Shown here: positions 1 through 64,000 of the stretch, piece after piece
Position numbering within the stretch: the stretch's first letter is position 1
Layout: each line of letters begins with the position of its first letter
DNA from: Fulvivirga sp.
Lineage (GTDB): Bacteria > Bacteroidota > Bacteroidia > Cytophagales > Cyclobacteriaceae
Reading direction: 5' to 3'
Length of the DNA stretch: 64,000 bases
Assembly: GCA_965284555.1 (NCBI GenBank)
Contig: OZ260091.1
Span: forward strand, 1,656,139 to 1,720,138
Made by a program: the position numbers and the translations under genes
The notes under the pieces: generated by a model
What the model saw: the letters and a program-made list of their open reading frames with translations, nothing else
Databases searched by the model: none
Told to the model about the DNA's origin: nothing

Positions 1-153
1 TGGGAATAGAAATGGTTTGTGAGTACACAAACCATGGAAGGGGAAAAGGACTAATTGATATTTGATATATTGAATAAATTATAGAGTACGAGCGGATGCT
101 AGAGCTATGGGTGGTCATCAGTCAGAAAAGTTTAGTGGTACTTGGAAAGTCAG

Positions 154-239
154 CGACAATGTGTAAATTCATTAATGTTTGTGTGCAGATGGCAAGCTTA
201 GTGCGTTTTAAGACCCACATCATAGCCATAACATTGGCG
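154..239. repeat. Degenerate imperfect palindrome resembling Bacteroidota intergenic cassette-like (attC-like) elements
   Basis: cgacaatg (154-161) and cattggcg (232-239) are inverted repeats with 1 mismatch, ~70 nt apart. The element lies just upstream of a small gene. The inner arms are poorly paired. Confidence 0.25.
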
Positions 240-292
240 ATAATTTTAAACCAACTTCAAAACTGAAACATAATAACTTAGAAAAATAAAAA

Positions 293-637
293 ATGAGCAA
301 TATACCTTTTCAAACAATTAATTGGAACAAAATCCCGAAAGTTGAGTACCCAGGCGAACTCGGTACTTCGTTCGGACAGACAATGCAATTTGAAGGACTA
401 AGAGTAAGAATTGTGGAATATAAAAATGGTTATTTGGCTGACCATTGGTGCCAAAAAGGACATATCGTTCATTGTTTGCAGGGAGAATTTGTAACTGAAT
501 TAGGGACTGGGGAAAAAGTTATTTTAAGTCAAGGTATGAGTTTTGTTGTATCGGATAATCTAAGTTCACATCGTTCATTTTCTGAAAATGGTGTCAAACT
601 CTTAATCGTTGACGGGGATTTTCTTAAAAACAAATGA
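293..637 (+). CDS. Small cupin-fold protein (DHCW-motif cupin family)
   Basis: 114 aa; YLADHWCQKGHIVHCLQGEF cupin motif 1 with His/Cys/Glu ligands and HRS motif 2. Confidence 0.8.
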   Translation: MSNIPFQTINWNKIPKVEYPGELGTSFGQTMQFEGLRVRIVEYKNGYLADHWCQKGHIVHCLQGEFVTELGTGEKVILSQGMSFVVSDNLSSHRSFSENGVKLLIVDGDFLKNK

Positions 638-993
638 AACATAAAATATATCGAATAGACGCATTTACTGACAAAATTTTTTCAGAAAATCCGATAGCAG
701 TTCAGGCACTTGGCCAATGCTTAAGTGATGACATTTTGAAAAAAGTAGCAATTAATCAATCTTGCTGAAACAGCCTTTTATGTAAAACAGAATAATTAAT
801 ATCAAATATGGTGGTTTATACTAACAGCTGAAATTAAACTTTTTGGACACACAATTTTGGCAGTAGCTTGTGCTTTGTTCAACTAAGGAAATCACAACTT
901 GAATATCATTCTCTTTTTTCGACAAGAAGCTTAGCGCTAATGGTAACTAAAAAAGTAGAATTGTTAGTATCAAATTTTTCTAAAGATATACTT
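634..993 (+). pseudogene. PhzF-family (diaminopimelate epimerase-like) gene, 5' part, disrupted
   Basis: ATG overlaps the cupin stop (ATGA). Translation gives MKHKIYRIDAFTDKIFSENP..., then a frameshift near 765, then LAETAFYVK-stop-YQIWWF..KLFGHTILA..stop. These match PhzF IDAFT-GNP, AETAF and LCGHAT motifs, with a frameshift, at least 2 in-frame stops and no 3' half. Confidence 0.75.
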
Positions 994-1240
994 TTACTCG
1001 ATCTGGCCAATTGGGATGCGCGGCCTCATGAGTTTGTTCATGAGAAAACCGTGAATCCAATAAGTGGAAAGTATTGGTTCAAACACAAACTGCTGAGACG
1101 TTCCTTCTCGGTAATCAAAAGTGCACTGCCCTATGTGTTCCATTACCTAGATAACCCACGGATACCAAAATCGACCAATGGGCTTGAGTCCTTCTTTGGG
1201 CATATGAAAACAAACTTGCATGTCCACAGAGGGCTTTCAA
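994..1240 (+). mobile_element. IS256/Mutator-like transposase C-terminal remnant
   Basis: Internal part of track ORF 868-1392 reads EKTVNPISGKYWFKHKLLRRSF..LPYVFHYLDNPRIPKSTNGLESFFGHMK..HVHRGL. TNGLES (1174-1191) resembles the catalytic Glu motif of IS256/Mutator DDE transposases. The segment is visibly more GC-rich than its flanks. No 5' part or IS ends seen. Confidence 0.65.
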
Positions 1241-1670
1241 AACTGTTGACCCCGCTCCAAGTGCATCTTCGATTTTACAACACATGCGTGATTTCGCTGC
1301 GCATCCGTCTAGTATTTATGAATTTACCTTTCCTTGGGAAGAAGTGCATCCTACAAATTTTCAAATGTCATTTGAAAATTTGCTGTCAGTAGACGATGCA
1401 ATAGTAATCGGAGTACAATTTGATGGTAATATACCGGCTAATGTTCGAGTTCAGCCTCATAATGCTTTGTTTTTCGACTATCAACCTGTTAATAGTTTAA
1501 TTGAGGTAATTAATTCATATGGGGAAATATTTTGGCAAGATAATGTAAATGATAAGGTTTGGGTTAAATTAAGAGGGGGAAGATGGGGATTTTGGACTAA
1601 TAATGAAGATGAAGATACACCGGACAGTGACGAATTATTATATGAACCTACCTTATTAAAAATCTTTTAG
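1241..1670 (+). pseudogene. 3' fragment of a larger gene, possibly the C-terminus of a G8-domain secreted protein
   Basis: The frame of track ORF 1284-1670 stays open upstream into the transposase remnant, and it has no signal peptide. HMRDFAA..YEFTFP and FWQDNVNDKVWVKLRGG resemble C-termini of bacterial G8-domain proteins (from recall, not searched). Confidence 0.35.
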
Positions 1671-1750
1671 TTAAAATTTGTTAACATATTTTAATTCAAT
1701 AAGTCCTTAATAATCAGTAATTTAAACGATGAACTTAATCGGTTTATCGT

Positions 1751-2071
1751 ATGAGAAAATTATTGTCAATTATTACCATAATTTTACTTCAAATTCATAT
1801 TGGTTTTGCAAATGAAAAAGCCACCTTAAGTAAAAAAGATAAATTAAAAATTGATTCCCTCAATGAATTATCCTTTAAAACAAGAGTAAATAATAAAACA
1901 ATCTCAATTAATGCGGCTCGATTAGCCATTAAGGACAGTGTTTTAGTAGACTATGAAGATGGGCTCTATAAGGGTTATTTAAACTTGGGTATCAATTTAC
2001 ATTTCTATTTACCACCTCAACTCATTTCTCTCAAAAGTCATACAAATGATCGATCGACATGCGGTCGTTAA
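1751..2071 (+). pseudogene. Truncated N-terminus of a TPR-containing membrane sensor/regulator
   Basis: Signal peptide, then KIDSLNELSF..AARLAIKDSVLVDYEDGLYKGYLNLG, the typical first TPR-like helices of Bacteroidota TPR sensor kinases. The sequence then loses similarity and runs 41 nt into the convergent gene. Confidence 0.45.
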
Positions 2072-2585
2072 GCCCATTGGCGTAGTGTATTTTTCTGATA
2101 ATACCCCCGCCATCAATTAAAAACTCTGCCGGCATTGTTTTGATAGACTCGTTGCCGGCCATCAAATGCATCGGTAATCCCGCCATTTTAGCTTTTATCG
2201 CTGTTTGAATAAAAGAAGTAAGATGGCTTTTAGTAGATTTAGCGGCCGACTGTTCAATACCATATGTTTGATACCAAATTTTATCAGGATCAGCAAGAAG
2301 CGGAATGGGCGAGATTTCTTTATGAAATATACTTGCCAATAGCACTTTTTTAGGTGACTCAAAAAAGAAAATCATTTCTAACCCCTTTTCCTTAAGTGTC
2401 TCACGGTGTTTTTGCAAAAAGTGCACTCTTAAATTGCAAAATGGACAACCCGCATGTCTGAAAAAGGCCAAAAACACTTTTCTTCCCTTGTAATTTTCTA
2501 AGTTTATTGCTCGGTCATAAACATCAATCAAATTAAATGTGGGTGCCTTTACATTTACTTCTAAGGTTATTCTTTCTGGGGTCAT
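2031..2585 (-). CDS. AhpC/TSA-family peroxiredoxin-like redoxin
   Basis: 184 aa thioredoxin fold; FFRHAGCPFCNLR CxxC motif; MPAEFLID. Confidence 0.8.
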   Translation of the reverse strand: MTPERITLEVNVKAPTFNLIDVYDRAINLENYKGRKVFLAFFRHAGCPFCNLRVHFLQKHRETLKEKGLEMIFFFESPKKVLLASIFHKEISPIPLLADPDKIWYQTYGIEQSAAKSTKSHLTSFIQTAIKAKMAGLPMHLMAGNESIKTMPAEFLIDGGGIIRKIHYANGLNDRMSIDHLYDF

Positions 2586-2685
2586 TATTATTTTTAATTA
2601 AACTTTCCAAAGCTAATCCATTTACGTATTTATCTTTAACACTGGATTTTCTAACTTGTAATAGTTTAACCACAAAAAAGGAGTA

Positions 2686-3378
2686 ATGTTAAAATTGGTT
2701 GTACTTTCTGGAGCAGGCATAAGTGCAGAAAGTGGCTTGGCTACTTTTCGTGATGCGGGAGGATTATGGGAAGGGCATGATGTAATGGAGGTTGCCTCTC
2801 CACAAGGATGGCATAAAAACAGGGAATTGGTGCTCAACTTTTATAATGAAAGAAGAAAGGCAGCAGCGAAGGCTGTGCCAAACACCGGGCATCTAGTTTT
2901 GGCAGAACTAGAAAATGATTTTGATGTAACCATAATCACACAAAATGTAGATGATTTGCATGAAAAGGCAGGTTCTAGCCATGTGGTGCATTTGCATGGA
3001 AAATTGAGTGAGGCAAGAAGCTCTAAAGATGAGAGTCTAATTTATCATATTGGAGATAAGCCTATTGCCATTGGTGATGTTTGTGAACTGGGGAGCCAAC
3101 TCAGGCCCAATATAGTATGGTTTGGCGAAATGGTGCCCATGATTGAATCAGCAGCTCAAATTAGCCAACAAGCTGATATTTTTATTGTAGTTGGCACTTC
3201 ATTGGCCGTATATCCCGCTGCTAGTTTAATAGACTTTGTACCTCATGATACCTGCGTGTATGTCGTTGACCCAAATATGCCTCATGTTAATCCAAGGAGT
3301 AACATTAAACTGATTAAAGCAAAAGCTACAGTTGGTTTAAAACAAATTGCTGATGAATTAAAAGCCACCTTTCACTAG
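2686..3378 (+). CDS. cobB: NAD-dependent protein deacylase, Sir2/CobB class III
   Basis: GAGISAESG, TFRD, TQNVDDLHE, HLHG, RPNIVWFGE and GTSLAVYPAA motifs. Confidence 0.92.
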   Translation: MLKLVVLSGAGISAESGLATFRDAGGLWEGHDVMEVASPQGWHKNRELVLNFYNERRKAAAKAVPNTGHLVLAELENDFDVTIITQNVDDLHEKAGSSHVVHLHGKLSEARSSKDESLIYHIGDKPIAIGDVCELGSQLRPNIVWFGEMVPMIESAAQISQQADIFIVVGTSLAVYPAASLIDFVPHDTCVYVVDPNMPHVNPRSNIKLIKAKATVGLKQIADELKATFH

Positions 3379-3379
3379 T

Positions 3380-3952
3380 CTACTTTTTGTTTAAGTTATT
3401 CAGAAAGTTGATAAATGACTTTTTGTTATAATTGGCCATACCTACATTTTTGCTTGCTACTTTTCCTGTTTTATCAATTACAAATGTAGTTGGTATTGAA
3501 GGTACTCTAAACAATTCTGGCATTTCGCTTGCTGCCTGATAAACGGGAAAAGTAAAGCCCTTTTTGTCAATGAATTTTTTGGCTTTTTCACCACTTTTAT
3601 CTACTGAAAGCATTACAAAAGCAATATCTTCACTTTTAACTTTCTCATATAAAGCCTGAATATTAGGCATCTCAGCCACACAAGGTGCACACCATGTTGC
3701 CCAAATGTTTAAAAAAATTACTTTCCCTTTCAGTTCTTCCATTTTTACTAGTTGGCCTTCAAGCGTTTTCAATTCGAAGTTATAGTCCATCACTTCGTTC
3801 ATTTCGCTATCAAGAGATGTATCGGGTGTGATAAGACCTGTATGTAAAATCATGCGTTGGGCAAATGCTGCCACTTCGGTATGTAGGCCTGTAAAATACA
3901 GTACTAAAAAGATGCCTGCTATTACGCCCCATTCTTTAATAAATTTCTTCAT
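3380..3952 (-). CDS. TlpA-family thiol:disulfide oxidoreductase
   Basis: N-terminal membrane anchor; FLNIWATWCAPCVAEMP; SIPTTFVID. Confidence 0.88.
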   Translation of the reverse strand: MKKFIKEWGVIAGIFLVLYFTGLHTEVAAFAQRMILHTGLITPDTSLDSEMNEVMDYNFELKTLEGQLVKMEELKGKVIFLNIWATWCAPCVAEMPNIQALYEKVKSEDIAFVMLSVDKSGEKAKKFIDKKGFTFPVYQAASEMPELFRVPSIPTTFVIDKTGKVASKNVGMANYNKKSFINFLNNLNKK

Positions 3953-4102
3953 AAGTTAATTTTTCAATAGTTAACTTTTAACATTTTCAGTACCAAACTA
4001 ATTCAAAACTATGAATTGTTTGGTCAATTTAGAGATATTATCATTATCAAAAATGGTGGATAACTTCATTGAGTTTAGCATTTCACCACAACCAATATTT
4101 TA

Positions 4103-4110
4103 TACATTTG
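4103..4110 (+). promoter_or_regulatory. Bacteroidota sigma70 -7 element (TAnnTTTG) of tex
   Basis: tacatttg is an exact consensus match 27 nt upstream of the tex ATG. Confidence 0.55.
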
Positions 4111-4136
4111 CCGAATTGTTTTTATAACCTATTATC

Positions 4137-6386
4137 ATGATTGAAAATTCTTTAAAAGTTGCCAATGAGTTGAGCATTAGCCATAAACAAGTTAATGCAG
4201 TGATAGAATTGCTCGATGAAGGAGCTACCATCCCTTTTATTTCTAGGTATAGAAAGGAAGTAACAGGTAGCTTGGATGAGGTGCAGATTGCCAATATCCG
4301 TGACCGCATTGAACAACTGAGGGAATTAGAAAAAAGAAGGGATGCCATCCTTAAATCCATAGAAAAGCAAGAAAAACTCACGCCAGAGTTAGAAGCGCAA
4401 ATCAATGCGGCAGAAACTATAGCAGAATTAGAAGATATCTATCTGCCATATAAGCCAAAGAGAAAAACCAAAGCCTCTGTTGCAAAAGAAAAGGGACTTG
4501 AGCCATTGGCACTGCTCATTTTTGAGCAAGGCAATATTGATGTGGAGTTTGAGGCAGCCAAGTTCATTGATGCTGAAAAGGAAGTAAATTCGTCTGAAGA
4601 GGCCATGCAAGGTGCTCGCGATATAATTGCAGAGTGGATTAACGAAAATCAGGAGGCTCGAAAGGAGATGCGCCTACTTTTTGAAAAAGAGGCCATAATT
4701 GTTTCGAAACTTATAAAAGGTAAGGAAGAGGAAGGGCAGAAATTCAAAGACTATTTTGAATGGGAGGAGCCACTAGCTAAAATTCCATCACACCGACTTT
4801 TGGCATTGAGAAGAGGCGAAAAGGAGATGATTTTAGCGCTTGACATTGCACCTGAAGATGAAAAGGCAGAGGCGTTATTATCACGCTTATTTATCAAAAA
4901 TAACTCTGATGCAGCGGCTCAGGTACAATTGGCTATTGTAGATAGCTATAAAAGATTACTTCGTCCATCAATGGAGACAGAAATGCGTATGTTGTCTAAA
5001 CAAAAGGCAGACTTTGATGCGATAAATGTATTTGCTGACAACTTGAGAAAACTACTTCTTGCCGCACCACTAGGTCAGAAAAATGTATTGGCCATAGATC
5101 CCGGATTCCGAACAGGCTGCAAGATAGTTGTGCTCAATGAGCAAGGTAAACTTTTGAAAAACGATACCATTTACCCTAACGAACCTCAAAAGCGAATTGC
5201 TGAATCAGGTGCTGTAATAAAACATTTGGTGCAGGAATATGGTGTGGAGGCCATTGCCATTGGTAACGGAACTGCCAGCCGTGAAACCGAGAAATTTGTG
5301 AAGGATCTTAACTTGCCTAAATCGGTGATGGTGCTTATGGTAAATGAAAGTGGGGCATCCATTTACTCGGCCTCTGATGTAGCTCGAGAAGAATTTCCTG
5401 ATTATGATATTACCGTGCGAGGTGCTGTTTCAATTGGCCGCAGACTGATGGATCCATTGGCTGAATTAGTAAAGATTGATGCCAAATCCATTGGTGTTGG
5501 ACAATATCAACATGATGTTGATCAACATGCTTTAAAACATGGCTTAGATGATGTGGTAATGAGTTGCGTTAACTCGGTAGGTGTGGAGTTAAATACCGCT
5601 AGCAAAGAGTTATTATCCTACGTGTCAGGTTTAGGGCCACAATTGGCCAAAAGTATTGTTACTTACCGTAATGAAAACGGCCCTTTTAAAGACAGAAAGG
5701 CACTAACCAACGTGCCCCGCTTGGGAGATAAGGCCTTTGAGCAAGCAGCAGGTTTCTTGCGTATTCAGGCTTCTCACAATCCACTTGACAAATCGGCCGT
5801 GCACCCTGAGAGCTACCATATCGTTGAAAAAATGGCAAAAGATTTGGGTTGCACAATCCACGATTTGATGCAAAATGCCGATATGCGAGCCAAAATTAAG
5901 TTGCAACAGTATGTTACAGATCAAGTAGGGTTACCCACACTCAATGATATTATGGATGAGTTGGCCAGACCAGGCCGAGACCCTCGAGAGTCATTTGAGG
6001 TGTTTAGTTTTCAAGAGGGAGTAAATGAAATTAGCGACTTGCGTGTGGGTATGGTGCTGCCTGGCATAGTAACCAACGTAACTAACTTTGGCGCCTTTGT
6101 AGATATTGGTGTGCACCAAGATGGTTTGGTACACATTAGTCATTTGTCAGATAATTTTGTTAAAAATCCAGCTGAGCATGTATCGGTTCAGCAACCTGTT
6201 ACAGTTACAGTAATGGAGGTTGATGTCAATAGAAAAAGGATTGGACTCTCCATGAAAAAGGATCCTTTTGGAAAAAATCCACCTAAAAAGGAACAAAAAC
6301 CACGATCAAAGCAAGCCGACAAATCATCTACAGAAGGGGATTTGCAGCATAAATTAGCGCAGCTAAAGGGAATGTTCAATGGATAA
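4137..6386 (+). CDS. tex: Tex/YhgF RNA-binding transcriptional accessory protein
   Basis: GATIPFISRYRKEVTGSLDE N-terminus, YqgF-like AIDPGFRTGCK, IGVGQYQHDV and C-terminal S1 domain (NFGAFVDIGVHQDGLVHIS). Confidence 0.95.
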   Translation: MIENSLKVANELSISHKQVNAVIELLDEGATIPFISRYRKEVTGSLDEVQIANIRDRIEQLRELEKRRDAILKSIEKQEKLTPELEAQINAAETIAELEDIYLPYKPKRKTKASVAKEKGLEPLALLIFEQGNIDVEFEAAKFIDAEKEVNSSEEAMQGARDIIAEWINENQEARKEMRLLFEKEAIIVSKLIKGKEEEGQKFKDYFEWEEPLAKIPSHRLLALRRGEKEMILALDIAPEDEKAEALLSRLFIKNNSDAAAQVQLAIVDSYKRLLRPSMETEMRMLSKQKADFDAINVFADNLRKLLLAAPLGQKNVLAIDPGFRTGCKIVVLNEQGKLLKNDTIYPNEPQKRIAESGAVIKHLVQEYGVEAIAIGNGTASRETEKFVKDLNLPKSVMVLMVNESGASIYSASDVAREEFPDYDITVRGAVSIGRRLMDPLAELVKIDAKSIGVGQYQHDVDQHALKHGLDDVVMSCVNSVGVELNTASKELLSYVSGLGPQLAKSIVTYRNENGPFKDRKALTNVPRLGDKAFEQAAGFLRIQASHNPLDKSAVHPESYHIVEKMAKDLGCTIHDLMQNADMRAKIKLQQYVTDQVGLPTLNDIMDELARPGRDPRESFEVFSFQEGVNEISDLRVGMVLPGIVTNVTNFGAFVDIGVHQDGLVHISHLSDNFVKNPAEHVSVQQPVTVTVMEVDVNRKRIGLSMKKDPFGKNPPKKEQKPRSKQADKSSTEGDLQHKLAQLKGMFNG

Positions 6387-6428
6387 ACTCATAGATTTTA
6401 TTAACTTGCTTAAATAAAATAGCTGGCT

Positions 6429-8240
6429 ATGCAAAAATTTAAGATTTTACTACTTTTTGCTTTATTCGTTTGCAGTTCAGTTCAGGCACAAAAAATAAAG
6501 TATAAAGACCTTTTTTATCTGTTAGAAACGGGTAATTATAAAGATGGTGAACCACTTTTAAAAACGTTTCTCTCAGATCCTAAAAATGCTGATAATGGCA
6601 ATGCCAATTTACAGATGGCTTACATATATCAAAAGAAAGCGGAATCAACGGATGTAATTTTGGATGCCGAAGCTTTGACTGTTAATGTCGATTCTGCTAT
6701 ATTTTTTTATAATAAGGCTATCCAGTTTATTGACGAAAAGGAATTGAAAAAAAATGATGAATTTTATCAGGCTTTTCAACGAAGGGATATTCGAACTGGT
6801 AAATTCGGAGTTAAACTGGCTGATATTCAATTTGATATTGAAAACAGAACCAAAGCACTAAATGATCGAAAAGATAAGGTGCTAGAATTGCAGATTTATT
6901 ATTCCAAGGCTAATGAAACGTATACTAAGGCAGTTGGTCAATTTAAGCGTATTAAAGGCGAGTATCCAACCAAAAAAATTCTTTATTTAAGATCTAATGA
7001 GGAATTACTGAAGGAAGTTGCTGAACTGAAATCAAATGTTACCATTGCAATTCAAAATTTTGATTATTACCAATCTACATTAAAGAAAATAGATAAGCCT
7101 GGTTATGCTCCTGTTAGGCATATGAAAGAGATTCTGGATTATGAGCGCGATGGTGAATCAATGGCCTTACTGACTTCTGATAACGTTGATATTTGGGATT
7201 TTGGCAAATGGGCAGATGAAGTAGAGCAAGGTGTGAAAAACAATATTACCCCCTTGAGAGATGAATTGATTGAGTATGATAAAGGGTTAGATTTATTACT
7301 TTCTCGTGTAATAGAGGATTCTATGTCAGTGTCTGATAAATTAAAACCACTAAATGCTCTTTCAGCCAAGATGCGCGAATATGATAGTGATCCTTTACCT
7401 GAATATATATTTAGGTATAAGACTGCTGAAATTAAACGACTTTCAGCCATCATGGAGAATTTAGACAGTTTGAATTCTGAAGATATCGTCTACCAATTGA
7501 CTCAAACAAAAAAAAATGTAGCTAGTTTGGCTATAATGGATAGCATGGTAAACTTGTTAGTTAGCAGAAATATAAATGAGGATTTTAAAAATTACAAAAC
7601 TTTCATTACTACTCAGTATCAGGGCCAAGAAGGATTCCAAAACTATATAAGAGGATTGGTTGATAATGTAATGATTCAAAAAAAGATTGCTACGCAACAG
7701 GCCGATCAACTTGATGAAAGAGCTAAATGGTTAATTGGAGAATCTGATTCGATACCTTTATTTAAGGAGGTTAATGTAGGTTTATCAAAATATGTGCCAC
7801 TTTACCTTGATGAAAACCTGACTGCCGGTTTATATTTCTCAGGTAAAACGCCAGCGGAAGGTTATTTTGCCACTATTACCAATACCAGAAGGCAGGAGTT
7901 AAAAGTTACTTTTAAAATTGACACCGAACATTTCAAAAAACAAAACATTGAGGCAACACAGACTTTATTGGCCTCAGACCCTGAGGGTCATTTCTATTAT
8001 TTAATGTTTTATGCTCCTATTGATGAAAAGGAAGAATATGCTGCTAGTTTGTGCAAAGTCTATACTTCTGATGGGTTGGCATGGGAGAAAAATGTTTTAT
8101 TAGAAACCAGACCAACGCAAATGATTATCAATAAAAATACTGGTGATTTAATTGTTGAATACGACATGGAAAACTATGTAGGCGCTGTTGCAATTAATGA
8201 CCGCAAGGTATTTGACAAAAAAGGAGCAGAGAAGCCATAA
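6429..8240 (+). CDS. Secreted/periplasmic helical protein of unknown function
   Basis: 603 aa ORF with Sec signal (…CSSVQAQ); helical N-terminal part and beta-rich C-terminal ~150 aa; no motif recognised. Confidence 0.75.
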   Translation: MQKFKILLLFALFVCSSVQAQKIKYKDLFYLLETGNYKDGEPLLKTFLSDPKNADNGNANLQMAYIYQKKAESTDVILDAEALTVNVDSAIFFYNKAIQFIDEKELKKNDEFYQAFQRRDIRTGKFGVKLADIQFDIENRTKALNDRKDKVLELQIYYSKANETYTKAVGQFKRIKGEYPTKKILYLRSNEELLKEVAELKSNVTIAIQNFDYYQSTLKKIDKPGYAPVRHMKEILDYERDGESMALLTSDNVDIWDFGKWADEVEQGVKNNITPLRDELIEYDKGLDLLLSRVIEDSMSVSDKLKPLNALSAKMREYDSDPLPEYIFRYKTAEIKRLSAIMENLDSLNSEDIVYQLTQTKKNVASLAIMDSMVNLLVSRNINEDFKNYKTFITTQYQGQEGFQNYIRGLVDNVMIQKKIATQQADQLDERAKWLIGESDSIPLFKEVNVGLSKYVPLYLDENLTAGLYFSGKTPAEGYFATITNTRRQELKVTFKIDTEHFKKQNIEATQTLLASDPEGHFYYLMFYAPIDEKEEYAASLCKVYTSDGLAWEKNVLLETRPTQMIINKNTGDLIVEYDMENYVGAVAINDRKVFDKKGAEKP

Positions 8241-8243
8241 AAA

Positions 8244-8263
8244 AAGCCTTGAGATCAAGGCTT
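8244..8263. terminator. Bidirectional intrinsic terminator
   Basis: aagccttga / tcaaggctt stem between convergent genes, preceded by an A-run. Confidence 0.6.
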
Positions 8264-8717
8264 ATTGTTTTCCTACCAGCTTAAGCCAGTCGGTGTAGCG
8301 AACGTCTATTCTACTTTTAATGGCCTCGTAGTGCTCCCAAGTATCTTTGACATGATAAATAGAAGGTAATTTTTTTACTAATACCTCATCATAATCATTA
8401 CGATACAAACCTCCACCATAGTAGTAGTAGGTAAACATGTTGCCATTTTTGTTAAATAACTCAAAGCCCAAGTAGCCGTCCCAGATTTCACTTAAGATTG
8501 TACAAGAAATTTCTCTTCTCTTAAAGCGGAAGATTTGCATATCGGCTTCTTCTTCAAAATATTCAGAATATAAATCGCTGTCAATTATCCAGCCCAAATA
8601 CATTCCTATATGTACATAAGCTTGCTCTATGGGTAAAGAATCAGGAAAATTTCCTAAAAAATGACTCTTTGCATTATCATAGATCGTTTTTTGTATTTCA
8701 GTCTTTTTGTCGCTCAT
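8262..8717 (-). CDS. Conserved hypothetical protein
   Basis: 151 aa; YDNAKSHFLGNFP..AYVHIGMYLGW motif typical of a widespread uncharacterised family. Confidence 0.7.
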   Translation of the reverse strand: MSDKKTEIQKTIYDNAKSHFLGNFPDSLPIEQAYVHIGMYLGWIIDSDLYSEYFEEEADMQIFRFKRREISCTILSEIWDGYLGFELFNKNGNMFTYYYYGGGLYRNDYDEVLVKKLPSIYHVKDTWEHYEAIKSRIDVRYTDWLKLVGKQ

Positions 8718-8761
8718 AAAGGTCAGGTTGTTAATAATTATGAAATATAGTCATTTGCATT

Positions 8762-9994
8762 TTAATGGAAAAACATATAACCAAAAACTATTGCTGCTAA
8801 TATTCCTACCAAATCGGCAATTAGCCCTACACTGATTGCGTAGCGTATTTTTTTAATATTCACAGATCCAAAATAAACCGCCACAATATAAAAAGTTGTT
8901 TCTGTCGCTCCTCTAAAGACACTCGCCATTTGTCCAACAAAAGAATCTGCGCCATTAGTTTTTATCGTTTCTATCATCATACCCCGCGCAGCACCACCAC
9001 TTAAAGGTTTCATAATTGCCACGGGCAACGCTTCGGCAAAATCAGAATTAAAACCCACTGAACTGATTGTCCAAGCTATGCCTTGCACCAAATAATCGAG
9101 TGCCCCCGATGCTCTAAACACACCTATGGCAACCAGAATTGCTACTAAATAGGGAATAATTTTAACAGCAATTTGAAAGCCATCTTTAGCTCCTTCTATA
9201 AAGGTATCGTAAAGATTTATGCGCCTGTAAAGCCCTAATAATAAAAAGCTAATAATTAGTGAGAAAATAATGAAATTACTTCCAACAGATGATATTACAC
9301 TTAGTTCTTCTTGTGATAAACTGGTAAAATAATATACTAAAAGAGCTATAAATAAAGTGAAACCGCCTAAATAGGCTAATATAACCTTATCTAGCAAGTT
9401 TATTCGTTGTATTATAGCGGTTACAATCAATCCAGCCACTGTAGAGCAAAAGGTAGCCAATAAAATAGGTAAAAACACATCGGTGGGGTTTGTAGCTCCC
9501 AGCACCGACCTGTCTACTAAAATGGTAAGTGGTATAATGGATAATCCCGAAGTATTGAGCACCAAAAACATGATTTGAGCATCAGAAGCGGTGTCTTTGT
9601 CCGTATTAACCTCTTGCATCTGGTTCATGGCTTTAAGACCCAACGGTGTGGCGGCATTGTCCAAGCCCAATATATTTGCTGAAAAATTCATAATAATTGC
9701 CCCTGTAGCTGGGTGGTCTTTTGGAATGCCTGGAAATAGTCGGCCAAAAAAAGGGCCTACCAGTTTTGATAATATTTTCACCATGCCTCCTTTTTCGCCT
9801 ATATTCATCAAACCCAGCCATAGTGCCATTACTCCTGTAAGGTAAATTGAAATTTCAAATCCGGTTTTTGACATTTCAAAAGTGGCATTTACCATATCAG
9901 AAAATACCTGAGTGTCTGCGAAAAAGAGCAACTTGATGCAAGCAACAGTAAATGCGATTAAAAAAAATGCTACCCAGATGTAGTTTAGTATCAT
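8762..9994 (-). CDS. SpmA/SpmB-fusion membrane protein (nucleoside-recognition/Gate domain)
   Basis: About 10 TM segments; SANILGLDNAATPLGLKAM, FLVLNTSG, KPLSGGAARG and ATETTFY motifs. Confidence 0.88.
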   Translation of the reverse strand: MILNYIWVAFFLIAFTVACIKLLFFADTQVFSDMVNATFEMSKTGFEISIYLTGVMALWLGLMNIGEKGGMVKILSKLVGPFFGRLFPGIPKDHPATGAIIMNFSANILGLDNAATPLGLKAMNQMQEVNTDKDTASDAQIMFLVLNTSGLSIIPLTILVDRSVLGATNPTDVFLPILLATFCSTVAGLIVTAIIQRINLLDKVILAYLGGFTLFIALLVYYFTSLSQEELSVISSVGSNFIIFSLIISFLLLGLYRRINLYDTFIEGAKDGFQIAVKIIPYLVAILVAIGVFRASGALDYLVQGIAWTISSVGFNSDFAEALPVAIMKPLSGGAARGMMIETIKTNGADSFVGQMASVFRGATETTFYIVAVYFGSVNIKKIRYAISVGLIADLVGILAAIVFGYMFFH

Positions 9995-10381
9995 GCTTGT
10001 ACCACTATTTTTGGTAAATAAATTTTGCTTAGCTCATTAATTAACAACCACCAACGGCTTTTATCATAAATTGAATTACTGCAATCTAAAAAAATACAAA
10101 TCTGAATTTATTAAAAAGGAAAATTGATTTTTAAGTATGACAATTTTATTTTCCGATTGTTACTATTTTATTATTACAAGTATAAATACATTGAACAAAC
10201 CTTTAAATTATTTATTTTTGTTTGTTGAAAAAAAATCTGTCAGTTTGATAATGATTTATTCAATCTCTTTTTCCCATAATGGGAATTTGAAATTGAATAG
10301 ATTTTTTTTAAATGATTAATAATCAGATATTTAAATTTTAATTTGAAGATTTGCAAGGTTGTTGTTGAGCTTACTATTACT

Positions 10382-13300
10382 ATGAAAAAACTAATCGTAC
10401 CCCTACTATTTCTTTCTATAGGCGTCTATGGACAAACAGGACCTGCGGGAGTAGGTAATTTTGACGGTTCCAATGGTCAAAAGGAAAACATTATTTGGTT
10501 AGATGCAAGTTCGCTGGCTATAGCGGATGGTAGCCCTGTCCTTAATTGGCCAGATCAAAGTGGTAATGGAAACAATCTTGTCCAGCAAGGAGCAGATGCC
10601 ACACCCTTATTTGAAACTAATGGTTTGTTTAGCGGAAATCACCCGGTAGTAAGGTTTGATGGAACCGAAAGATATCTGACCCTGGCAGATAATAATGATT
10701 TGGATAATGGTTTAACTGGAATAACCGTTATTGCCGTTGTTTACAACGCCACCCTTGATGGTGCTGCGAGAGGGATTTACTCTAAGCGTATTTCTTCTGG
10801 ATCTAATCAATCCTATTCAGCATTTACATATACTACTCAGCGTTTGAATTTTGATATTCATAATGGCTCTAATCAGCGATTAGCATCTACTGTTGGTTTA
10901 AATACAACAACTGATTACATTTTCACTAATACTTATAGAAATAGTACGCAACAGATATTTTTGCAATCATCCGCCTCAGGAAGTGCATCATTCTCTGGCA
11001 ATATCTCAAATACATCATCACCATTAATTCTTGGTGCGTTAAATGATAATTATGGAACCTATTTTGATGGCGATATAGCTGAATTAATTTTCTATAGACA
11101 AGGATTGAATGATGCCGAAAGAATAATTATAGAAAATTATTTGGCGCTAAAATACAATATTACTTTAAACAGCAATGATTTTTTTGGGGTGAGTGCTGCT
11201 TTTGACGCCTCTTTTACCAACGATTTTATGGGAATTGGTACAGCTGATGGATCTGAAAAATTCAGTGTTTCTGGATTGAGTGATGCGCTACAAATTTCCG
11301 AAGTAAATGGTACATTAAATAGTAGCAATGAATTTATAATGTTTGCTCATGACAATACAGGGCATGCAGATGGAATAACATCAAATATTGTTGTGGATCC
11401 AGGTATTTTAGACAGTAGATGGGCGCGCAGTTGGTATTTGGAATCCAATGGAAATGTTTCTGCAGAACTACGTTTTGATTTTGGAACAGCGGGATTGCCC
11501 TTTTCTGGAAATGCAAGTGATTACGTACTACTTTATCGAGCAACTACATCAGATAATTTTACTCGTGTTTTAGTGGATTCATATTCTGTTGAGAATGGAG
11601 ATCAACTCGTGGCTAATCTAGGTAATCTAAGTTTACCAACTGGATATTATACTATAGGTGAGGGTGAACAATTAACCACAAATAGTTGGTATTCATTTCA
11701 ATCTGGTGATTGGAACGACCCTTTAACTTGGACAACCATTTCTAATGGTTCTTTAAGAGAGCCGGTTGGAGGTGGTATTCCTGCCCCCGGTGATAATGTT
11801 ACCATTTTATCTGGTAGAACAGTGACAATGGATAGTGATGACAATGATGGAGTCAATTTAACAGTTAACGGAAGGTTAAACATTGGCAATACCTCGGGTC
11901 ATAACTTTTTTAACATTTTAGGAAATGGCACCATTTCTATTGCTGGAGATGTATCTAATAATAGTAATTTCCCTTCAGGATCTACTACTGTTTTCGCTGA
12001 TTCAATAGTTGGGGGTACTGTTGAAGTGATAGGAACAGGTCTAAATTTGGATCAAGATAGATTATTTAACAATGTCACCATTAATCTAGATGGTGCATCT
12101 GATGTAGCTACTCTAATTTCAAACTTTACCATTAATGGAGACTTGACCATCAATAATGGTATTTTACAAATTAATGATAATGTAACTACCACCTCGCGTA
12201 CTATAACTACCTATGGAAATGTGTTAGTAAATGCTACAGGTGAAATAAATGTAGGTAGCGCAAACGCGAGGCATCAATTTAATTTTTACGGGGATTTTGT
12301 AAATCAAGGTCGAGCAGAATTTACCAACAGAGTGGCTACAGATTATAACAATGAAGCAACCGATGGTATAGTGGATGCCAACTTTTTAAGTCCTACCAAT
12401 AGTCAAACAATCCAATGTTTAGGTATAACCAATTTTTACAGAATAGAAATTGATAAAGGTACGGATCAAACCTATATTTTAGACATAGAGGCATCCGATG
12501 CATCAAATTTCAATCTATTAGGGCCTGCTGATTACGGACATGGTTCTATTGCTCAGCTTACCACGAATGACAATGCATTGGGTTTATTACGTGGTACAGT
12601 AAGGCTTAATATCAATGTTGATATACCAGTTTTGAATAATACTGGCAACTATAATATTTCTGAAGCCGCGAGACTTTGGGTTAATGGTGGTTCGGCAGCT
12701 AAACCTACTGGTACTGCAATTGTGCCTTATGGCACTATTCAACTTTCTGGTGGAACAGTAGATGCTCCCATAAACAGCGGTATTACTACCCGGGCTAATG
12801 GTAACATTATTGTATCTGATGGAATTATGACCGTTAGGCAGATTAGGACATCTGTTAATGGCCCGACTAATATAGGAGGATATACCCAAACAGGTGGAGA
12901 GGTAAACATCACTGGGGGTTCAATCAACACTGATTATTATGCTTTTAGTTTAACCTATCCAGGCAATACATTTACTATGTCTGGAGGTACACTTACTGTA
13001 GCGGGTGCACCTAATGGATCAAATACTGGCGGGATCTTCATAGCAAGTGATATTTCCAATCAAAGCGTATCTGGTGGTACTGTTATTATGGAAATAAATA
13101 ATAATAATGATTTTAAATTATCGTCTAGAGCCCCCTTTTGGAATGTGATTATGAGAAAAACAGGAGGATCTGGTACAGAAGTGGATTTGATTACCGGTGC
13201 CTCTGGTGCAGGTGGAAATACTACCAATATCATAAACCCCGATTTGATCGTGTTAAACAATTTAACAATCGAAACAGGGGTAATCTTTGATCACAATGGT

Positions 13301-16300
13301 AATGATGTTGAGATAGGAAGTGATTTTACAATTGAAAATGGTGCGGATTATGTTTATGATAATACCAAGCGAAATACAACAACCATAAATGGAATTGATA
13401 ATGCTACACTCTCTTTCCTGAACAGAACGGGGGGAACGAATGACGAACAGCGTTTCTGGAATTTCATTGTGAATAAACCGGCAGGAAGAGTGGTTTCTTT
13501 TGCCTCTGGGAAAACCAATGTGAACGGTACGAATAATAATCTACTTAGGATTGATGGGGATGCTTTTAAAGTTTTTAGTGGTACGATAGATCAAGGATTT
13601 CACAGCATAAGGGTGTACACAGATACTTTGTTGAATTATGATGATATAACAATTTATAACCCATCCAATGCTCTTCCTGCATCAACTAGTAATGGAAATA
13701 ATGATCAAATAAAATTTAGACCAGATAGTTTTGTCCTAATAACTTCAGATACGGCAACTTTTGGAAATGTTAGGCTCAATAATGGGAATCAAATTGTAAC
13801 ACTGGTTAGTGACTTGAGCATAGGATATTTGGAGTTCTTAAATGGTAGAATGGATTTGCAAGACCATAATTTAAGAATTGGAACGCTTGAGGCCACACCA
13901 AACAATGATGCTGATAACGGAACGTGTACTAATTGTTACTCGGTTTCAGACATGTTTATTACGGCAGGTAATGCATCTGACGGAGGTATTTCCATGTATA
14001 TACCTTCCGATGGTCTTAATCCGTTTGATGGAACTAATCAATTTTTGCTTCCATTTGGAGTGGGGAATGATAGGTTTGATGCAACTGGAGCAAACTCAAA
14101 GTATACGCCTGCCATTATCACCGTGACGGCTGTAACTGATGATGGTTATATTACAATAAGGCCCGTTGATAATGAGCTTTTTACCACAGATCCTACAGGG
14201 GGTGATGTTCTTTCATATTACTGGAGGGTAGATTTCGAAGAATTTACTGTAGTGCCAGATGTTCAGTACAATTTCACTTATTATGATAATGATCTAGATG
14301 GTTCGGTCAACGAATCATTGTTTGTAGCAGGTAAAGTATTAGAAAACGACCCCTTTACAAGAAATTATGAAGATGATGGTGATGCGGAGAATGAGGGAGT
14401 TGATGATAATAATAACATCATAACTTTCAACGGACCAAATCCGGATACAGGATTTGCTTTGGAAGAGGCTAGTTATACTGCTGGGGAATCAGGGAGATTT
14501 GTCGGGGCACCACAGATTTTCTATTCAATAAATACCTCTCAAACCAATTGGACTAATACAAATGCATGGTCTTTGACACGAGATGGAGGACCAGCAGGCG
14601 ATTACCCTCAGGATGGTGATATTGCTATACTAACAAGAGATAACGGAGGAGCTGGAGATCCTACCACCTATGGAGCTGGTGTATTCTCAATTAACAACGG
14701 TACAGGATCAATCAATATTGCTAAACTAATATTTGACGACTTTGATCCTGTAAATAATAATTGGATTAGCGGCTGCCCGAGAGTTATTTTTGATTCTAAT
14801 GGAAGCTATGCTGCTTACAATTCAAATTTTGGAACAGTAGAAGTGACAGATAGACATATAGATGGTGGTAATCCGCAAACTACTCATGGTGCAGTAATGC
14901 AATATAATATTAACTCAAGTTACACTGGCATTTTTCCGGGAGGTGATTTTGGTGACTTTAATGCTGATGAAAACGCATTAGTAATTTATGCTTGGGATGG
15001 AGGAACAGGAACTGCCACGCTTTCATCAAATGCAACTGAATATCCACTATTATGGTTTCAAGGGGGTAATTCTTCAAACAGAATAATTCAATTTCCAGAT
15101 GCAGATGTAACTGTCAATGGGAGAGCCAACTTGAATGGTAATATGCTCATTCGAGTAAATAATGATGCTTCCAGAACATTGACATTTAAGAACAATGTAG
15201 AAATAGGTTCAGGCTGCTGTGGCTCAGGGTTCTTTGAGTTTGAAGGAAATTCTACTGGAGATCAAACAGTAGTAATTGAAGGAAATCTCAGTTTTAACGG
15301 CACAAATGGGGGACAAATCAGGCTTGTTAATAATAGTGCCTCTAACATTCATAATCTAACTGTTATGGGAAATATCACTGTTCCAGCTACTGGTACCATG
15401 AATTTTGGAGATGGTAGTAATTCAGTTATCGAATTAGAACTTAGAGGAGAAGGAACTAACACTTTTACAAATAGTGGATCAGTAACTTTACACAGAATTA
15501 TAATGAATAAAGGTAACTCAAAAAATAATACATTTTCCTTTGAAGATTCCTTTGTTTTAAATGGTACGTCTAATGGCTCTACCAAAGCTATAGAAATCCA
15601 AAATGGTACATTAATCTTTAATGACGCAGCTATAAATGTTGATTTAACAACTGGCGGTGAGGACTTTTCAATACCTTCAACTGGAGGTTTACAAGTAACT
15701 CAAGGTACAGCGAACGTGAGTGGAGACGATTCTGGGATATCTCTAGATGGTTGCCTGATTATCGATGGTGGAACACTTAATATGGACGATGCTGTTGGCA
15801 ATGGAAATAATTATATAGAGTATTCTGCTTCAGGAAACGCTATATTGGAAATTTCCTCCGGTACTTTGGATGTAGGCTCTCAAATTAGGCCTATAACTTC
15901 AGCTAATACGGGAATATTAAAATACAGGCAGACAGGGGGTGATGTGAGAATAGGTACTCAGGCTGGTCCTGAGAATACTAGGGGGATGCTTCAAATCTAT
16001 AATCCTGGCAGTGAGTTTACCTATACAGGTGGCACATTAACCATTGAAAGACATCAAACGTCTCCATCAATATCGGCACTTTACCTTGATCCTGATGTTT
16101 CTGATGTAACTGGTTCTAGTATTACTATTTTTAATGGTAATACCCCACTTGGACAAACAAGTTTTGGAATAAATTCCACTATATCATTAGAGAACTTGGT
16201 TATAAACGGAACTAATTCACCAACTGCAAGAATTGAAATTAATCCACTTACTATTAACAACAGCCTTACTATCAATGCAGGAGCAACTTTAAATGGTAAT

Positions 16301-19300
16301 GGAATTAACCTTATTGTAGGTGGTGATATGGATAATGATGGAACATACAATGCTCAAAATAACGAAACCATATTTAACACTACTACCAATCAAAGCTTAA
16401 CAGGTAGTGGTACAAATAACTTCTTCAGATTTACAAAAGAAGAGATTGGTACATTAAATCTGACTAATGCTATATCGGTCGGTGATTTATTCACTATTTC
16501 CGATGGCGTTGTAGATGACAATGGATTTAGTATAAATCTGGCTGCTGATGCAGTAATTGATGGTACGCACTTGAGCGTTGGAGGTAATGGCCTTGTATTT
16601 AACGGAGCTTCAAATCAAGAATTAAGAAGAAGTGCGGCTGGTACAGGACAAATTGGTGTCATTACTGTCGATAACAGCAATGGTGTGACCATTCCGGATG
16701 GAAACGGCTACAATTTTGATATTAGTGGTGGTTTGAGACTTGACGGTGGGGTTTTCAACGTTGGGGGCGCTTTTATATTATTCGGCAGTAATGCTTCAAT
16801 TACTCCCGTAGTGCCGTTTTCGGTTAACAATATGATTCAAACTAATAGTTCTTTTGTGGATAGCGGTATTGGAAAGCAATTTTTGGCTGGATTCAATCAG
16901 GATTTTGTATTCCCAGTAGGTCAAGCATTTTATACACCCGTTACCTTTGACTTTGGTACACCAGGAAATACATTTGGTGCTACAACGGGTATATTAACAA
17001 TAAGGCCATCAAATGAATACCACCCAACAATTAACGATGGTAATGAACTCACAAGTCCAAATGATATAAACAATGTTTTGCAATATTATTGGACGGTAGA
17101 GGCTAGCGGTATTACAGGTATGATTACAGATATGACACTAGTATATGATCAATCTGATGCTTTAAGTTTAGATGCTGGATTTGATGAATCTGATTATATT
17201 GCTGCTAGAATCTTGACTTTCAATAACCCAACAAGCGAAATAAATAAGTTTACAGATGCAAGTGCTGTTGATGAAAGTACAAACACCATTATATTTAACT
17301 TCCCTGGGGTGGGAGATAACTCAATATCTGGTGATTACTTTGCGGGTATTGATGATGCTATTCCAAACAATGTGGCCACTTATATTGCAGCCAATGGAGG
17401 TGGAAATGTAAATCTTTCATCATCTTATGATGTATCCACGCCTTTACCAACTGATGGTGTGCCCCCTTCAGGTGCTGTAATAGTTATTCCAAGCGGCAAT
17501 ACAATAGTTTTGAATCAAGATGATATTAGATTGTATAGAACTATTATTGAAGATGGCGGTACGCTTGAAATAAGCAATACAACCAATCATAGGCTGGGGA
17601 TACTGGAAGGTACAGGTACAATGAGAATTGTTAGTGATGGAATAAATGCTAATTTACCAGCGTTTTCAGGAACATTCTTAAGTTGTACTGGTGGAGGATT
17701 GGAGTATGCGGGAACAGGGAGTTATTCAATCCTAGGAGGAATATCAACCCTTAGGAATTTGACCTTAAGTGGATCGGGAGAAAGAGTCTTGCCAAATAAC
17801 AGCGTAACCATTTGTGAAGATTTAACTATTGATGGTCCAAATCTTTCAAACATTAATAATTCAGCCATAACAGTAGAGGGGGCAACTATTATAGAATCTG
17901 GATTATTTAATGCAGGTGTAGCAAATCATAGATTTGAGGGCGATTTTACAATAAATGGAGGTGTTTTTGATAACCAAACTGGAGGGTCTAATAGATTTTT
18001 TGGAGACGTTAGTATTCTAGGAGGTTCATTTGTAACGGGTTCTGGTGGAAATAATTTCTTCTTTTCAGATATTACGTTAAATTCAGGCAATTTTGATGCT
18101 GGATTAGGAGGAAATACGGTAAGATTTGTAGGCTCTTCAGCACAAACAATCTCCGGTGATTTTACTGGTGCTAATAGTTTTAGTAGGGTGAGAATTGAAA
18201 ATAATCTCAATAAAATAAATGGAGATATTGAATTTTCCGTTTTTATTGATTTAAGATATACTGGAATTGTAACCTTAAATAATAATGAGGCGATAATTAG
18301 CCCAGCTTGTATCTTAAACCCTGCAATTGGTGGCTCAAGTTCATCATATTTTAATGGCAGAGTATTGCGACAAATTGCTGTGGGTAACTCATTTACCTTC
18401 CCAACTGGGAGTGCCCTTCTCTGGAGACCAATTTCAGTTAATAATGTATCCGCAGGTGGGTTGACATGGGAAGCTCAGTATTTTCAAGCACCTGCAACTA
18501 ATGAAGCAGTGGTTGATAATTTTGACTTAACAAATCCAGCGCAAATAGCTACCATCAGTAATGGTGAATACTGGAAAATATCTGACGGAAATGTAGCACC
18601 ATCCGGTACAACAGCCACAATTGGCTTAAGCTGGGGTTTAGAGAGTGATGTATCTGATCAAACCGCTGAACGAGAAGAACTTCAGGTTATGATTTGGAAT
18701 GACGGATTATCATCATGGGATAATTTAGGAGGTTCTAATTTTAGTAGCGGTCATACGCAATCTGCAGGAAGTTTTAGAGCCTTAACTGCCAACTCATTTA
18801 GTGAACAAATATTTACTCTTGGCTCTGGAGATTTTGCCAACGCATTGCCAGTAACTTTACTTGAATTTAAGGGCCATTATGTGGAAAATGACATTGTTCT
18901 TAATTGGGTAACAGCTACTGAAATCAATAATGATTATTTTGAAGTCCAGCGATCTGCAGATGGAATCAATTACCAAACAATTGGTGTAGTACAAGGAAGT
19001 GGTACAAGTTTAGAAAGGCGCAGTTACGAATTTATAGATAGAAGACCTTTTATAGGTAAAAACTATTATCAATTACTGCAGTATGATTTAGATGGTAAGG
19101 TTAATACTTTAGAAGAGAAGGTATTTATAAATGTTCCTGCTGAGGGTTTAGATTTGTCGGTTATCGTATTTCCTAACCCAACTGACGCTAAGAATATCAA
19201 TCTACGAATTAACTCTAACTCAAACGAGCTCATAAAGATTTCGATAATTGATTTCTATGGAATAAGGGTATTCGAACAAACCTATAGGAATGATGATATA

Positions 19301-19411
19301 TTAGGCGATTTGAGATTAGAATTCACAAATAATTTACCACAAGGAATTTATATAATTCAAATTGAGCAAAACAGTGAAAAGGTATTGAAACGAGTGATTA
19401 TAAGCGAATAA
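10382..19411 (+). CDS. Giant (~3,000 aa) T9SS-secreted surface protein: LamG-like N-domain, three repeated G8-like/beta-helix modules, Ig-like module and T9SS type A CTD
   Basis: ATG 10382 gives the signal peptide MKKLIVPLLFLSIGVYGQ (track start is TTG 10343). IWLDAS..WPDQSGNGN and FDGDIAELI are LamG-like motifs. LPVTLLEF..LNWVTATEINNDYFEVQRS module; C-terminal VFPNPT..LPQGIYIIQI..KRVII. Confidence 0.9.
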   Translation: MKKLIVPLLFLSIGVYGQTGPAGVGNFDGSNGQKENIIWLDASSLAIADGSPVLNWPDQSGNGNNLVQQGADATPLFETNGLFSGNHPVVRFDGTERYLTLADNNDLDNGLTGITVIAVVYNATLDGAARGIYSKRISSGSNQSYSAFTYTTQRLNFDIHNGSNQRLASTVGLNTTTDYIFTNTYRNSTQQIFLQSSASGSASFSGNISNTSSPLILGALNDNYGTYFDGDIAELIFYRQGLNDAERIIIENYLALKYNITLNSNDFFGVSAAFDASFTNDFMGIGTADGSEKFSVSGLSDALQISEVNGTLNSSNEFIMFAHDNTGHADGITSNIVVDPGILDSRWARSWYLESNGNVSAELRFDFGTAGLPFSGNASDYVLLYRATTSDNFTRVLVDSYSVENGDQLVANLGNLSLPTGYYTIGEGEQLTTNSWYSFQSGDWNDPLTWTTISNGSLREPVGGGIPAPGDNVTILSGRTVTMDSDDNDGVNLTVNGRLNIGNTSGHNFFNILGNGTISIAGDVSNNSNFPSGSTTVFADSIVGGTVEVIGTGLNLDQDRLFNNVTINLDGASDVATLISNFTINGDLTINNGILQINDNVTTTSRTITTYGNVLVNATGEINVGSANARHQFNFYGDFVNQGRAEFTNRVATDYNNEATDGIVDANFLSPTNSQTIQCLGITNFYRIEIDKGTDQTYILDIEASDASNFNLLGPADYGHGSIAQLTTNDNALGLLRGTVRLNINVDIPVLNNTGNYNISEAARLWVNGGSAAKPTGTAIVPYGTIQLSGGTVDAPINSGITTRANGNIIVSDGIMTVRQIRTSVNGPTNIGGYTQTGGEVNITGGSINTDYYAFSLTYPGNTFTMSGGTLTVAGAPNGSNTGGIFIASDISNQSVSGGTVIMEINNNNDFKLSSRAPFWNVIMRKTGGSGTEVDLITGASGAGGNTTNIINPDLIVLNNLTIETGVIFDHNGNDVEIGSDFTIENGADYVYDNTKRNTTTINGIDNATLSFLNRTGGTNDEQRFWNFIVNKPAGRVVSFASGKTNVNGTNNNLLRIDGDAFKVFSGTIDQGFHSIRVYTDTLLNYDDITIYNPSNALPASTSNGNNDQIKFRPDSFVLITSDTATFGNVRLNNGNQIVTLVSDLSIGYLEFLNGRMDLQDHNLRIGTLEATPNNDADNGTCTNCYSVSDMFITAGNASDGGISMYIPSDGLNPFDGTNQFLLPFGVGNDRFDATGANSKYTPAIITVTAVTDDGYITIRPVDNELFTTDPTGGDVLSYYWRVDFEEFTVVPDVQYNFTYYDNDLDGSVNESLFVAGKVLENDPFTRNYEDDGDAENEGVDDNNNIITFNGPNPDTGFALEEASYTAGESGRFVGAPQIFYSINTSQTNWTNTNAWSLTRDGGPAGDYPQDGDIAILTRDNGGAGDPTTYGAGVFSINNGTGSINIAKLIFDDFDPVNNNWISGCPRVIFDSNGSYAAYNSNFGTVEVTDRHIDGGNPQTTHGAVMQYNINSSYTGIFPGGDFGDFNADENALVIYAWDGGTGTATLSSNATEYPLLWFQGGNSSNRIIQFPDADVTVNGRANLNGNMLIRVNNDASRTLTFKNNVEIGSGCCGSGFFEFEGNSTGDQTVVIEGNLSFNGTNGGQIRLVNNSASNIHNLTVMGNITVPATGTMNFGDGSNSVIELELRGEGTNTFTNSGSVTLHRIIMNKGNSKNNTFSFEDSFVLNGTSNGSTKAIEIQNGTLIFNDAAINVDLTTGGEDFSIPSTGGLQVTQGTANVSGDDSGISLDGCLIIDGGTLNMDDAVGNGNNYIEYSASGNAILEISSGTLDVGSQIRPITSANTGILKYRQTGGDVRIGTQAGPENTRGMLQIYNPGSEFTYTGGTLTIERHQTSPSISALYLDPDVSDVTGSSITIFNGNTPLGQTSFGINSTISLENLVINGTNSPTARIEINPLTINNSLTINAGATLNGNGINLIVGGDMDNDGTYNAQNNETIFNTTTNQSLTGSGTNNFFRFTKEEIGTLNLTNAISVGDLFTISDGVVDDNGFSINLAADAVIDGTHLSVGGNGLVFNGASNQELRRSAAGTGQIGVITVDNSNGVTIPDGNGYNFDISGGLRLDGGVFNVGGAFILFGSNASITPVVPFSVNNMIQTNSSFVDSGIGKQFLAGFNQDFVFPVGQAFYTPVTFDFGTPGNTFGATTGILTIRPSNEYHPTINDGNELTSPNDINNVLQYYWTVEASGITGMITDMTLVYDQSDALSLDAGFDESDYIAARILTFNNPTSEINKFTDASAVDESTNTIIFNFPGVGDNSISGDYFAGIDDAIPNNVATYIAANGGGNVNLSSSYDVSTPLPTDGVPPSGAVIVIPSGNTIVLNQDDIRLYRTIIEDGGTLEISNTTNHRLGILEGTGTMRIVSDGINANLPAFSGTFLSCTGGGLEYAGTGSYSILGGISTLRNLTLSGSGERVLPNNSVTICEDLTIDGPNLSNINNSAITVEGATIIESGLFNAGVANHRFEGDFTINGGVFDNQTGGSNRFFGDVSILGGSFVTGSGGNNFFFSDITLNSGNFDAGLGGNTVRFVGSSAQTISGDFTGANSFSRVRIENNLNKINGDIEFSVFIDLRYTGIVTLNNNEAIISPACILNPAIGGSSSSYFNGRVLRQIAVGNSFTFPTGSALLWRPISVNNVSAGGLTWEAQYFQAPATNEAVVDNFDLTNPAQIATISNGEYWKISDGNVAPSGTTATIGLSWGLESDVSDQTAEREELQVMIWNDGLSSWDNLGGSNFSSGHTQSAGSFRALTANSFSEQIFTLGSGDFANALPVTLLEFKGHYVENDIVLNWVTATEINNDYFEVQRSADGINYQTIGVVQGSGTSLERRSYEFIDRRPFIGKNYYQLLQYDLDGKVNTLEEKVFINVPAEGLDLSVIVFPNPTDAKNINLRINSNSNELIKISIIDFYGIRVFEQTYRNDDILGDLRLEFTNNLPQGIYIIQIEQNSEKVLKRVIISE

Positions 19412-19428
19412 TAATGAGATAAATGGCT

Positions 19429-19466
19429 ATTGAGGCTCTAATTTTAAGAAAAATTAGAGCCTCAAT
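19429..19466. terminator. Bidirectional terminator, perfect 17-bp stem
   Basis: attgaggctctaatttt (19429-19445) / aaaattagagcctcaat (19450-19466) between convergent genes. Confidence 0.8.
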
Positions 19467-19469
19467 TTT

Positions 19470-20168
19470 TTAACCATTAATTAAATTTAAAATATGGCAA
19501 GCTACCATACCTGCAGTTTCTGTTCTAAGACGACTACGTCCCAGACTAACCTTTTTAAAATTTTGAGTTAAAGCCATATCAAGTTCTTTTGAGGTGAAGT
19601 CTCCTTCAGGGCCTATTAAAACCAGATACTTACTTTTTAAGCCAGCCGCGTGTTTGAGGTGAAGGGGGTTAGAAGAATCAACAAAGGCGATAAATTTTTC
19701 TTCATTACGTTTTTCAGAAATAAACGAATTAAAATCTTTCAATACATTTATTTTTGGAATTCGGTATTTTAACGATTGTTTCATGGCACTGATGGCCTTT
19801 TTTTCAATACGCTCAATTTTTAATTGGGGCCTTTCAGAGTTTTTACATTTAATAAATGAGAGCTCATCAATACCAATCTCTACGGCTTTCTCTACAAACC
19901 ATTCTATACGATCAAGGTTTTTGGTGGGGGCAATGGCAATGTGAATATGATAATCATTATCAGGTTCAAAGAAGGTTTTCTCAACCTTTACAACACATTT
20001 CTCGATAACCCCTTCAATAAGCTTACACTCAAAAAGATGCCCATTTCCATCAATCACATTGATCTTATCGCCAACCTTTTTGCGCAGTACTTTAAGTGCG
20101 TGGCGAGCTTCTTCTTCGTTTAATATGAAGCTTTCGTTTTTAGCCGATGGTTCGTAAAAAAGCTGCAC
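19470..20168 (-). CDS. rsmE: 16S rRNA (uracil-1498-N3)-methyltransferase
   Basis: EARHALKVLR, EKAVEIGI, LIGPEGDFT and SLGRSRLRTETA SPOUT motifs. Confidence 0.93.
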   Translation of the reverse strand: MQLFYEPSAKNESFILNEEEARHALKVLRKKVGDKINVIDGNGHLFECKLIEGVIEKCVVKVEKTFFEPDNDYHIHIAIAPTKNLDRIEWFVEKAVEIGIDELSFIKCKNSERPQLKIERIEKKAISAMKQSLKYRIPKINVLKDFNSFISEKRNEEKFIAFVDSSNPLHLKHAAGLKSKYLVLIGPEGDFTSKELDMALTQNFKKVSLGRSRLRTETAGMVACHILNLING

Positions 20169-20428
20169 TAGGCATATTTTTGGTGCAACGTATCAACAAA
20201 GCTGATATATTCTGATTCAGCAGCCTCTTTACTTTTTCCTTTTAGTTCAGCCCAAGCATCGTGTTTGGCTATGGCCTTGAAATCAAACCCGCCAGGGCGC
20301 ACTTCATTATTATCGCCCTCAGTTGCTTGCTTGTATAAAGCATAAAGTTTAAGCAACTCGTCATTAGCAGGTCGTTGAGTTAAATTTTTAGATTTTGTTA
20401 CGGCTTGTTCAAATGCTGGTGTCATCAT
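20168..20428 (-). CDS. Acyl-CoA-binding protein (ACBP/DBI family)
   Basis: 86 aa; LLKLYALYKQATEGD..AKHDAWAELKGKSKEAAESEYI ACBP signature. Confidence 0.92.
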   Translation of the reverse strand: MMTPAFEQAVTKSKNLTQRPANDELLKLYALYKQATEGDNNEVRPGGFDFKAIAKHDAWAELKGKSKEAAESEYISFVDTLHQKYA

Positions 20429-20442
20429 GTTTTAAATAAAAA

Positions 20443-20466
20443 AGGCCAAGTGATTAAACTTGGCCT
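20443..20466 (-). terminator. Intrinsic terminator of gltA
   Basis: aggccaagt / acttggcct stem, followed by a T-run on the minus strand. Confidence 0.65.
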
Positions 20467-20486
20467 AAGTTTAATGTTTAATAATA

Positions 20487-21773
20487 TTATCTGTTTTTCA
20501 TATCCACATATCCGCGAAGGTTTTCACCTACATAAATTTGTCTTGGACGGCCAATTGGCTCATGATTTTCTCTCATTTCTTTCCATTGCGCAATCCATCC
20601 TGGAAGACGGCCTAAGGCAAACATTACTGTAAACATATCTACTGGAATACCCAAGGCTCGATAAATAATACCAGAGTAAAAATCAACATTAGGATAGAGC
20701 TTTCTTTCAATGAAGTACTCATCACTAAGTGCCTCTTGTTCAAGTCCTTTAGCTATTTCTAAAATTGGATCATTAACACCCAATTTTTCTAAAACATCAT
20801 CGGCCGCCTTTTTAATAATTCTAGCTCTTGGGTCGAAATTTTTATAAACTCTATGCCCAAAGCCCATCAAACGGAAAGGATCATCCTTGTCTTTGGCTTT
20901 AGCCATCCATTTTTTGGTATCTCCGCCATCTTTTTTGATATTCTCTAACATATTAATTACTGCTGAATTAGCGCCACCATGTAGTGGGCCCCAAAGTGCA
21001 TTGATACCTGCTGAAATAGATGCATACAGACTGGCTTGAGAAGATCCTACAACCCGAACAGTTGAAGTTGAACAGTTCTGCTCATGATCCGCATGTAATA
21101 TTAACAGTTTATCTAATGCATTAGCTATTACAGGATCCACTTCATATTTTTCGGCAGGTAAGGCGAACATCATTTTAAGGAAGTTGCTACAATAGTCAAG
21201 TGTGTTATCAGGGTAATTGACAGGGTGCCCCACTTCATTTTTGTAAGCCCAAGCAGCAAATGTTGGCATTTTGGCCATAATACGAATGATGCTTAAGTTT
21301 ACTTTATCTGCGGATCTATTTGGATCTAATGATTCAGGATAGAAAGCTGTGAGCGATGTAACCAAAGAAGACAATACGCCCATAGGGTGTGCGTTAGAAG
21401 GAAAGCCCTCCAATATCTTCTTAATGTCTTCATGAACAAGGGTATGTACCTTTATCTGATTCTGAAAATCGGTGAGTTGTTCCACAGTTGGAAGTTCACC
21501 ATAAATTAACAGATAAGAAACCTCTAAAAAAGTCGATTTTTCGGCTAGCTCTTCAATTGAATAGCCTCTATATCTTAAAATACCTTTTTCACCATCAAGA
21601 AATGTAATGGCACTTTTAGTAGAGCCGGTATTTTTAAAGCCAGGGTCGAGGGTGATTAAACCACTTTCACTTCTTAACTTCTCAATATCAATTCCTAACT
21701 CGTCTTCTGTACCTTCCACAACTGGAAGCGCGTATGTTTTACCTTCGAATTTTATTTCGGCCGTTCTAGACAT
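20487..21773 (-). CDS. gltA: Citrate synthase (type II)
   Basis: HADHEQNCST, GPLHGGAN, LMGFGHRVYKNFDPRA and YPNVDFYSG motifs. Confidence 0.97.
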   Translation of the reverse strand: MSRTAEIKFEGKTYALPVVEGTEDELGIDIEKLRSESGLITLDPGFKNTGSTKSAITFLDGEKGILRYRGYSIEELAEKSTFLEVSYLLIYGELPTVEQLTDFQNQIKVHTLVHEDIKKILEGFPSNAHPMGVLSSLVTSLTAFYPESLDPNRSADKVNLSIIRIMAKMPTFAAWAYKNEVGHPVNYPDNTLDYCSNFLKMMFALPAEKYEVDPVIANALDKLLILHADHEQNCSTSTVRVVGSSQASLYASISAGINALWGPLHGGANSAVINMLENIKKDGGDTKKWMAKAKDKDDPFRLMGFGHRVYKNFDPRARIIKKAADDVLEKLGVNDPILEIAKGLEQEALSDEYFIERKLYPNVDFYSGIIYRALGIPVDMFTVMFALGRLPGWIAQWKEMRENHEPIGRPRQIYVGENLRGYVDMKNR

Positions 21774-21854
21774 ATGATTTTGTTTTTTATCGTGTTATTC
21801 AAACGTTCGTGAAATTAACTAAAAATTGTATTAAATAAAAGATGACAAAAAGCA

Positions 21855-22673
21855 CTAATTATTGCCCAAAATTAAAGGCAAACCATCTTTTCCACTTCCA
21901 ATTATCACCGTCTTACTGTTGGGAGATTTAGACAATTCTAATGTAGCTTCAATGCCTCGCATCTTCAATAATTCAGGGGTTAAGCTATTGTTAATTATCT
22001 TATTGGCTACAGCTTCTCCTTCTGCGGCAATTCTCTTACGCTCCGCTTCACTTTTTTCGCGTTCTAGTTTAAACTGATAGGCCAATGCTTCTTGTTCCTG
22101 TTTCAATTTATTTTCAATCGCTATTCTTATTTGGTCTGGTAAGTTAATTGACCTGATTAATAACGCCTTCATTTGGCAATTGTTCTGTTGTAAACTTTTT
22201 TCCGTTTCATTTTTAATCATTGTTTCAACTTCACCACGTTTGGTAGAGTAAATTTCTTCTGCCGTAAAGCGGCCCATAACTTGACGTACTGCTGAACGAA
22301 CCTCAGGAACCACTAGGGTAGTAATATACCCTGTGCCGAAATTTTCATGTAAATAACCAATTTGCTCGTAAATTGGATGGAAACGTACCGTCACATCAAC
22401 ATTTATGTTCAGACCGTTTTTATCCAACACATCCATTTTCTCTTCTACGGAGTTCTCACGTACATCATAGACGAAAAGGTCATTCCACGGAGCTTTCATG
22501 CCAAAACCTTGAGTCAATACATTTTCTTTGTCAAGACCACCTTGAAACTTTTTAAAGATTACCGCACGCTCTCCGGAATCAATTGTGTAAAAAATACTGG
22601 ATGAAAGTCCTAGAAGTAAAAATAATGATACTATTACAAGTATTATTAAGGGTAAATATTTTCTATTATCCAT
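21855..22673 (-). CDS. Prohibitin/SPFH-domain membrane protein
   Basis: N-terminal TM, SPFH core (RSAVRQVMGRFTAEEIYSTKR), EAERKRIAAEG coiled coil. Confidence 0.9.
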   Translation of the reverse strand: MDNRKYLPLIILVIVSLFLLLGLSSSIFYTIDSGERAVIFKKFQGGLDKENVLTQGFGMKAPWNDLFVYDVRENSVEEKMDVLDKNGLNINVDVTVRFHPIYEQIGYLHENFGTGYITTLVVPEVRSAVRQVMGRFTAEEIYSTKRGEVETMIKNETEKSLQQNNCQMKALLIRSINLPDQIRIAIENKLKQEQEALAYQFKLEREKSEAERKRIAAEGEAVANKIINNSLTPELLKMRGIEATLELSKSPNSKTVIIGSGKDGLPLILGNN

Positions 22674-22735
22674 GATAGGGGTTTATATTAAATGAAGCTC
22701 AAAATTGGGCAACATTTAGGTCATATCAAAGTTGA

Positions 22736-23680
22736 TTATGGACATACATCCTTAACTTTATTAAAGTCTTCATAATACCCCAAATTACCAGCTTCATTCC
22801 AGTCTTCACAAGCACCTAATTTATTGCCAAGTTGAAGTTTGCAATGGCCTCTTTTTGAATAATAAGAACCATCTTCATTGTTCATCACTATTGCTGTATT
22901 GTAATCTTCAAGTGCTCGATCAAGTTTACCTAATTTCTCATAGGATTGTGCTCGATAAAAGTAGCCGTCAGCATTTTGATAATTTTTGATGATAGATACA
23001 TTGTACATGAAAACGGCTGAATCATAATATTGCATTTCATGAAATACATTGCCTTTATAAAAATAATACCCGTAAAAATCAGGATTTACTTTAATTAAGT
23101 TATTGACACAAGCTAGCGCTTGTTTAAGCTGCTTTGCCTCATAAAATGCCACAAATCGGTAATAATTATATTTTTCTTCAAAGGGTTTGAGTTTAACAGC
23201 CATGTCGTAGTCTGTAATGGCACCATTAAAATCTCCTAGTTCATACTTAACTTTGCCCCTCAGAATGTAACTGTATGCACTTGTGTCTTGAGGATGTAAT
23301 GAGATGTAATTAGAAAACGAGTCTAGCGCTTCATTGAGCATACCTTTATTGCGATAGGCAAATCCCTTGTACATCCAAAGAATAGATAGGTTAGGGTTCA
23401 GCAAAAAGGCCATATCGAAATCTTTTAAGGCTTTATCAAAATTGTCTAATTTAAAGTAGGTGACACCCCTGTGAAAGTATGCATCTGCAAATGTGGAGTC
23501 TTTGGATATACTTTGATTTAGTAATTCAATTGCCTTTTCTCTATCAACAGATAGGTATCTGTAACCCCTGTTATATAAGTCTTTAGCCGTTTCTTGACTA
23601 AAAGCGTCTGATATTGAGTACATTATCAGGACAACCAAAAAGAATATTCTACGTAAGCAAACTTTATTAAGATATTTCAT
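22736..23680 (-). CDS. Tetratricopeptide-repeat protein, probably secreted
   Basis: Multiple 34-aa TPRs (AYFHRGVTYFKLDNFDKALKDF…), ending ACEDWNEAGNLG. The ATG at 23680 gives a signal-like N-terminus (track start is TTG 23740). Confidence 0.85.
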   Translation of the reverse strand: MKYLNKVCLRRIFFLVVLIMYSISDAFSQETAKDLYNRGYRYLSVDREKAIELLNQSISKDSTFADAYFHRGVTYFKLDNFDKALKDFDMAFLLNPNLSILWMYKGFAYRNKGMLNEALDSFSNYISLHPQDTSAYSYILRGKVKYELGDFNGAITDYDMAVKLKPFEEKYNYYRFVAFYEAKQLKQALACVNNLIKVNPDFYGYYFYKGNVFHEMQYYDSAVFMYNVSIIKNYQNADGYFYRAQSYEKLGKLDRALEDYNTAIVMNNEDGSYYSKRGHCKLQLGNKLGACEDWNEAGNLGYYEDFNKVKDVCP

Positions 23681-23950
23681 GTTGTGTCTAAGTTGACCAT
23701 ACATTTTAGAATAAAAGTAAATAATTCTTACCCAAATCAAATATTTTTTGTATCATGCGAAATTTCCCGAAAACCTGCATTTAGCAAGTGGAAAATTAAT
23801 ACGGGCATTTATGATTCGGATAAAAAACTTTCCAAAAATATTTATAATTGATTAAAATAAGGGAACAAATTAAAATATAATTTGTTCTTAACAGTTGAGA
23901 ATTATTAGAGTAATACATATACAAGAAAAATAAGCAAGTAAATAGCAAGA

Positions 23951-24820
23951 ATGAGACAACTTAAAATTACACAGTCTATCACCAACCGTGATAGTAGAAC
24001 CCTCGAAAAGTACTTTAACGAAATTTCAAAAGATGAGCTTTTGACCCCTGAAGAAGAGGTTGATTTAGCTCAAAGAATAAGAGAAGGCGATGATGCCGCT
24101 CTTGAAAAGTTAGTAAAAGCTAATTTGAGATTCGTAGTTTCTGTAGCCAAGCAATACCACTATTCAAACAAAATACCTTTAAATGATTTAATCAATGAAG
24201 GGAATCTTGGATTGGTAAAGGCAGCAAAGAGATTTGATGAGAAAAGAGGTTTCAAATTTATCTCATATGCGGTTTGGTGGATTAGACAGTCTATTATTCA
24301 GGCTTTGGCCGAGCATTCGCGAATTGTGCGTATTCCTTCAAATAAAATTGGTGCGTTGTCAAAAATTGATCAGGCTTCTTCTTTATTAGAGCAGAAGTTT
24401 GAGCGCGAGCCAACAGATGAAGAATTAGCGGAGTTGCTAGATATGTCTGTAGATGAGGTAAGAACTACGGTAAGATCACAGACGAAGCAGGTGTCCATTG
24501 ATAAGCCATTCTCTGAAGATGAAGGTTCTTCTTTATTAGATGTAATGGAAGATGAGGATAGCAATGAAGTAGATAACATTGTTTACAAAGATTCTTTGAA
24601 AAGGGAAGTAGGTAGGTTGTTATCAACTCTTACTGAGCGTGAGCGTGTGGTTATCAATCAGTACTTCGGATTAAGCGAAGAGCCTAGCTTATCGCTAGAA
24701 GATATAGGTGAAAACCTTGGCTTGACAAGAGAGCGCGTAAGGCAAATTAAAGAAAAGGCTTTACGTAAATTGTCTAAAAACCCTAAAAACGAATTATTGA
24801 TTCCTTATTTAGCGAGCTAA
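23951..24820 (+). CDS. RNA polymerase sigma-70 factor, RpoD/SigA family (Bacteroidota short type; likely a paralog)
   Basis: MRQLKI N-terminus, NLRFVVSVAKQY, FKFISYAVWWIRQSI (region 2) and LTRERVRQIKEKAL (region 4.2); no region 1.1. Confidence 0.9.
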   Translation: MRQLKITQSITNRDSRTLEKYFNEISKDELLTPEEEVDLAQRIREGDDAALEKLVKANLRFVVSVAKQYHYSNKIPLNDLINEGNLGLVKAAKRFDEKRGFKFISYAVWWIRQSIIQALAEHSRIVRIPSNKIGALSKIDQASSLLEQKFEREPTDEELAELLDMSVDEVRTTVRSQTKQVSIDKPFSEDEGSSLLDVMEDEDSNEVDNIVYKDSLKREVGRLLSTLTERERVVINQYFGLSEEPSLSLEDIGENLGLTRERVRQIKEKALRKLSKNPKNELLIPYLAS

Positions 24821-24844
24821 GAAAGTGAAGAAATAGATTATAAT

Positions 24845-24882
24845 AAAAAAGAGGCTGTCTCAAAAGGGCAGCTTCTTTTTTT
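24845..24882. terminator. Intrinsic terminator between convergent genes
   Basis: aaaaaagaggctgtct / gggcagcttctttttt stem with G-U pairs; contains gctgtctcaaaag, also seen at 27126. Confidence 0.65.
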
Positions 24883-24934
24883 GCTTCAGATTAATATATT
24901 GGAACTGAGTTTGGCGAACTAGAAATCCCTTTTA

Positions 24935-25504
24935 TTACAAATTTTGTATTTGTTCTAATTTATTCCGCTCAGTTTGTAACTCGCGCCTAAGTTTCATTTG
25001 CTTTTCTAAAGCGTCTTTTTTGTATTCTTCAAATTCCGATTCTAAACCATTGTAGGCTCTGATTTTTTCATTGGCCACTTTTTGTCTGTCTTTTAGTGTA
25101 AATGCCGATAAGCCAATAATGGCCAATAACCCTGCAATGAAGAGGAAGTTGAAAACTTGGAAACCAACTTTATCCAATGAAAATCCTATGATATTGATAT
25201 GGGTGGCGTCATGTTCTAAGTCTGACAACTGTTGCTTCATTTGCAGCATGCTATTTTGAATGCCATCAACCTCATTTTGCTGTAATGTAATTTTTTTGGA
25301 AAGCTGGTTGATAGTTGCATTTTTTGCATTCAAGCTGTCGCTAATACTTTTCCAAAAAGAATTTAAGGTTTCGATTTTAATTACTTTATACTCCTTAAAT
25401 GTTTCAGCATTCTCTTTCAACTCCTGAAATTGTTCGTCAGTAGTTTGCGCAAAAATTGATTGAAAAATAAAAAAGGAAAAGGCCAATAAAATGGTAGCTT
25501 TCAT
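24935..25504 (-). CDS. Hypothetical exported coiled-coil protein with one TM helix
   Basis: Signal peptide MKATILLAFSFFIFQSIFAQ, coiled coil, TM FNFLFIAGLLAIIGLSAF and cytoplasmic coiled coil (track start is GTG 25528). Confidence 0.75.
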   Translation of the reverse strand: MKATILLAFSFFIFQSIFAQTTDEQFQELKENAETFKEYKVIKIETLNSFWKSISDSLNAKNATINQLSKKITLQQNEVDGIQNSMLQMKQQLSDLEHDATHINIIGFSLDKVGFQVFNFLFIAGLLAIIGLSAFTLKDRQKVANEKIRAYNGLESEFEEYKKDALEKQMKLRRELQTERNKLEQIQNL

Positions 25505-25820
25505 TGTAATTCTAGTTTTGTGTGGCACTTGTTTTGGAAAAATCTCCCAACTCCATAATTCAAATAGAAATTGTATTTTTTAAGTGGTAAAATTTCTAAA
25601 CATTACTGATTTCTAATGGGTTATTGAGTTGATTTACTATCTCTAAATTTAGTGATTGATTATAGATTGCCGTGTTAAAGTAAGCCGTTAATTCTGTTCT
25701 TTTCGATTAAAGGTAAATAATGGCGATGAAACTTATTAAATCTTATTTAGTGCTCATTTAAAGTAAAAAATTTAGGCCTTGTCACTACTAGTTTATAACT
25801 TCAACAACATTTTATAAACC

Positions 25821-26456
25821 ATGAGCAAAATTCAAGTATCAACCCACATGTCACACCCTTGGCATGGTATATCGAGTGGAACCGATGCACCCGGTATAGT
25901 AAATGCTTTCATAGAAATGACACCTTCAGACTCAGTAAAATATGAGGTAGATAAGGAAACTGGTTTTTTGAAAGTAGATAGACCTCAGAAATTTTCAAAC
26001 ATTGTGCCAGCATTATACGGCTTTATACCTCGAACTTTATGTGCTGAAGGGGTGGCGGACTATTGTATGAGTAAAACAGGCAGAGACGGAATAAAAGGTG
26101 ATCAAGATCCAATTGATATATGTGTCTTAACAGAGCGTAATATTACTCATGGCAATATATTAATTCCGGCAATTCCTATTGGTGGCTTTAGAATGATTGA
26201 TGGAGGGGAAGCGGATGATAAAATTATAGCCATATTGAAAGGAGATGAAGTATACAGCGGTTTTCATTCTATGGAAGATTGCCCCGATTCATTAATTAAT
26301 AGGCTTAAGCACTACTTTTTGACTTATAAACAAATGCCTGGCGAAAAACCAACCAAAATGACTGAAATTACTCATGTATATGGCAAGGAGGAAGCTCATG
26401 AAATTATAAAATGTAGTATAAATGACTATCACAGATACTACGAAATAGCAAAATGA
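25821..26456 (+). CDS. ppa: Family I inorganic pyrophosphatase
   Basis: HPWHG, KYEVDK, YGFIPRT, GDQDPIDICV and EADDKIIA motifs. Confidence 0.93.
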   Translation: MSKIQVSTHMSHPWHGISSGTDAPGIVNAFIEMTPSDSVKYEVDKETGFLKVDRPQKFSNIVPALYGFIPRTLCAEGVADYCMSKTGRDGIKGDQDPIDICVLTERNITHGNILIPAIPIGGFRMIDGGEADDKIIAILKGDEVYSGFHSMEDCPDSLINRLKHYFLTYKQMPGEKPTKMTEITHVYGKEEAHEIIKCSINDYHRYYEIAK

Positions 26457-26510
26457 TTTGACATTGTAATACGAATTAAGTACCTATAGCACAACCAACT
26501 AATAATAATT

Positions 26511-27101
26511 ATGAAAAGATTAAATTTTGGAATTTTAATGGTAGGAGCAATGATGCTCTCAGCCTGTGGTGGAGAAAAAAAGGCGGAAAATACAGAAGAA
26601 ACGCCAGTAACTGAAGAAGTGGTAGAGCAAGAAGAGTCTAGCAAGATGGCTATGGCACAGATTTCTAGCGCTAGCGGAAGCACTTTAACAGGTGAAGCAA
26701 CTTTTACCGATAACGGTGATGGTACAGTTACATTAAATTTGAATGTGCAAGGTGCAACTCCAGGAGAACATGCTTTGCATTTGCATCAAAATGGTGATTG
26801 CAGCGCACCTGATGCCACTTCGGCTGGCGGGCATTGGAACCCATCAATGACTGACCATGGTAAAAGAGAAGAGGGAGCGACCTATCATGCAGGCGATATT
26901 GACAACATTGTTGTAGGTGCTGATAGTACTGGTACACTTACCATGACTGTTAAAGGCTGGTCAGTCGGAGGTGATGAAAATACCAATGTGATTGGAAGAG
27001 CCATTATCATTCATGCACAAGCCGATGATTTCGTATCTCAACCAGCAGGCGCAGCAGGCGCTCGTGAGGGTTGTGGTGTAATTGTAGAAAAAACGAATTA
27101 A
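26511..27101 (+). CDS. sodC: Cu/Zn superoxide dismutase, lipoprotein
   Basis: Lipobox LSAC; HALHLH, GGHWNP, DHG..HAGD and GRAIIIHA metal ligands; disulfide cysteines present. Confidence 0.9.
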   Translation: MKRLNFGILMVGAMMLSACGGEKKAENTEETPVTEEVVEQEESSKMAMAQISSASGSTLTGEATFTDNGDGTVTLNLNVQGATPGEHALHLHQNGDCSAPDATSAGGHWNPSMTDHGKREEGATYHAGDIDNIVVGADSTGTLTMTVKGWSVGGDENTNVIGRAIIIHAQADDFVSQPAGAAGAREGCGVIVEKTN

Positions 27102-27126
27102 AATTTTAATTATACCTAAAAAAAAG

Positions 27127-27268
27127 CTGTCTCAAAAGTAGAGCGTCATTACGAGCCTGTTTGCCGACAGGTAGGAGAATTGAAGTAATCTTAGTTAAGA
27201 ATACGTAAAAAACCGTGATATTGCTTTAGATCGCTAGCAATGACTAGATTTTATTACTTTTGAGACAG
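27127..27268. repeat. Nested palindromic REP/BIME-like element
   Basis: Outer perfect 14-bp IR ctgtctcaaaagta / tacttttgagacag; inner gtcattacgag / ctagcaatgac and gaagtaatct / gatattgcttt arms; inserted cctgtttgccgacaggtagg palindrome. Confidence 0.7.
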
Positions 27269-27273
27269 ATTTT

Positions 27274-28020
27274 TTACACCCCTTTTTTATCACCGTAAAT
27301 AAGAATGTGAAGCCTGTCGGTATAGTTAAAGCCATGTGACTTGCATTGCTCAACTAACCATTGTTGTTTATCAATAAGTTCCTTTCCTGTTGTGCCCTGC
27401 GGCATTAAATACACTTTTTCTGAAGCTATCTGATATTTGCTGATTAGCTCTAAAACCTCATTTAAATCGTTTGGTTTTTCTATTACAAACTTGAATGCTG
27501 CTTTTTTGCTTTGTGTGAAAAACTGCATGGCCAGCTGTTTATCCCTCAGCTTTTCTGCATTGTTAGAATTTGCCAATTTTGGAGAAACATTATATTGTTT
27601 AATACAAAAGTCTAGGTCATGAGATGGTACAAGCGTGCCATTAGTTTCAATTTCAATGCAATACCCTTTATTGGCCAACGTGGTGGCCAATCCAGCAAGT
27701 TCCTTTTGTTGCATTAGTGGTTCACCCCCAGTGATAATAATCCGCTGACAAGGATACTGATCTATTTCACTAATTATTTCCTCAGTATTCGTTTCTACCT
27801 GCCATTCCTCTTTCTTAAATTTTTTGTAATCCGGATTGACATCTTTAATGTGCTTGAAATTGGTATTCTCCCAGTTCCAAGTATAGTCGGTATCGCACCA
27901 GATGCAATGCAAATTGCACATCGAAAGTCTTATGAATATGGCCGGTTTGCCAATGCTTGGTCCCTCACCTTGGATGGAGTAAAATATTTCGGGTTTATGA
28001 TTGAGTTTAGCGAGTTTCAC
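27274..28020 (-). CDS. queE: 7-carboxy-7-deazaguanine synthase (radical SAM)
   Basis: EIFYSIQGEG, CNLHCIWCDT radical-SAM motif, ITGGEP, IETNG and SPKL. Confidence 0.85.
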   Translation of the reverse strand: MKLAKLNHKPEIFYSIQGEGPSIGKPAIFIRLSMCNLHCIWCDTDYTWNWENTNFKHIKDVNPDYKKFKKEEWQVETNTEEIISEIDQYPCQRIIITGGEPLMQQKELAGLATTLANKGYCIEIETNGTLVPSHDLDFCIKQYNVSPKLANSNNAEKLRDKQLAMQFFTQSKKAAFKFVIEKPNDLNEVLELISKYQIASEKVYLMPQGTTGKELIDKQQWLVEQCKSHGFNYTDRLHILIYGDKKGV

Positions 28021-28092
28021 AACGGCAAAGGTATTAAATTGAGTAATCTCTTTTGGCTATTGTCTCTATTTTGAGTTGAATCAATGGCAATT

Positions 28093-28106
28093 ATGATGAA
28101 CGTCAG
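28093..28106. promoter_or_regulatory. Crp/Fnr-type box upstream of ccoI (divergent from queE)
   Basis: atgat-gaac-gtcag. Confidence 0.65.
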
Positions 28107-28152
28107 TAATAGTAAAGGTGCTAAAGCGCAATTTTGTAGTTAAAATTATAGT

Positions 28153-30534
28153 GTGGAAGTAGAAAATCAAGTTTTGAATGAAACGCTTTGTTACCATTGC
28201 CATGAACCATTGGCAGGTAGCGAGTTGGTTTATGACAGCAAACAATTTTGTTGTCAGGGTTGTAAATCGGTATATGAGCTTTTTCAAGACTCTAATTTCC
28301 AGGATTTTTATGCTCAACGGTTCGACAACAGGAAGGCCGATGATTTTGCCTTGCTCGATGATAACAAAATTGCCCAATCTTACATCACTTTCAGTACGGA
28401 TGATTATACTCGCATTACGTTAAAATTGCCGAATATTCACTGTAGTTCTTGTATTTATGTGTTGGAAAATCTGCATCAAGTAGCACCGGGCATTATTAAA
28501 GTTACCACCGATTTTGTTAAAAAACAGGCCGATATTCTCTTTAAACCAAAAGAGTTGCCATTGAGTGAATTGTGCAGATTGCTTAATTCTATCGGATATC
28601 CACCTGATTTAAGCATTGAAAAAAAGGAATTTAAAAAACATGGACAAAGTAAGGCCTTGTCATTGAAAATTGGTGTGGCCGCCTTTTGTTTTGGTAATAT
28701 TATGCTACTTAGCTTTCCCGAGTATTTGGGTATTGATGAACATGAGTTTGCACAATTTTTTAGTTGGGTAAGTTTGGCATTGGCGCTCCCCGTACTGTTT
28801 TACTCAGCTACCGATTATTTTAAATCAGCTATGGCCGGATTAAAACATAGTTTTATCAATATTGACGTCCCAATAGTATTGGGAATAGTTGCACTTTTTT
28901 TCAGGAGTGCTTATGAAATAATAAGTCAGTCTGGTGCAGGATATTTGGATTCATTGGCAGGTTTGATTTTTTTCTTATTGATAGGGAAGTGGTTTCAAAG
29001 CAAAACTTATGAGAATATGTCTTTTGAACGGGACTATAAATCGTATTTCCCGCTATCAGTCTTAAAAATCAATAATGGTAAGGAGCATCCAGTTGCCATA
29101 AATACGCTTGAAAAGGGTGATGACATTATCATTAGAAATAATGAAATAATCCCTGCAGATGCCAAATTGAGGGGAACCAGCGCTCAAATTGACTATAGCT
29201 TTGTAACTGGTGAGCAAAAGCCCATAACAGTTAAGGAAGGGCAGTTGGTTTATGCAGGCGGACGCTTATTGGGTGAGCGCATTCAACTGCAAGTTGAGCA
29301 GGCTTCATCGCAAAGCTACCTTACTAGCTTGTGGAACAATCAAGTATTTAAAGAGGATAAAAATCCCTATAGTCAAGAGTTGACCAACAAAATAAGCAAG
29401 CACTTTACCATTGTCATTTTAATACTTGCCTTAGCCGGAGCAATATTTTGGGCATTTTATCAGCCGGATAAAATGTGGTTGGTACTCACTTCGGTATTGA
29501 TTATTGCCTGCCCTTGTGCTCTTGCATTATCAGCACCCTTTACCAATGGAAATGCCATTAGAATAATGGGGAAATATGGTTTTTATCTAAAAAAAGCGAG
29601 TATAGCTGAGAAAATAGCCAATATCGACACTATTGTTTTTGACAAGACCGGAACGATTACTTCATTGAAAAAGCAGGGTTTGGCCTTTTTTGGGGAAGCA
29701 CTGAGTAACGTAGAGCAAAAGGTAATTAAGAGTATGGCAGGTAACTCTACGCATCCATTGAGTAAATTGATATTTGAAAAATTAGATTTGGAAGGTGAAA
29801 TAATACCACTATCTAATTTTAAGGAGCATGTTGGAAAAGGACTATCAGCCGAATTTGAGGACATTATCTTTCAAGTTGGTTCACCAAAATGGCTGAATAT
29901 CAATACAGAAAATTTTGATTTGAATAGTTCAAGAGTTTATGTCAAAATTGGTGTTGAGGTAAAAGGTTATTTTGAAATTAAGCACCAATATAGGGCTGGG
30001 ATTGAAAATTTATTGAACAGCCTTGGTTCCAACTACAAGTTGCTGGTGGTATCTGGTGATAATGATTCAGAGTTAGGCGTATTGACAAAGATGTTTCCTT
30101 CAGGAACACAATTTTACTTTAACCAAAAACCGGATGATAAATTAGCCATTGTGAAACAATTGCAAGATAGAGGCGCTAAAGTGATGATGCTGGGAGATGG
30201 CTTAAATGATGCCGGAGCACTGCAGCAGAGTGATATTGGGGTGGCGGTAACAGAAAATATTTCTTCATTTTCACCCTCTTGCGATGCCATTTTGGAGGGT
30301 GAGCGTTTAACACAGCTTCATCACTTTTTGAAATTCTCTCAAAAGAGCAAATTCATTATCTATCAGAGTTTTGGCATTTCATTTTTATACAATGTGGTAG
30401 GCATTTCAATGGCGTTGTCAGGGCTTCTTACTCCAATATTTGCTGCTATTTTGATGCCTTTAAGTAGTATTTCTGTGGTGGCATTTACCACTTTAAAAGG
30501 CAATGCACTATCTTCAATATTAAACAAACAATAG
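28153..30534 (+). CDS. ccoI: Cu-translocating P1B-type ATPase for cbb3 oxidase assembly (CcoI/FixI)
   Basis: CYHC..FCCQGC and HCSSC metal sites, TGE, CPCAL, DKTGT, GDGLND; immediately followed by ccoS. Confidence 0.88.
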   Translation: MEVENQVLNETLCYHCHEPLAGSELVYDSKQFCCQGCKSVYELFQDSNFQDFYAQRFDNRKADDFALLDDNKIAQSYITFSTDDYTRITLKLPNIHCSSCIYVLENLHQVAPGIIKVTTDFVKKQADILFKPKELPLSELCRLLNSIGYPPDLSIEKKEFKKHGQSKALSLKIGVAAFCFGNIMLLSFPEYLGIDEHEFAQFFSWVSLALALPVLFYSATDYFKSAMAGLKHSFINIDVPIVLGIVALFFRSAYEIISQSGAGYLDSLAGLIFFLLIGKWFQSKTYENMSFERDYKSYFPLSVLKINNGKEHPVAINTLEKGDDIIIRNNEIIPADAKLRGTSAQIDYSFVTGEQKPITVKEGQLVYAGGRLLGERIQLQVEQASSQSYLTSLWNNQVFKEDKNPYSQELTNKISKHFTIVILILALAGAIFWAFYQPDKMWLVLTSVLIIACPCALALSAPFTNGNAIRIMGKYGFYLKKASIAEKIANIDTIVFDKTGTITSLKKQGLAFFGEALSNVEQKVIKSMAGNSTHPLSKLIFEKLDLEGEIIPLSNFKEHVGKGLSAEFEDIIFQVGSPKWLNINTENFDLNSSRVYVKIGVEVKGYFEIKHQYRAGIENLLNSLGSNYKLLVVSGDNDSELGVLTKMFPSGTQFYFNQKPDDKLAIVKQLQDRGAKVMMLGDGLNDAGALQQSDIGVAVTENISSFSPSCDAILEGERLTQLHHFLKFSQKSKFIIYQSFGISFLYNVVGISMALSGLLTPIFAAILMPLSSISVVAFTTLKGNALSSILNKQ

Positions 30535-30535
30535 C

Positions 30536-30697
30536 ATGTCGGTAATTTATATACTTATAATCATCAGTATGGTGGTAGCAGGGGCCTTTTTAGGGTTGTT
30601 TATTTGGGCCAATAAATCCGGACAATTTGACGATACCGTTACGCCATCAATTCGTATGTTGTTTGAGGAGAAGAAGGAGAAGGAAAAAGAGGTTTAA
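30536..30697 (+). CDS. ccoS: cbb3-type oxidase assembly protein CcoS (absent from the ORF track)
   Basis: Manual translation MSVIYILIIISMVVAGAFLGLFIWANKSGQFDDTVTPSIRMLFEEKKEKEKEV (53 aa); GQFDD..PS.R signature. Confidence 0.92.
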   Translation: MSVIYILIIISMVVAGAFLGLFIWANKSGQFDDTVTPSIRMLFEEKKEKEKEV

Positions 30698-30722
30698 AGT
30701 TCAAAGTTCAAAGTTTAAAGTT
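30695..30722. repeat. Heptamer tandem repeat (YAAAGTT)x4
   Basis: taaagtt caaagtt caaagtt taaagtt; 27 nt identical to 36175-36201. Confidence 0.8.
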
Positions 30723-30757
30723 GGTAGTTAACCAATAAACAATTAACCATCCACTAT

Positions 30758-31291
30758 CTATTTTTTTCTTGCTGGGAATTTCCGCATGGCTTTTCTTATT
30801 CCCTTTTCCACTTCGGTGTGTGCTATGTCTGGAAATTGAGGGATGTATTTTTGAGTTACCGATCGCCAAATAATAGTACCTTTTTCTCTGTCGGCAACAT
30901 CGATAATCAAAGTTCCTTTTAAGAAGTGATAGTAAATATCCTCTTCTTTGGCATTTTCCCAGAGCGGAAGCGATTCTTCATGTACAAAGGTTGATAAGGC
31001 AGAATCCTTAGTGACTTGGATCTGAAAATTGAGCATTAAATCAGCGTTTTCATCGGTTTGGATATAACCCTTACGCTGCATTTCTACCGCCATTAGATTG
31101 ACAATTTCCTCTAAAATGGGCTCTGGATAAATATAATCAGGCCCCTCGAATGTTGGGGTGCAGCCATTAAGCCAACACCAAGTTTTGTATTCATCAAAAT
31201 TTACTTTGGGGTCGCTGCTCGATCTTACTTTTATTTCAGCGCATGACGATATAAGCGCCAGACAAATGGTTATAAGAAGATATCTCATCAC
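30758..31291 (-). CDS. DUF4136-like lipoprotein
   Basis: Lipobox ISSC; DPKVNFDEYKTW; MQRKGY; GTLIIDVADR..IIWRS; IRKAMRKFP. Confidence 0.75.
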   Translation of the reverse strand: MMRYLLITICLALISSCAEIKVRSSSDPKVNFDEYKTWCWLNGCTPTFEGPDYIYPEPILEEIVNLMAVEMQRKGYIQTDENADLMLNFQIQVTKDSALSTFVHEESLPLWENAKEEDIYYHFLKGTLIIDVADREKGTIIWRSVTQKYIPQFPDIAHTEVEKGIRKAMRKFPARKK

Positions 31292-31354
31292 TAATTTTTG
31301 TTTAAAGGTATTTCTTCTTTTTTGATAAATCCTTTAAATAAATCAATTATACAT

Positions 31355-31368
31355 CTGACAATAATCAA
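31355..31368. promoter_or_regulatory. Crp/Fnr-type box upstream of mlaE (divergent from DUF4136 gene)
   Basis: ctgac-aata-atcaa. Confidence 0.6.
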
Positions 31369-31415
31369 CTTTATTGATACCATAAACGGCTAATTTCATA
31401 TTCAAATTATAATCC

Positions 31416-32192
31416 ATGTTCGGGACTACTTATAAAAATTTAAAGGCATTTTTACTCGAAACGGGTGACATCTCTTTATTTATAGGTCGGTTTTTTAAAG
31501 AGGGATTTAAACCGCCTTTTGAGCTTAAAGAGTTACTCAAGCAATGCTACATGGTAGGCAATAAATCACTGCCATTGGTGGCTACAACTGGTTTTATTAT
31601 GGGTTTGGTACTTACCATTCAGACAAGGCCAACTTTGGTTGAATTTGGTGCGGAGTCGTGGATTCCCTCTATGATTGGCATTGCTATAGTCCGTGAAATC
31701 GGACCTGTTATTACGGCATTGATGTGCGCAGGCAGGGTTGGGTCAAGTATTGGCGCAGAGCTGGGATCCATGAAAGTTACCGAGCAAATTGATGCTATGG
31801 AGGTGTCAGGAACCAATCCTTTTAAGTTTTTAGTGGTAACTAAAGTAGTAGCTTGCACGCTTATGTTACCGGTTTTAGTGGTTTTTTCGGATATCATTTC
31901 ACTTTTGGGCTCTTATTTGGTGGAAAACCTGAAGGGAGAGGTGAGTTGGGAGCTGTATTTTAGAAACGTTTTTGCCTTTTTAAAATTTAGCGACATTATG
32001 CCGGCTTTTATCAAATCGTATTTCTTTGGTTTTGTAATTGGCATTGTAGGTTGCTATAAAGGCTACAATTCCAAAAAGGGGACGGAAGGTGTAGGTAAAG
32101 CAGCCAATACTGCTGTGGTTTTAGCTTCAATGCTAGTGTTTGTGGTAGATTTTGTTGCGGTATTAATTACTGATATTTTCTATGATTTATAA
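31416..32192 (+). CDS. mlaE: MlaE-family ABC permease (MCE system)
   Basis: REIGPVITALMCAGRVGSSIGAELGSMKVTEQIDAMEV; GTEGVGKAANTAVV. Confidence 0.9.
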   Translation: MFGTTYKNLKAFLLETGDISLFIGRFFKEGFKPPFELKELLKQCYMVGNKSLPLVATTGFIMGLVLTIQTRPTLVEFGAESWIPSMIGIAIVREIGPVITALMCAGRVGSSIGAELGSMKVTEQIDAMEVSGTNPFKFLVVTKVVACTLMLPVLVVFSDIISLLGSYLVENLKGEVSWELYFRNVFAFLKFSDIMPAFIKSYFFGFVIGIVGCYKGYNSKKGTEGVGKAANTAVVLASMLVFVVDFVAVLITDIFYDL

Positions 32193-32953
32193 TGCAAAAG
32201 ACTAAAACGATAAATTATGACGCGCCACCCGTGGTGAAAATAGAACAGTTGCATAAGCGATTTGGCGATAATGTGGTTTTGAAAGGTTTTAATCTCACGC
32301 TGTACGAAGGTGAAAGTGTGGCTATTTTAGGCAAGTCGGGCTCAGGCAAATCAGTGTTGATCAAATGCCTTATTGGACTGATTCCGTATGATTCAGGTTC
32401 CATGTTAGTGCTTGGTAAAGAAGTGGCTGATTTAAATCAACAAGAGTTGGACAATTTGCGAACAGATATAGGATTTTTGTTTCAGGGTAGTGCCTTGTAT
32501 GACTCTATGACGGTACGTGAAAATTTAGAATTTCCACTCCGCAGGCACCGAGAAACACTAAAAAACGGACAAACTGTAAAGGAAAAAGTAAAACAAGTAT
32601 TGTCTAGTGTGGGTCTATCAAATACTGAAGACCTTATGCCGGAAGAGCTTTCTGGGGGGATGAAAAAGAGGATAGCACTGGCACGCACGCTTATTATTAG
32701 CCCAAAGTTGATATTGTATGACGAGCCTACAAGTGGGCTCGACCCAATAACCACCCGTGAAATAAGCAGGCTTATTTTGCAAATTCAGAAGGAGTACTTT
32801 GCGTCATCCATTGTAATTACTCATGATGTAGATTGTGCAAAAATGGTAGCCGATAGATTGATCATATTAAATAATGGAATAAACTATGCCGAAGGATCTT
32901 ATGAAGAACTTTTCAAATCTAAAGACCCGGTAGTGAGCGCATTTTTTGCTTAA
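32192..32953 (+). CDS. mlaF: MlaF-family ABC ATPase
   Basis: GKSGSGKS, FQGSALYDSMTV, LSGGMKKR, YDEPTSGLDP. Confidence 0.9.
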   Translation: MQKTKTINYDAPPVVKIEQLHKRFGDNVVLKGFNLTLYEGESVAILGKSGSGKSVLIKCLIGLIPYDSGSMLVLGKEVADLNQQELDNLRTDIGFLFQGSALYDSMTVRENLEFPLRRHRETLKNGQTVKEKVKQVLSSVGLSNTEDLMPEELSGGMKKRIALARTLIISPKLILYDEPTSGLDPITTREISRLILQIQKEYFASSIVITHDVDCAKMVADRLIILNNGINYAEGSYEELFKSKDPVVSAFFA

Positions 32954-32963
32954 AATTAAAGCT

Positions 32964-33917
32964 ATGGAACGAAGTACAAATTATAAAGTAAAGCTGGGTG
33001 TATTTGTGGTAGTAGGACTTGCATTATTCACTGTTGGCGTCTATATGGTAGGAAAGGAGCAAAATCTATTTAGCAGAAATATAGCGCTATATGCCAAATT
33101 TAAGCAGGTAAATGGCTTACAGTCGGGCAGTAATGTGCGTTTTTCTGGTATAAACGTTGGGGCAGTAAGCAATATTGAAATAATTGATGATTCAACTATT
33201 TTGGTATCCATGGTCATTAAAGAAAGTGTTCAGCAATTTATAAAATTGGATGCGGTAGCCTCTATTGGCACTGATGGTTTAATGGGTAATATGCTGGTGA
33301 ATATAAGCCCTGGGGGCAATCAAACCCAATCAATTGAAGATGGTGGGTATTTAAGAACTTATGAGAAAGTACTAACCGAAGACATCATTAATACACTCAA
33401 CAGCTCAAACGAAAATCTGGCGGTATTGATTGAAGAACTGCTAGAAATAGCTCAAGGAGTAAACAAAGGCAAAGGCACGGTTGGGGTTTTGATGAAAGAC
33501 AGTTTGGTAGCAAATGATCTGAGACATGCAGTTAAAAACCTGAATTATACTACCATCAAAGCCGTCACTATTATAGAAAAAATGAATACAATGATGGATG
33601 ATTGGCAAAAAGGGGATGGACTTGTAAATGCCCTAATGACCGATACAGCCTATGTAACTAAAATTCAACAAACCTTTGAAAGTCTAGAAAAAGCAAGTAG
33701 CGAAATTCAACAGACCTCAACTCAATTAAACACTATGCTCGAACAGAAGCATTCTGACAATGCCTTAAACACCGTTTTACGGGATAGTATTTTCAATGCC
33801 AACCTGCAAAAAACTATGGTTGAAATAAAAGATGGTGCCACCAAGTTTAATGAAAATATGGAAGCCTTGCGTACCAATTGGTTTTTTAAGAAATTTTTTA
33901 AGAAGAAGAATAAGTAG
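32964..33917 (+). CDS. mlaD: MlaD/MCE-domain protein with long helical tail
   Basis: N-terminal TM, GLQSGSNVRFSGINVGAV, TDGLMGNMLVNISPG, then ~170 aa of helical repeats (track start is TTG 32946). Confidence 0.88.
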   Translation: MERSTNYKVKLGVFVVVGLALFTVGVYMVGKEQNLFSRNIALYAKFKQVNGLQSGSNVRFSGINVGAVSNIEIIDDSTILVSMVIKESVQQFIKLDAVASIGTDGLMGNMLVNISPGGNQTQSIEDGGYLRTYEKVLTEDIINTLNSSNENLAVLIEELLEIAQGVNKGKGTVGVLMKDSLVANDLRHAVKNLNYTTIKAVTIIEKMNTMMDDWQKGDGLVNALMTDTAYVTKIQQTFESLEKASSEIQQTSTQLNTMLEQKHSDNALNTVLRDSIFNANLQKTMVEIKDGATKFNENMEALRTNWFFKKFFKKKNK

Positions 33918-33920
33918 AGG

Positions 33921-34025
33921 TGAGACATTAGATATTAGATATTAGACATTAGACATAAGATGTTAGACATTAGACTTAAGATGTTAGGCATAAGATGTTA
34001 GACATAAGATGTTAGACGTTAGACA
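33921..34025. repeat. Heptamer tandem array, 15 units, consensus TWAGAYR
   Basis: tgagaca ttagata ttagata ttagaca ttagaca taagatg ttagaca … ttagaca. Confidence 0.9.
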
Positions 34026-34114
34026 TGAGGGTTTAGAAATGATGGATACTTAAAAACTATTAACCCTTTTCGAATAAAGAATGACGAATATTAAATAATT
34101 ATCAACTATTAACA

Positions 34115-34184
34115 CAATAACCAATAACCAATAACCAACTACTAACTACCAACTACTAACTACCAACTACCAACTACTAACTAC
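34115..34184. repeat. Heptamer tandem array, 10 units, consensus YAAYWAC
   Basis: caataac x3, then alternating caactac/taactac x7. Confidence 0.9.
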
Positions 34185-34225
34185 CATCTATCCACTCCCT
34201 TGCTTGACCAACTTCAAAATCTATA

Positions 34226-34239
34226 CTGACTTTCGTCAG
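34226..34239. promoter_or_regulatory. Crp/Fnr-type box upstream of dinB-hemN
   Basis: Perfect palindrome ctgac-tttc-gtcag; a second 1-mismatch site ttgac-caac-ttcaa at 34204-34217; TAnnTTTG -7 element tacttttg at 34262-34269. Confidence 0.7.
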
Positions 34240-34322
34240 GTTTTTTGAGTAATTGCCAACCTACTTTTGAGAGAAATAAGCCATTTTAAGAATGGGTCTT
34301 TGTTTCATTTAAGAAATCGGGC

Positions 34323-34778
34323 ATGGAAAGTCAAACCACAAAACTGCTAAAACTCTGGACGGAAGCACGCACCAGATTTACCAATCAGTTGGTAAACCTT
34401 ACTGATGGCGATATGAAAAAGCGTTTGGCACCTGCCACCAATTCTGCTGGCTTTCTTATTCGGCATATTGGAGATGTAGAACTTCTATTTGCCAGAAATG
34501 TATTTGGCGCAACAGAAATTAAGGTCAGTGCCAAAACAGTAATTGATAAAAGAGATACTGGAGAGTGGACTAATTGTGCCGAACTGCTAAATTATGTTGA
34601 AGAAGCAGGCCATGTACTTCATGCAATTATCGAAAAACAAGCTTATGATGAATGGGATGCCTTAATAGAAACCAAAGAATTTGGCACAAAAACAAAGGCC
34701 GAAGCTTTAGGCAGAATTGTTTCGCACACCGCCTATCATGCCGGACAGTTAGCGCTAATACTCAAATACGGAAGTTGA
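34323..34778 (+). CDS. DinB/YfiT-superfamily protein
   Basis: 151 aa four-helix bundle; NSAGFLIRHIG and SHTAYHAGQL His triad. Confidence 0.82.
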   Translation: MESQTTKLLKLWTEARTRFTNQLVNLTDGDMKKRLAPATNSAGFLIRHIGDVELLFARNVFGATEIKVSAKTVIDKRDTGEWTNCAELLNYVEEAGHVLHAIIEKQAYDEWDALIETKEFGTKTKAEALGRIVSHTAYHAGQLALILKYGS

Positions 34779-34805
34779 TAAATTATATTCATAAACACAT
34801 TACAA

Positions 34806-36167
34806 ATGAAAATCCCCGAATCGCTCATACAAAAATATAATGTGCCAGCCCCACGCTATACCAGTTACCCAACGGTACCTTATTGGGAAGAGGAATATAT
34901 GAGTGAAACCAACTGGCTGTCTATAGTTAAGCAAACTTTTGATGAAACCAACGATACACAAGGTATAAGCTTATATATACATCTTCCGTATTGTGAGAGC
35001 CTGTGTACTTATTGCGCCTGCAACACTCGTATTACTAAAAACCATGCCGTTGAAGAAGACTATATCGAGGCTGTCTTAGCAGAATGGGATATTTATTGCG
35101 ACACTTTTGATAGAATTCCCTTGCTAAGAGAAGTGCACTTAGGAGGAGGAACCCCCACATTTTTCAGTCCGAAAAACCTGGCTATTTTAATGCAAGGTAT
35201 CATTGACAGAGCCATTTTGCACCCCATGTTTTTGTGCTCATTTGAAGGGCATCCAAACAATACTACCTATGAGCATTTAGTAGCACTATACAATGCGGGT
35301 GCGCGTAGGGTCAGCTATGGAGTACAAGATTTGGACTACACGGTACAAAAAACTATTAATCGTATCCAACCATTTGAAAATGTGTTGGCGGCTACAGAAA
35401 ATGCTCGTAAAATTGGTTACGAATCAGTGAATTTTGACTTGATATACGGACTGCCTTTCCAAACGGTAGAGAGTGTTAAAAAAACCATAAACACAATAAT
35501 TGGGCTAAAGCCGGAACGAATCGCATTTTACAGCTATGCACATGTGCCTTGGAAACGCCCAGGCCAAAGAGCTTATACAGAAGCCGATTTGCCCGATAAT
35601 GAATATAAGCGTCAACTTTATGAGCATGGTAAGGAGTTGCTTGCTGAAAATGGTTATACTGATATAGGTATGGATCATTTTGCATTGAATAACGATTTAC
35701 TTTACAAGGCCTATCAAACTAAAAAGATGCATCGCAATTTTATGGGTTATACCCATGCCACTACTGATTTGCTCATAGGTTTAGGTGCCTCTGCAGTTAG
35801 CGATGCAAAGTATGCCTATGCTCAAAATGCTAAGAAAGTTGAAGATTATAAGGCTTCAGTACTAACTGGCAATTTGGCACTAGAAAAGGGTCATTACCTT
35901 ACTGAAGAAGATTTAATAATACGCAGAGTGATATTAGATATAAGCTGCAATGGAGAGCTTTGCTGGAGTGAAACACCAGATTGGCTTACATTAAATATGC
36001 TCATACAACTCAACACAATGGATAAAGAAGGTCTAATTAAACTTTACCCTAATGGTTTCAGAGTTACTGAATTGGGTATGGCTTTTTTGCGTAATATATG
36101 TATGGTTTTTGATAAACGACTAAACGACCTACAGCAGGGCAAGCAGATGTTTAGCAAGGCGATATAG
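34806..36167 (+). CDS. hemN: Oxygen-independent coproporphyrinogen III oxidase
   Basis: PRYTSYPT, YIHLPYCESLCTYCAC, HLGGGTPT, GMDHFA and RNFMGY. Confidence 0.95.
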   Translation: MKIPESLIQKYNVPAPRYTSYPTVPYWEEEYMSETNWLSIVKQTFDETNDTQGISLYIHLPYCESLCTYCACNTRITKNHAVEEDYIEAVLAEWDIYCDTFDRIPLLREVHLGGGTPTFFSPKNLAILMQGIIDRAILHPMFLCSFEGHPNNTTYEHLVALYNAGARRVSYGVQDLDYTVQKTINRIQPFENVLAATENARKIGYESVNFDLIYGLPFQTVESVKKTINTIIGLKPERIAFYSYAHVPWKRPGQRAYTEADLPDNEYKRQLYEHGKELLAENGYTDIGMDHFALNNDLLYKAYQTKKMHRNFMGYTHATTDLLIGLGASAVSDAKYAYAQNAKKVEDYKASVLTGNLALEKGHYLTEEDLIIRRVILDISCNGELCWSETPDWLTLNMLIQLNTMDKEGLIKLYPNGFRVTELGMAFLRNICMVFDKRLNDLQQGKQMFSKAI

Positions 36168-36173
36168 GTAATT

Positions 36174-36201
36174 GAAAGTTCAAAGTTCAAAGTTTAAAGT
36201 T
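36174..36201. repeat. Heptamer tandem repeat (nAAAGTT)x4
   Basis: gaaagtt caaagtt caaagtt taaagtt, followed by taaccat taactaa units. Confidence 0.8.
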
Positions 36202-36234
36202 TAACCATTAACTAATAACCCTTAATCAAAAGCA

Positions 36235-36831
36235 GTGATGATCCCTGAAGAAATATTGAAAGAATATGGGGCGCAAATTCGCTTTTATAGCCGCGATGAG
36301 TTGTTGTTTCATCAGAGTACGAAGGCACATTATTACTTTCAGGTCAAATCTGGAGAGATAAAAATGGCACATTATAATAGCGATGGCCAAGAGTTTATAC
36401 AAGGTATATTTTCAGAAGGGCAAAGTTTTGGTGAGCCTGCTTTGTTTGGAGATTTTCCATATCCTTGTGGCGCAGTAGCCACACAGTCATCTGAGGTTTA
36501 TAAATTACCAGCCATTAGCTTTTTTAAGCTGCTAGAAGAGAACTTTGAAATTCACAAAAAATTTAACAAGGAACTTTCAAAGAGACTGCGCTATAAAGGT
36601 GTTTTACTCAATGAAATTTCATCCTACCCACCTTCACACAGGATCGAAACTGTACTCAAATATATTAGGAGTAGATATGGTGCTAAAGATGAAAATTTTG
36701 AAGTGCCATTTACCCGACAGCAGATTGCCGATATGACTGGGCTAAGAGTGGAAACTGTAATTAAAACCATCAAAAAAATGGCTCTTGACGAACAACTTCG
36801 TATCGAAAATCACAAGGTTATTCTAAATTAA
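36235..36831 (+). CDS. Crp/Fnr-family transcriptional regulator (DNR/NnrR-like, no FNR cysteines)
   Basis: cNMP-type beta-barrel (GQSFGEPALF..YPCGA) and HTH TRQQIADMTGLRVETVIK. Confidence 0.88.
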   Translation: MMIPEEILKEYGAQIRFYSRDELLFHQSTKAHYYFQVKSGEIKMAHYNSDGQEFIQGIFSEGQSFGEPALFGDFPYPCGAVATQSSEVYKLPAISFFKLLEENFEIHKKFNKELSKRLRYKGVLLNEISSYPPSHRIETVLKYIRSRYGAKDENFEVPFTRQQIADMTGLRVETVIKTIKKMALDEQLRIENHKVILN

Positions 36832-36939
36832 CTCAAGTTCATTATTTGCTCTCAATTGCTAAAAAGACAATTATTTAGTCCTAAACTGTAATTATCTCCT
36901 CAATCCTTTTAATAAATTATTTGCCTTTCTAAATCCAAT

Positions 36940-36953
36940 ATGATTTGAATCAT
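36940..36953. promoter_or_regulatory. Crp/Fnr-type box upstream of ric
   Basis: atgat-ttga-atcat. Confidence 0.7.
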
Positions 36954-37008
36954 AAGAGAATAATTCTTTGCAGTGGTACTTTGTAACATCACTAAAAACG
37001 AATATTCG

Positions 37009-37722
37009 ATGGAAAATCTGAAAGAACAAAAAGTAGGAGAGCTGGTAGCGGAAAACTATCAGTATGCCGATGTATTTAAAAAGTATGATATTGATTTTTG
37101 TTGTGGTGGTGGTGTCACGATTGGCGCTACTTGCTTGCTAAAGAATATAGATTTGAATCAACTTGAGAAGGAGCTAAGTCTTGTTAAACAGCAGCAACCT
37201 GTTGTAGATAATCCCGCCTCTTGGCCAATTAGTAAGCTTATTTCGCACATTGTCAATCATCATCATCATTACGTGCGCGAAAATATGCCCTATATTATAG
37301 CATATGCCGATAAGGTAGCCAAAGTACATGGACTAAACCACCCAGAAGTAATTGAAATTAGTAGGTTGGTAAATGAACTTCAAAGCGAACTTTTTATGCA
37401 CATGCATAAAGAAGAGGTGGTGCTTTTTCCATTTATCAATCAACTTCAGGCAAATAAAACAATTAGCGGTAATCCATTTTCTTCTATCAAAAGCCCTATA
37501 GAAGTAATGCTTTTAGAGCATGATTTAGCAGGAGATATATTAAAAGAGGTTCGCAACTTAAGTGCTAATTATACACCACCTAATGATGCCTGTACAACCT
37601 ATAAAGTACTCTTTGATAAACTCAAAAACTTCGAAGAGGATCTTCATCGTCATATACATTTAGAGAATAATATTCTGTTTTTAAAGGCCATTGAATTGGA
37701 AAGAAAAATGTATAATAATTGA
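37009..37722 (+). CDS. ric: Iron-sulfur cluster repair di-iron protein (Ric/YtfE/ScdA)
   Basis: FKKYDIDFCCGGG, HHHYVRE, HMHKEEVVLFP, EHD and HIHLENNILF (track start is GTG 36973). Confidence 0.93.
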   Translation: MENLKEQKVGELVAENYQYADVFKKYDIDFCCGGGVTIGATCLLKNIDLNQLEKELSLVKQQQPVVDNPASWPISKLISHIVNHHHHYVRENMPYIIAYADKVAKVHGLNHPEVIEISRLVNELQSELFMHMHKEEVVLFPFINQLQANKTISGNPFSSIKSPIEVMLLEHDLAGDILKEVRNLSANYTPPNDACTTYKVLFDKLKNFEEDLHRHIHLENNILFLKAIELERKMYNN

Positions 37723-37732
37723 CAAAAATCAA
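37719..37732. promoter_or_regulatory. Crp/Fnr-type box upstream of the cytochrome c-fasciclin-nosZ operon
   Basis: ttgac-aaaa-atcaa, 1 base from the FNR consensus TTGAT-N4-ATCAA; degenerate repeat ctgac-aaaa-attat at 37741-37754. Confidence 0.7.
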
Positions 37733-37809
37733 GTTTTAATCTGACAAAAATTATTCTATTTAAGAAACTAAAATTGTAAAATTTGTATCAACATCAAAAC
37801 CCAAATCAT

Positions 37810-38289
37810 ATGTATACTTTTTTTAAAAATATAATTGTTTGTGTGCTACCAGTAGCACTAATGGCTTGTAGTGGAGGTGAAAAAAACAAGATGCCGCCTC
37901 CAAAACATGCATCAGAATCAGCTCAAATGGCGAGTCCGGAGGATGCTATGAAAAATTGGCAAAGCAACAAAGGGATTGGACCAATAAAATCGATTACGCT
38001 AGGCGAAATTGATCAGGAAATGGCGGCCGAAGGTGAGAAAATATATCAGGAGCTTTGTACAGCTTGTCATAAACCTGATAAAAAATTTATCGGCCCAGCG
38101 CCAAAGGGATTATTGGACAGGAGAACGCCTGAGTGGTCTATGAACATGATTCTCAATCCAGAAGAAATGACCCAAAAAGACCCGATAGCCAAACAGCTAT
38201 TGATTGAAGCTAATGGCGCACCTATGGCCAATCAAAATCTTACAGAAGAGCAGGCACGCAAGGTACTTGAATACATCAGAACGCTTTAA
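37810..38289 (+). CDS. Monoheme cytochrome c lipoprotein
   Basis: Lipobox LMAC; CTACHK; IGPAPKG; distal Met in APMANQ (track start is TTG 37783). Confidence 0.9.
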   Translation: MYTFFKNIIVCVLPVALMACSGGEKNKMPPPKHASESAQMASPEDAMKNWQSNKGIGPIKSITLGEIDQEMAAEGEKIYQELCTACHKPDKKFIGPAPKGLLDRRTPEWSMNMILNPEEMTQKDPIAKQLLIEANGAPMANQNLTEEQARKVLEYIRTL

Positions 38290-38298
38290 GATAAAGAG

Positions 38299-38865
38299 AT
38301 GAAAACAGTTCAAGTACTAACGCTCATGCTAGCTGCAATCTTGTTACAGGCTTGTAATAATAATGCTGGCGAAAGTGAACAGACTACTACCACAAGTAAT
38401 GCACCGGCACCATTGAGTGGTCAGGCTGCTGTAAGTGACGAGGAGTCCTCCAAAAACATAGTGCAGATAGCAGCAGGCTCTGAAATGCACACCACATTGG
38501 TGGCCGCAGTAAAGGCCGCAGGATTAACCGATGTTTTGGCCAATAATGGCCCACTTACTGTTTTTGCACCTATAAATGATGCTTTTGATGCCTTGCCAGA
38601 AGGCACAGTAGATAACCTTCTAAAACCTGAAAATAAGAAGCAATTGGTAAAAATTATACATTACCATGCCGCACCGGGTACTTATAAAGATAATCTACTT
38701 AAAGACGGCATGAACCTCTTTATGGCCACTGGCGATAATGCAAAAATCAAGATTTTGGAAGATGGTACTGTTACCGTTAATGATGCCAAAATTTTGGCCA
38801 CCATACCTGCCTCTAATGGAGTTGTCCATATTATTGATAAGGTAATTTTTGCCACAACGAAATAA
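38299..38865 (+). CDS. Fasciclin (FAS1) domain lipoprotein
   Basis: Lipobox LQAC; TTLVAAVKAAGL, TVFAPINDAF, HYH and SNGVVHIIDKVI. Confidence 0.92.
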   Translation: MKTVQVLTLMLAAILLQACNNNAGESEQTTTTSNAPAPLSGQAAVSDEESSKNIVQIAAGSEMHTTLVAAVKAAGLTDVLANNGPLTVFAPINDAFDALPEGTVDNLLKPENKKQLVKIIHYHAAPGTYKDNLLKDGMNLFMATGDNAKIKILEDGTVTVNDAKILATIPASNGVVHIIDKVIFATTK

Positions 38866-38890
38866 AAAATTAGACTAAAATTTTAAAGCA

Positions 38891-40846
38891 ATGAAAAAAG
38901 CAACAACACTATTTTTTAGCATGCTAATGGCGCTTGTACTGCTGTCGGCATGTAATAATGGCAGCGATAAGTCAAAAAATGGCGCGCTAGGCGCAGGCGA
39001 TATTGCCTCACGATCATATGTGCCACCAGGCGAATATGATGAGTTTTATGCTATGATTTCCGGTGGATTCAGCGGACAGTTAAGTATATATGGTTTGCCA
39101 TCAGGCAGATTACTTAGGGTAATACCTGTTTTTTCGCAAGACCCGGAAAAGGCCTATGGTTATAATGAAGAAACCAAGCCAATGCTTAATACTTCTTTTG
39201 GGTTTGTACCTTGGGACGATGCCCATCACCCTGAACTATCACAAACCAATGGCGAAACAGATGGACGCTGGTGTTTTATAAATGGTAATAACACACCACG
39301 TGTAGCCAGAATAGACCTCTCTACATTTGAAACTACCGAGATTGTGGAAATTCCTAATAGTGGAGGTAACCACAGTTCGCCATTTACTACCGAAAACACT
39401 GAATATATAGTAGCAGGTACCCGATTTAGTATTCCTATGCCACAACAGGATATGCCCATCGATGGCAAAAAATTTAAAGGGGCATTATCCTACATTAGGG
39501 CTGACCAGCCGGGTAATATGAAAGTAGCTTTCCAGATTTTGGTACCTGGTTTTGACTACGATTTAGCACATAGTGGTAAAGGTAAATCTCATGGATGGAC
39601 TTTCTTCACTACATATAATACCGAGCAAGCCCACACCCTTAAGGAGGTAAATTCATCGCAAAATGATAAGGATTTTATTGCTGCTGTCAACTGGAAAAAA
39701 GCAGAAGAATATTTGGCCGCTGGCAAAGCCAAAGATATGCCTACTTCTTACATGCATAATTACTATGACGAAGAAAAACACATGGCCACTTCTACAGAAA
39801 TAAAAACAGTAAAAGTGCTAGACCCTGCCGATTGCCCAGGTCTAATTTATTACCTGCCCACACCTAAATCACCACACGGTGTAGATGTTGACCCAACAGG
39901 AGAATACATAGTAGGCAACGGTAAGCTTTCTGCTGATCTTACTGTCCATTCATTTGATAAAATGATTGCGGCTATTGAAAACAAAGCTTTTGATGGCGAT
40001 GCGGAAGGCATTCCGATCTTAAAATTTGAAGAAGTGGTGGTAGGTACCGTACAAAGTGGTGGCTTAGGCCCATTGCATACTGAGTTTGATGGCCGAGGCA
40101 ATGCTTACACAACCTTCTTTATTTCTTCTGAAGTGGTAAAATGGAAATTGGGTACTTGGGAAGTATTAGACAGGGCACCTTGCTATTATTCTGTTGGGCA
40201 CCTAATGATACCCGGTGGTGATTCTCGTAAACCAAATGGCAAATATTTGGTAGCTATGAATAAAATTACCAAGGACCGATATTTGCCAACAGGCCCTGAG
40301 CTTACCCAATCTGCACAGTTATATGATATCTCAGGCGATAAAATTGAATTGCTACTCGATTTCCCAACTATTGGCGAACCTCACTACGGACAAGGGATAG
40401 AGGCAAGCAAGATTGTAGATAAATCTAAAAAGCTCTACAAACTTGAAGAAAATCATCACCCACATGCAGTTAAAAATGAAAAGGACACCAAGGTGGTGCG
40501 TGAGGGCAATGTTGTGCGTGTTTATATGACCAGTATTCGCAGCCACTTCGCGCCCGATAATATTGAAGGTGTAAAAGTTGGCGATAAGGTGTATATCCAC
40601 CTTACCAATTTGGAGCAAGACTGGGACACCCCACATGGTATAAGTGTTATGGGGGCTAATAATACCGAGCTGCTTGTTATGCCCGGCCAAACCGAAACCT
40701 TGCTTTGGGAACCTAAGCGCGAAGGGGTTTACCCATTCTATTGCACCGACTTCTGTTCTGCGTTGCATCAGGAAATGCAAGGCTACATAAGAGTATCGGC
40801 CGCTGGCTCTGATGTGCCGCTTAAGTGGTCGCTAGGAGAGGATTAA
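38891..40846 (+). CDS. nosZ: Nitrous-oxide reductase, Sec-dependent lipoprotein (clade II)
   Basis: Lipobox LSAC and no twin-Arg; CuZ His motifs DAHHP, GNHS, SPHG, PLHT, VGHL, EPHY; CuA motifs TPHG and CTDFCSALHQEM. Confidence 0.97.
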   Translation: MKKATTLFFSMLMALVLLSACNNGSDKSKNGALGAGDIASRSYVPPGEYDEFYAMISGGFSGQLSIYGLPSGRLLRVIPVFSQDPEKAYGYNEETKPMLNTSFGFVPWDDAHHPELSQTNGETDGRWCFINGNNTPRVARIDLSTFETTEIVEIPNSGGNHSSPFTTENTEYIVAGTRFSIPMPQQDMPIDGKKFKGALSYIRADQPGNMKVAFQILVPGFDYDLAHSGKGKSHGWTFFTTYNTEQAHTLKEVNSSQNDKDFIAAVNWKKAEEYLAAGKAKDMPTSYMHNYYDEEKHMATSTEIKTVKVLDPADCPGLIYYLPTPKSPHGVDVDPTGEYIVGNGKLSADLTVHSFDKMIAAIENKAFDGDAEGIPILKFEEVVVGTVQSGGLGPLHTEFDGRGNAYTTFFISSEVVKWKLGTWEVLDRAPCYYSVGHLMIPGGDSRKPNGKYLVAMNKITKDRYLPTGPELTQSAQLYDISGDKIELLLDFPTIGEPHYGQGIEASKIVDKSKKLYKLEENHHPHAVKNEKDTKVVREGNVVRVYMTSIRSHFAPDNIEGVKVGDKVYIHLTNLEQDWDTPHGISVMGANNTELLVMPGQTETLLWEPKREGVYPFYCTDFCSALHQEMQGYIRVSAAGSDVPLKWSLGED

Positions 40847-40875
40847 ATGGCTATTTAATCATATTTTTCACAGGG

Positions 40876-40909
40876 AAAAGGGGGTTTGGCCTCAGTTGAG
40901 CCCCCTTTT
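40876..40909 (+). terminator. Hairpin/partial terminator between nosZ and nosB
   Basis: aaaaggggg / ccccctttt stem with extension by G-U pairs. Confidence 0.55.
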
Positions 40910-40925
40910 ATTAAACTAACATGCC

Positions 40926-41495
40926 ATGAATTGGACATCCAAAATAGTAATGATACTTGGTTCGCTACTGTTGTTACTATTATTTTTTACCCCACTTTGG
41001 CGAATTACCCTCGAAGCACCTCAATATCCTGATGGCATAACCATGTACATCTGGATTGATAAAATTACTGGCGATACACCCTATACATTGCAAAATATAA
41101 ACATTCTCAACCACTATGTGGGTATGAAATACATTGAGCCTGACTCAATTCCCGAGCTGCAATACTTTCCTAAAATAGTGATTGGCATGACCGCGCTAGG
41201 GTTGATTTTTGGATTTTTAGGTAACAGGAAGCTGATTATGGTGTGGATCGGCCTTATGATTGTATTAGGTGTATTGGGGATTTACGATTTCTATTTATGG
41301 GAATATGACTATGGGCACAATTTAGACCCCAATGCCCCTATAAAAGTACCCGGGCAGGCTTATCAGCCTCCGGTGTTTGGCTCAAAAATGTTGTTAAATT
41401 TCAACGCCATTTCTTACCCATATTGGGGCGGTCTTTGGTTGGGATTGTCTATGCTTTTAGCCGCTGTATCCGTATTTATTTCTAAAAGGAAATAG
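40926..41495 (+). CDS. nosB: NosB-like membrane protein of clade II nos clusters
   Basis: WRITLEAPQYPDG, INILNHYVGM, YGHNLDP and YQPP; position between nosZ and nosL. Confidence 0.75.
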   Translation: MNWTSKIVMILGSLLLLLLFFTPLWRITLEAPQYPDGITMYIWIDKITGDTPYTLQNINILNHYVGMKYIEPDSIPELQYFPKIVIGMTALGLIFGFLGNRKLIMVWIGLMIVLGVLGIYDFYLWEYDYGHNLDPNAPIKVPGQAYQPPVFGSKMLLNFNAISYPYWGGLWLGLSMLLAAVSVFISKRK

Positions 41496-41502
41496 TGTAA
41501 CC

Positions 41503-41988
41503 ATGAAAACCGCTAGTGTTACTATTAAACCATTGCCTTTAATTTGGCTGGCACTATTTATTTCAATGGTGGCTTGCAGTCCAAAACCAGAACCCATCAA
41601 TTATGGGCACGATGGCTGCCATTTCTGTAAAATGACCATTGTAGATCCTCGTTATGGCACTGAGTTGGTCACAGATAAAGGCAAGGTATATAAGTTTGAT
41701 GCCATTGAATGCCTCATCAACTTCAAATCAGAAAATAGTGATTTGGAGTTTGCTTTCACATTGGTTTCAACTCTTGATCAACAGCAATTAATCAATGCAG
41801 AGGAGGCTTTTTATCTAAGAAGTGCCCAATTGCCAAGCCCTATGGGCATGTACATAACGGCCTTTTCAGCTACACAAGCGCGCAATGAAATGCACGAAAA
41901 TGTATCAGGTGAAATGTTCGACTGGGATGAGTTAGTCACTGCGTTTAACCACTTACCCGAAATTAACGAATCGAAAAATGGCGAATAA
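41503..41988 (+). CDS. nosL: Copper chaperone lipoprotein NosL
   Basis: Lipobox VAC; DGCHFCKMTI, KFDAIECL and PSPMG. Confidence 0.9.
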   Translation: MKTASVTIKPLPLIWLALFISMVACSPKPEPINYGHDGCHFCKMTIVDPRYGTELVTDKGKVYKFDAIECLINFKSENSDLEFAFTLVSTLDQQQLINAEEAFYLRSAQLPSPMGMYITAFSATQARNEMHENVSGEMFDWDELVTAFNHLPEINESKNGE

Positions 41989-43222
41989 CAATACTAAAAT
42001 TATTGTCGTGCTCTTTTTCATGTTTTTAACTACATCGACATGGGCTACAAATATTCGCGTGTGCGGCACATGCGAGGTTAAATCAATTACTGCTGGAATT
42101 GCCCTAGCCCAACCTGGCGATACGCTTATCGTGGCCAAGGGAATTTACAAGGAAGGCAACATCTTTATCAATAAATCTATAGTATTGATTGGCGAAGATT
42201 ACCCAGTAGTGGATGGTGAAAATAACAATGAAATTTTTACCATATTGGCCGATAGCGTTACCCTAAGTGGGTTCCAAATTCAAAATGTGGGTATAAGTTA
42301 TACCAAAGATAGAGCAGGTATCAATGTAGTAAAGGGGCATTATGTGACCATCACAAACAATAAACTTTTTAATACCTTTTTTGGGATTTATTTACAGAAA
42401 TCATCCTACGGAACCATCAAAGGAAATTGGGTAGAAGGCAATGCTATTCAAGAAATGTCATCTGGCAATGCAATTCATTTATGGCATTGTAAAAATATGA
42501 CGGTAACAAATAATACGGCTATAAAACATCGCGATGGTATTTATCTTGAGTTTGTTGATCATGCACTGGTAATCAACAATATGAGTAAAGATAATATCAG
42601 ATATGGACTACATTTTATGTTTTCAAATAACGACAGATATGTTAGCAATACCTTTAAAAACAATGGGGCCGGAGTGGCGGTAATGTTCTCTAAAAATATA
42701 GCTATGATAGGTAACAGATTTGAGCACAACTGGGGCACAGCAGCCTATGGTTTGCTGCTTAAAGAAATTTATGATGGTGAAATAAAAGACAATGTTTTTT
42801 CAGCCAATACCACCGCAATTTATGGTGAAAGCGCTACACGAGTGGTTATTACCAACAATACCTTTGAATACAACGGTTGGGCATTGCGATTGGGTGGTAG
42901 TTGTATGGATAACACTATAAATCGCAACAATTTTTATTATAACACCTTCGATGTGGCGTCTAACAACCCTAGAAATTACAATGATTATACAGGCAACTAT
43001 TGGCACGACTATTCCGGCTACGATTTGGACAAAGACGGAATAGGAGATGTGCCACACAGGCCAGTTAAACTTTTTTCATATATTGTCAGTCGTAGCGAGT
43101 CGTCCATCATTTTACTGAGAAGCTTGTTTATCGACCTACTCAATTTTGCCGAAAAAGTAACACCGGTTTTTACTCCAACCACCTTAGTAGATGATCAACC
43201 GCTAATGAAACCCGTATTATGA
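41978..43222 (+). CDS. nosD: NosD periplasmic beta-helix maturation protein
   Basis: GNAIHLW, RDGIY, RYGLHFMFS and GNYWHDYSGYDLDKDGIGD. Confidence 0.93.
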   Translation: MANNNTKIIVVLFFMFLTTSTWATNIRVCGTCEVKSITAGIALAQPGDTLIVAKGIYKEGNIFINKSIVLIGEDYPVVDGENNNEIFTILADSVTLSGFQIQNVGISYTKDRAGINVVKGHYVTITNNKLFNTFFGIYLQKSSYGTIKGNWVEGNAIQEMSSGNAIHLWHCKNMTVTNNTAIKHRDGIYLEFVDHALVINNMSKDNIRYGLHFMFSNNDRYVSNTFKNNGAGVAVMFSKNIAMIGNRFEHNWGTAAYGLLLKEIYDGEIKDNVFSANTTAIYGESATRVVITNNTFEYNGWALRLGGSCMDNTINRNNFYYNTFDVASNNPRNYNDYTGNYWHDYSGYDLDKDGIGDVPHRPVKLFSYIVSRSESSIILLRSLFIDLLNFAEKVTPVFTPTTLVDDQPLMKPVL

Positions 43223-43962
43223 TACAGATAAAACAACTGGAAAAGTCATTTGGCAAAAACAAAGTGCTAAAAGGTGTGAACCTGGAAGTGAGCAAAAGCG
43301 GTATTTGTGCCATACTCGGCCCCAACGGTTCTGGTAAAACCACCATTATTAAAACAATATTAGGGATGGTTTTGCCATCAAAAGGTGAGGTAATGGTTGT
43401 GGGCAAATCTATTAAGGGAAACTGGCAATACCGTAGGTTAATTGGCTATTTGCCACAAATAGCACAGTTTCCAGAAAATCTCACGGTAAAGGAGCTGATA
43501 GCTATGGTGAAGGATATAAGAGGCGAAATGGCAAATGAATTACCACTAATAGGGCGATTCAACCTCCACACTTATTTAGACAAAAAGCTGCGATACCTGT
43601 CAGGTGGCACTCGCCAAAAGGTAAATATTGTTTTGTGTTTTATGTTTGACAGCCAATACATTATTCTTGATGAGCCCACTGCAGGTCTTGATCCTGTAGC
43701 GCTCATAAGCCTAAAAGAACTCATTTTAGAGGAGCGAGACAAAGGTAAGGTCATTTTGCTCACCACGCATATCATGGACTTGGTCGAAGATTTGGCCGAT
43801 GAAATTGTATTTTTATTGGAGGGCAATATTTTCTTTAGAGGTACTCATCAAGATATGCAGTCCATGACTGGCGAAACAAAGCTTGAGCGATCAATTGCAC
43901 AAATTTTAATGCACAAAACAGGGTATTCAGATGAATCCATAAAACAGTCACAGCCATGTTAA
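43219..43962 (+). CDS. nosF: NosF ABC ATPase
   Basis: GPNGSGKTT, LSGGTRQK, LDEPTAGLDP; located between nosD and nosY. Confidence 0.88.
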   Translation: MIQIKQLEKSFGKNKVLKGVNLEVSKSGICAILGPNGSGKTTIIKTILGMVLPSKGEVMVVGKSIKGNWQYRRLIGYLPQIAQFPENLTVKELIAMVKDIRGEMANELPLIGRFNLHTYLDKKLRYLSGGTRQKVNIVLCFMFDSQYIILDEPTAGLDPVALISLKELILEERDKGKVILLTTHIMDLVEDLADEIVFLLEGNIFFRGTHQDMQSMTGETKLERSIAQILMHKTGYSDESIKQSQPC

Positions 43963-44738
43963 AGATATTTAAATACAGTTTTTTTGATTTGATAAGAAGT
44001 CGCTGGAGCCTGATTTATCTCCTATTTTTCGCAATAACGGCCACTTCTTTGCTGTATATGTCTAACGATGTGGGCAGGGCAATTGCCAGCCTCATGAATG
44101 TAATTATCATACTTTGTCCGCTTATCGGTATCATGTTTGGCATCATGTATTATTACAACTCACGTGAATTTGTTGAACTTTTGCTCGCGCAACCCATAAC
44201 GCGCAAGTCCATAATTTTAGGCCAATATTTGGGGCTGTCTGTTTCATTGCTGCTCAGTTTTGTTATCGGGCTGGGGGTTCCATTTTTATTCTTTGGAATT
44301 TTGGGCTCTGTCGCGTTAACTAATTTTGTGGTTTTACTGCTTGCGGGTGCTTTATTGACCTTCACATTTGTTGCCTTAGCTTTTGTTATAGCGGTTAGCA
44401 ATGAAAATAAAATCAAAGGCTTTAGCTTGGCTATAGTACTTTGGTTGTTTATGGCAGTTTTGTACGATGGCCTCTTTCTGTTATCGCTATTTATCTTCGA
44501 AGATTACCCACTTGATAAATTTTCATTGCTACTAACCATGCTCAATCCGATAGACCTTTCGCGTATTTTGGTAATGTTGCAATTAGACATATCTGCACTT
44601 TTGGGTTATACTGGGGCTGTTTTTAATAAGTTTTTTGGTACTCAATTAGGGTTTCTTATTGCGGTAAGCTGTGGACTGCTCTGGATATTAGTTCCTGTTT
44701 TTGCTGTAGTGCGCCTTTCTAAAAATAAGGATTTTTAA
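43956..44738 (+). CDS. nosY: NosY ABC permease
   Basis: ELLLAQPITRKSI..GQYLG and LNPIDLSRIL; 6 TM. Confidence 0.85.
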   Translation: MLKIFKYSFFDLIRSRWSLIYLLFFAITATSLLYMSNDVGRAIASLMNVIIILCPLIGIMFGIMYYYNSREFVELLLAQPITRKSIILGQYLGLSVSLLLSFVIGLGVPFLFFGILGSVALTNFVVLLLAGALLTFTFVALAFVIAVSNENKIKGFSLAIVLWLFMAVLYDGLFLLSLFIFEDYPLDKFSLLLTMLNPIDLSRILVMLQLDISALLGYTGAVFNKFFGTQLGFLIAVSCGLLWILVPVFAVVRLSKNKDF

Positions 44739-45893
44739 GTGAAGCATTGGCCTAAAATAACTCTGTTTTACCTTTTGTTTGTAGCGCTCTTTGGGTTGCT
44801 ATTGCGCTATGCTTTCATCAGTCCGGGTGGTTTTGTTTTTCAATATTTTAAGCATACACATTCGCACGTAGCTTTTTTAGGTTGGGTATTTAATGCCCTT
44901 TTTATCTTGGTATTGAGGTTTTATGTTGACCAACTAACCCGTCAAATCAAATGGCAGTTCTATTTATTTCAAATTTCCATTTTAGGAATGCTCCTGACCT
45001 TTCCATTTCAAGGATATGCTGCATTATCCATCACTTTTAGCACCTTGCACATATTTATTTCCATCTGGTTTTACTTTACAACCATTTCGGCAATTGGCAA
45101 TCAAGACCAAACAGTAAAATGGATTAATTTGGCTGCTTTTTATATGGTGGTATCCAATATTGGACCTTTGGCTTTAGCACCTATTCTCATATTAGGATTG
45201 AAAGATAGCGTAGTCTATCACCTTTCATTACAGCATTATCTGCACTTTCAGTATAACGGTTGGTTCTTTGTTGCAGCCATTGGGCTAATTATTAAAACTT
45301 ACAATATTAAGTTTAATAAAAGCAACCTACTTTTTTGGCTGTTGGCATGGTCTGTAATACCGCTGTTTTTTAGTACAGTAGCCATTATTATTGACCACTC
45401 CCTCTATAGAGGTATTGGTGCGGTAGGCGCTTTGGCTCAGCTAACAGGAATATTGCTATTTTTTCCATCATTGCGTAAAGCCATTATTCAACAATCAAAT
45501 ACTGAAAGGCTACTCATCTTTATAGTAATGCTGTGCATGATGGCAAAAGGAATTTTTCAATTGTCCATATCAATTCCTGCTATATCAGCTTCATTTATCA
45601 ATTTGCACAACCCCATTATAGGGTTTTTACACCTTGTCTTTTTGGGTATCATCACCAATTTGTTGGTGTTGATGTTTATCAAATCAGGTTTTATTAATGT
45701 GGGTAGGCTTACGTTTCTCGCTGCCATATTGTTTAATCTGGGTTTCTTTATAATGGTTGGTCTGTTGTTTATTCAACCGTTATATGTTCCTTCCAACTAT
45801 TTTCAATATCTGTTTTGGTCGTCAATTCCTATTTTAATCGGAGTAGTGCTGTTTAATATACAAGCTTTTGTAGCTGTAAAACCAACCTACTAA
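44739..45893 (+). CDS. Uncharacterised ~12-TM protein with three H-x4-G-[WI] motifs (heme-copper-oxidase-like pseudo-symmetry)
   Basis: GTG start abuts the nosY stop; HTHSHVAFLGW (H43), YLHFQYNGW (H169), FLHLVFLGI (H298). Confidence 0.8.
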   Translation: MKHWPKITLFYLLFVALFGLLLRYAFISPGGFVFQYFKHTHSHVAFLGWVFNALFILVLRFYVDQLTRQIKWQFYLFQISILGMLLTFPFQGYAALSITFSTLHIFISIWFYFTTISAIGNQDQTVKWINLAAFYMVVSNIGPLALAPILILGLKDSVVYHLSLQHYLHFQYNGWFFVAAIGLIIKTYNIKFNKSNLLFWLLAWSVIPLFFSTVAIIIDHSLYRGIGAVGALAQLTGILLFFPSLRKAIIQQSNTERLLIFIVMLCMMAKGIFQLSISIPAISASFINLHNPIIGFLHLVFLGIITNLLVLMFIKSGFINVGRLTFLAAILFNLGFFIMVGLLFIQPLYVPSNYFQYLFWSSIPILIGVVLFNIQAFVAVKPTY

Positions 45894-46006
45894 TTATGGC
45901 TTTGATTTTTGAAAATATTTTATTAATATGAAAATATTGATTTTTTGTTGATCAACTAGCCAAAATACTGGCCTTGAATCAAATGGTTATTACCATTTTG
46001 TATTTG

Positions 46007-46020
46007 CTGATTATTATCAG
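46007..46020. promoter_or_regulatory. Crp/Fnr-type box upstream of ccoNO
   Basis: g-ctgat-tatt-atcag-c; degenerate second site ctaac-ggca-atcat at 46029-46042. Confidence 0.72.
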
Positions 46021-46106
46021 CTTTCTGTCTAACGGCAATCATAATCCACCTAATGATGGGTGTTTACCTTCGCTTTTAATTATTATAAATGACAACACGC
46101 TAACTT

Positions 46107-48239
46107 ATGGAACTAGAAAAATTTAGCTATGACAACAAGATTGTAAAATACTTTATCATAGCCACGGTAGTTTTTGGTATAGTAGGAATGCTAGTGGGGT
46201 TAACAGCTGCAATTCAGTTGTTTTACCCCATTTTTAATTTCGACTTGCCGTATACTACATTCGGTAGAATCAGGCCATTGCATACCAATGCCATTATTTT
46301 TGCATTTGTCGGTAATGCCATGTTTGCAGGAATTTATTATTCACTTCAGCGCCTGCTCAAAACACGAATGTTTAGCGATGCCCTGAGCTGGATTAACTTC
46401 TGGGGCTGGCAACTTATCATTTTGGCTGCGGCCATTTCTTTGCCACTTGGTTTCACCTCTTCTAAAGAGTATGCCGAACTCGAGTGGCCAATCGATATTG
46501 CCATAGCACTCATCTGGGTGGTATTCGGTATCAATATGATTGGTACGATCATCAAAAGAAGGGAGAAGCACATGTATGTAGCCATTTGGTTTTACATCGC
46601 CACTTTTGTAACGGTAGCCGTGCTTCACATTGTTAACTCATTTGCCATACCTGTTACCTTTATGAAAAGTTACAGCTGGTACGCAGGCGTGCAAGATGCA
46701 CTTGTGCAATGGTGGTATGGTCACAATGCAGTGGCTTTTTTCCTTACTACGCCTTTTTTGGGGTTGATGTATTACTTCTTACCAAAAGCAGCAAACCGCC
46801 CTGTTTATTCTTATAAGTTATCCATTATTCACTTCTGGTCATTGATTTTTATTTATATCTGGGCTGGTCCTCACCACTTATTATATACCTCACTGCCCGA
46901 TTGGGCGCAGTCGCTGGGCGTTGTTTTCTCCATTATGCTCATTGCACCTAGCTGGGGTGGTATGCTCAATGGTTTGCTAACATTGCGTGGTGCATGGGAT
47001 AGGGTGCGTGAAGAACCAGTGTTGAAATTTATGGTGGTAGCTGTTACCGCCTATGGAATGGCCACATTTGAAGGCCCTATGCTTTCACTTAAAAATGTGA
47101 ATGCTATAGCTCACTTTACAGACTGGATTGTGGCACACGTGCACGTTGGAGGTTTAGGGTGGAATGGCTTTCTTATATTCGGTATCCTTTATTGGGTTGT
47201 ACCCCGTATGTGGGGCACAAAATTGTACTCGGTAAGCTTGGCCAATACCCACTTCTGGATTGGCACATTGGGTATCATCTTTTATGCCTTACCACTGTAT
47301 GTGGCGGGTATCACTCAAAGTTTGATGTGGAAAGAGTTTAATGCCGAAGGTTTCTTAGAATATAAAAACTTCCTCGAAACAGTAGTACAAATATTGCCGA
47401 TGTATATGCTTAGAGCAATAGGCGGTACTCTATACTTGACCGGTGCCATTATCATGACTTACAATTTGATGAAGACTGCAGCGCAAGGCAGCTTTATAGC
47501 CAATGAAGAAGCAGAAGCAGCACCGTTGCCTAAAGAAAATCATGCCGGAGGCCACTGGCACAGTGTATTGGAAAGAAAACCTGTATTATTTACTGTTTTA
47601 ACTGTTGTTGCCATTTTAATAGGTGGTGTTATAGAAATGGTGCCTACATTCTTAATAAAAAGTAATGTGCCTACCATAGCAAGCGTAAAACCATATACAC
47701 CACTAGAATTACACGGACGGGACATTTACATAAGAGAAGGCTGCGTCAATTGCCACTCTCAGATGGTAAGACCATTTAGGTCTGAAACAGAGCGGTATGG
47801 AGAATATTCTAAAGCTGGTGAATTCGTATATGACCACCCGTTCTTATGGGGATCTAAGCGTACGGGCCCCGATTTACATAGGGTTGGAGCCAAATATCCC
47901 GATAGCTGGCATTATTACCACATGCTCGATCCAGGTTCTGTTTCAGCGGGCTCTATTATGCCACCTTACCCTTGGCTATATCAAAGCGCCATTGATAAAG
48001 GTATAACCGCTGATATGATTAATGCACTGAGAACAATTGGAGTGCCATATGAAGAAGGATATGAATTAACAGCCAATGACGATCTGGATGCCCAGGCAAA
48101 ACAAATTGCAGAAAATTTAAAAGCGCAAGACGGCATTGAAGTATTGCCTGAAACGGAAATTGTGGCACTGATAGCCTATCTGCAAAGATTGGGTACCGAT
48201 ATTAAAGTTAAACCAGAACAAACCGCTATAAACCCATAA
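46107..48239 (+). CDS. ccoN: cbb3-type cytochrome c oxidase fused subunits I/II (CcoN-CcoO)
   Basis: RPLHTNA, QWWYGHNAVAF, WAGPHHL, AHVHVGGLGW; CcoO part with EGCVNCHSQMVRP and WGSKRTGPDL. Confidence 0.97.
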   Translation: MELEKFSYDNKIVKYFIIATVVFGIVGMLVGLTAAIQLFYPIFNFDLPYTTFGRIRPLHTNAIIFAFVGNAMFAGIYYSLQRLLKTRMFSDALSWINFWGWQLIILAAAISLPLGFTSSKEYAELEWPIDIAIALIWVVFGINMIGTIIKRREKHMYVAIWFYIATFVTVAVLHIVNSFAIPVTFMKSYSWYAGVQDALVQWWYGHNAVAFFLTTPFLGLMYYFLPKAANRPVYSYKLSIIHFWSLIFIYIWAGPHHLLYTSLPDWAQSLGVVFSIMLIAPSWGGMLNGLLTLRGAWDRVREEPVLKFMVVAVTAYGMATFEGPMLSLKNVNAIAHFTDWIVAHVHVGGLGWNGFLIFGILYWVVPRMWGTKLYSVSLANTHFWIGTLGIIFYALPLYVAGITQSLMWKEFNAEGFLEYKNFLETVVQILPMYMLRAIGGTLYLTGAIIMTYNLMKTAAQGSFIANEEAEAAPLPKENHAGGHWHSVLERKPVLFTVLTVVAILIGGVIEMVPTFLIKSNVPTIASVKPYTPLELHGRDIYIREGCVNCHSQMVRPFRSETERYGEYSKAGEFVYDHPFLWGSKRTGPDLHRVGAKYPDSWHYYHMLDPGSVSAGSIMPPYPWLYQSAIDKGITADMINALRTIGVPYEEGYELTANDDLDAQAKQIAENLKAQDGIEVLPETEIVALIAYLQRLGTDIKVKPEQTAINP

Positions 48240-48242
48240 GCC

Positions 48243-48434
48243 ATGTTTAAATATTATTTCGAACAAGTACATAATGTGGAGATTTGGCCGATAATATCGC
48301 TTACTATCTTCATGCTGTTTTTCGCTGGACTTTTAATTTGGGTCTTTAAAGCGGATAAAAACTATATCAATAAAATGAAAAACCTGCCCATTGATGGGCA
48401 GGATGTTGCAACCTCAAAACCTGCAGAAAAATGA
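48243..48434 (+). CDS. ccoQ: cbb3 oxidase subunit CcoQ
   Basis: 63 aa, single TM (ISLTIFMLFFAGLLIWVF), ending MKNLPID; operon position. Confidence 0.85.
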   Translation: MFKYYFEQVHNVEIWPIISLTIFMLFFAGLLIWVFKADKNYINKMKNLPIDGQDVATSKPAEK

Positions 48435-49366
48435 AAGCTTTTTTAATAAAAATCAGCGCTATCATGTCCATGGTCACACTATTGGGCATCACTAATGTGC
48501 AAGCACAAAGTGTAGCAGGTAGCGAAATAAGTACCGATATGCTATTTTATATTATGGCGGGCTTTGTGTTTGTAGTGGCGGTACTCATATTATGGGTGGC
48601 CGTAGTGGTACTTCGCCTTCTTAAATTTATTGTGCGTGAAGAGGCTCAAAAAAGAGCGGCAGCATCAGGCCAGCCGATAATTGAAGAAGAAAGCTGGTGG
48701 CAAAAAATGATGCAAAAGGTCAACGATGCAGTTCCAATTGAAAAAGAAGACACTGTAATGCTTGACCATAACTATGATGGCATCCGAGAGCTTGATAATC
48801 ACTTGCCGCCATGGTGGAAGTGGCTATTTTACATCACTATTGTATTTGCGGTCGTTTATATGCTTGGCTATCACGTAATCGGCAACATGCCATTACAAGA
48901 AGCTGAATATCAGGCAGAAATTGCTTTAGCTAATGAACAGGCGCAAGCCAGAATGGCCAATGCACCAACAGAAAATATCGATGAAACCAATGTGCAATTT
49001 GTTGATGATCCTACAGCATTGGCGCAGGGTAAGCAAGTTTATATTAATAATTGTGCCCAATGTCATAAAGAGCTTGGTGAAGGGGGTATTGGCCCTAACC
49101 TTACAGACGATTATTGGTTGCACGGTGGTAGTGTTAATGAAATCTACAAAACAATAAAAGTGGGAGTACCTGAAAAAGGTATGATTTCATGGGAGCCACT
49201 ATTGTCACCAACACAAATGCAAAACGTAACTTCATATATCATAACGCTTCGCGGTAGCAACCCACCAAATGCAAAAGCACCACAAGGTGAATTATATGCG
49301 CCTGAGAATGTTAAGGATGAAGAAACACAACCCGTTGATAGCCTGCAAACAGCTATGAATGAATAA
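48431..49366 (+). CDS. ccoP: cbb3 oxidase subunit CcoP (single CxxCH)
   Basis: DHNYDGIRELDNHLPPWW, CAQCH, GPNLTDDYWLHG, GMISW. Confidence 0.92.
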   Translation: MKAFLIKISAIMSMVTLLGITNVQAQSVAGSEISTDMLFYIMAGFVFVVAVLILWVAVVVLRLLKFIVREEAQKRAAASGQPIIEEESWWQKMMQKVNDAVPIEKEDTVMLDHNYDGIRELDNHLPPWWKWLFYITIVFAVVYMLGYHVIGNMPLQEAEYQAEIALANEQAQARMANAPTENIDETNVQFVDDPTALAQGKQVYINNCAQCHKELGEGGIGPNLTDDYWLHGGSVNEIYKTIKVGVPEKGMISWEPLLSPTQMQNVTSYIITLRGSNPPNAKAPQGELYAPENVKDEETQPVDSLQTAMNE

Positions 49367-49368
49367 AT

Positions 49369-50781
49369 ATGGCAGAAGAAAATCTATATCAATATGATGA
49401 AGAGTTTAGGGATGCTATTGCCACAGTAGATAAATCTGGCAAGCGTATTTGGGTCTACCCCAAAATGCCTAAAGGCTTCTATCACAACCTAAGAAAAGTG
49501 GTGTCAGCTGTTTTGCTGATACTACTTTTTGCCGGGCCTTTTATTACTTTAAATGGCCGACCATTTATTCTCCTCAATATTTTTGAGCGGAGATTTATCA
49601 TATTTGGGCAGGCATTTTGGCCTCAAGATTTCTTCCTCTTAGCCTTATTGCTGATAACCTTTTTTGTTTTCATCATTCTGTTTACCGTAGTTTTTGGAAG
49701 GCTCTGGTGTGGTTGGGCTTGCCCTCAAACACTTTTTATGGAAATGGTTTTCCGTAAAATCGAATATTGGCTAGAAGGAGATGCTAACCAACAGCGAAAG
49801 TTAAATCAAAGGCCGTGGGATTTTGATAAATTTTGGCGTAAAGGAGTAAAGCACCTCATATTTCTGGCAATCTCGGTGATCATTGCCCATACGGTAATGG
49901 CCTATTTGGTTGGAGTTGAAGAAGTAAAACAAATAGTGAGTCAACCGCCATCTTCAAACCTCTCAGGATTTATTGGTGTTGTGGTTTTTACAGGTATTTT
50001 TTATGGAGTATTTGCCTACCTACGTGAGCAAGCTTGTATAGCTATTTGCCCCTATGGTAGATTGCAGGGGGTTTTGCTCGATAAAAAATCTATTGCCGTT
50101 ATGTACGACTGGCTTCGAGGTGAGCCTAGAGGTAAAATCAAGAAAAACGAAGAACAAACCAAAGGCGATTGCATCGATTGCAAACTTTGTGTACACGTTT
50201 GTCCAACCGGAATTGACATCAGAAACGGTACACAGCTAGAGTGCGTAAATTGCACTGCCTGTATAGATGCCTGCGATGAGGTAATGGTGAAGATTGACAA
50301 ACCCAAGGGCCTAATTCGCTATGCTTCTTATGATTCCATAGTAGAAGGAACCAAAAATTTGTTCAACACTAGGGTTAAAGCTTACTCAGTAGTTTTATCT
50401 GTATTGTTAATCATCTTAACAACGGCATTAGCCACCCGTACAGATATTGAAACAACAATTCTGAAAGTTCCTGGTCAGCTGTATCAAAGAACTGAACATG
50501 GCACCATAACCAATTTGTATAATATTCAATTTGTGAATAAAACCTTTGATGACATGCATATTGAATTAAAAGTATTAGATAATAACGAGGCCACGATCAA
50601 AAAAGTAGGCGAGGGAGATCAGCTATTGCAAGCCAATAGCTTGAGTGAAGGGGTCTATTTTATAGAAATGCCAGCTAAGGGAATTGAATCGGCCAAAATG
50701 AAGCTGAAAGTAGGAGTCTTTGTGAATGGGGAGCTAATAGAGACCACCACCACAAAATTTTTAGCACCTATGATAAATTGA
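49369..50781 (+). CDS. ccoG: cbb3 oxidase accessory 4Fe-4S protein CcoG/FixG
   Basis: GRLWCGWACPQT, CPYGRLQ, CIDCKLCVHVCP and CVNCTACIDAC. Confidence 0.95.
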   Translation: MAEENLYQYDEEFRDAIATVDKSGKRIWVYPKMPKGFYHNLRKVVSAVLLILLFAGPFITLNGRPFILLNIFERRFIIFGQAFWPQDFFLLALLLITFFVFIILFTVVFGRLWCGWACPQTLFMEMVFRKIEYWLEGDANQQRKLNQRPWDFDKFWRKGVKHLIFLAISVIIAHTVMAYLVGVEEVKQIVSQPPSSNLSGFIGVVVFTGIFYGVFAYLREQACIAICPYGRLQGVLLDKKSIAVMYDWLRGEPRGKIKKNEEQTKGDCIDCKLCVHVCPTGIDIRNGTQLECVNCTACIDACDEVMVKIDKPKGLIRYASYDSIVEGTKNLFNTRVKAYSVVLSVLLIILTTALATRTDIETTILKVPGQLYQRTEHGTITNLYNIQFVNKTFDDMHIELKVLDNNEATIKKVGEGDQLLQANSLSEGVYFIEMPAKGIESAKMKLKVGVFVNGELIETTTTKFLAPMIN

Positions 50782-50800
50782 AAGTTGAAAGTTGAAAGTT
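50780..50800. repeat. Heptamer tandem repeat (GAAAGTT)x3
   Basis: gaaagtt x3 at the ccoG stop; partly complementary aaactt-type units follow at ~50820-50850. Confidence 0.65.
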
Positions 50801-50861
50801 TAATCTTCATTATGGAGTTAAACTTCTAACCAAAAACTTAAACCTTTGAACCAATAGAAAA

Positions 50862-51287
50862 ATGAACTGGGGAAATAAAATAGTAGTCGCTTTTGTACTT
50901 TTTATGGCAATAATCATCACTATGGTAGTGATAAGCATGCGGCAAGATGTGAGTTTAGTCGCACCTGACTATTATAAACAGGAAATTACCTATCAAGATC
51001 AAATAGATAAATTGAAAAACACCAATGAAGCTGGGGCAAATGTGCCAAACTTAATCTACAACAGTGCAGAGAATAAAGTGATTGTTTCTTGCCCTGTGTC
51101 GCTATCTGGCGAAATTCAATTTTACAGACCCTCAGATGCCACCAAAGACATAACAGTAAAGTTTAATGTAGACCAAACCGATTGGCAGATGAATACGGCT
51201 ACCATGAATAAAGGATTATGGAAAGTGAAAATCAGTTGGGAGAATGAAGGCAAAACACATTATAAAGAACAAAATTTAGTATTGTAA
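50862..51287 (+). CDS. fixH: FixH/CcoH family protein
   Basis: MNWGNKIVVAF..DLVAPDYYKQEITYQDQID..FYRPSD..GLWKVKISW. Confidence 0.88.
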   Translation: MNWGNKIVVAFVLFMAIIITMVVISMRQDVSLVAPDYYKQEITYQDQIDKLKNTNEAGANVPNLIYNSAENKVIVSCPVSLSGEIQFYRPSDATKDITVKFNVDQTDWQMNTATMNKGLWKVKISWENEGKTHYKEQNLVL

Positions 51288-51290
51288 CCA

Positions 51291-51989
51291 ATGGGGAGTG
51301 TTGTTATAGGGTTTACTTTGGGTATTTTGGGTAGTTTGCACTGTGTAGTCATGTGTGGGCCAATTGCTTCATATATACATAGTAAATCCTCCTTAAAAAG
51401 TACCTTATTGCTCTACAATATAGGTAGGGTGCTTACCTATATAGTGCTTGGTCTCGCAGTTCGTACTTTAGGGAGTGGCGTAGAGTGGTTTGGTTATCAA
51501 CAAACACTTTCAATATTAGCCGGAGTGGTATTGGTTGGCATCATAGCAGTGCCCAGATTAATCAAACCTCGAAATTTAAAGCTATCCTTTGCTCCAATTC
51601 AGTTTATGAAATCTAAATTATTGGCATTAACAAGTCATAATAAAAACTCAACTTATTTGGTTTTAGGTGCTTTTAATGGCCTTTTACCTTGCGGGTTAGT
51701 ATATGTTGCATTAGGCACGACCATTGCCACTGATAGCGCTATTACAGCGGCATTGCTAATGGTGGGTTTTGGTTTGGGCACATTTCCATTAATGACGGCC
51801 GTGGTGTCTGGGTTTCAGTTATTACCTAAGTCAATTACCTCTAATTTTAAATTTGTGGTGCCTGTAGTTACTGTATTTATAGGCATGCTTCTAATAATGC
51901 GGGGCTTAGCGTTAGACATTCCTTATGTGAGCCCGGCTGTTGCCAAACTTTCTGCCGATTTTGGTATTACTACTTGTTCACCACGCTAA
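51291..51989 (+). CDS. DsbD_2/TauE-like membrane protein of cbb3 maturation clusters
   Basis: SLHCVVMCGPI, YNIGRVLTY, NGLLPCGLVY and FGLGTFP. Confidence 0.85.
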   Translation: MGSVVIGFTLGILGSLHCVVMCGPIASYIHSKSSLKSTLLLYNIGRVLTYIVLGLAVRTLGSGVEWFGYQQTLSILAGVVLVGIIAVPRLIKPRNLKLSFAPIQFMKSKLLALTSHNKNSTYLVLGAFNGLLPCGLVYVALGTTIATDSAITAALLMVGFGLGTFPLMTAVVSGFQLLPKSITSNFKFVVPVVTVFIGMLLIMRGLALDIPYVSPAVAKLSADFGITTCSPR

Positions 51990-52013
51990 TTGATCATATA
52001 AACATAAATTTTA

Positions 52014-53297
52014 ATGAGTACTCTAAAAATAGTGGAAGCTGCAGAGGCAGTGAGCCGCGTAAAATCTGGCGATCGAATATTTATACAAGGTGCAGCCATG
52101 ACACCAATCTTGCTTATCAATGAGTTGTGTAAGCGCTATAAGGAACTAGAGCATGTTAATCTGATTCACATGCATACCGAGGGAGAGGCATTATATACTA
52201 AATCTCCTTATAATCAGGCCTTTCGTTCGGTAAGCTGCTTTGTGGGCGGCAACGTGCGTGAGGCCGTAAATAATGGAAGTGGCGATTATATTCCGATTTT
52301 CTTGAGCGAAATTCATTTGCTTTTCAGACGCAATATTTTACCTCTCGATGTGGCCTTTATTCAAGTCTCACCACCAGATATCCACGGGTTTTGTTCTTTG
52401 GGTACATCCATTGATGTTACCATTCCAGCGATAGAAACTGCCAAATTGGTAATTGCCCAAATAAATAAATTTGTGCCACGCACCCATGGTGATGGCATTA
52501 TCCATATAAGTAAAATAAATTGTGCGGTTCAGGCCGATGTACCTTTGCATGCCACAGAGGTTAAAACACCCTCTGAAATTGAACTAAGTATTGGTAAGCA
52601 CGTAGCCGGACTTGTAGAAGATGGTGCTACATTACAGATGGGCATTGGTGGAATCCCAAATGTGGTATTGGACAATCTTGTTAATCATAAACATTTGGGT
52701 ATCCATACCGAAATGTTCTCCGATGGTATTCTGAAATTAGTAGAAAAAGGAATAATCACTGGTGAGAAAAAGAAGATAAAGCCCGGTAAAATAGTGAGTT
52801 GCTTTGCCATTGGCTCTCAAAAGCTATATGATTTTATGGATGATAATCCGCTGATACACTTTAAAGAGGCTTCATTCACCAATGATACAGCTATCATTAG
52901 GCTCAATCCTAAAGTTACAGCTATCAACAGCGCTATTGAAATTGACCTAACAGGACAGGTTTGTGCCGATACAATTGGCATGTATCAGTTTTCTGGTGTA
53001 GGTGGCCAAATGGATTTTATAAGAGGGGCCTCATTATCAGAAGGTGGCAAAGCAATTATTGCCATGCCTTCTATTACCAATAAGGGGGAATCTAAGCTCG
53101 TATCAATGCTAAAGCCTGGAGCAGGAGTTACCACTACGAGAGCACATGTTCATTATGTAGCCACCGAGCACGGGGTTGTAGATTTATATGGAAAAAGCTT
53201 GAAACAAAGGGCAAGGGCATTAATATCCATAGCGCATCCAAACCATCAAGAGCAATTAGAAAAAGAAGCATTTGCCAGATTTAAGGTTCAGATTTAA
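52014..53297 (+). CDS. Acetyl-CoA hydrolase/CoA-transferase family protein
   Basis: LQMGIGGIP, GIHTEMFSDG, EIDLTGQVCAD, SGVGGQMDF and VATEHG. Confidence 0.9.
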   Translation: MSTLKIVEAAEAVSRVKSGDRIFIQGAAMTPILLINELCKRYKELEHVNLIHMHTEGEALYTKSPYNQAFRSVSCFVGGNVREAVNNGSGDYIPIFLSEIHLLFRRNILPLDVAFIQVSPPDIHGFCSLGTSIDVTIPAIETAKLVIAQINKFVPRTHGDGIIHISKINCAVQADVPLHATEVKTPSEIELSIGKHVAGLVEDGATLQMGIGGIPNVVLDNLVNHKHLGIHTEMFSDGILKLVEKGIITGEKKKIKPGKIVSCFAIGSQKLYDFMDDNPLIHFKEASFTNDTAIIRLNPKVTAINSAIEIDLTGQVCADTIGMYQFSGVGGQMDFIRGASLSEGGKAIIAMPSITNKGESKLVSMLKPGAGVTTTRAHVHYVATEHGVVDLYGKSLKQRARALISIAHPNHQEQLEKEAFARFKVQI

Positions 53298-53332
53298 TGT
53301 CATTTGAATAAAATTAAGATCATTTATTGAAA

Positions 53333-53363
53333 GAAAAAAGCCATCATTTGTGTGGCTTTTTTT
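53333..53363 (+). terminator. Intrinsic terminator ending the cco operon
   Basis: aaaaaaagcca / tggcttttttt. Confidence 0.7.
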
Positions 53364-53475
53364 TATATCCAATGCTCAATTGTTTTATAAAAATAATATA
53401 ATATAAAAAAATTAATATAATGATATAAAAGATATTGAATGACAGTTTTTTAGTTTCTGAAAATCAGCTTTTAAC

Positions 53476-53489
53476 CTGATAAGGGTCAT
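53476..53489. promoter_or_regulatory. Crp/Fnr-type box upstream of yceI-barrel operon
   Basis: ctgat-aagg-gtcat. Confidence 0.65.
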
Positions 53490-53540
53490 AAAATACCTTC
53501 CAATAGACCCATAATATTGTGTAGCCAAACAAAGAAAGTT

Positions 53541-54107
53541 ATGAAAAAGCTAACCTTAATATTCTTAATCATTAGTGCCACGGTACAAACTACCATGGCT
53601 CAATCTTATCAACTAGATTCAAAAAACTCTACGCTTGAAGTACTAGGTACTTCAACGCTTCACGATTGGGAAATTGTGGCTGAAGAGTTGGCAGGTAATG
53701 CCACCATAACTAAAGCCGAAGAAGCTCTTTCCATTGACAAGCTCAACTTTGAAGTAAATGTAAAGGGACTAAAAAGTGGAAAGAGTGCGATGGATAACAA
53801 CACCTATGAAGCACTAAAAAGTAAAAGCTTTCCCAAAATTACTTATGTGCTTACCAAAGTGCTTTCTGCCAACAAAGTAGGAGCTACTTACAATTTGGAA
53901 ACTACGGGAAAACTCACTATTGCTGGTTATACTAAAACAATGAATTTGCCAGTAAAAGCAGAGGTAATGGGTAATCAGGTGGTTTTTACAGGCAAGGTCA
54001 CCTTCAATATGACAGATTTTAAAGTTGATCCACCTACAGCTCTATTGGGAACAGTAAAAACAGGTGATGAAATTACAATTCAATTCAAAACAAAATTCAT
54101 TCAATAA
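53541..54107 (+). CDS. YceI-family lipid/polyisoprenoid-binding periplasmic protein
   Basis: Signal peptide; GTSTLHDW, LKSGKSAMDNNTYEAL, GKLTIAG and MTDFKVDPP (track start is TTG 53517). Confidence 0.88.
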   Translation: MKKLTLIFLIISATVQTTMAQSYQLDSKNSTLEVLGTSTLHDWEIVAEELAGNATITKAEEALSIDKLNFEVNVKGLKSGKSAMDNNTYEALKSKSFPKITYVLTKVLSANKVGATYNLETTGKLTIAGYTKTMNLPVKAEVMGNQVVFTGKVTFNMTDFKVDPPTALLGTVKTGDEITIQFKTKFIQ

Positions 54108-54128
54108 TAACTTATAAACTACAATAAA

Positions 54129-55412
54129 ATGAAAACTTCATTAAAAATCGGAATCGCTGCTATATTGCTGGGCACAGCACTTAGTGGATATGCTCAAGAA
54201 AGAAGAGCTTTACAATACGACAGAATGCCAGGTAAAGATGGTATTAATGTATTCGAAACTTCAAAAGAAGATACCGTTGGATATGACGGATTAAGAGTGA
54301 GAGTGGGTGGTGATTTTGCCATGCAGTTTCAAGGTATCACCCAAGGAAATGATTTAGGAAGCTTGGCCAAACTAGGCAAAAACTTAAACTTACCAACAGC
54401 CAATTTGAATATTGATGTGCAGTTAGAAGATGGTCTTAAAATGCACTTACGTACCTACTTGTCTGCCAGACACCACGAAGAATCTTGGGTAAAAGGCGGT
54501 CACATTCAAATGGATAAGTTAGACTTTATTAAACCAGGGTTATTGGCAGGCTTTATGGAAATAGCCACCATAAGAGTTGGTTTAGATGAGTTTAATTACG
54601 GTGACGCACACTTTAGAAGAACTGATAACGCCCGTGCTATTTACAATCCTTTTGTAGCTAACTATATCATGGATGCCTTCTCTACAGAGGCATTTGCTGA
54701 AATTAACTTACAAAAAAATGGACTTTTGGCTGTGTTAGGAGTAAGTAATGGTAAACTCAACCAAAACGTGGTGGTTAACGACAATACCGATAACAAGGTA
54801 TCTTTCTTTGGTAAACTTGGTATCGATAAAAAGTTAGATGATGACACTAGAGTAAGACTTACCGGATCTTGGTACATCAACAAAGGTACTACTACAGGTA
54901 CTTGGTTATATGGTGGCGACCGAGGTGGATCTAGATACTATGGAGTACTGCATACAAGAGATGAAATTGCCGCTGGTACTGCTAGTGACTTTGAAGGTAG
55001 ATTAAACGCACGCTTTACAGAAATCACCGCCATTCAAATCAACCCATTCATTCAAAAAGGTGGACTTGAGTTCTTCGGTATCTACGAAGTGGCCTCTGGT
55101 AGTGCTGAAGGCAATGACGGTAAATATACACAATTGGCTGGTGAGGTGCTCTACAGATTTGGAGGCTGGGATCAGTTCTTTGCAGGTACAAGATACAACA
55201 CTGTAAAAGGTGCCCCAGTTGATGGCGCTCCTGACCGTGAAATTCAACGCTTCAACATTGGTGGTGGTATGTTCTTAACCAAAAATGTAATGATGAAAAT
55301 GGAGTATGTAAGCCAAAAATATGAAGGTGATGGATGGAATGGTGTATCTGCCGGTAAATATGTTGGCGCGAGTTTTGAAGGAATCAACATAGAAGCAGTA
55401 ATAGGTTTCTAA
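54129..55412 (+). CDS. Uncharacterised outer-membrane beta-barrel protein
   Basis: Signal peptide (…SGYAQ), alternating amphipathic beta strands, BAM-type C-terminus INIEAVIGF; 427 aa, too short for a TonB-dependent receptor. Confidence 0.75.
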   Translation: MKTSLKIGIAAILLGTALSGYAQERRALQYDRMPGKDGINVFETSKEDTVGYDGLRVRVGGDFAMQFQGITQGNDLGSLAKLGKNLNLPTANLNIDVQLEDGLKMHLRTYLSARHHEESWVKGGHIQMDKLDFIKPGLLAGFMEIATIRVGLDEFNYGDAHFRRTDNARAIYNPFVANYIMDAFSTEAFAEINLQKNGLLAVLGVSNGKLNQNVVVNDNTDNKVSFFGKLGIDKKLDDDTRVRLTGSWYINKGTTTGTWLYGGDRGGSRYYGVLHTRDEIAAGTASDFEGRLNARFTEITAIQINPFIQKGGLEFFGIYEVASGSAEGNDGKYTQLAGEVLYRFGGWDQFFAGTRYNTVKGAPVDGAPDREIQRFNIGGGMFLTKNVMMKMEYVSQKYEGDGWNGVSAGKYVGASFEGINIEAVIGF

Positions 55413-55442
55413 TTAAAGAAGCAGTAATAGGTTTCTAATTAA
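55391..55442. repeat. Perfect 26-bp tandem duplication spanning the barrel-gene stop codon
   Basis: agaagcagtaataggtttctaattaa at 55391-55416 and 55417-55442. Confidence 0.9.
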
Positions 55443-55460
55443 AATAAAATCAAAAGAAAC

Positions 55461-55493
55461 AGAGACCGCTCGAAAGGGTGGTCTCTTTTTTTA
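55461..55493 (+). terminator. Intrinsic terminator
   Basis: agagaccgct / ggtggtctct followed by a T-run. Confidence 0.75.
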
Positions 55494-55808
55494 TTTGTAA
55501 TTGTCATGTCCGTAAATCAAGTTACACACAATGTGAAGGTTTATTCTATACAGAAAAGTGCCTTTATCAATTTCTTGATAGCCTGGTAGGAATCATTAAT
55601 GATATATGTACAACTCTCCGGAGCAGGCTTATCAGTCATTTTGTATTCAGAAATTTTTTATGTCTTTAGGCAAAGCCCATTTGCTCCGTAGTTTTAAGGG
55701 TATTCCAACCATGTTGTTAAACCGGACAAAAATCAGGTTTTAGACCATCAAATATCATCCATTTCCTTTCAATCTTTTAGCAATTTTAGTTAACAAAACA
55801 GCAAGGTC

Positions 55809-56612
55809 ATGGCACTACACGCAAGTAAATTTCACAGGCCAATGGCTCTCAGGGTAGTAGAGCATAAGCAGCCTAAACAAAAGTTGGTAAAATTTTGGGA
55901 TGAGGCCAAGCTCTTTAATGACCTCAACGCCATAAAAATTGCAAAGAGAAAGGCGGCCGTAGCCTGGGCTCCCACTATTATGAGTATAGGTGTTTTCTTA
56001 AGTTTAGCATTTGTAGTGTTAATATTTGAATGGCGTACTTATGAGAAGGCACCCATTGTTAACCTAATGCAAACAAGTATAATAGAAGAAGATTTTTTGG
56101 ATATACCTCCAACACAACAACCACCACCAGAAGTAAAAGTTCTCCAACAACCTAATATTGTTGAAGTTAAAGATGTAGAGGAGATTATAGAGGAAATAAA
56201 AGTCGACTTTGACCTAGAAATAACTGAAGACGCAATTATTGAAATGCAAGAGGTTATCGACCAAGAAAAGCCTGAAGAAGAGGCTGCTGATGAAGTTTTT
56301 ACCATTGTAGAAGTGGCTCCTGCACCTAAGAATGGTCTGCAAAATTTCTTTTCATACATATACCAAAACATCAATTACCCACGCAAAGCCATCAATGCCC
56401 AAGTACAAGGTAAAGTCTTTGTTCAGTTTGTTGTAAACGCAGACGGTACACTGGTAGATTTTGAAGTGGTGAAGGGTATTGGTATGGGCTGCGATGAAGA
56501 GGCCGTGAGAGTACTTCAAAGTGCACCTGCATGGAATCCAGGCAAGCAACGTGGTAAACCAGTGCGGGTCCGCATGATTTTACCAATAAACTTTATTATT
56601 CGTGAGAAGTAA
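55809..56612 (+). CDS. tonB: Energy transducer TonB
   Basis: TM ending IFEW, Pro-rich PPTQQPPP spacer, C-domain YPRKAINAQVQGKVFVQFVV..WNPGKQRGKPVRV; degenerate box cggac-aaaa-atcag at 55723-55736. Confidence 0.88.
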   Translation: MALHASKFHRPMALRVVEHKQPKQKLVKFWDEAKLFNDLNAIKIAKRKAAVAWAPTIMSIGVFLSLAFVVLIFEWRTYEKAPIVNLMQTSIIEEDFLDIPPTQQPPPEVKVLQQPNIVEVKDVEEIIEEIKVDFDLEITEDAIIEMQEVIDQEKPEEEAADEVFTIVEVAPAPKNGLQNFFSYIYQNINYPRKAINAQVQGKVFVQFVVNADGTLVDFEVVKGIGMGCDEEAVRVLQSAPAWNPGKQRGKPVRVRMILPINFIIREK

Positions 56613-56682
56613 ATGTAGGGTTGAAATCCTAGTCCTAATTCTTATAGAACAAGACAATTATTAGGAACTGAAGTCACAAAGG

Positions 56683-56712
56683 GCAGATAGCATCTTGGCT
56701 ATCTGCTTTTTA
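56683..56712. terminator. Bidirectional terminator
   Basis: gcagatagc / gctatctgc followed by tttt, between convergent tonB and yceI2. Confidence 0.7.
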
Positions 56713-57291
56713 TTTCATACTAATTTTTAGATTTAACTCAACGAAAATCGTTTCGTTCACTTTAATCAAACCCATCATAGCGGTAGGAGGGTCAATTCCA
56801 AATTCTTTAATATCAAATTCTGATTTGAAATTTATATGAAATGATTTAGCATCGATTGGTAAAACTTCATACTTCAAAAAATACTTGTTGGTTTTACCGG
56901 CTATGGTAATCAGGGTTTCAGCTCTAGAATCATTAAAATCGATGGGATCGAAATTTTCAATATTTAAAAGTTGAAAATGCATAAAAGGAAATTTTTCACC
57001 TTTCAGCGTTTTTTTCATATCGCGAGTAATATAATTACTCTCACAATCAAATTTTTCTACGGTAAGGCTAAATTTTGTATTGTCAAAAGATATAAAACCA
57101 TCTTTTGCTTCATAACAAACACTCAACTGTTCTCCACAAAAGCCTTCTACTATTCTACAGTCAAATTCATTTACGTTGGATACTCCACTTAACCTAAAGC
57201 TACTTTCTGGCTCAATAATTACCATTGTGGTAGTTTGGGCAAAAGCAATACTTGGCACTAGTAATGAGAGAGAAACAAGGATTGATTTCAT
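56710..57291 (-). CDS. Second YceI-family protein (two conserved-looking Cys)
   Basis: Signal peptide; GVSNVNEFDC, FDCESNYITRDMKKTL, ITIAG and FGIDPPTAMMGLIKV. Confidence 0.8.
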   Translation of the reverse strand: MKSILVSLSLLVPSIAFAQTTTMVIIEPESSFRLSGVSNVNEFDCRIVEGFCGEQLSVCYEAKDGFISFDNTKFSLTVEKFDCESNYITRDMKKTLKGEKFPFMHFQLLNIENFDPIDFNDSRAETLITIAGKTNKYFLKYEVLPIDAKSFHINFKSEFDIKEFGIDPPTAMMGLIKVNETIFVELNLKISMK

Positions 57292-57343
57292 AATATTTGG
57301 TCGTTAAATCAACCAAATTTGACACTTATAAGTTCAAATAAAT

Positions 57344-57357
57344 ATGACGGCAATCAG
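57344..57357. promoter_or_regulatory. Crp/Fnr-type box upstream of yceI2
   Basis: atgac-ggca-atcag, 53 nt before the minus-strand ATG. Confidence 0.65.
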
Positions 57358-57379
57358 TGTATTCTCTGATAGAAATAAG

Positions 57380-58453
57380 TTAACGAGCAAAATGCCACTT
57401 TTGTATTTTTTTGAGCTTCTCCAAGTCTTTAATCACTATTTTGCCCCCATTTGACTCAATGATATTTTCATCTTTTAAATCTGATAACACTCTAATGACC
57501 GATTCGGTAGCTGTCCCTACCAAGTTCGACAGATCATCCCTAGATACTTTTATGCCATTAAGATCAGATTCTTTTTCTTTAAATTTTTCGTAAATAGTAA
57601 GCAAAGCCCCCGCTGTTCTTTGCCTTACAGAATTGTAAGCCAAATCAATTAGTGCTTGTTCTTTTTCTTCAATATTATTAGATAGTAGCTGAATAAATTT
57701 TTTGGCCACCTCCCTGTTAGAGTAAAGCAACTCGAAGAAGTCAATTTTAGGTATTTGAATTATATGGGTGTCTTCTATGGCTTCTGCAGAGTCTAAATGT
57801 TCTGTTTCTTTTAGTAAGGCCTCATATCCAAAATATTCTCCATTAGTGTATATACCCGTTATCAGCTCCTTTCCGTCTTCATTGGTTTTTATGGTTTTTA
57901 CCTTCCCCTTTTCAACCAAATAAAGGTGATTGGCATAATCTCCTTCTCTAAATATTTCATTTTTCTTTTTGAATAACCGAGAGCGGTGGCCTGAATTTAG
58001 ACTCTCCAGATTGTGGAGTTTTTGCACATCGGTGATAAAATTATTCAATCCGTCAGAATCATTTTGATAATCCTTTTTTAAGGCATCAACCTTTCTTAGT
58101 CGCGATTCAATAGCATCTAAAAGCTCTGTATCATCAAATGGCTTTGTTAAATAATCATCAGCACCAAGAGCCATACCCTTGCGCATATCCGAGCGTTCAG
58201 CCTTAGCCGTAAGAAAAATAAAGGGAATTGTAGCAGTTGATTCTTTTTTTGATAGGATATGTAATACTCCATAGCCGTCAAGCTCAGGCATCATAATATC
58301 ACAAATAATTAAATCAGGATTGGCTGACATGGCCATTTCAACTCCCTTTTTGCCATTCTCAGCCAAAATAGGCTCATAGTCGGCCAGGGTCAAAATTTCA
58401 CCTATATTCTCCCTAATTTCTGTGTTATCTTCAATAATTAGTACTTTTCTCAT
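57380..58453 (-). CDS. Hybrid response regulator: REC + cNMP-binding + Crp HTH
   Basis: IIEDN, LIICDIMMP (phospho-Asp), LTKPF; FREGDYANHLY..GEYFG; HTH SRDDLSNLVGTATESVIR. Confidence 0.9.
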   Translation of the reverse strand: MRKVLIIEDNTEIRENIGEILTLADYEPILAENGKKGVEMAMSANPDLIICDIMMPELDGYGVLHILSKKESTATIPFIFLTAKAERSDMRKGMALGADDYLTKPFDDTELLDAIESRLRKVDALKKDYQNDSDGLNNFITDVQKLHNLESLNSGHRSRLFKKKNEIFREGDYANHLYLVEKGKVKTIKTNEDGKELITGIYTNGEYFGYEALLKETEHLDSAEAIEDTHIIQIPKIDFFELLYSNREVAKKFIQLLSNNIEEKEQALIDLAYNSVRQRTAGALLTIYEKFKEKESDLNGIKVSRDDLSNLVGTATESVIRVLSDLKDENIIESNGGKIVIKDLEKLKKIQKWHFAR

Positions 58454-59703
58454 AATGGTAATGTCACAATAAAGGTGGTGCCTTCATTAACTTTACTGAT
58501 AAAATTAATAGACCCACTTAGCATTTCAATATATTTTTTCACAATATTTAAACCCAGACCAGTTCCTTGAATATTGGTAGCGTTTTTTGCTCTAAAAAAA
58601 CGTTCGAAGAGGTGCTTTTGCTCTTGCTCCGGTATTCCCATTCCTTTATCAATGATTTCGAAAACGAGTTTGTGATTATCAGCCTTTAAATTAAACGTGA
58701 TTGTTTTATTCTCATCAGAATATTTAATGGCATTGGACATTAAATTGATAATAATATTTTTGAGTAGCTTGTTATCAGATTTAATCATCAACGACTCTAT
58801 ATTTTTGGAGAATTGAATTTTTTGGCCACTTTTCAAGAGAGGTTCCATTTCACCCATCACAGTTTTGGCAAGCTCCACAACTTCAAATTCACACGTTGTC
58901 AATTCTATTTTACCTTCTTCAAGTTTTGCCAATGAAAGAAAATCATTCAAAATGTTATTTAAGTTGCTAATAGAAGATTTTATTTTTTCAACGTGGGAGA
59001 GTCTTTTTTCAGTTGTTCCCGGCTCATTGTATTTAGCAATCAGCGAAGCTGAAGATAAAATTGTACTTAATGGAGTTCTAAACTCATGACTAGCCATGGA
59101 GACAAATCGCGATTTTAACTCATTGAGCTCTCGTTCTTTTTCTAAGGCTATGCGGGCATCCTCTTCGGCCTTTTTTCTTACTTCAACTTGCTCATTAAGG
59201 TCAATATTGGCCTTTTCTAATTGAGCAATGGTTTTATCTAATTCTTTTGTTCTCTCGCTTACCCTGTTTTCCAATTCGGTAGCATATACAATTAACTGTT
59301 CTTCGCTTTTGCGTAAGGCTTCTTCAATCAACTTTCTTTCCGAAATGTTGATGATAAAAGCTACCGTATGATATTTGCCATTAAGAATTGCCTGGTTTAA
59401 ACTTACCTCTACCGGAAATTCTTCACCACTTTTTTTAACAGCCAATAAATCACGGCCTTTCCCCATCACTCTGGGGTGTGGGTTTTTATGATAATTAGCC
59501 CTATGATGAACATGAATTTTGCGTAAGGGAGTGGGCACCAGCATATCAATAGAAACTCCATTCATTTCTTCATCTTCATAACCAAAGAGCTTTTTAGCAG
59601 ATTTATTGGCCAGTACAATTAGCCCAATATCATCTACAACCAAAATTCCTTCTTCACAGGCTTCAAAAATGGCTTCGTAAGTAGGGGTGTTAGATGCTGT
59701 CAT
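58450..59703 (-). CDS. Cytoplasmic PAS histidine kinase with a FixL-like heme-PAS domain
   Basis: LVPTPLRKIH..Y..PRVMGKGRDLLAVKKSGEEFPVEVSL; ASHEFRTPL; NLMSNAIKYS, DKGMGI and GTGLGL; no TM segments. Confidence 0.88.
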   Translation of the reverse strand: MTASNTPTYEAIFEACEEGILVVDDIGLIVLANKSAKKLFGYEDEEMNGVSIDMLVPTPLRKIHVHHRANYHKNPHPRVMGKGRDLLAVKKSGEEFPVEVSLNQAILNGKYHTVAFIINISERKLIEEALRKSEEQLIVYATELENRVSERTKELDKTIAQLEKANIDLNEQVEVRKKAEEDARIALEKERELNELKSRFVSMASHEFRTPLSTILSSASLIAKYNEPGTTEKRLSHVEKIKSSISNLNNILNDFLSLAKLEEGKIELTTCEFEVVELAKTVMGEMEPLLKSGQKIQFSKNIESLMIKSDNKLLKNIIINLMSNAIKYSDENKTITFNLKADNHKLVFEIIDKGMGIPEQEQKHLFERFFRAKNATNIQGTGLGLNIVKKYIEMLSGSINFISKVNEGTTFIVTLPL

Positions 59704-59715
59704 GTTGCTAAAATA

Positions 59716-59729
59716 ATGATAAAAATCAG
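59716..59729. promoter_or_regulatory. Crp/Fnr-type box between divergent kinase and USP genes
   Basis: atgat-aaaa-atcag. Confidence 0.65.
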
Positions 59730-59799
59730 GATTTCATTTGACACCTGTTCTCCATGGAGCCAAATCACCTTTTTAAATTGCACCATATAAGAAGTACCG

Positions 59800-60228
59800 A
59801 TGTCTACAAAGAAGGTTTTATTTCCAACAGATTTCACCCGAGAATCGCTTAAATGCATGAAAGAGGCTATAGCCCACTGCGAACAGACTGGCGCAGAACT
59901 TATCGTTTTATATACTTACCGACTTATTAAACCTTTGGGCAATACAATGATGAGTACTACTTCTATTAAGCGAGAATTAGATGATCGTGCCAAACGGAAA
60001 TTTGAGGAGATAAGGGAGCAATATTTTAAGGATACACCTGTGCCATATCAATTATTGTCAGAAGTAGGATTTATGCTTGATAGAGTCGCCTATCATATTG
60101 AACACCAAAATATTGATCAAATTCTTATTTGTGATGGCATTTATCAACAATTAAAATCAAATATGGTGGTAGATAAGCAAGGCAAAAAAATGCTCAACAG
60201 GCGTCCGGTGGAGTTATTATCTGCCTAA
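59800..60228 (+). CDS. Universal stress protein (USP domain, degenerate)
   Basis: KVLFPTDFT..A...GAELIVLY N-terminus; 142 aa; lacks a clear G-x2-G-x9-G(S/T) motif. Confidence 0.75.
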   Translation: MSTKKVLFPTDFTRESLKCMKEAIAHCEQTGAELIVLYTYRLIKPLGNTMMSTTSIKRELDDRAKRKFEEIREQYFKDTPVPYQLLSEVGFMLDRVAYHIEHQNIDQILICDGIYQQLKSNMVVDKQGKKMLNRRPVELLSA

Positions 60229-60311
60229 CCTATATTTTTACCGTATATCCTTTAAAAATTTCTATAATTTGAATAGAAACATTACCTTCATGCTGGTTTA
60301 TCTGGCTGCCC

Positions 60312-62882
60312 ATGACTAGAATTTTGGTATCGCTTTTCTTCTTTATTTCTACTTTTTCGTTTGCTGATGTCGACAGCCTCGAAAATGTATTAAATAAAAC
60401 GATAAACCCTCGCGATAAAGTTATTATTTACAATTTATTGGCCAATGAATATTGGCATTCTAATACCACACGAGCGATGCTTTGCTCAGACTCGGCCTAT
60501 TCATTAGCGCTTAAACATGATATAAAAGGGCAAGATTTATTAGATGCGATTGTGAATAAAGGTATTACAGCCTACACCTTAGGGCAATATTTTGAAGCTT
60601 CTAATTTTTATAACCAAGCAATCAAATTAGCCATAGATTCTGATTTACGCCCTTACACCTACGTGGAACTTCAATTCAACCTTTTAAGAAAGCAAGGGGC
60701 GTATAAGCAAATTATTCAAAAAGTAGATTCTATTTTGAAATTTGACCAGAATGTAGCCGATTTCAAAGATAAGTTTTTGAACATAAAAGTGGTGGCTCAC
60801 ATTGATTTAGGTCAAGCTATAGAAGCAGGTGAGTTAATAAGGTCGTTGGAAAAGCAGGATTCACTCAATATTGCGCAGAGTTCTTTCAATTTAACAAAAG
60901 CTTCCTATTACAACATTGTTGGTAATTATGATCAAGCAATCAGTATTTTAGATAGCACACTAATAATCTACCAAAATCAAGGAGATTCGCTTGAAATGGC
61001 CAAAGTTTTCAAGCAAATGGCGCTTACTTATCTTCTTCAGGGTCAATACGATAAAGTACTTACCTTTAGTAATAATGCATTAGAAATTTACACCAAAGCA
61101 AACTATCCATACGGTATAGCACAAGCCTATTATGTACTGGGTTCATTATATGCAGAAATGGGAAAGAATGAGCTGGCTGTTGAATATTATTATAAAGCAC
61201 TTCCAATATATGAAAGTCAAACAAATAAAAAGGAGCTGGCTTTAACTTATAATGATCTTGCTTATTTATATGCAAGGCAAGACAAATCAAAGGCATTTGA
61301 ATATCTCAATAAGTCAATAAATATCTCTAGAAAAATAGGGGACCTAAACACAGAAGGTACCTCGTTTAATTTTATGGGGATATTTTTTGATCAACTTAAA
61401 AAATATGATAGTGCCATTTGGGCATATAATAAGTCAATTTCACTAAGGCAAAGTATCAACTATGAGCGTGGCGTTGCCGCTGTTGAGTTTAATAAGGGTT
61501 CCATCTATGAAAAATTGGGAGATTATGACAAGGCAATTGCCTTATATCTAAGAAGTTACGAAGTAGATACGAGAATTGGAAATGTGATTGGGATGGCTAT
61601 TAGTGAGTATTATTTAGGAGGCCTTATGACCAAAATGAAAAAATTTGCAGAGGCTAAAATCTATTTTGATAAGGCATTAAAAAAATTACGAGATAGAAAG
61701 GCTAATGTCTATCTCATAGAATGCCTGCAAAAAGTAGCCACGTATTATGAGGCCATCAATGATGCACCACAAGCACTCAAATATTATAAGGAATATATTG
61801 CACTAAAAGAAACGGTTTTTAACCTAGAAACGGAAATCAGATTGGCGGAGTTAGAAGAACGTGCAGAATTGGACAAGAAAAATAAGGAAATTGAAATTTT
61901 AAATTTAGCCAATAAGAACCGTCAACAGGATATTCTTATCCAAGAGAAAACAATTGCTAATCAGCGCTTTTTGATAGGATTTATAAGTTTTGGCATTGTT
62001 AGTGTTTCGCTTTTGCTCCTAATAACTTTCAGGTTATTAAAAATAAGAAGTAAAACCAATAAGCAACTCGAAAAGCTCAATAGGGAAATTACTGAGCAAG
62101 CTGAGGAGATCACTGCTCAAGCAGAAGAGCTCAAAGAAGCTAATGAAGAAATTTCATTACTCAATGAAGGATTGGAAGCCACTGTTAGTCGCAGAACAAA
62201 CGAGCTCAAATTGGCAAAGAAGGAATTGGATACCTTCTTTTACCATGCCTCACACGATTTTAGAAGACCTCTTACTACATTTTTAGGATTAGCAGAGATT
62301 GCACAATCTATTTTAGATGATCCTAAGGCACTTGAACTATTTGATAAGGTACGCGAAACAGCCGGAAGCCTAGATAGAATGGTATCAAAATTAAAGGCCA
62401 TCAGTATTATTGGTTTTGAGAAAAACAAATTTTCTGATATTGATATGCTGGCCTTAATCAATGCTATATTGGCCAAACAAAAAACACTGATTAATCAAAG
62501 TAAAATAGAAGTCCGGCTTAATATTCAAGCCACGCATTATTACTCATCATATGACTTGGTGGAGATCATTTTAGAAAATCTAATCGAAAATGCCGTATTA
62601 TATAGCGATTTACACAAACAATCATGGATTTCAATTGCAAATAGTCAATATGCAAATAAGTTATTGATTACAGTCAGTGATAACGGACAGGGTATTGATG
62701 ATAGCCTGACACCGCGCATATTTGATATGTACTACAGGGCGAATGAAGCTTCTCAAGGAAATGGACTTGGTTTGTACATAGCTAAAATGGCCACTGAAAA
62801 ACTAAAAGGGGAAATCACCTTCGAAACTAAGCTCGGGGAGGGGACAATTTTTACAATTAAGTTGCCCAATACCGAAAAGTAA
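60312..62882 (+). CDS. TPR-containing membrane sensor histidine kinase
   Basis: Signal peptide, periplasmic TPRs, TM (FLIGFISFGIVSVSLLLLI), ASHDFRRPL, NLIENA, DNGQGI and GNGLGL. Confidence 0.9.
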   Translation: MTRILVSLFFFISTFSFADVDSLENVLNKTINPRDKVIIYNLLANEYWHSNTTRAMLCSDSAYSLALKHDIKGQDLLDAIVNKGITAYTLGQYFEASNFYNQAIKLAIDSDLRPYTYVELQFNLLRKQGAYKQIIQKVDSILKFDQNVADFKDKFLNIKVVAHIDLGQAIEAGELIRSLEKQDSLNIAQSSFNLTKASYYNIVGNYDQAISILDSTLIIYQNQGDSLEMAKVFKQMALTYLLQGQYDKVLTFSNNALEIYTKANYPYGIAQAYYVLGSLYAEMGKNELAVEYYYKALPIYESQTNKKELALTYNDLAYLYARQDKSKAFEYLNKSINISRKIGDLNTEGTSFNFMGIFFDQLKKYDSAIWAYNKSISLRQSINYERGVAAVEFNKGSIYEKLGDYDKAIALYLRSYEVDTRIGNVIGMAISEYYLGGLMTKMKKFAEAKIYFDKALKKLRDRKANVYLIECLQKVATYYEAINDAPQALKYYKEYIALKETVFNLETEIRLAELEERAELDKKNKEIEILNLANKNRQQDILIQEKTIANQRFLIGFISFGIVSVSLLLLITFRLLKIRSKTNKQLEKLNREITEQAEEITAQAEELKEANEEISLLNEGLEATVSRRTNELKLAKKELDTFFYHASHDFRRPLTTFLGLAEIAQSILDDPKALELFDKVRETAGSLDRMVSKLKAISIIGFEKNKFSDIDMLALINAILAKQKTLINQSKIEVRLNIQATHYYSSYDLVEIILENLIENAVLYSDLHKQSWISIANSQYANKLLITVSDNGQGIDDSLTPRIFDMYYRANEASQGNGLGLYIAKMATEKLKGEITFETKLGEGTIFTIKLPNTEK

Positions 62883-63178
62883 TTAACGTTTTAATAAAAG
62901 TAATTTTAAGTTTAATCCGGCAAATGAACATATTTGCTCACATACTTCGATATTTTGACATGATTTATTCAGAATTATATTTTGTAATACAAGAATATTA
63001 ATTCAATATTAAGAATTTATATATTGCTTAATGTAAATATACAGTATATAATTTCAATTATGTTCATTTTTGCAGAACCTCGTTTTAAGCTCAGTTTTTT
63101 TTCTCATCTAACTTTAATAAAAACTTACATTGGCTTGTATGTCAATTACTTAGGTGAAATTCTCAGAAATCAGCACAC

Positions 63179-63186
63179 TACCTTTG
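63179..63186 (+). promoter_or_regulatory. Bacteroidota sigma70 -7 element
   Basis: tacctttg (TAnnTTTG) 26 nt upstream of the ATG at 63212. Confidence 0.55.
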
Positions 63187-63211
63187 CAACATAATTTAAA
63201 ACCCAAACAAA

Positions 63212-63775
63212 ATGAAAAAATCAATTGTGGTGCTCGCTTTTTTAGCAGCAAGTTTAGGAGCGTTTGCCTCAGGAGTTTCAAAAATTAAAGTAGCAACGGA
63301 TTCATCAGCTACTTTTAAAGTGTATTATACCAATACAGAAGCTCAAAAAGTAACAGTAAATATTTTTAACAAAAAGGGAAAAAAAGTATTTACTGAAGTA
63401 ATCAAGAATGAAAAAGGCTTTGTTCGCCCATACAACATGAGTGAATTACCTGCAGGTGTATATTCTATTCAAATTATTGACAATCAAGAAGTTAAAAACT
63501 TTGATGTAGAGTTTAAGGCCAATAATAATGCTGATAGTGCCCTGTCTGTTTTTATCAATAATTTCGGAGAAAATAAATTTTTCTTAGGAATGGGTAATGG
63601 CTCAAATGATAAGGTTACGATTAGAATAATAAATAGTAATAATGAAGAACTGTATACGGCTGATGAAGTTGTAGTCAATCAGTTTGCACAACTATTCAAT
63701 ATTGCCTCTGCAAATAAGGGAGTAACTTTTCAAATTTTTAAAGGCGATAAATTAATTAAAGAAACTTCTTTTTAA
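63212..63775 (+). CDS. Small secreted protein with two Ig-like, T9SS-CTD-like domains
   Basis: Signal peptide; two ~80-aa units with V(T/N)I(F/I)N..(KKVF/EELY)T pattern; YNMSELPAGVYSIQI. Confidence 0.7.
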   Translation: MKKSIVVLAFLAASLGAFASGVSKIKVATDSSATFKVYYTNTEAQKVTVNIFNKKGKKVFTEVIKNEKGFVRPYNMSELPAGVYSIQIIDNQEVKNFDVEFKANNNADSALSVFINNFGENKFFLGMGNGSNDKVTIRIINSNNEELYTADEVVVNQFAQLFNIASANKGVTFQIFKGDKLIKETSF

Positions 63776-63798
63776 GGTTAAATAGGTTTATTCAAATC

Positions 63799-63835
63799 AC
63801 CCTGACTTGCTTTATCGCGGTCAGGGTTTTTTATT
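63799..63835 (+). terminator. Intrinsic terminator
   Basis: accctgac / gtcagggt followed by a T-run. Confidence 0.75.
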
Positions 63836-64000
63836 TTAAACTAAATTTACTTCCGGGCAACATTACACTTACTTCTAAGTTATTTGCACCAAGCAAATCA
63901 CCCAATAATAATTTCTTTTCATCTCTATTCTTTACAAGTATAACCTGAGACTCTCCTAACACTGTTGCACTATCTTGATCAACTAAAATTGCTGTGGCCT

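Follow-up and report, generated by a model that had tools for sequence, protein, structure and literature searches.

Paired Crp/Fnr-type boxes probably serve a low-oxygen regulon with a receiver–Crp hybrid regulator in Fulvivirga sp.

Regulons of the FixK/FNR kind join cbb3 oxidase genes, fixGHIS, hemN and nos, as described in the available portions of two sources (PMC5582078, PMC6710368). According to the same portions, the FixL–FixJ–FixK2(–NnrR) hierarchy of Bradyrhizobium and Sinorhizobium has cbb3 (fixNOQP/fixGHIS), hemN and nos as core targets and a second Crp/Fnr regulator at a lower level (PMC5582078, PMC6710368), and the Fulvivirga sp. locus analysed here resembles it in both respects. 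Further likenesses are the combination of a FixL-type heme-PAS kinase with a Crp/Fnr-type DNA-binding module, heme binding being read here from alignment, and palindromic TGA-N6-TCA boxes at class II distance. The parts differ. In place of FixJ (a receiver with a LuxR/GerE HTH), a receiver is fused to the Crp/Fnr module, so that three proteins become two; the boxes lack the conserved outer T/A of TTGA-N6-TCAA and come as pairs 22 bp apart; the promoters are of the Bacteroidota −7/−33 type; and the regulon also includes many USP genes, Hsp20, MlaEFD and YceI. FNR and ANR of Gammaproteobacteria resemble the present case in box core, in class II position and in having cbb3 oxidase and hemN among their targets, but O2 would be sensed here by a separate kinase rather than by an iron–sulfur cluster in the regulator. 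DosS/DosT–DosR (DevR) of Mycobacterium tuberculosis joins a heme-based kinase and a response regulator to a hypoxia set rich in USP and alpha-crystallin/Hsp20 proteins. The resemblance to our heme-type kinase, response regulator and USP-rich, Hsp20-containing regulon is functional only: DosR has a LuxR/NarL-type output and GAF kinases, and its sensor and DNA-binding parts are not homologous to those found here. Class III CRP promoters of Escherichia coli likewise have two sites on the same helix face, each for one Crp-family dimer and one at the class II position. In known E. coli cases the upstream of the tandem sites is at least 30 bp away, whereas the spacing here is fixed at 22 bp, so that two dimers would abut. 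The earlier note presented the locus as a candidate undescribed system; it is better described as a low-oxygen regulon of the FixK/FNR type whose regulator and operator are unusual, most likely a familiar kind of regulon built from unfamiliar parts, an unstudied oxygen-sensing kinase and a receiver–Crp hybrid.

We analysed a window of 64 kb, the whole stretch of DNA examined; the source bacterium is described as a marine member of the Bacteroidota. The window holds 14 exact matches to TGAY-N4-RTCA, compared with 4.15 ± 2.23 in shuffles, none of 100 of which reached 14. With genes called by a crude longest-ORF caller, all nine perfect palindromes that had been reported at 28–60 kb are present and intergenic, their 12-nt cores starting at 28094, 31356, 34227, 36941, 37720, 46008, 53477, 57345 and 59717, one base beyond the coordinate first quoted for each. 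The other five matches (5513, 32428, 45670, 60803 and 62665) all fall within coding sequence, have neither a partner box nor a promoter element, and are as many as expected by chance. The interval 28093–59729 contains 2,587 intergenic bases, in which the genome's own background rate predicts 0.35 boxes (Poisson 1.4e-10 for the nine observed); the earlier figure of about 0.2 chance matches in about 2.5 kb was thus a fair one. The one-mismatch copies reported alongside are also real, at 34205, 37742, 46030 and 55724. We found further degenerate boxes at 28072 and 57367 (one mismatch) and at 31334, 53455 and 59739 (two mismatches), each exactly 22 bp from a perfect box; three such 22-bp partners were already among the copies first listed, but the fixed spacing had been overlooked. 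The assignment to the FNR/FixK/DNR box TTGAT-N4-ATCAA stands for the TGA-N6-TCA core, which is enriched in promoters, but not for the outer T/A: the strict 14-mer TTGAY-N4-RTCAA fits one of the nine sites, and the base preceding TGA is A in 42, C in 34, T in 27 and G in 9 of 112 cases, so the flanking T is not conserved. Nor are the boxes confined to the 32-kb region, since the genome has 71 perfect intergenic boxes, where composition predicts 32, and a second island dense in boxes lies at genome position 1.340–1.374 Mb. Island and intergenic excess show that the motif is not equally frequent across the genome, and the promoters of orthologous genes in nine congeners have kept it. The repeated palindromes are real and conserved, and most likely serve as operators.

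The functional operator consists of two boxes whose centres lie 22 bp from each other, and not of the single palindrome previously taken as the unit. Intergenic pairs at 22 bp number 27 genome-wide, compared with 0–6 at any other spacing from 14 to 33; 80 distant loci encoding the receiver–Crp hybrid (REC-Crp) give 77 pairs at 22 bp and 3–11 at other spacings, and Fulvivirga congeners have 6–32 pairs each, against 0–2 for a reversed control pattern. The pairs are in phase with the Bacteroidota −7 element TAnnTTTG, whose last base, in 10 paired promoters, lies 36.5 nt downstream of the centre of the proximal box. Across all intergenic perfect boxes, offsets to this element peak at 36.5 (12 boxes) and 58.5 (11), and boxes in coding sequence show no such peak. 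Only about 40% of the paired promoters have a recognizable element (at most one mismatch) at the expected distance. A 36.5-nt offset implies class II geometry, with the proximal box predicted at about −41.5 and the second at about −63.5 from the start site, figures that assume the usual −7 position and derive from sequence rather than mapped start sites.

The first operator of the region (28072..28105), TGAGTTGAATCA (one mismatch) with the perfect TGATGAACGTCA, lies between a radical-SAM gene (27274–28020, − strand) and a divergent ccoI-type P-type ATPase gene (28153–30534, +), has a −7-like CAATTTTG beside it (28129–28136) and is kept at the same distances in congeners G015 and G004. The second (31334..31367) combines a two-mismatch box with the perfect TGACAATAATCA between DUF4136 (30758–31291, −) and mlaEFD (31416–33917, +), with a −7-like TACCTTTA on the DUF4136 side (31303–31310). 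A pair between DUF4136 and hemN is conserved in five congeners, and in other genomes, where the close mlaE orthologs lie at different loci, they still bear box pairs. Before dinB–hemN–crp198 (34323–36831) stands TGACCAACTTCA (one mismatch) with the perfect TGACTTTCGTCA (34205..34238, +), followed by a perfect −7 element, TACTTTTG (34262–34269), 36.5 nt from the proximal centre. The hemN product scores above the TIGR00538 cut-off in a profile search. Since congeners carry the same operator directly before hemN and DinB orthologs elsewhere have no boxes, DinB looks like a local insertion, a hitch-hiker in the hemN operon, and not the regulon member that it had been taken for. The cytochrome c–nos cluster (cytochrome c, fasciclin, nosZ, nosL/D/F/Y and a 384-aa unknown protein; 37783–45893, +) is preceded by the perfect TGACAAAAATCA with TGACAAAAATTA (one mismatch; 37720..37753, +). 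A box 41–62 nt upstream of the cytochrome c gene is conserved in six of eight congeners and is paired in G005 and G016; this promoter has a one-mismatch copy at −41.5 in G004 and a perfect box at −21.5 in G017.

The ccoNO–ccoP–ccoG–fixH–dsbD2 operon (46107–51989, possibly through 53297, +) follows the perfect TGATTATTATCA and TAACGGCAATCA (one mismatch; 46008..46041, +), with a −7-like TACCTTCG downstream (46065–46072); this pair, together with the TAAY variant of its proximal box, recurs at −95/−73 in G003, G020 and G004. A two-mismatch box and the perfect TGATAAGGGTCA (53455..53488, +) precede the first YceI operon, which encodes YceI (53517–54107, +) and a 427-aa unknown protein (54129–55412, +), and the box is conserved at −34.5/−35.5 in G003 and G004. 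The same two congeners have perfect boxes in the orthologous tonB promoters, where the window has a one-mismatch box, GGACAAAAATCA (55724..55735, +), before the gene for a TonB_C protein (55809–56612). The second YceI gene (56710–57291, −) has the perfect TGACGGCAATCA with TGATAGAAATAA (one mismatch; 57345..57378, −), an operator conserved in G004, and a −7-like CAAATTTG (57314–57321) 36.5 nt from its proximal centre. Finally, the perfect TGATAAAAATCA and a two-mismatch box (59717..59750) separate the kinase/REC-Crp operon (−) from a divergent USP gene (59800–60228, +). This operator is conserved in G003 and G002 and across Bacteroidota families, in which the −7 element faces the divergent USP-side gene at 37 of 40 sites. 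Taken over nine congeners, the distance from box to gene is kept for ccoI, hemN, ric, cytochrome c/nos, ccoNO, yceI, tonB and kinase/usp, while spacers and flanks vary. The proposal of a Crp/Fnr-type regulon joining cbb3 oxidase and its assembly genes, hemN and nos with unusual genes is borne out, with MlaEFD, two YceI, TonB and USP as conserved members.

The ric/scdA gene differs in having a single box within an extended palindrome, aTATGATTTGAATCATAa (36941..36952, +). The last base of a TTTG, at 36983, falls 36.5 nt beyond the box centre, and the true ric start is likely to be the ATG at 37009. Of ten other ric homologs that share 50% identity or more, nine have a TATGAY-N4-RTCATA box, and no weaker homolog has one; within the fetched regions, eight of the nine box-bearing homologs adjoin crp198. 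This gene, the last of the hemN operon (36235..36831, +), encodes a 198-aa Crp/Fnr paralog (cNMP_binding and HTH_Crp_2, one Cys, no FNR cluster), is present in 10 of 24 congeners, where it co-occurs with an adjacent ric, and has paired boxes at its own promoter in G017 and G002. On this evidence the 198-aa Crp is the candidate for second-tier control of ric. Genes for nirK, nirS and norB are absent from the genome, so of the hypoxia/NO regulon once suggested the hypoxia-type gene content holds, whereas the NO arm is limited to ric.

The regulon is not a 32-kb unit but genome-wide, with about 28 operators. Besides the second island at 1.34–1.37 Mb it takes in USP, Hsp20 and globin genes at scattered positions; outside the window this operator stands before six or more USP genes and before Hsp20, globin, PEP synthase, LOG, SDR, VIT1 and P-type ATPase genes.

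REC-Crp is a hybrid response regulator of 357 aa (REC, cNMP_binding and HTH_Crp_2; 57380..58453, −). Its receiver has D9, D52, T82 and K104, and the C-terminal two thirds align to solved FNR over the full length; it scores 86.7 bits against NCBIfam CRP, short of the cut-off of 266, and the residues of the cAMP pocket were inspected by eye only. In the recognition helix, TATESVIRVL, the residues equivalent to CRP E181 and R185 are retained as Glu and Arg, but R180 is not (Thr in the CRP alignment), which fits a TGA core lacking the TGTGA extension. A soluble PAS–HisKA–HATPase kinase (58450..59703, −) overlaps the start of the REC-Crp gene. Its PAS domain aligns to the heme-PAS domains of FixL (1dp6) and DosP (E 2e-13) without gaps, so that H64 matches the proximal His and R84 the FG-loop Arg; the H-box His is at 206, and we infer a FixL-like heme-PAS oxygen sensor. 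Among 80 distant loci, 76 have the kinase gene upstream of REC-Crp and in the same orientation, 19–34 have cco assembly genes no more than 4 kb from the regulator, and in 53 a conserved pair adjoins the kinase/REC-Crp operon.

We consider it probable, at roughly two chances in three, that the boxes are operators of a FixK/FNR-kind low-oxygen regulon run by this uncharacterized two-component pair, with REC-Crp acting at the class II/III position. The kinase would sense falling O2 and phosphorylate Asp52 of REC-Crp, in which the receiver is joined to a Crp/Fnr sensor-like domain and HTH. Activated REC-Crp would then bind the two palindromes, stand in for the −33 element and, acting as a class II/III activator, recruit RNA polymerase. 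Its targets in the window would be ccoI and the radical-SAM gene, DUF4136 and mlaEFD, dinB–hemN–crp198, cytochrome c–fasciclin–nosZLDFY, ccoNO–P–G–H, the two YceI operons, tonB and the USP gene, a content that matches FixK/FNR regulons in cbb3, fixGHIS, hemN and nos. The 198-aa Crp, itself a target through the hemN operon, would probably form a second tier on the single ric box, as NnrR follows FixK2 in Bradyrhizobium.

We propose REC-Crp as the binder of the paired boxes because paired-box counts follow its distribution, and that of its kinase, across genomes, although these genomes are related and not independent. REC-Crp is present in 23 of 24 congeners, and the one without it, G001, has two pairs; other families with REC-Crp have 6, 0, 2, 7, 3, 8, 1 and 4 pairs, and families without it 1, 0, 0, 0, 0, 1, 1 and 0. 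G029 has REC-Crp, yet lacks any pair when at most one mismatch is allowed. REC-Crp is probably not the only regulator at work. The idea of one regulon holds in so far as the boxes mark a Crp/Fnr-type regulon, but ric forms a distinct single-box class and a third paralog, of 231 aa and with a near-identical helix, lies in the second island; it could bind some or all of the paired sites. Rather doubtful, at about one chance in five, is the reading that stand-alone paralogs (231-aa and/or 198-aa) mainly bind the pairs and REC-Crp only its own neighbourhood, the 32-kb cluster then being a mosaic of two or three regulons that overlap, answer to different signals and share nearly the same core. The helices are indeed nearly identical (TAKETAIRLL in the 231-aa and RVETVIKTI in the 198-aa protein), the 12 boxes of the second island surround the 231-aa gene, ric co-occurs with the 198-aa paralog, and the four of 24 congeners that carry the 231-aa paralog are among the six highest pair counts (18–32). 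However, G002 and G005 reach 22 pairs each without it, congeners lacking both paralogs have abundant pairs (6–26), G032 and G033 have a 231-aa-like protein, no REC-Crp and 0–1 pairs, and the most widely conserved pair adjoins the kinase/REC-Crp operon in distant families. None of the 12 Crp-like proteins of the genome has the FNR N-terminal Cys cluster (Cys-X2-Cys-X5-Cys); REC-Crp and the 198-aa paralog have one Cys each.

Quite improbable is repression, with a regulator that occupies promoters in air and is released at low oxygen, or the other way round. The strong box of the kinase promoter is only 7–50 nt from the start codon (19.5 nt here), where repression, or an action on the divergent gene, would be easier to picture than activation, and polymerase could also be obstructed wherever a proximal box overlaps the −33 region. 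Against this, the fixed 36.5- and 58.5-nt offsets to the −7 element match CRP/FNR-type activator positions, such exact phasing is not needed by a repressor, and Crp/Fnr proteins act as activators of cbb3, hemN and nos in all the cases studied that the available portions of PMC5582078, PMC6710368 and PMC3541799 cover. That the matches are by-products of AT-rich composition or a dispersed repeat with no regulatory role is scarcely credible: the core has only eight fixed or two-fold positions, intergenic DNA of this genome is 68% A+T and the five coding matches are chance, but this origin is contradicted by the exact 22-bp pairing, the −7 phasing and orthologous promoters that conserve box position and not spacer sequence, and the boxes exceed shuffles, composition and the genome's own background.

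Returning to activation by the kinase and REC-Crp, a broader proposal stands in about even balance: aerobic Bacteroidota may share an undescribed O2-response pathway in which a FixL-like heme kinase signals by phosphorylation to a receiver–Crp hybrid, bound as two abutting dimers (perhaps bridged by receiver–receiver contacts) to 34-bp paired operators at about −41.5/−63.5, and thereby to a hypoxia regulon of cbb3 oxidase, clade II nosZ, USP/Hsp20 and envelope lipid-transport genes. If so, it is chiefly through the hybrid that Bacteroidota which do not denitrify would turn N2O consumption on and off. Receiver–Crp hybrids form at least about 8,000 sequence clusters, all generically annotated.

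The palindrome TGAY-N4-RTCA occurs 14 times in the window, compared with 4.15 ± 2.23 times in shuffled sequence. The nine perfect boxes on which the earlier note had based a 32-kb Crp/Fnr-box regulon (28093–59729) are all present and all intergenic, and its one-mismatch copies are present as well. Over that stretch, 2587 intergenic bases carry 9 boxes where 0.35 are predicted from the genome background rate (Poisson 1.4e-10). The five further matches in the window lie within genes, have neither a partner box nor a promoter element and come to about the number expected by chance. The strict FNR consensus TTGAY-N4-RTCAA was rejected: it matches the window only 3 times, twice within coding sequence, and the motif does not include the outer T. 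One perfect FNR 14-mer, TTGATGTTTATCAA, lies at 45669–45682 inside the 3′ end of the gene for a 384-aa protein, 437 nt before ccoNO, and is probably a chance match, since it stands without a partner box and the expected offsets show no −7 element. We compared the syntenic regions of nine congeners with orthologues of a 198-aa Crp protein (51–78% identity). The boxes of ccoI/radical-SAM, DUF4136/hemN, ric, cytochrome c/nos, ccoNO, both yceI genes, tonB and kinase/usp are kept at near-equal distances from the start codons, whereas the four spacer bases and the flanks vary, so the phylogenetic footprinting in relatives that had been proposed as a check was passed. We consider it very probable that these boxes act as genuine operators in a regulon of the Crp/Fnr type.

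The boxes tend to occur in pairs. In the source genome, a partner with at most one mismatch lies exactly 22 bp from 20 of the 71 intergenic perfect boxes and from none of the 342 coding boxes (0/342), and intergenic pairs with a summed mismatch of at most 2 number 27 at a spacing of 22, compared with 0–6 at spacings of 14–33. Pairs are found at eight of the ten regulon promoters in the window; the exceptions are ric, with one box alone, and tonB, whose one-mismatch box has a poor partner. The same spacing recurs at 80 loci with REC-Crp (a receiver–cNMP–HTH_Crp hybrid) orthologues in other families (77 pairs at 22 versus 3–11 at other spacings), and congeners hold 6–32 pairs with at most one mismatch per genome, against 0–2 for a reversed control pattern. 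The predicted operator is thus the 34-bp pair of boxes and not the single palindrome.

The pairs also stand at a fixed distance from the promoter. In ten paired promoters a −7 element, TAnnTTTG with at most one mismatch, ends exactly 36.5 nt 3′ of the proximal box centre. When all intergenic perfect boxes are considered, the −7 element is most often found at an offset of 36.5 (12 cases) or 58.5 (11 cases), no other offset having more than 5 cases, and coding boxes show no offset peak. The −7 element of Bacteroidota promoters ends about 5–6 nt before the start site; with start sites placed from this usual position, the box centres would therefore fall near about −41.5 and −63.5. The proximal position would be that of the class II site of CRP/FNR-type activators, with the second site one box-length upstream, and the usual position of the −33 element is partly covered by the proximal box. 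For several pairs situated between divergently transcribed genes, a −7 element occurs at 36.5 nt in both directions, so that one pair can serve two promoters. For ric (GTG 36973) and yceI (TTG 53517) the start given by the longest ORF is probably wrong; ATG 37009 is the likelier start of ric, and at yceI the predicted −7 element (53512–53519) overlaps TTG 53517. Taking ATG 37009 as the ric start, TTTG ends 36.5 nt from the box centre, and a reading of this box as a repressor site, suggested by its distance of 26.5 nt from the longest-ORF start, was dropped.

Several lines of evidence point to REC-Crp (57380–58453, minus strand) as, probably, the main binder of the pairs. It is present in 23 of 24 congeners, and G001, the congener without it (99% complete), has 2 pairs compared with 6–32 in the others. 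Eight genomes with REC-Crp from other families of the order hold 6, 0, 2, 7, 3, 8, 1 and 4 pairs versus 1, 0, 0, 0, 0, 1, 1 and 0 in eight without it, a correlation among related genomes that does not amount to a test. The pair with the widest conservation, ..RTCAa-N9-cTGATTTTTGTCAgg, is found directly upstream of the adjoining kinase gene in distant families; its −7 element faces the divergent gene and not the kinase in 37 of 40 cases. Genes for cco assembly lie within 4 kb of REC-Crp in 19–34 of 80 loci. The receiver has the residues D9, D52, T82 and K104 and is closest to OmpR/PhoB-type receivers, and the C-terminal part can be aligned end to end with Crp/Fnr proteins of solved structure, among them FNR, CRP and FixK2. 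Aligned to CRP, the recognition helix retains E181 and R185 and shows Thr in place of R180; a TGA core that lacks the TGTGA extension would fit these residues. Proteins of the REC-cNMP-HTH_Crp type are very common (7993 of 8000 scored candidate clusters at E <= 1e-30), and their annotation goes no further than ‘response regulator’ or ‘CRP-like cAMP-binding protein’.

Other regulators were weighed against REC-Crp. A 231-aa Crp paralogue may also bind the paired boxes, because its recognition helix is almost identical to that of REC-Crp; it occurs in 4 of 24 congeners. The 198-aa Crp protein (36235–36831, plus strand), encoded within the island as the last gene of the dinB-hemN operon, is found in 10 of 24 congeners and was ruled out as master regulator, since the 14 congeners without it still have paired boxes. 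Canonical FNR is ruled out, as none of the 12 small Crp-like proteins of the source genome has the Cys cluster.

The 198-aa protein is itself a target of the paired operator, because its own promoter carries paired boxes in the congeners G017 and G002. It co-occurs with an adjacent ric, and that ric has a single extended palindrome, TATGAY-N4-RTCATA; weaker ric homologues have no box, nor does a stronger one (G005:C51, 50% identity). This probable second tier resembles FixK2–NnrR of Bradyrhizobium (PMC6710368). Its ric target leads us to guess that the 198-aa protein responds to NO or nitrosative stress. At two loci, L136 (G003) and L143 (G016), the ric beside it has one and two in-frame stop codons, respectively, and may be decaying although the boxes are intact.

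The PAS–HisKA–HATPase kinase (58450–59703, minus strand) has one PAS domain; at 76 of the 80 distant loci it is encoded upstream of REC-Crp and shares its strand. Solved-structure matches of this domain are headed by a multi-sensor kinase, followed by the heme-PAS domains of FixL and DosP (E 4e-15 to 1e-12). Its alignment with FixL is gapless, with the proximal His (H64) and, 20 residues later, Arg (R84) in register. These matches and residues make oxygen sensing by the kinase a well-motivated prediction. Low oxygen is fairly likely to be the signal of the regulon. The best PAS match (residues 8–104) is entry 10jx, a ‘multi-sensor signal transduction histidine kinase’ (E 4e-15), not FixL; an RxxHxxHRAxY segment is common to 10jx and the PAS domain of the kinase.

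The reading of the 32-kb stretch as a unit did not hold. Intergenic perfect boxes number 71 genome-wide compared with 32 expected from composition, in a complete genome of 4.28 Mb and 38% G+C in which the window occupies 1,656,139–1,720,138. A second island (G000:C1:1340000-1376700; loci L001 and L002), with boxes at 1.340–1.374 Mb, has 12 intergenic boxes, mostly in 22-bp pairs. Downstream of them lie genes for LOG, a CDP-alcohol transferase, an SDR, PEP synthase–USP–DUF2267–AI-2E, the 231-aa Crp followed by DUF302, DUF6799, three USP genes, VIT1 and a P-type ATPase; the island has four USP genes in total, and four proteins downstream of its boxes have no Pfam match. No differences in spacer or flank motif from the 32-kb island were evident. 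Scattered pairs precede three further USP genes, Hsp20, a globin, an SQR/NDH-2-like flavoprotein with a ROK kinase, TerB and DUF6544. Given the second island and these pairs, the stretch appears to be one of two islands in a genome-wide regulon of about 28 predicted operators.

The gene labels were borne out by Pfam and NCBIfam profiles, which identify a ccoI-type P-type ATPase, mlaE/F/D, a DinB_2 protein, hemN (above the NCBIfam equivalog cut-off), the 198-aa Crp/Fnr protein, RIC/ScdA (above the family cut-off), cytochrome c, a fasciclin protein, nosZ and nosL/D/F/Y, fused ccoNO, ccoP, ccoG, FixH and DsbD_2, an acetyl-CoA hydrolase, two YceI proteins, a TonB_C protein, the REC-cNMP-HTH_Crp hybrid, the PAS histidine kinase and USP. 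MlaEFD, YceI, TonB and USP, also proposed as members, have boxes conserved in other genomes. Those of yceI, tonB and usp are conserved in congeners, and usp is transcribed away from the kinase operon at 35 or more of the 80 distant loci. Close mlaE orthologues (64–78% identity) at other loci in other congeners have boxes in 7 of 8 cases, mostly pairs, at −46 to −82, so MlaEFD is a predicted conserved member; more distant Mla paralogues have no boxes. None of the nine congeners examined has mlaEFD or dinB (31416–34778) at this place; there, DUF4136 and hemN are divergent neighbours with one common paired operator. The congener pair lies directly before hemN, and in the source genome an operator stands on either side of the mlaEFD–dinB block. 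DinB was ruled out as a conserved member, as the four orthologues found at other places have no promoter-proximal box; it was probably inserted between operator and hemN. The observation of the earlier note is confirmed and strengthened. Its interpretation was right in kind, a Crp/Fnr-type regulon, and is corrected on the paired operator, the genome-wide extent and DinB.

The nearest named relatives of the window's proteins are from Fulvivirga species (Cytophagales, Bacteroidota), and a T9SS sorting domain at 63212 is in keeping with Bacteroidota. No nirK, nirS or norB was found in the whole genome, and a denitrification/NO context was rejected on that ground; the organism therefore looks like a non-denitrifying, nosZ-only N2O reducer. 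Only two heme-copper oxidase subunit I genes were found, an aa3-type gene at 692477 and ccoN. Non-denitrifying nosZ-only Bacteroidota are under trial as farmland N2O sinks, and their switch from O2 to N2O respiration is regulated, with bet-hedging and an unnamed regulator (PMC11168931). The literature searched does not explain how aerobic Bacteroidota sense O2 and induce the cbb3 oxidase and clade II N2O reductase, and neither a REC-Crp regulator nor paired boxes are described there for Bacteroidota.

The system has its box core, class II placement and core targets in common with FixLJ–FixK and FNR/ANR, but differs in the fused receiver–Crp regulator, the 22-bp paired operator and the missing outer T/A. 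It lacks the iron–sulfur Cys cluster of FNR proper and the FixJ-type partner of FixLJ, and its USP and Hsp20 gene set is DosR-like. The window yields a concrete, testable circuit of kinase, hybrid regulator, defined 34-bp operator and about 28 predicted target promoters. It would also connect low-oxygen physiology with envelope genes of the MlaEFD, YceI and TonB type. The operator rule (boxes 22 bp apart, 36.5 nt from a −7 element) can be used for regulon prediction in other Bacteroidota genomes. Three regulon proteins, encoded at 40926–41495 (189 aa), 44739–45893 (384 aa) and 54129–55412 (427 aa), have no match among Pfam and NCBIfam families, yet are kept in the nos and yceI operons of congeners at 35–81% identity.

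Follow-up and report, generated by a model that had tools for sequence, protein, structure and literature searches.

A candidate porin–lipocalin envelope module under an FNR/Crp-type box in Fulvivirga

What would an outer-membrane barrel with no Pfam or NCBIfam match be doing between two secreted lipocalins? The question is raised by a locus in a stretch of 64,000 nucleotides from a Fulvivirga sp. genome (the window), which a preliminary description had read as four genes for moving hydrophobic cargo across the envelope. All four genes are present as described, according to open reading frames, Pfam, AlphaFold and Foldseek. The first, yceI-A (also YceI-1; 53541..54107, + strand), encodes a secreted YceI-like lipocalin (PF04264, 1.1e-18); its longest open reading frame opens with a TTG at 53517 (53517..54107, +), and the ATG at 53541, giving a protein that begins MKKLTL..., is the likely start codon. 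A gap of 21 bp separates it from the barrel gene (54129..55412, +), whose 427-aa, 16-stranded product belongs to an unclassified family in which the lumen and the L3 loop are conserved, and an intrinsic terminator with an 11-bp stem and a T run (55461..55496, +) closes the yceI-A–porin operon. Then come tonB (55809..56612, +), which encodes an N-terminal transmembrane helix, a Pro/Glu-rich spacer and a TonB_C domain (PF03544, 1.2e-19), and the inverted yceI-B (also YceI-2; 56710..57291, −), for a secreted and divergent YceI-like lipocalin. Beyond these lie a gene for a hybrid regulator with REC, cNMP-binding and HTH_Crp domain matches (57380..58453, −), which overlaps by 4 nt the gene of a soluble PAS histidine kinase (58450..59703, −), and usp, for a universal stress protein (59800..60228, +). 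It was also rightly said that no TonB-dependent receptor is close by; the 856-aa open reading frame at 60312 codes for a TPR histidine kinase. We found no description of this module in the literature searched.

The statement that the barrel has no recognisable family stands for its sequence and falls for its fold. The window protein, which carries a signal peptide and a C-terminal Phe, has no Pfam match at E <= 0.01, none in NCBIfam, and no PDB sequence match, profile search included; the two motifs quoted for it earlier are both there (RHHEESWVKGG at residues 114-124, YGDAHFRRTDNA at 157-168). Among 25 diverse family members compared with Pfam at E <= 1, the only porin models matched were BBP2 (one member, 2e-4) and BBP2_2 (one member, 0.018). 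The AlphaFold model, of moderate confidence (pTM 0.73; pLDDT 71, with the L2 and L3 motifs below 50), is that of a classical porin with 16 strands and with residues 24-56 ahead of strand 1, and its best 50 Foldseek matches are porins throughout, led by OprP (2o4v, E 1.2e-12, TM 0.53-0.55) and OprO, then OmpF, OmpC and PorB. TonB-dependent transporters are 22-stranded barrels with an N-terminal plug and a TonB box, and this class was rejected for a plug-less protein of 427 aa and 16 strands with no Plug or TonB_dep_Rec Pfam match. The FadL, OmpW and TodX channels, 8- or 14-stranded barrels with a hatch or lateral opening, were set aside on the strand count and on their absence from the best 50 Foldseek matches. 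Membership of Porin_O_P (PF07396) was rejected by sequence, there being no match to the family model; the barrel model shares with that family the structural trait of 16 strands plus an N-terminal periplasmic extension. Like the general trimeric porins (OmpF, OmpC, PorB, Omp32), the barrel has 16 antiparallel strands, an aromatic residue at the C-terminus and, joining strands 5 and 6, a long loop, whose DEFNYGD motif recalls PEFGG; it differs from them in its unusually high conservation and its dedicated partner genes.

Identity within the family is 60-79% across Bacteroidota orders, unusually high for a porin, and the conserved positions are found toward the channel. Lumen-facing strand positions average 0.80 in conservation against 0.64 for lipid-facing ones (p = 1.6e-9), and L3 is the most conserved segment of all (0.85), compared with 0.37-0.43 for surface loops L6-L8. 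From its length of 27 aa and its top conservation, we infer that L3 folds inward. Many of the 11 invariant Arg and several conserved Lys face the lumen, acidic residues being about equally numerous, and an HH pair (residues 115-116) with nearby acidic residues is near-invariant even at 26-56% identity. The hydrophobic-cargo channel of the preliminary description finds no support in this comparison, in which the fold is OprP/OmpF-like rather than FadL/OmpW-like, the lumen polar and charged, and L3 conserved. OprP and OprO of Pseudomonas aeruginosa (2o4v, 4rjw; E about 1e-12) are phosphate- and pyrophosphate-specific porins whose anion specificity is due to an arginine ladder and a lysine cluster, and they resemble the barrel in strand number, in size (411-426 aa), in an N-terminal periplasmic extension before strand 1, and in many conserved basic residues toward the lumen. 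However, identity to them is only 11-12%, the Porin_O_P match is lacking, basic and acidic residues are roughly balanced in the barrel's lumen, so that anion specificity is unproven, the partners are lipocalins and not a PstS-type binding protein, and control is by an FNR-type box and not by the Pho regulon.

The two lipocalins are themselves unusual. Against a gathering cut-off of 23.7 bits for PF04264, YceI-A scores 68.4 and YceI-B only weakly, at 25.5, whereas three canonical YceI paralogues elsewhere in the same genome score about 160; because both module proteins are so divergent from these, transfer of a ligand by homology is weak. YceI-A has a type I signal peptide without a lipobox Cys, and its conserved residues include one His, with no Cys or Met cluster and no conserved metal-ligand set. 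For YceI-B, the AlphaFold model (pLDDT 82.7) confirms the predicted YceI fold, an eight-stranded, lipocalin-like extended barrel: the best 21 Foldseek matches are all YceI structures, with BcnA first by TM-score (0.67/0.79), E. coli YceI at 0.66/0.75, and the polyisoprenoid-binding proteins 1wub, 2x32 and 2x34 among them. Its two invariant cysteines, C45 and C83, resemble a structural disulfide. Both proteins are secreted soluble YceI-family lipocalins like BcnA/BcnB, E. coli YceI, TT1927b and HP1286, except that the module has a porin in place of the usual YceI partner, cytochrome b561 (YceJ/LcoA) (PMC9113575). Cytochrome b561 (PF01292) has no match anywhere in this 99.75%-complete genome and is not among the recurrent neighbour clusters of module loci, and the BcnA–LcoA–PsrA system for lipid-peroxyl detoxification (PMC9113575), which includes a linked cytochrome b561 gene, was rejected as a match for that reason.

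Gene order argues that the YceI–barrel–YceI arrangement is a genuine functional unit, as had been claimed. We sampled 80 genome loci with a barrel, 78 of them informative for the upstream neighbour, and in 64 of these 78 that neighbour is a same-strand YceI gene, mostly at a gap of 12-34 bp; a second YceI paralogue lies downstream in about 41. The YceI tree has two clades, of which the upstream one takes 61 of the 64 upstream genes, YceI-A included, and the downstream one (n = 42) contains YceI-B; the downstream YceI is an anciently diverged second paralogue. In three Bacteroidales MAGs (L038, L047, L053) the order is YceI–YceI–barrel, so the trio outlasts rearrangement, and the YceI–barrel pair also occurs on a Gemmatimonadaceae contig, where its neighbours are two Usp genes and the genes of one CBS and one PAS protein. 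Natural fusions run from a signal peptide through YceI and a Pro/Ala-rich linker into the barrel (697-747 aa, without a second signal peptide) and form at least 13 clusters at 90% identity, with mutual identity down to 46%; one of them is a called gene, with exact translation, on a 16-kb contig. In such fusions YceI would sit on the periplasmic side of the porin. The co-occurrence of barrel, YceI and REC-Crp regulator that had been suggested as a check is found as well, the regulator and its kinase lying within 6 kb of the module in 10-13 of the 80 loci, which span several families.

The association is not universal. In 14 of the 78 informative loci the barrel has no upstream YceI, and the present genome carries a second barrel copy without one, inside a metal-resistance island. 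Integrase-flanked islands of this kind, with ArsR, CsoR, MerT, a MerA-like reductase, HMA domains and a CzcA-type RND pump, hold 17 of the 80 loci, which are closely related mobile elements and not 17 independent observations. In several of them a Cys/His-rich protein of 139 aa flanks the barrel in place of YceI, and this, together with the 14 loci, makes it evident that the porin can function alone or with different partners.

Regulation ties the module to its neighbourhood. The box in question is the palindrome TGAY-N4-RTCA, of the TGA-N6-TCA class, and the window holds 14 of them against 4.15 expected, a count that 0 of 100 shuffles reached. Those that lie 53-99 bp upstream of starts precede ccoI, mlaE, the nos leader, ccoN, both yceI genes and usp; the usp box (59717..59728) lies in the gap that separates this gene from the divergent kinase gene. 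The two yceI boxes are genuine: TGATAAGGGTCA (53477..53488) is centred 58.5 bp upstream of the yceI-A ATG, and TGATTGCCGTCA, read on the gene strand (57345..57356), 59.5 bp upstream of the yceI-B ATG. The tonB box is degenerate, as noted before, by one base (GGACAAAAATCA, 55724..55735, about 80 bp upstream of tonB); it is followed by GGTTTTA, an nGTTTT extension common to several other boxes, and the TonB orthologues in two other loci (L009, L025) have perfect boxes. Across genomes, 36 of 63 YceI–barrel operons have the box at the equivalent position, compared with 42 of 366 control genes (11%; upstream gap > 80 bp), an odds ratio of 10.3; of 11 ADH genes lying upstream, 6 have the box too, as does the second barrel copy in this genome. 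A separate box for yceI-B occurs only where that gene is inverted, in the window and in L009-L011, and in 0 of 38 loci elsewhere. Genome-wide targets include a globin and four Usp genes, three of them outside the window. Co-regulation of the module through a box common to the cbb3, nos and usp genes is thus upheld, with the REC–Crp hybrid a candidate box-binding factor, and activation at low oxygen is what we infer from the position of the box and its companion genes. In enterobacteria, yceJ-yceI and exbB are listed as similarly expressed across several species by oxygen availability, and yceI is assigned to the FnrS regulon (PMC3792023).

Our preferred reading, to which we give an even chance, is that the core of the locus is a three-gene envelope module of yceI-A, a dedicated 16-stranded porin and yceI-B, in which a low-oxygen regulon would deploy periplasmic lipocalin carriers. 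A box at activator distance would turn it on together with cbb3, N2O reductase, hemN, ric, globin and Usp genes. The porin would form a water-filled, substrate-selective channel, and at its periplasmic mouth both soluble YceI proteins would carry a small ligand, amphipathic or hydrophobic, or serve as a sink for it; this ligand may enter or leave through, or at, the porin. Long isoprenoid chains would pass poorly through the lumen of a classical porin, and the link between porin substrate and YceI ligand is therefore conjecture.

Porin and lipocalins might instead be co-regulated and functionally independent, an account we think rather unlikely. The porin would then be a hypoxia-induced diffusion channel for small hydrophilic solutes, for example fermentation acids, phosphate-like anions or electron acceptors that are anionic, on the model of the anaerobically induced OmpW of E. 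coli and OmpS38 of Shewanella, and the sequestration of lipophilic toxins or peroxidised lipids, in the manner of BcnA, would be a separate task of the YceI proteins. A fold nearest to the anion-specific OprP/OprO and a lumen rich in invariant Arg and Lys would suit such a channel; the 14 loci and the second genomic copy do without YceI, BcnA tops the YceI-B matches by TM-score, and in Flavobacteriales a zinc-type ADH, a peroxiredoxin and OsmC adjoin the module. Porins under FNR or Crp control have, moreover, been described (PMC4886647, PMC4585640). Yet the tight, oriented synteny, the pairing of two YceI clades with one porin family across phyla, and the recurrent fusions are hard to explain without partnership; the three canonical paralogues could provide general sequestration, and BcnA's defining partner, cytochrome b561, was not found in the near-complete genome. 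We consider it improbable that the locus serves metal handling, with the porin as a selective route for a metal ion or metal–thiolate species (Cu for cbb3 and NosZ; Hg, Zn or Cd in resistance islands) and the YceI proteins or a Cys/His-rich HYC-type protein as periplasmic partners. The 17 island loci and the second barrel copy speak for it, as do the Zip and VIT1 transporters adjoining the module in Flavobacteriales, the copper-enzyme genes (nos, cbb3) around the module in the window, and the near-invariant HH pair with its acidic neighbours. Against this, the island loci are related rather than independent, most loci are entirely without metal genes, YceI-A offers no conserved metal-ligand set, and the YceI-B cysteines resemble a disulfide.

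The model with which the locus was first described, a TonB-energised barrel passing quinones, isoprenoids or heme by way of YceI to or from MlaEFD for microaerobic and N2O respiration, now seems very improbable. Solved YceI structures do include polyisoprenoid-binding proteins, TonB and the accessory MlaEFD paralogue are under the box in this genome as in close relatives, and the box ahead of the accessory MlaE paralogue is kept in 6 of 6 closest orthologues. However, the barrel is plug-less, with 16 strands and no TonB-dependent-receptor domains, its conserved polar lumen speaks against passage of long-chain isoprenoids, and TonB lies beside the module in just 3 of 80 loci, in a genome with about 9 TonB_C paralogues; the window's TonB is a co-regulated neighbour or bystander, not a conserved part of the module. 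Nor is an obligatory role for MlaEFD supported: it is a genus-level accessory paralogue, and its MlaE family is not associated phyletically with the barrel (present in 39 of 111 barrel-positive genomes, 35%, against 89 of 290 barrel-negative ones, 31%) and is near-absent from the family richest in barrels. The Mla system itself (OmpC/OmpF–MlaA, MlaC and MlaFEDB) likewise joins a trimeric-type porin to a soluble periplasmic carrier of hydrophobic ligands, and in this genus an MCE transporter is under the same box, but the module has no MlaA or MlaC homology, and across the phylum the barrel and the MlaE paralogue show no tendency to occur together.

For the three-gene module, another parallel may be the pairing of a specific porin with a periplasmic binder, as in LamB–MalE, OprP–PstS and CymA–CymE. 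Both combine, in one operon, a substrate-selective outer-membrane channel and a soluble periplasmic binder; the module's binder differs in having a lipocalin fold, two diverged copies and, sometimes, fusion to the barrel, and no cognate ABC importer is conserved with it, nor any inner-membrane transporter among the recurrent neighbours of the 80 loci. The logic would be that of LamB–MalE or OprP–PstS with a lipocalin replacing the binding protein, and, since it shares its box with cbb3, N2O reductase, hemN, ric, globin and Usp genes, the module would form part of a low-oxygen, possibly also NO, stimulon.

All four genes that the preliminary description had placed at this locus, two yceI genes, a barrel gene and a tonB, are present. 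The first, yceI-A, has its longest open reading frame at 53517..54107 and a likely ATG at 53541, from which it encodes a type I signal peptide ahead of a YceI domain (PF04264, 1.1e-18). The barrel gene (54129..55412) specifies a 427-aa protein with a signal peptide, a C-terminal Phe and both of the motifs previously quoted for it. Because a strong terminator lies 3' of this gene (55461-55496), and a hairpin followed by a T run lies 3' of the upstream CoA-transferase gene, yceI-A and the barrel gene likely form a two-gene operon here. The tonB gene (55809..56612) has a separate 400-bp leader, and encodes a transmembrane helix and a Pro/Glu-rich spacer before a TonB_C domain. The Pfam match of yceI-B (56710..57291, minus strand) is marginal, at 25.5 bits against a threshold of 23.7. 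For YceI-B, an AlphaFold model built from 25 orthologues (pLDDT 82.7) matches a YceI structure in each of its top 21 Foldseek hits, with TM scores of 0.67/0.79 to BcnA and 0.66/0.75 to E. coli YceI.

Several smaller features of the locus can be recorded here. A perfect 26-bp tandem duplication at 55391-55442 spans the final codons and stop of the barrel gene (…GAAGCAGTAATAGGTTTCTAATTAA, twice); its second copy is non-coding and leaves the C-terminus unaltered, and from the sequence it looks like a recent slippage event. Directly 5' of yceI-A is an acetyl-CoA hydrolase/transferase-family gene (52014-53297), an arrangement shared by six other loci, and this gene may be a further conserved member of the low-oxygen stimulon. 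A sigma-70 promoter scan returned 9 sites where 14 were expected and is uninformative; Bacteroidota promoters also depart from its model.

The barrel had been described as belonging to no recognisable family, and by sequence this holds: Pfam, NCBIfam and the PDB, searched with phmmer and with a profile, gave no useful match, the family has no Pfam model, and we found no published description of it in the literature searched. It is nonetheless widespread. Roughly 6,000 scored matches at 60-89% identity, annotated as ‘porin’ at most, come from Cytophagales, Flavobacteriales, Saprospirales and others; an exhaustive homologue search gave 583 clusters at 50% identity, and when the phylum is sampled evenly, 111 of 401 Bacteroidota genomes and 58 of 180 genera have the barrel. 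Its AlphaFold model has 16 strands (pLDDT 71, pTM 0.73), and Foldseek places OprP and OprO first (E ~1e-12, TM 0.53-0.55), followed by OmpT, Omp32, PorB, OmpF and OmpC. The structural search proposed in the preliminary description thus yields a 16-stranded porin fold, and the hydrophobic channel that the same description had envisaged is not supported. When the conservation of 102 sequences is mapped onto the model strands, polar positions that face the lumen score higher than those that face the lipid (0.80 vs 0.64, p = 1.6e-9). Conservation peaks (0.85) in the loop that links strands 5 and 6, which occupies the classical L3 position and carries YGDAHFRRTDNA, and is lowest in surface loops L6-L8 (0.37-0.43). 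This pattern in lumen and L3 argues that the barrel, as modelled, is a substrate-selective, water-filled channel. A TonB-gated or laterally opening hydrophobic channel does not fit the conservation signature.

The association of this porin with YceI is conserved well beyond Fulvivirga. We clustered every neighbouring ORF within 6-kb flanks of 80 barrel loci from different genomes. A YceI gene lies directly 5' of the barrel gene on the same strand at 64 of the 78 loci not cut by a contig end, usually across a gap of 12-34 bp. In a tree of the YceI proteins, two clades are parted by a long branch. Clade A accounts for 61 of the 64 genes upstream of the barrel, while clade B takes in all 27 immediately downstream same-strand genes, the 5 immediately downstream opposite-strand genes and the second YceI of the window. 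From the tree and these positions, we infer a module of three genes, YceI-A, porin and YceI-B. Clade B members, which have an invariant Cys pair, occur in about 41 loci. Three Bacteroidales MAGs have the order YceI–YceI–barrel, so the trio survives rearrangement. Further afield, an unfused YceI–barrel pair lies on a Gemmatimonadaceae contig beside two Usp genes and genes for a CBS protein and a PAS protein, and one related locus comes from an Ignavibacteriota MAG.

Natural fusions join the two partners outright. In these proteins of 697-747 aa, a YceI domain follows the signal peptide and is joined to the barrel by a Pro/Ala-rich linker of ~130 aa, with no second signal peptide. They fall into at least 13 clusters at 90% identity, with mutual identity down to 46%, and one is a called gene, recovered in exact translation, on a 16-kb contig. 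Even-stranded barrels have both termini in the periplasm, and the fusion would thus tether YceI to the periplasmic face of the porin. An apparent 980-aa fusion in another genome (G344) was rejected as an artefact: the frame merely stays open upstream in GC-rich DNA, and the real gene begins at its own signal peptide; all genuine fusions are of the 697-747-aa type. We assign a minor share of probability to the possibility that porin and YceI proteins have independent functions. The synteny, the two YceI clades and the fusions instead bear out the earlier suggestion that YceI, barrel and YceI form a functional unit.

Regulation ties the module to respiration genes. The window holds 14 FNR/Crp-type palindromes (TGAY-N4-RTCA, hereafter boxes) against 4.15 expected, a number reached in none of 100 shuffles. 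Nine of them lie 26-99 bp 5' of start codons: those of ccoI, mlaE, the dinB-hemN operon, ric, the nos leader, ccoN, both yceI genes and usp. Elsewhere, 36 of 63 other YceI–barrel operons have a box within -200 to +60 of the YceI start, compared with 42 of 366 control genes from the same loci with an upstream gap above 80 bp (odds ratio 10.3, with a p-value overstated by the non-independence of related genomes). Where a zinc-type ADH gene lies 5' of YceI, the box often precedes the ADH gene instead (6/11). YceI-B genes that follow the barrel have a box of their own in 0 of 38 cases, and YceI-B has one exactly where it is inverted, in the window and three other loci (L009-L011), as would be expected were selection to maintain co-regulation. 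The boxes thus bear out the co-regulation proposed for the module genes. The yceI boxes lie ~58 bp from the start codon, a distance equal to that of the ccoI, mlaE and nos boxes, and this spacing suggests that the module is activated under low oxygen or NO. As a candidate regulator, a REC-Crp hybrid lies with a PAS kinase and a Usp gene within 6 kb of the module at 10-13 of the 80 loci, in several families. The Gemmatimonadaceae YceI gene has no TGAY-N4-RTCA box 5' of it, so the link to the box appears specific to Bacteroidota. In enterobacteria, yceJ-yceI and exbB are among the genes expressed alike across several species responding to oxygen availability, and yceI is assigned to the FnrS regulon (PMC3792023).

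Of the 413 boxes in the genome, 68 lie between genes, a twofold enrichment; among the genes they target are four for Usp proteins and one each for a globin, a P-type ATPase and an SDR. A second box island of ~34 kb (contig C1, 1340557-1374000) contains about ten intergenic boxes among genes that include Usp, SDR, a CDP-alcohol phosphatidyltransferase, a DUF6799 protein and a P-type cation ATPase. Elsewhere, the globin gene (2514128-2514559) and further Usp genes are box-preceded, several by two boxes 22 bp apart. Many boxes are directly followed by nGTTTT (e.g. TGACAAAAATCA-aGTTTTA), as at window positions 34227, 37720 and 55724 and at three other barrel loci (L009, L025, L056). This suggests that the regulon has a longer recognition element of its own, or a promoter element overlapping the box. 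The degenerate box reported for tonB is one base off (GGAC...) and has this extension.

Metal resistance islands form a second setting for the barrel. Seventeen loci lie in closely related, integrase-flanked islands that carry ArsR, CsoR-type and MerT genes, a MerA-like reductase, HMA domains, a CzcA-type RND pump and a Cys/His-rich 139-aa secreted protein, which takes YceI's place on both sides of the barrel in several of them. This protein (THYCGG…HCGM…KPCCENE; no Pfam match) lies beside the barrel on one or both sides in Czc-type islands. The genome's second barrel copy is of the metal-island type, and its operon is also box-preceded. This paralogue (64% identity; locus L007, contig C1, 1446000-1461000, outside the window) lies in the order integrase, ArsR, MerT-HMA, 134-aa protein, barrel, 144-aa protein, 1274-aa RND pump and OEP, with no YceI in the island. 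Its box, TGACATACATCA with a TGTTTT extension, is ~105 bp 5' of the 134-aa ORF, and near-identical islands occur in Marivirga, Cyclobacterium, Imperialibacter and Reichenbachiella. In seven mercury-island loci (L019, L020, L022, L027, L028, L079, L080), a conserved 278-aa secreted protein lies between MerT-like genes; it has GHGPL after the signal peptide, SYWL at its end, no Pfam match and the look of a beta-barrel, and may be a second outer-membrane component of these islands.

What, then, does the module do? The preliminary description had proposed a TonB-energised shuttle passing quinones, isoprenoids or heme from barrel to YceI to MlaEFD, which we now regard as very improbable. The absence of a nearby TonB-dependent receptor is confirmed. 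In favor of the shuttle, the box-controlled mlaEFD (31356-33917) is indeed an accessory paralogue, with 33% identity to the housekeeping MlaE at 709088 of the same genome. A box precedes mlaE in all six of its closest orthologues in the genus (L110-L115), compared with 0 of 8 in the next paralogue group and 0 of 15 for the housekeeping copy. TonB, however, fails as a component on fold and on synteny: among the 80 loci it adjoins the module only in the window, one other Fulvivirga and Marivirga atlantica, and some nine TonB_C paralogues are encoded genome-wide. The MlaE family is present in 39 of the 111 genomes that have the barrel and 89 of the 290 that lack it, by a crude threshold that takes in the boxless paralogue group, and is nearly absent from the family richest in barrels, so MlaEFD is not an obligatory partner. 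No inner-membrane transporter is conserved with the module among the neighbours of the 80 loci. As for cargo, the YceI proteins linked to the porin have diverged much further than the three canonical copies in the genome, so transfer of polyisoprenoid binding by homology is weak, and a search of the genome did not find cytochrome b561, the partner known for YceI/BcnA (PMC9113575).

The islands lend some weight to metal handling by the module, a function that we consider improbable; they are close relatives of one another. In Flavobacteriales, the genes next to the module encode a zinc-type ADH, a ribosome hibernation factor, a peroxiredoxin, OsmC, Zip and VIT1. Repeated capture of the module by mercury and Czc resistance islands suggests a role in envelope-stress tolerance. 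The reading we favor, to which we give about even chances, is that the module belongs to a hypoxia regulon and pairs a substrate-selective porin with two lipocalin carriers, which dock on the porin where it opens into the periplasm. A bolder version, which we offer as a speculation and think rather unlikely, is that YceI-A, porin and YceI-B constitute a new outer-membrane trafficking device. In such a device, the two lipocalins would dock on a trimer of the dedicated porin and carry an isoprenoid, a lipid or some other amphipathic compound between the outer membrane or exterior on one side and the periplasm or inner membrane on the other. Hypoxia would induce this route, which would depend on none of Lpt, Lol, Mla and TonB and would extend through Bacteroidota, Gemmatimonadota and Ignavibacteriota. 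Taken singly, the components are familiar; the novelty lies in the combination of a porin family of its own, the constant pairing of that family with the two clades of YceI, the fusions and a box that is conserved, and we found no paper describing the module in the literature searched.

The physiological role of YceI lipocalins has been unclear since their first structures in 2004. The barrel is tied almost always to these lipocalins, and the question becomes directly testable with an outer-membrane partner that is fixed, with fusions that occur in nature and with a clear regulatory signal common to cbb3 oxidase, N2O reductase, Usp and globin genes. Should the lipocalins prove to take up or release cargo at the porin, amphipathic molecules would have a new envelope route in Gram-negatives, and the module would serve as a hypoxia-response marker in the environmentally important N2O-reducing Bacteroidota.

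Follow-up and report, generated by a model that had tools for sequence, protein, structure and literature searches.

The closest described relatives of the locus analyzed here are the FixL-FixJ-FixK systems of rhizobia and Caulobacter. In these, a heme-PAS kinase partners with FixJ, a receiver (REC) carrying a LuxR/NarL-type HTH, and the final output is a Crp/Fnr activator, FixK, which acts on a TGA-N6-TCA-type operator and serves cbb3, hemN and stress genes. Within the FixL heme pocket, R220 stabilizes bound O2, as does R97 in DosP, and R206 and H214 contact the heme propionates. Related heme-PAS domains occur in EcDOS/DosP, whose output is a c-di-GMP phosphodiesterase, and in FG214, a one-component HTH protein. 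The mycobacterial DevS/DosT-DosR system also joins a heme-based kinase to a regulon rich in universal stress proteins (USPs), but its heme is held by a GAF rather than a PAS domain, DosR is NarL-type and its operator is unrelated to the boxes described below. FNR, as found in E. coli and Aliivibrio fischeri, has an N-terminal Cys motif and, about 100 residues further on, a fourth Cys, which together serve a [4Fe-4S] cluster. In R. leguminosarum, the heme-kinase pathway hFixL-FxkR-FixK and the Cys-cluster FNR protein FnrN converge on one operator, and a single shared operator can serve both to activate one gene and to repress the divergent gene next to it (PMC7888657).

The 64,000-nucleotide stretch of Fulvivirga sp. 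DNA that we analyzed (the window) encodes a histidine kinase and a hybrid response regulator (Table 1), which resemble the Fix system at both ends: the kinase has a heme-type PAS domain with the same spacing of proximal His and distal Arg, and the output is a Crp/Fnr module with a putative operator of the TGA-N6-TCA type. They differ in between. Here receiver and Crp module are parts of one protein, and a transcriptional relay is not obligatory; where rhizobia have three proteins in series, the relay in this genome is a single protein and the FNR arm is missing. Full-text literature searches returned no experimental study of such a heme-kinase/REC-Crp pair, in agreement with the original prediction that this architecture is not known to be characterized in Bacteroidota, and no study on how aerobic Bacteroidota sense falling oxygen.

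Table 1. Features of the kinase/regulator locus and of the associated boxes in the window
Feature	Position	Strand	Basis and remarks
Soluble sensor histidine kinase, 417 aa	58450..59703	minus	ORF, Pfam; heme-type PAS, coiled-coil linker, HisKA (H206), HATPase_c
Kinase PAS domain, residues 9-122	59338..59679	minus	FixL/DosP/FG214-type heme pocket: H64, R68, Y71, R78, M80, R84
Codon of phospho-acceptor His206, SHEFRTPL box	59086..59088	minus	Invariant in 120 homologs
Hybrid response regulator, 357 aa	57380..58453	minus	Pfam, homologs; REC, linker helix, cNMP-type β-roll, Crp-type HTH
Regulator receiver, residues 4-116	58106..58444	minus	Phospho-acceptor D52 codon 58298-58300; E8, D9, T82, K104 present
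Regulator cNMP-binding-like β-roll, residues 160-243	57725..57976	minus	No conserved cAMP phosphate-binding Arg-Ser
Regulator Crp-type HTH, residues 278-350	57404..57622	minus	Pfam; recognition helix GTATESVIRVLSDL
Divergent universal-stress-protein (USP) gene	59800..60228	plus	Pfam Usp; present in 27/80 related loci; likely target of the kinase-side box
Stand-alone Crp/Fnr paralog, 198 aa, helix RVETVIK	36235..36831	plus	Pfam, helix comparison; inside the cluster
Dual boxes, 22 bp apart	28072..28105		Between radical-SAM gene (minus) and ccoI/fixI (plus)
Box	31356..31367		Between DUF4136 gene and mlaE
Dual boxes, 22 bp apart	34205..34238		Ahead of dinB-hemN
Box	36941..36952		Ahead of ric/scdA
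Box	37720..37731		Ahead of cytochrome c-fasciclin-nosZ operon
Box	46008..46019		Ahead of ccoNO; kept upstream of ccoNO in other genomes
Box	53477..53488		Ahead of first yceI gene
Box	57345..57356		Ahead of YceI-like gene 56710-57291 (minus), just downstream of the regulator gene
TGATAAAAATCA box, 12-mer	59717..59728		96-nt kinase/USP intergenic region; 71 nt from USP ATG

The sensor kinase

The kinase lacks transmembrane segments, as had been proposed: its highest Kyte-Doolittle mean over 19 residues is 1.42. Besides the PAS domain, Pfam identifies HisKA (residues 197-264, 3.7e-15) and HATPase_c (residues 310-417, 3.7e-27), a transmitter that contains the invariant phospho-acceptor H206.

The original prediction of a gapless alignment between the PAS segment and the FixL heme pocket is borne out by a match of residues 11-130 to B. 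japonicum FixL (1dp6) at an E-value of 2.4e-13, in which H64, Y71 and R84 align with H200, Y207 and R220. The codons given for H64 (59512-59514) and R84 (59452-59454), as well as their spacing of 20 residues, are correct. H64 thereby occupies the position of the proximal heme-ligating His in the F-alpha helix and R84 that of the distal Arg, which follows the His by 20 residues and in FixL lies in the G-beta strand. In a PDB sequence search with the PAS domain, 14 of 14 matches below an E-value of 1e-8 were to heme-binding PAS domains (FixL, DosP/EcDOS, FG214/10jx). FG214 (PDB 10jx; E-value 3.5e-15) and DosP (4e-13) were among the closest or near-closest relatives, and the proximal His is common to all. 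Structure comparison gave the same picture: the AF2 model of the domain has a pLDDT of 87, and its top 30 Foldseek matches were all heme-PAS domains, with a TM-score of 0.80 to FixL (8js5).

Conservation is concentrated in the same region. Among 120 homologs, H64 is invariant (120/120) and R84, M80 and R78 are nearly so (119/120, 119/120 and 118/120, respectively); the best-conserved PAS residues group on the F-helix and the FG loop. In the wider kinase family, H64 is present in 58 of 61 aligned members, whereas other clades have Met, Ile or Leu at the position of R84. A strict heme-pocket pattern overlooks half of the distant kinases, and it is from the full alignment that the His is seen to be kept and the Arg to vary.

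Sequence, conservation and predicted fold thus support the assignment of this protein to the FixL/DosP-type heme-PAS kinases, and its PAS domain probably binds heme. A generic ligand-binding or dimerization PAS without heme, whose likeness to FixL would reflect shared ancestry only, appears very improbable to us. It would account for the FixL propionate contacts R206 and H214 not being conserved as such, with N70 and R78 at their positions, but not readily for the invariance of the proximal His, for the clustering of conserved residues on the F-helix and FG loop, or for the fact that all close PDB relatives, by sequence or by fold, bind heme; further, the conserved basic residues R78 and R68 could serve the propionates.

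The kinase has a single PAS domain, with M80, R78 and N70 where FixL has I216, H214 and R206, and the position of the distal Ile215 of FixL is variable among its homologs. M80 is aligned to M172, which can serve FG214 as an alternative distal ligand in a redox switch. The R-x-M-G motif around it is common to the kinase and FG214, the distal Arg is common to the kinase and DosP, and the distal His175 of FG214 corresponds to Gly83. Because the near-invariant M80 matches FG214 M172, heme coordination is possibly DosP/FG214-like rather than FixL-like, and given N70, R78, the variable Ile215 position and M80 as a possible distal ligand, the ligand chemistry may differ from that of FixL.

These features raise the question of the ligand. 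The heme might sense redox state, NO or CO in place of O2, by hexacoordinate His64/Met80 switching as in EcDOS/FG214, and tune denitrification and NO-stress genes (nos, ric). The 99% conservation of M80, the variability at the Ile215 position, the loss of R84 in other clades of the family and the boxes at ric and nos would all fit such a role, which we nevertheless judge quite unlikely: R84, the equivalent of FixL R220 and DosP R97, is 99% conserved within the clade of this kinase, the strongest synteny of the pair is with cbb3 oxidase genes, and the distribution of the module largely complements that of the O2 sensor FNR (see below). We infer that O2 is the ligand.

The hybrid regulator

Pfam assigns the regulator a Response_reg domain (residues 4-116, 2.4e-27), a cNMP_binding domain (160-243) and an HTH_Crp_2 domain (278-350), confirming that a phosphorylatable receiver is joined to a Crp/Fnr module. 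In the receiver, D52 sits in IICDIMMPELDG, and the acidic pocket, phospho-acceptor and Thr/Lys pair (E8, D9, D52, T82, K104) are all invariant in 43 homologs. The remainder has the Crp/Fnr traits, namely the β-roll, dimerization helix and C-terminal HTH, and aligns over its full length with CRP and FNR structures, including FNR of A. fischeri (E-value about 3e-17). The AF2 model of the regulator has a pLDDT of 84. No chain in a PDB search spans both of its halves, REC and Crp; since the fusion has no solved structure, it would in addition reveal how a dimer of the Crp type is governed by a receiver.

An FNR-type Cys cluster is absent, as the Crp module contains no cysteine and REC occupies the N-terminus. 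Where FNR has its N-terminal Cys motif, the hybrid has a 120-residue receiver, which suggests that sensing has been outsourced to the kinase. A second input by cyclic nucleotides is unlikely because the phosphate-binding Arg-Ser of CRP proper is absent, with His-Leu aligned there in comparison with CRP (4ev0), and these positions are poorly conserved in the regulator family. The recognition helix carries the invariant residues E317 and R321 and differs little from the one in Bacteroidota Cys-FNR proteins, to which it is near-identical. By its domains, the regulator is most aptly called a member of the FNR subfamily with a receiver in place of the sensor, and not a fusion of FixJ and FixK, since its REC is not of the FixJ/NarL type.

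Pairing of kinase and regulator

The genes of the two proteins overlap as predicted, the kinase TGA (58450-58452) and the regulator ATG (58451-58453) forming ATGA. The translationally coupled partner is REC + cNMP_binding + HTH_Crp_2 and not a FixJ-type protein (REC + LuxR/GerE HTH), and in 75 of 80 Bacteroidota loci related to this one the kinase gene immediately precedes that of such a regulator. Genes for cbb3 maturation are found within 6 kb of the pair in about 37 of the 80 loci. The neighboring TPR-kinase (60312-62882) was considered as an alternative partner and rejected, being conserved in just one of 80 loci. The overlap and the conserved gene order support a cognate pair, the nearby cbb3 genes a link to low O2, and the heme-kinase/REC-Crp design is widespread.

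Boxes in the window

From the intergenic matches we derived the core TGAY-N4-RTCA, which replaced the strict FNR consensus. The window contains 14 such boxes, compared to 4.15 ± 2.23 in shuffled sequences, none of which (0/100) reached 14. Nine of the 14 fall in 6.3 kb of intergenic DNA, a density about 16-fold that of coding sequence, and all nine are confined to 28.1-59.7 kb of the window. The strict form TTGAT-N4-ATCAA, with one mismatch allowed, gave 13 matches against 6.7 expected and is not clearly enriched alone. At distances of 19-86 nt, the intergenic boxes precede genes of respiration and stress, namely ccoI, hemN, ric, nos, ccoNO, yceI and usp. A scan for Bacteroidota TAnnTTTG elements was informative at the dinB-hemN promoter only, where a strict element lies 29.5 nt from the center of the proximal box, a class II-like position. 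The data support a real box regulon within the window; its boxes are candidate sites for the hybrid regulator.

The TGATAAAAATCA box lies, as stated in the original prediction, 13 nt from the kinase ATG. The autoregulation proposed on this basis holds at most in a repressing form. Of 68 related loci, 40 have a box ahead of the kinase, in most cases at 11-49 nt from its start. The presence of the box goes with that of the divergent USP gene (24 of 25 loci that have USP, 7 of 43 that lack it), ahead of which it lies by 66-112 nt. On the minus strand, a -7-like element of the kinase promoter, TATTTTAG (59715-59708), abuts the box. On the grounds of position and USP association, we reject an activating autoregulatory role. 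Because it tracks USP and abuts the -7-like element, the box is better explained as an activator site for USP and, at most, a repressing site for the kinase; through it, the kinase operon is probably under negative feedback. The dual-action operator of R. leguminosarum offers a parallel.

Candidate readers of the boxes

The box alone does not implicate the hybrid, because it is equally frequent ahead of ccoNO in genomes with (17/20) and without (17/20) a hybrid. Of the proposed 32-kb regulon under the hybrid, the box regulon itself is supported, but the box is not hybrid-specific. In the genomes without the hybrid there is a Cys-cluster FNR whose recognition helix is the same. In relatives, these stand-alone FNRs have a CxxC motif plus a Cys about 102 residues later and are encoded adjoining ccoNO; one from the same family is about 36% identical to the Crp module of the hybrid. 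The same box lies upstream of ccoNO.

Cys-FNR was found in 14 of 17 checked hybrid-less genomes and in 9 of 29 hybrid-bearing ones, and, within the family of this genome, in four of four hybrid-less and none of three hybrid-bearing genomes, both being raw counts that ignore kinship. The hybrid and Cys-FNR are thus largely complementary in distribution. In one family they occur together, which speaks against the hybrid as a simple substitute for Cys-FNR; the convergence of heme-kinase pathway and FnrN in R. leguminosarum mirrors this family. No Cys-FNR was found in the Fulvivirga sp. genome, and the hybrid accordingly looks like an FNR with a swapped sensor.

This genome also encodes, elsewhere, a stand-alone FixK-like Crp protein of 231 aa with the helix KETAIR (Crp231; G000 1356118-1356813). 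Crp231 lies within a second box cluster and has two boxes 282-300 nt upstream, so a second regulatory tier is possible and the "collapsed" cascade unproven. Of the original prediction that FixL-FixJ-FixK had been collapsed into two proteins, what remains is a FixL-like kinase paired with a REC-Crp protein, the REC not being FixJ-type.

It could be that the boxes are read mainly by Crp231, or by Crp231 and Crp2, and that the hybrid stands above Crp231 in a cascade via the crp231 promoter, or has few targets such as usp, the FixL-FixJ-FixK logic being kept. The helix of Crp231 is almost the same as that of the hybrid (KETAIR and TESVIR), the boxes upstream of its gene would suit such a cascade, the ccoNO box is independent of the hybrid across genomes, and rhizobial FixK and FnrN use one operator (PMC7888657). 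We nonetheless consider this arrangement unlikely. Seven genomes have the hybrid as their sole protein of the FNR subfamily, stand-alone proteins like Crp231 or FNR giving nothing stronger than an E-value of 1e-15, and the six of these genomes that were tested all retain the box upstream of ccoNO (6/6). Moreover, Crp231 has no recognizable sensor, proteins of its type are patchier than the box, and the helix of the hybrid matches that of Cys-FNR better than the helix of Crp231 does.

Proposed mechanism and implications

We think it somewhat more likely than not that the cognate heme-PAS two-component system fills the role of FNR at the TGAY-N4-RTCA regulon in low O2. The kinase would sense oxygen, or the redox or ligand state of its heme, via heme b held by His64 of the PAS domain, with Arg84 and Met80 on the distal side. 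By analogy with FixL, low O2 would be the activating condition, the ligand-free kinase autophosphorylating His206. The phosphate would pass to Asp52 of the regulator, where phosphorylation of the receiver would drive formation of the active dimer, a task that in FNR falls to the Fe-S cluster. This dimer would bind TGAY-N4-RTCA boxes, often as pairs 22 bp apart, and activate ccoI, hemN, ric, the nos operon, ccoNO-P-G-H, the yceI genes and usp, while the box between usp and the kinase would provide negative feedback. Without a Cys-cluster FNR in the genome, the pair would fill its place; as the bacterium lacks this usual iron-sulfur protein, the pair is most likely its low-O2 switch, inducing the genes for high-affinity oxidase, N2O reductase and stress functions when oxygen is low.

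Soils, sediments, wastewater and the sea all harbor abundant aerobic Bacteroidota, which hold much of the N2O-sink capacity of clade II nosZ. The module offers a concrete two-protein candidate for oxygen sensing in these bacteria, with a defined operator and ready target promoters (cbb3 oxidase, hemN, nos, usp). Our tentative extension, on which we would place somewhat less than even weight, is that in several aerobic Bacteroidota lineages the Fe-S FNR was replaced at the same operator by a receiver-FNR driven by a heme kinase, a natural sensor swap. If the complementarity with Cys-FNR holds, this would be a clean natural case of sensor-module exchange on a conserved pair of transcription factor and operator. 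It would also predict that lineages differ in the O2 threshold at which they reduce N2O. Under the sensor swap, the cbb3/nosZ/stress regulon would switch at microoxia, set by heme chemistry, and no longer at near-anoxia, set by Fe-S chemistry; with hybrid and Cys-FNR both present, one operator would respond at two thresholds.

The link to low O2 is also in keeping with additional box clusters, in which genes for USP, globin and P-type ATPase are found. The stand-alone Crp/Fnr paralog in the window (Table 1) is, to judge from its helix, possibly a second regulator of different specificity.

Gene pair and domain architecture

The kinase consists of one PAS domain (residues 9-122) followed by HisKA (197-264) and HATPase_c (310-417), and the regulator, which we call the hybrid, of Response_reg (4-116), cNMP_binding (160-243) and HTH_Crp_2 (278-350). 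The regulator start overlaps the kinase stop in the sequence ATGA, and neither protein contains a membrane-spanning hydrophobic stretch. Both ORFs thus lie where they had been predicted, as a soluble kinase overlapping the start of a receiver-Crp regulator. H206 of the kinase and D52, T82 and K104 of the regulator are invariant among homologs. The regulator was modelled (pLDDT 84) as a standard receiver followed by a linker helix and a Crp module; we found no PDB chain spanning both halves. A second, nucleotide input to the hybrid would be unlikely, since its β-roll lacks the Arg-Ser pair that binds the cAMP phosphate and these positions are not conserved in the family.

The architecture had been presented as not known to be characterised, which is borne out by a full-text literature search (subscription journals largely outside its coverage) that found no study of the pair. 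Among described systems, FixL-FixJ-FixK and the hFixL-FxkR-FixK/FnrN network of R. leguminosarum (PMC7888657) come closest.

Positions of the features discussed (window coordinates unless marked G000, the numbering of this genome; L numbers are extracted loci)
Feature	Position or loci	Strand	Remark
Kinase ORF	58450-59703	-	417 aa
Regulator ORF (hybrid)	57380-58453	-	357 aa
Kinase residue 119	59347-59349		Asn
TPR-repeat membrane histidine kinase	60312-62882		
198-aa Crp paralog	36235-36831		
ORF after nosY	44739-45893		no Pfam family
Perfect TTGAT-N4-ATCAA	45669-45682		
22-bp box pairs in window	28072-28105; 34205-34238		
22-bp box pairs, genome positions	1340557, 1355824, 1359189, 1373900, 2498816		
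Outer box clusters	G000 1333000-1378000 (L081-L083); 2496500-2516000 (L084)		outside window
Crp231	G000 1356118-1356813 (L082:1619-2314)		231 aa, stand-alone Crp/Fnr
Cys-FNR-like genes near ccoNO	L127-L143, L145-L157		other Bacteroidota
Substituted distal Arg	L016, L024, L037, L040, L046, L056, L061, L066, L077 and others		

The predicted heme pocket of the kinase

The kinase PAS segment aligns to B. japonicum FixL over 120 residues without gaps, as originally predicted, with H64 on H200, Y71 on Y207 and R84 on R220, while R206, H214 and I216 correspond to N70, R78 and M80 (established FixL numbering). Searched alone, the segment matched 16 distinct PDB sequences, and all 14 with E < 1e-8 are heme-binding PAS domains, namely those of FG214 (10jx, 3.5e-15), of FixL from B. 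japonicum and from S. meliloti, and of DosP/EcDOS from E. coli. For an AlphaFold model of the domain (54 input sequences, pLDDT 87), the 30 highest-ranking PDB matches were likewise all heme-PAS structures, led by FixL 8js5 (E 3e-12, TM 0.80). Across 120 full-length homologs (45-68% identity), conservation within the PAS domain peaks at the pocket: H64 (120/120), R84 (119), R78 (118), M80 (119) and G81 (120). The FG214 preprint gives H156 as proximal and M172 as alternative distal ligand, and these align with H64 and M80 of the kinase. Together, the alignments, conservation, model matches and ligand correspondence make heme binding by the kinase PAS domain a well-supported prediction. The iron would be either five-coordinate as in FixL or subject to Met switching, with O2, redox state and NO as candidate ligands.

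In a wider set of 68 loci, the proximal His is retained in 58 of 61 aligned kinases, and three (L023, L028, L073) have the textbook FixL pocket. In Runella- and Dyadobacter-type members, Met, Ile or Leu takes the place of the distal Arg; with Lacihabitans-type members included, the substitutes are Met, Ile, Leu, Phe or Tyr. Such variation hints at differing ligand selectivity inside one kinase family. At residue 119, this kinase has Asn at the Asp position of the D-I-T/S motif leading from PAS to linker (Asp in 110/120 homologs, Asn in 4/120).

Spread in Bacteroidota

Both the full-length REC-cNMP-HTH_Crp protein (57-80% identity) and the kinase have plentiful homologs in Cytophagales and other Bacteroidota, all under generic names. 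In 75 of 80 loci from species genomes, the kinase gene immediately precedes that of the regulator. The 6-kb flanks of the 80 loci contain ccoG, fixH or DsbD_2 in about 37 cases and a USP gene in 27. Evenly sampled, 41 of 301 Bacteroidota genomes and 38 of 144 genera have the hybrid, which is concentrated in a few families and was not found in two large ones (0/63, 0/49). A related locus in a MAG labelled Alphaproteobacteria (L058) is probably a binning artefact and not a transfer, because it lies on a 3.1-kb contig and its hybrid is 52% identical.

A low-oxygen respiration island and its boxes

The genes around the pair form a low-oxygen respiration island: a FixI/CcoI-type P-type ATPase, mlaEFD, dinB and a hemN-type radical-SAM gene; a stand-alone 198-aa Crp, ric/scdA and a cytochrome c-fasciclin-nosZ-nosLDFY cluster; ccoNO, ccoP, ccoG, fixH, a DsbD_2 gene and two yceI genes; and a USP gene divergent from the kinase. 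The 198-aa Crp, between hemN and ric, has a different recognition helix (RVETVIK) and is possibly a regulator of nos/ric responding to NO or N-oxide. Just past USP lies a TPR-repeat membrane histidine kinase, probably unrelated to the pair, since it adjoins it in only 1 of 80 loci.

The window contains 14 copies of the palindrome TGAY-N4-RTCA (hereafter box); shuffles give 4.15 ± 2.23, and none of 100 reaches 14. Nine of the 14 are intergenic, every one between 28.1 and 59.7 kb. At distances of 19-86 nt, these nine precede ccoI, mlaE, dinB-hemN, ric, the nos operon, ccoNO, both yceI genes and usp. The window's sole perfect TTGAT-N4-ATCAA, 425 nt ahead of ccoNO within the ORF after nosY, may serve the ccoN promoter as a distal site.

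Further clusters at 1.33-1.38 Mb and 2.50-2.51 Mb precede genes for USP (tandem-USP), globin, a cation P-type ATPase, LOG-like and SDR proteins and a 231-aa Crp, and also for a CDP-alcohol phosphatidyltransferase, an RND pump and several proteins without known function; taken as a whole, they resemble a wider regulon for hypoxia and stress. Nine pairs of TGA-N6-TCA boxes in the genome, two of them in the window, are spaced at exactly 22 bp, compared with 0-1 at 20, 21 or 23 bp, which suggests two dimers on one helix face.

Which protein reads the boxes

The 400-nt stretch ahead of ccoNO was compared between 20 hybrid-bearing genomes and 20 hybrid-less ones of the same class. Since 17 of 20 had a box in both groups, its presence is independent of the hybrid. 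Hybrid-less genomes encode, 3-6 kb from ccoNO, a stand-alone Crp-family protein (Cys-FNR) with an N-terminal CxxC and another Cys about 102 residues on, matching the spacing of C20 to C122 in E. coli FNR. Its recognition helix, GTATE[ST]xIRLLSEF, is nearly identical to that of the hybrid. Genes of this Cys-cluster type lie at that distance from ccoNO in many Bacteroidota. In G027 and G211, two genomes from a single family, the protein keeps this helix but lacks the Cys residues. All five Crp-family genes of this genome lack the FNR-type Cys motif.

Among cco-positive genomes of the class, in raw counts that ignore kinship, a verified Cys-FNR is encoded by 14 of 17 checked hybrid-less genomes versus 9 of 29 with the hybrid (3 of 29 not settled); 7 of the 9 carrying both belong to one family. 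Within this genome's own family the counts are 4/4 without and 0/3 with the hybrid. Seven genomes have no FNR-subfamily member besides the hybrid, and a box precedes ccoNO in 6/6 of these tested. The counts, kinship being ignored, support a hybrid that would read the box and functionally stand in for FNR.

The box beside the kinase gene

In 40 of 68 usable related loci, the 300 nt preceding the kinase include a box (about 4 such loci expected by chance), mostly 11-49 nt from the kinase start and with its spacer conserved too. The predicted box near the kinase start is real, yet the autoregulation read from it does not hold as activation, since the box goes with a divergent USP gene (24/25 loci with USP versus 7/43 without); at most, it would be repression. 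It lies 66-112 nt ahead of USP in related loci, and in the window a -7-like element, TATTTTAG, directly follows it on the kinase strand. Because of this association, the distances and the adjoining element, the box is positioned to serve usp as an activating site and the kinase operon at most as a repressing one. The arrangement resembles the shared operators of R. leguminosarum, which combine activation on one side with repression of the divergent neighbour (PMC7888657).

A possible second tier

The 231-aa Crp (Crp231) has a helix, KETAIR, almost identical to that of the hybrid, with neither Cys cluster nor sensor motif, and two boxes lie 282-300 nt upstream of its gene. Crp231 could act on the same operator or constitute a second tier resembling FixK, and for this reason the proposed collapse of FixL-FixJ-FixK into two proteins is no more than plausible.
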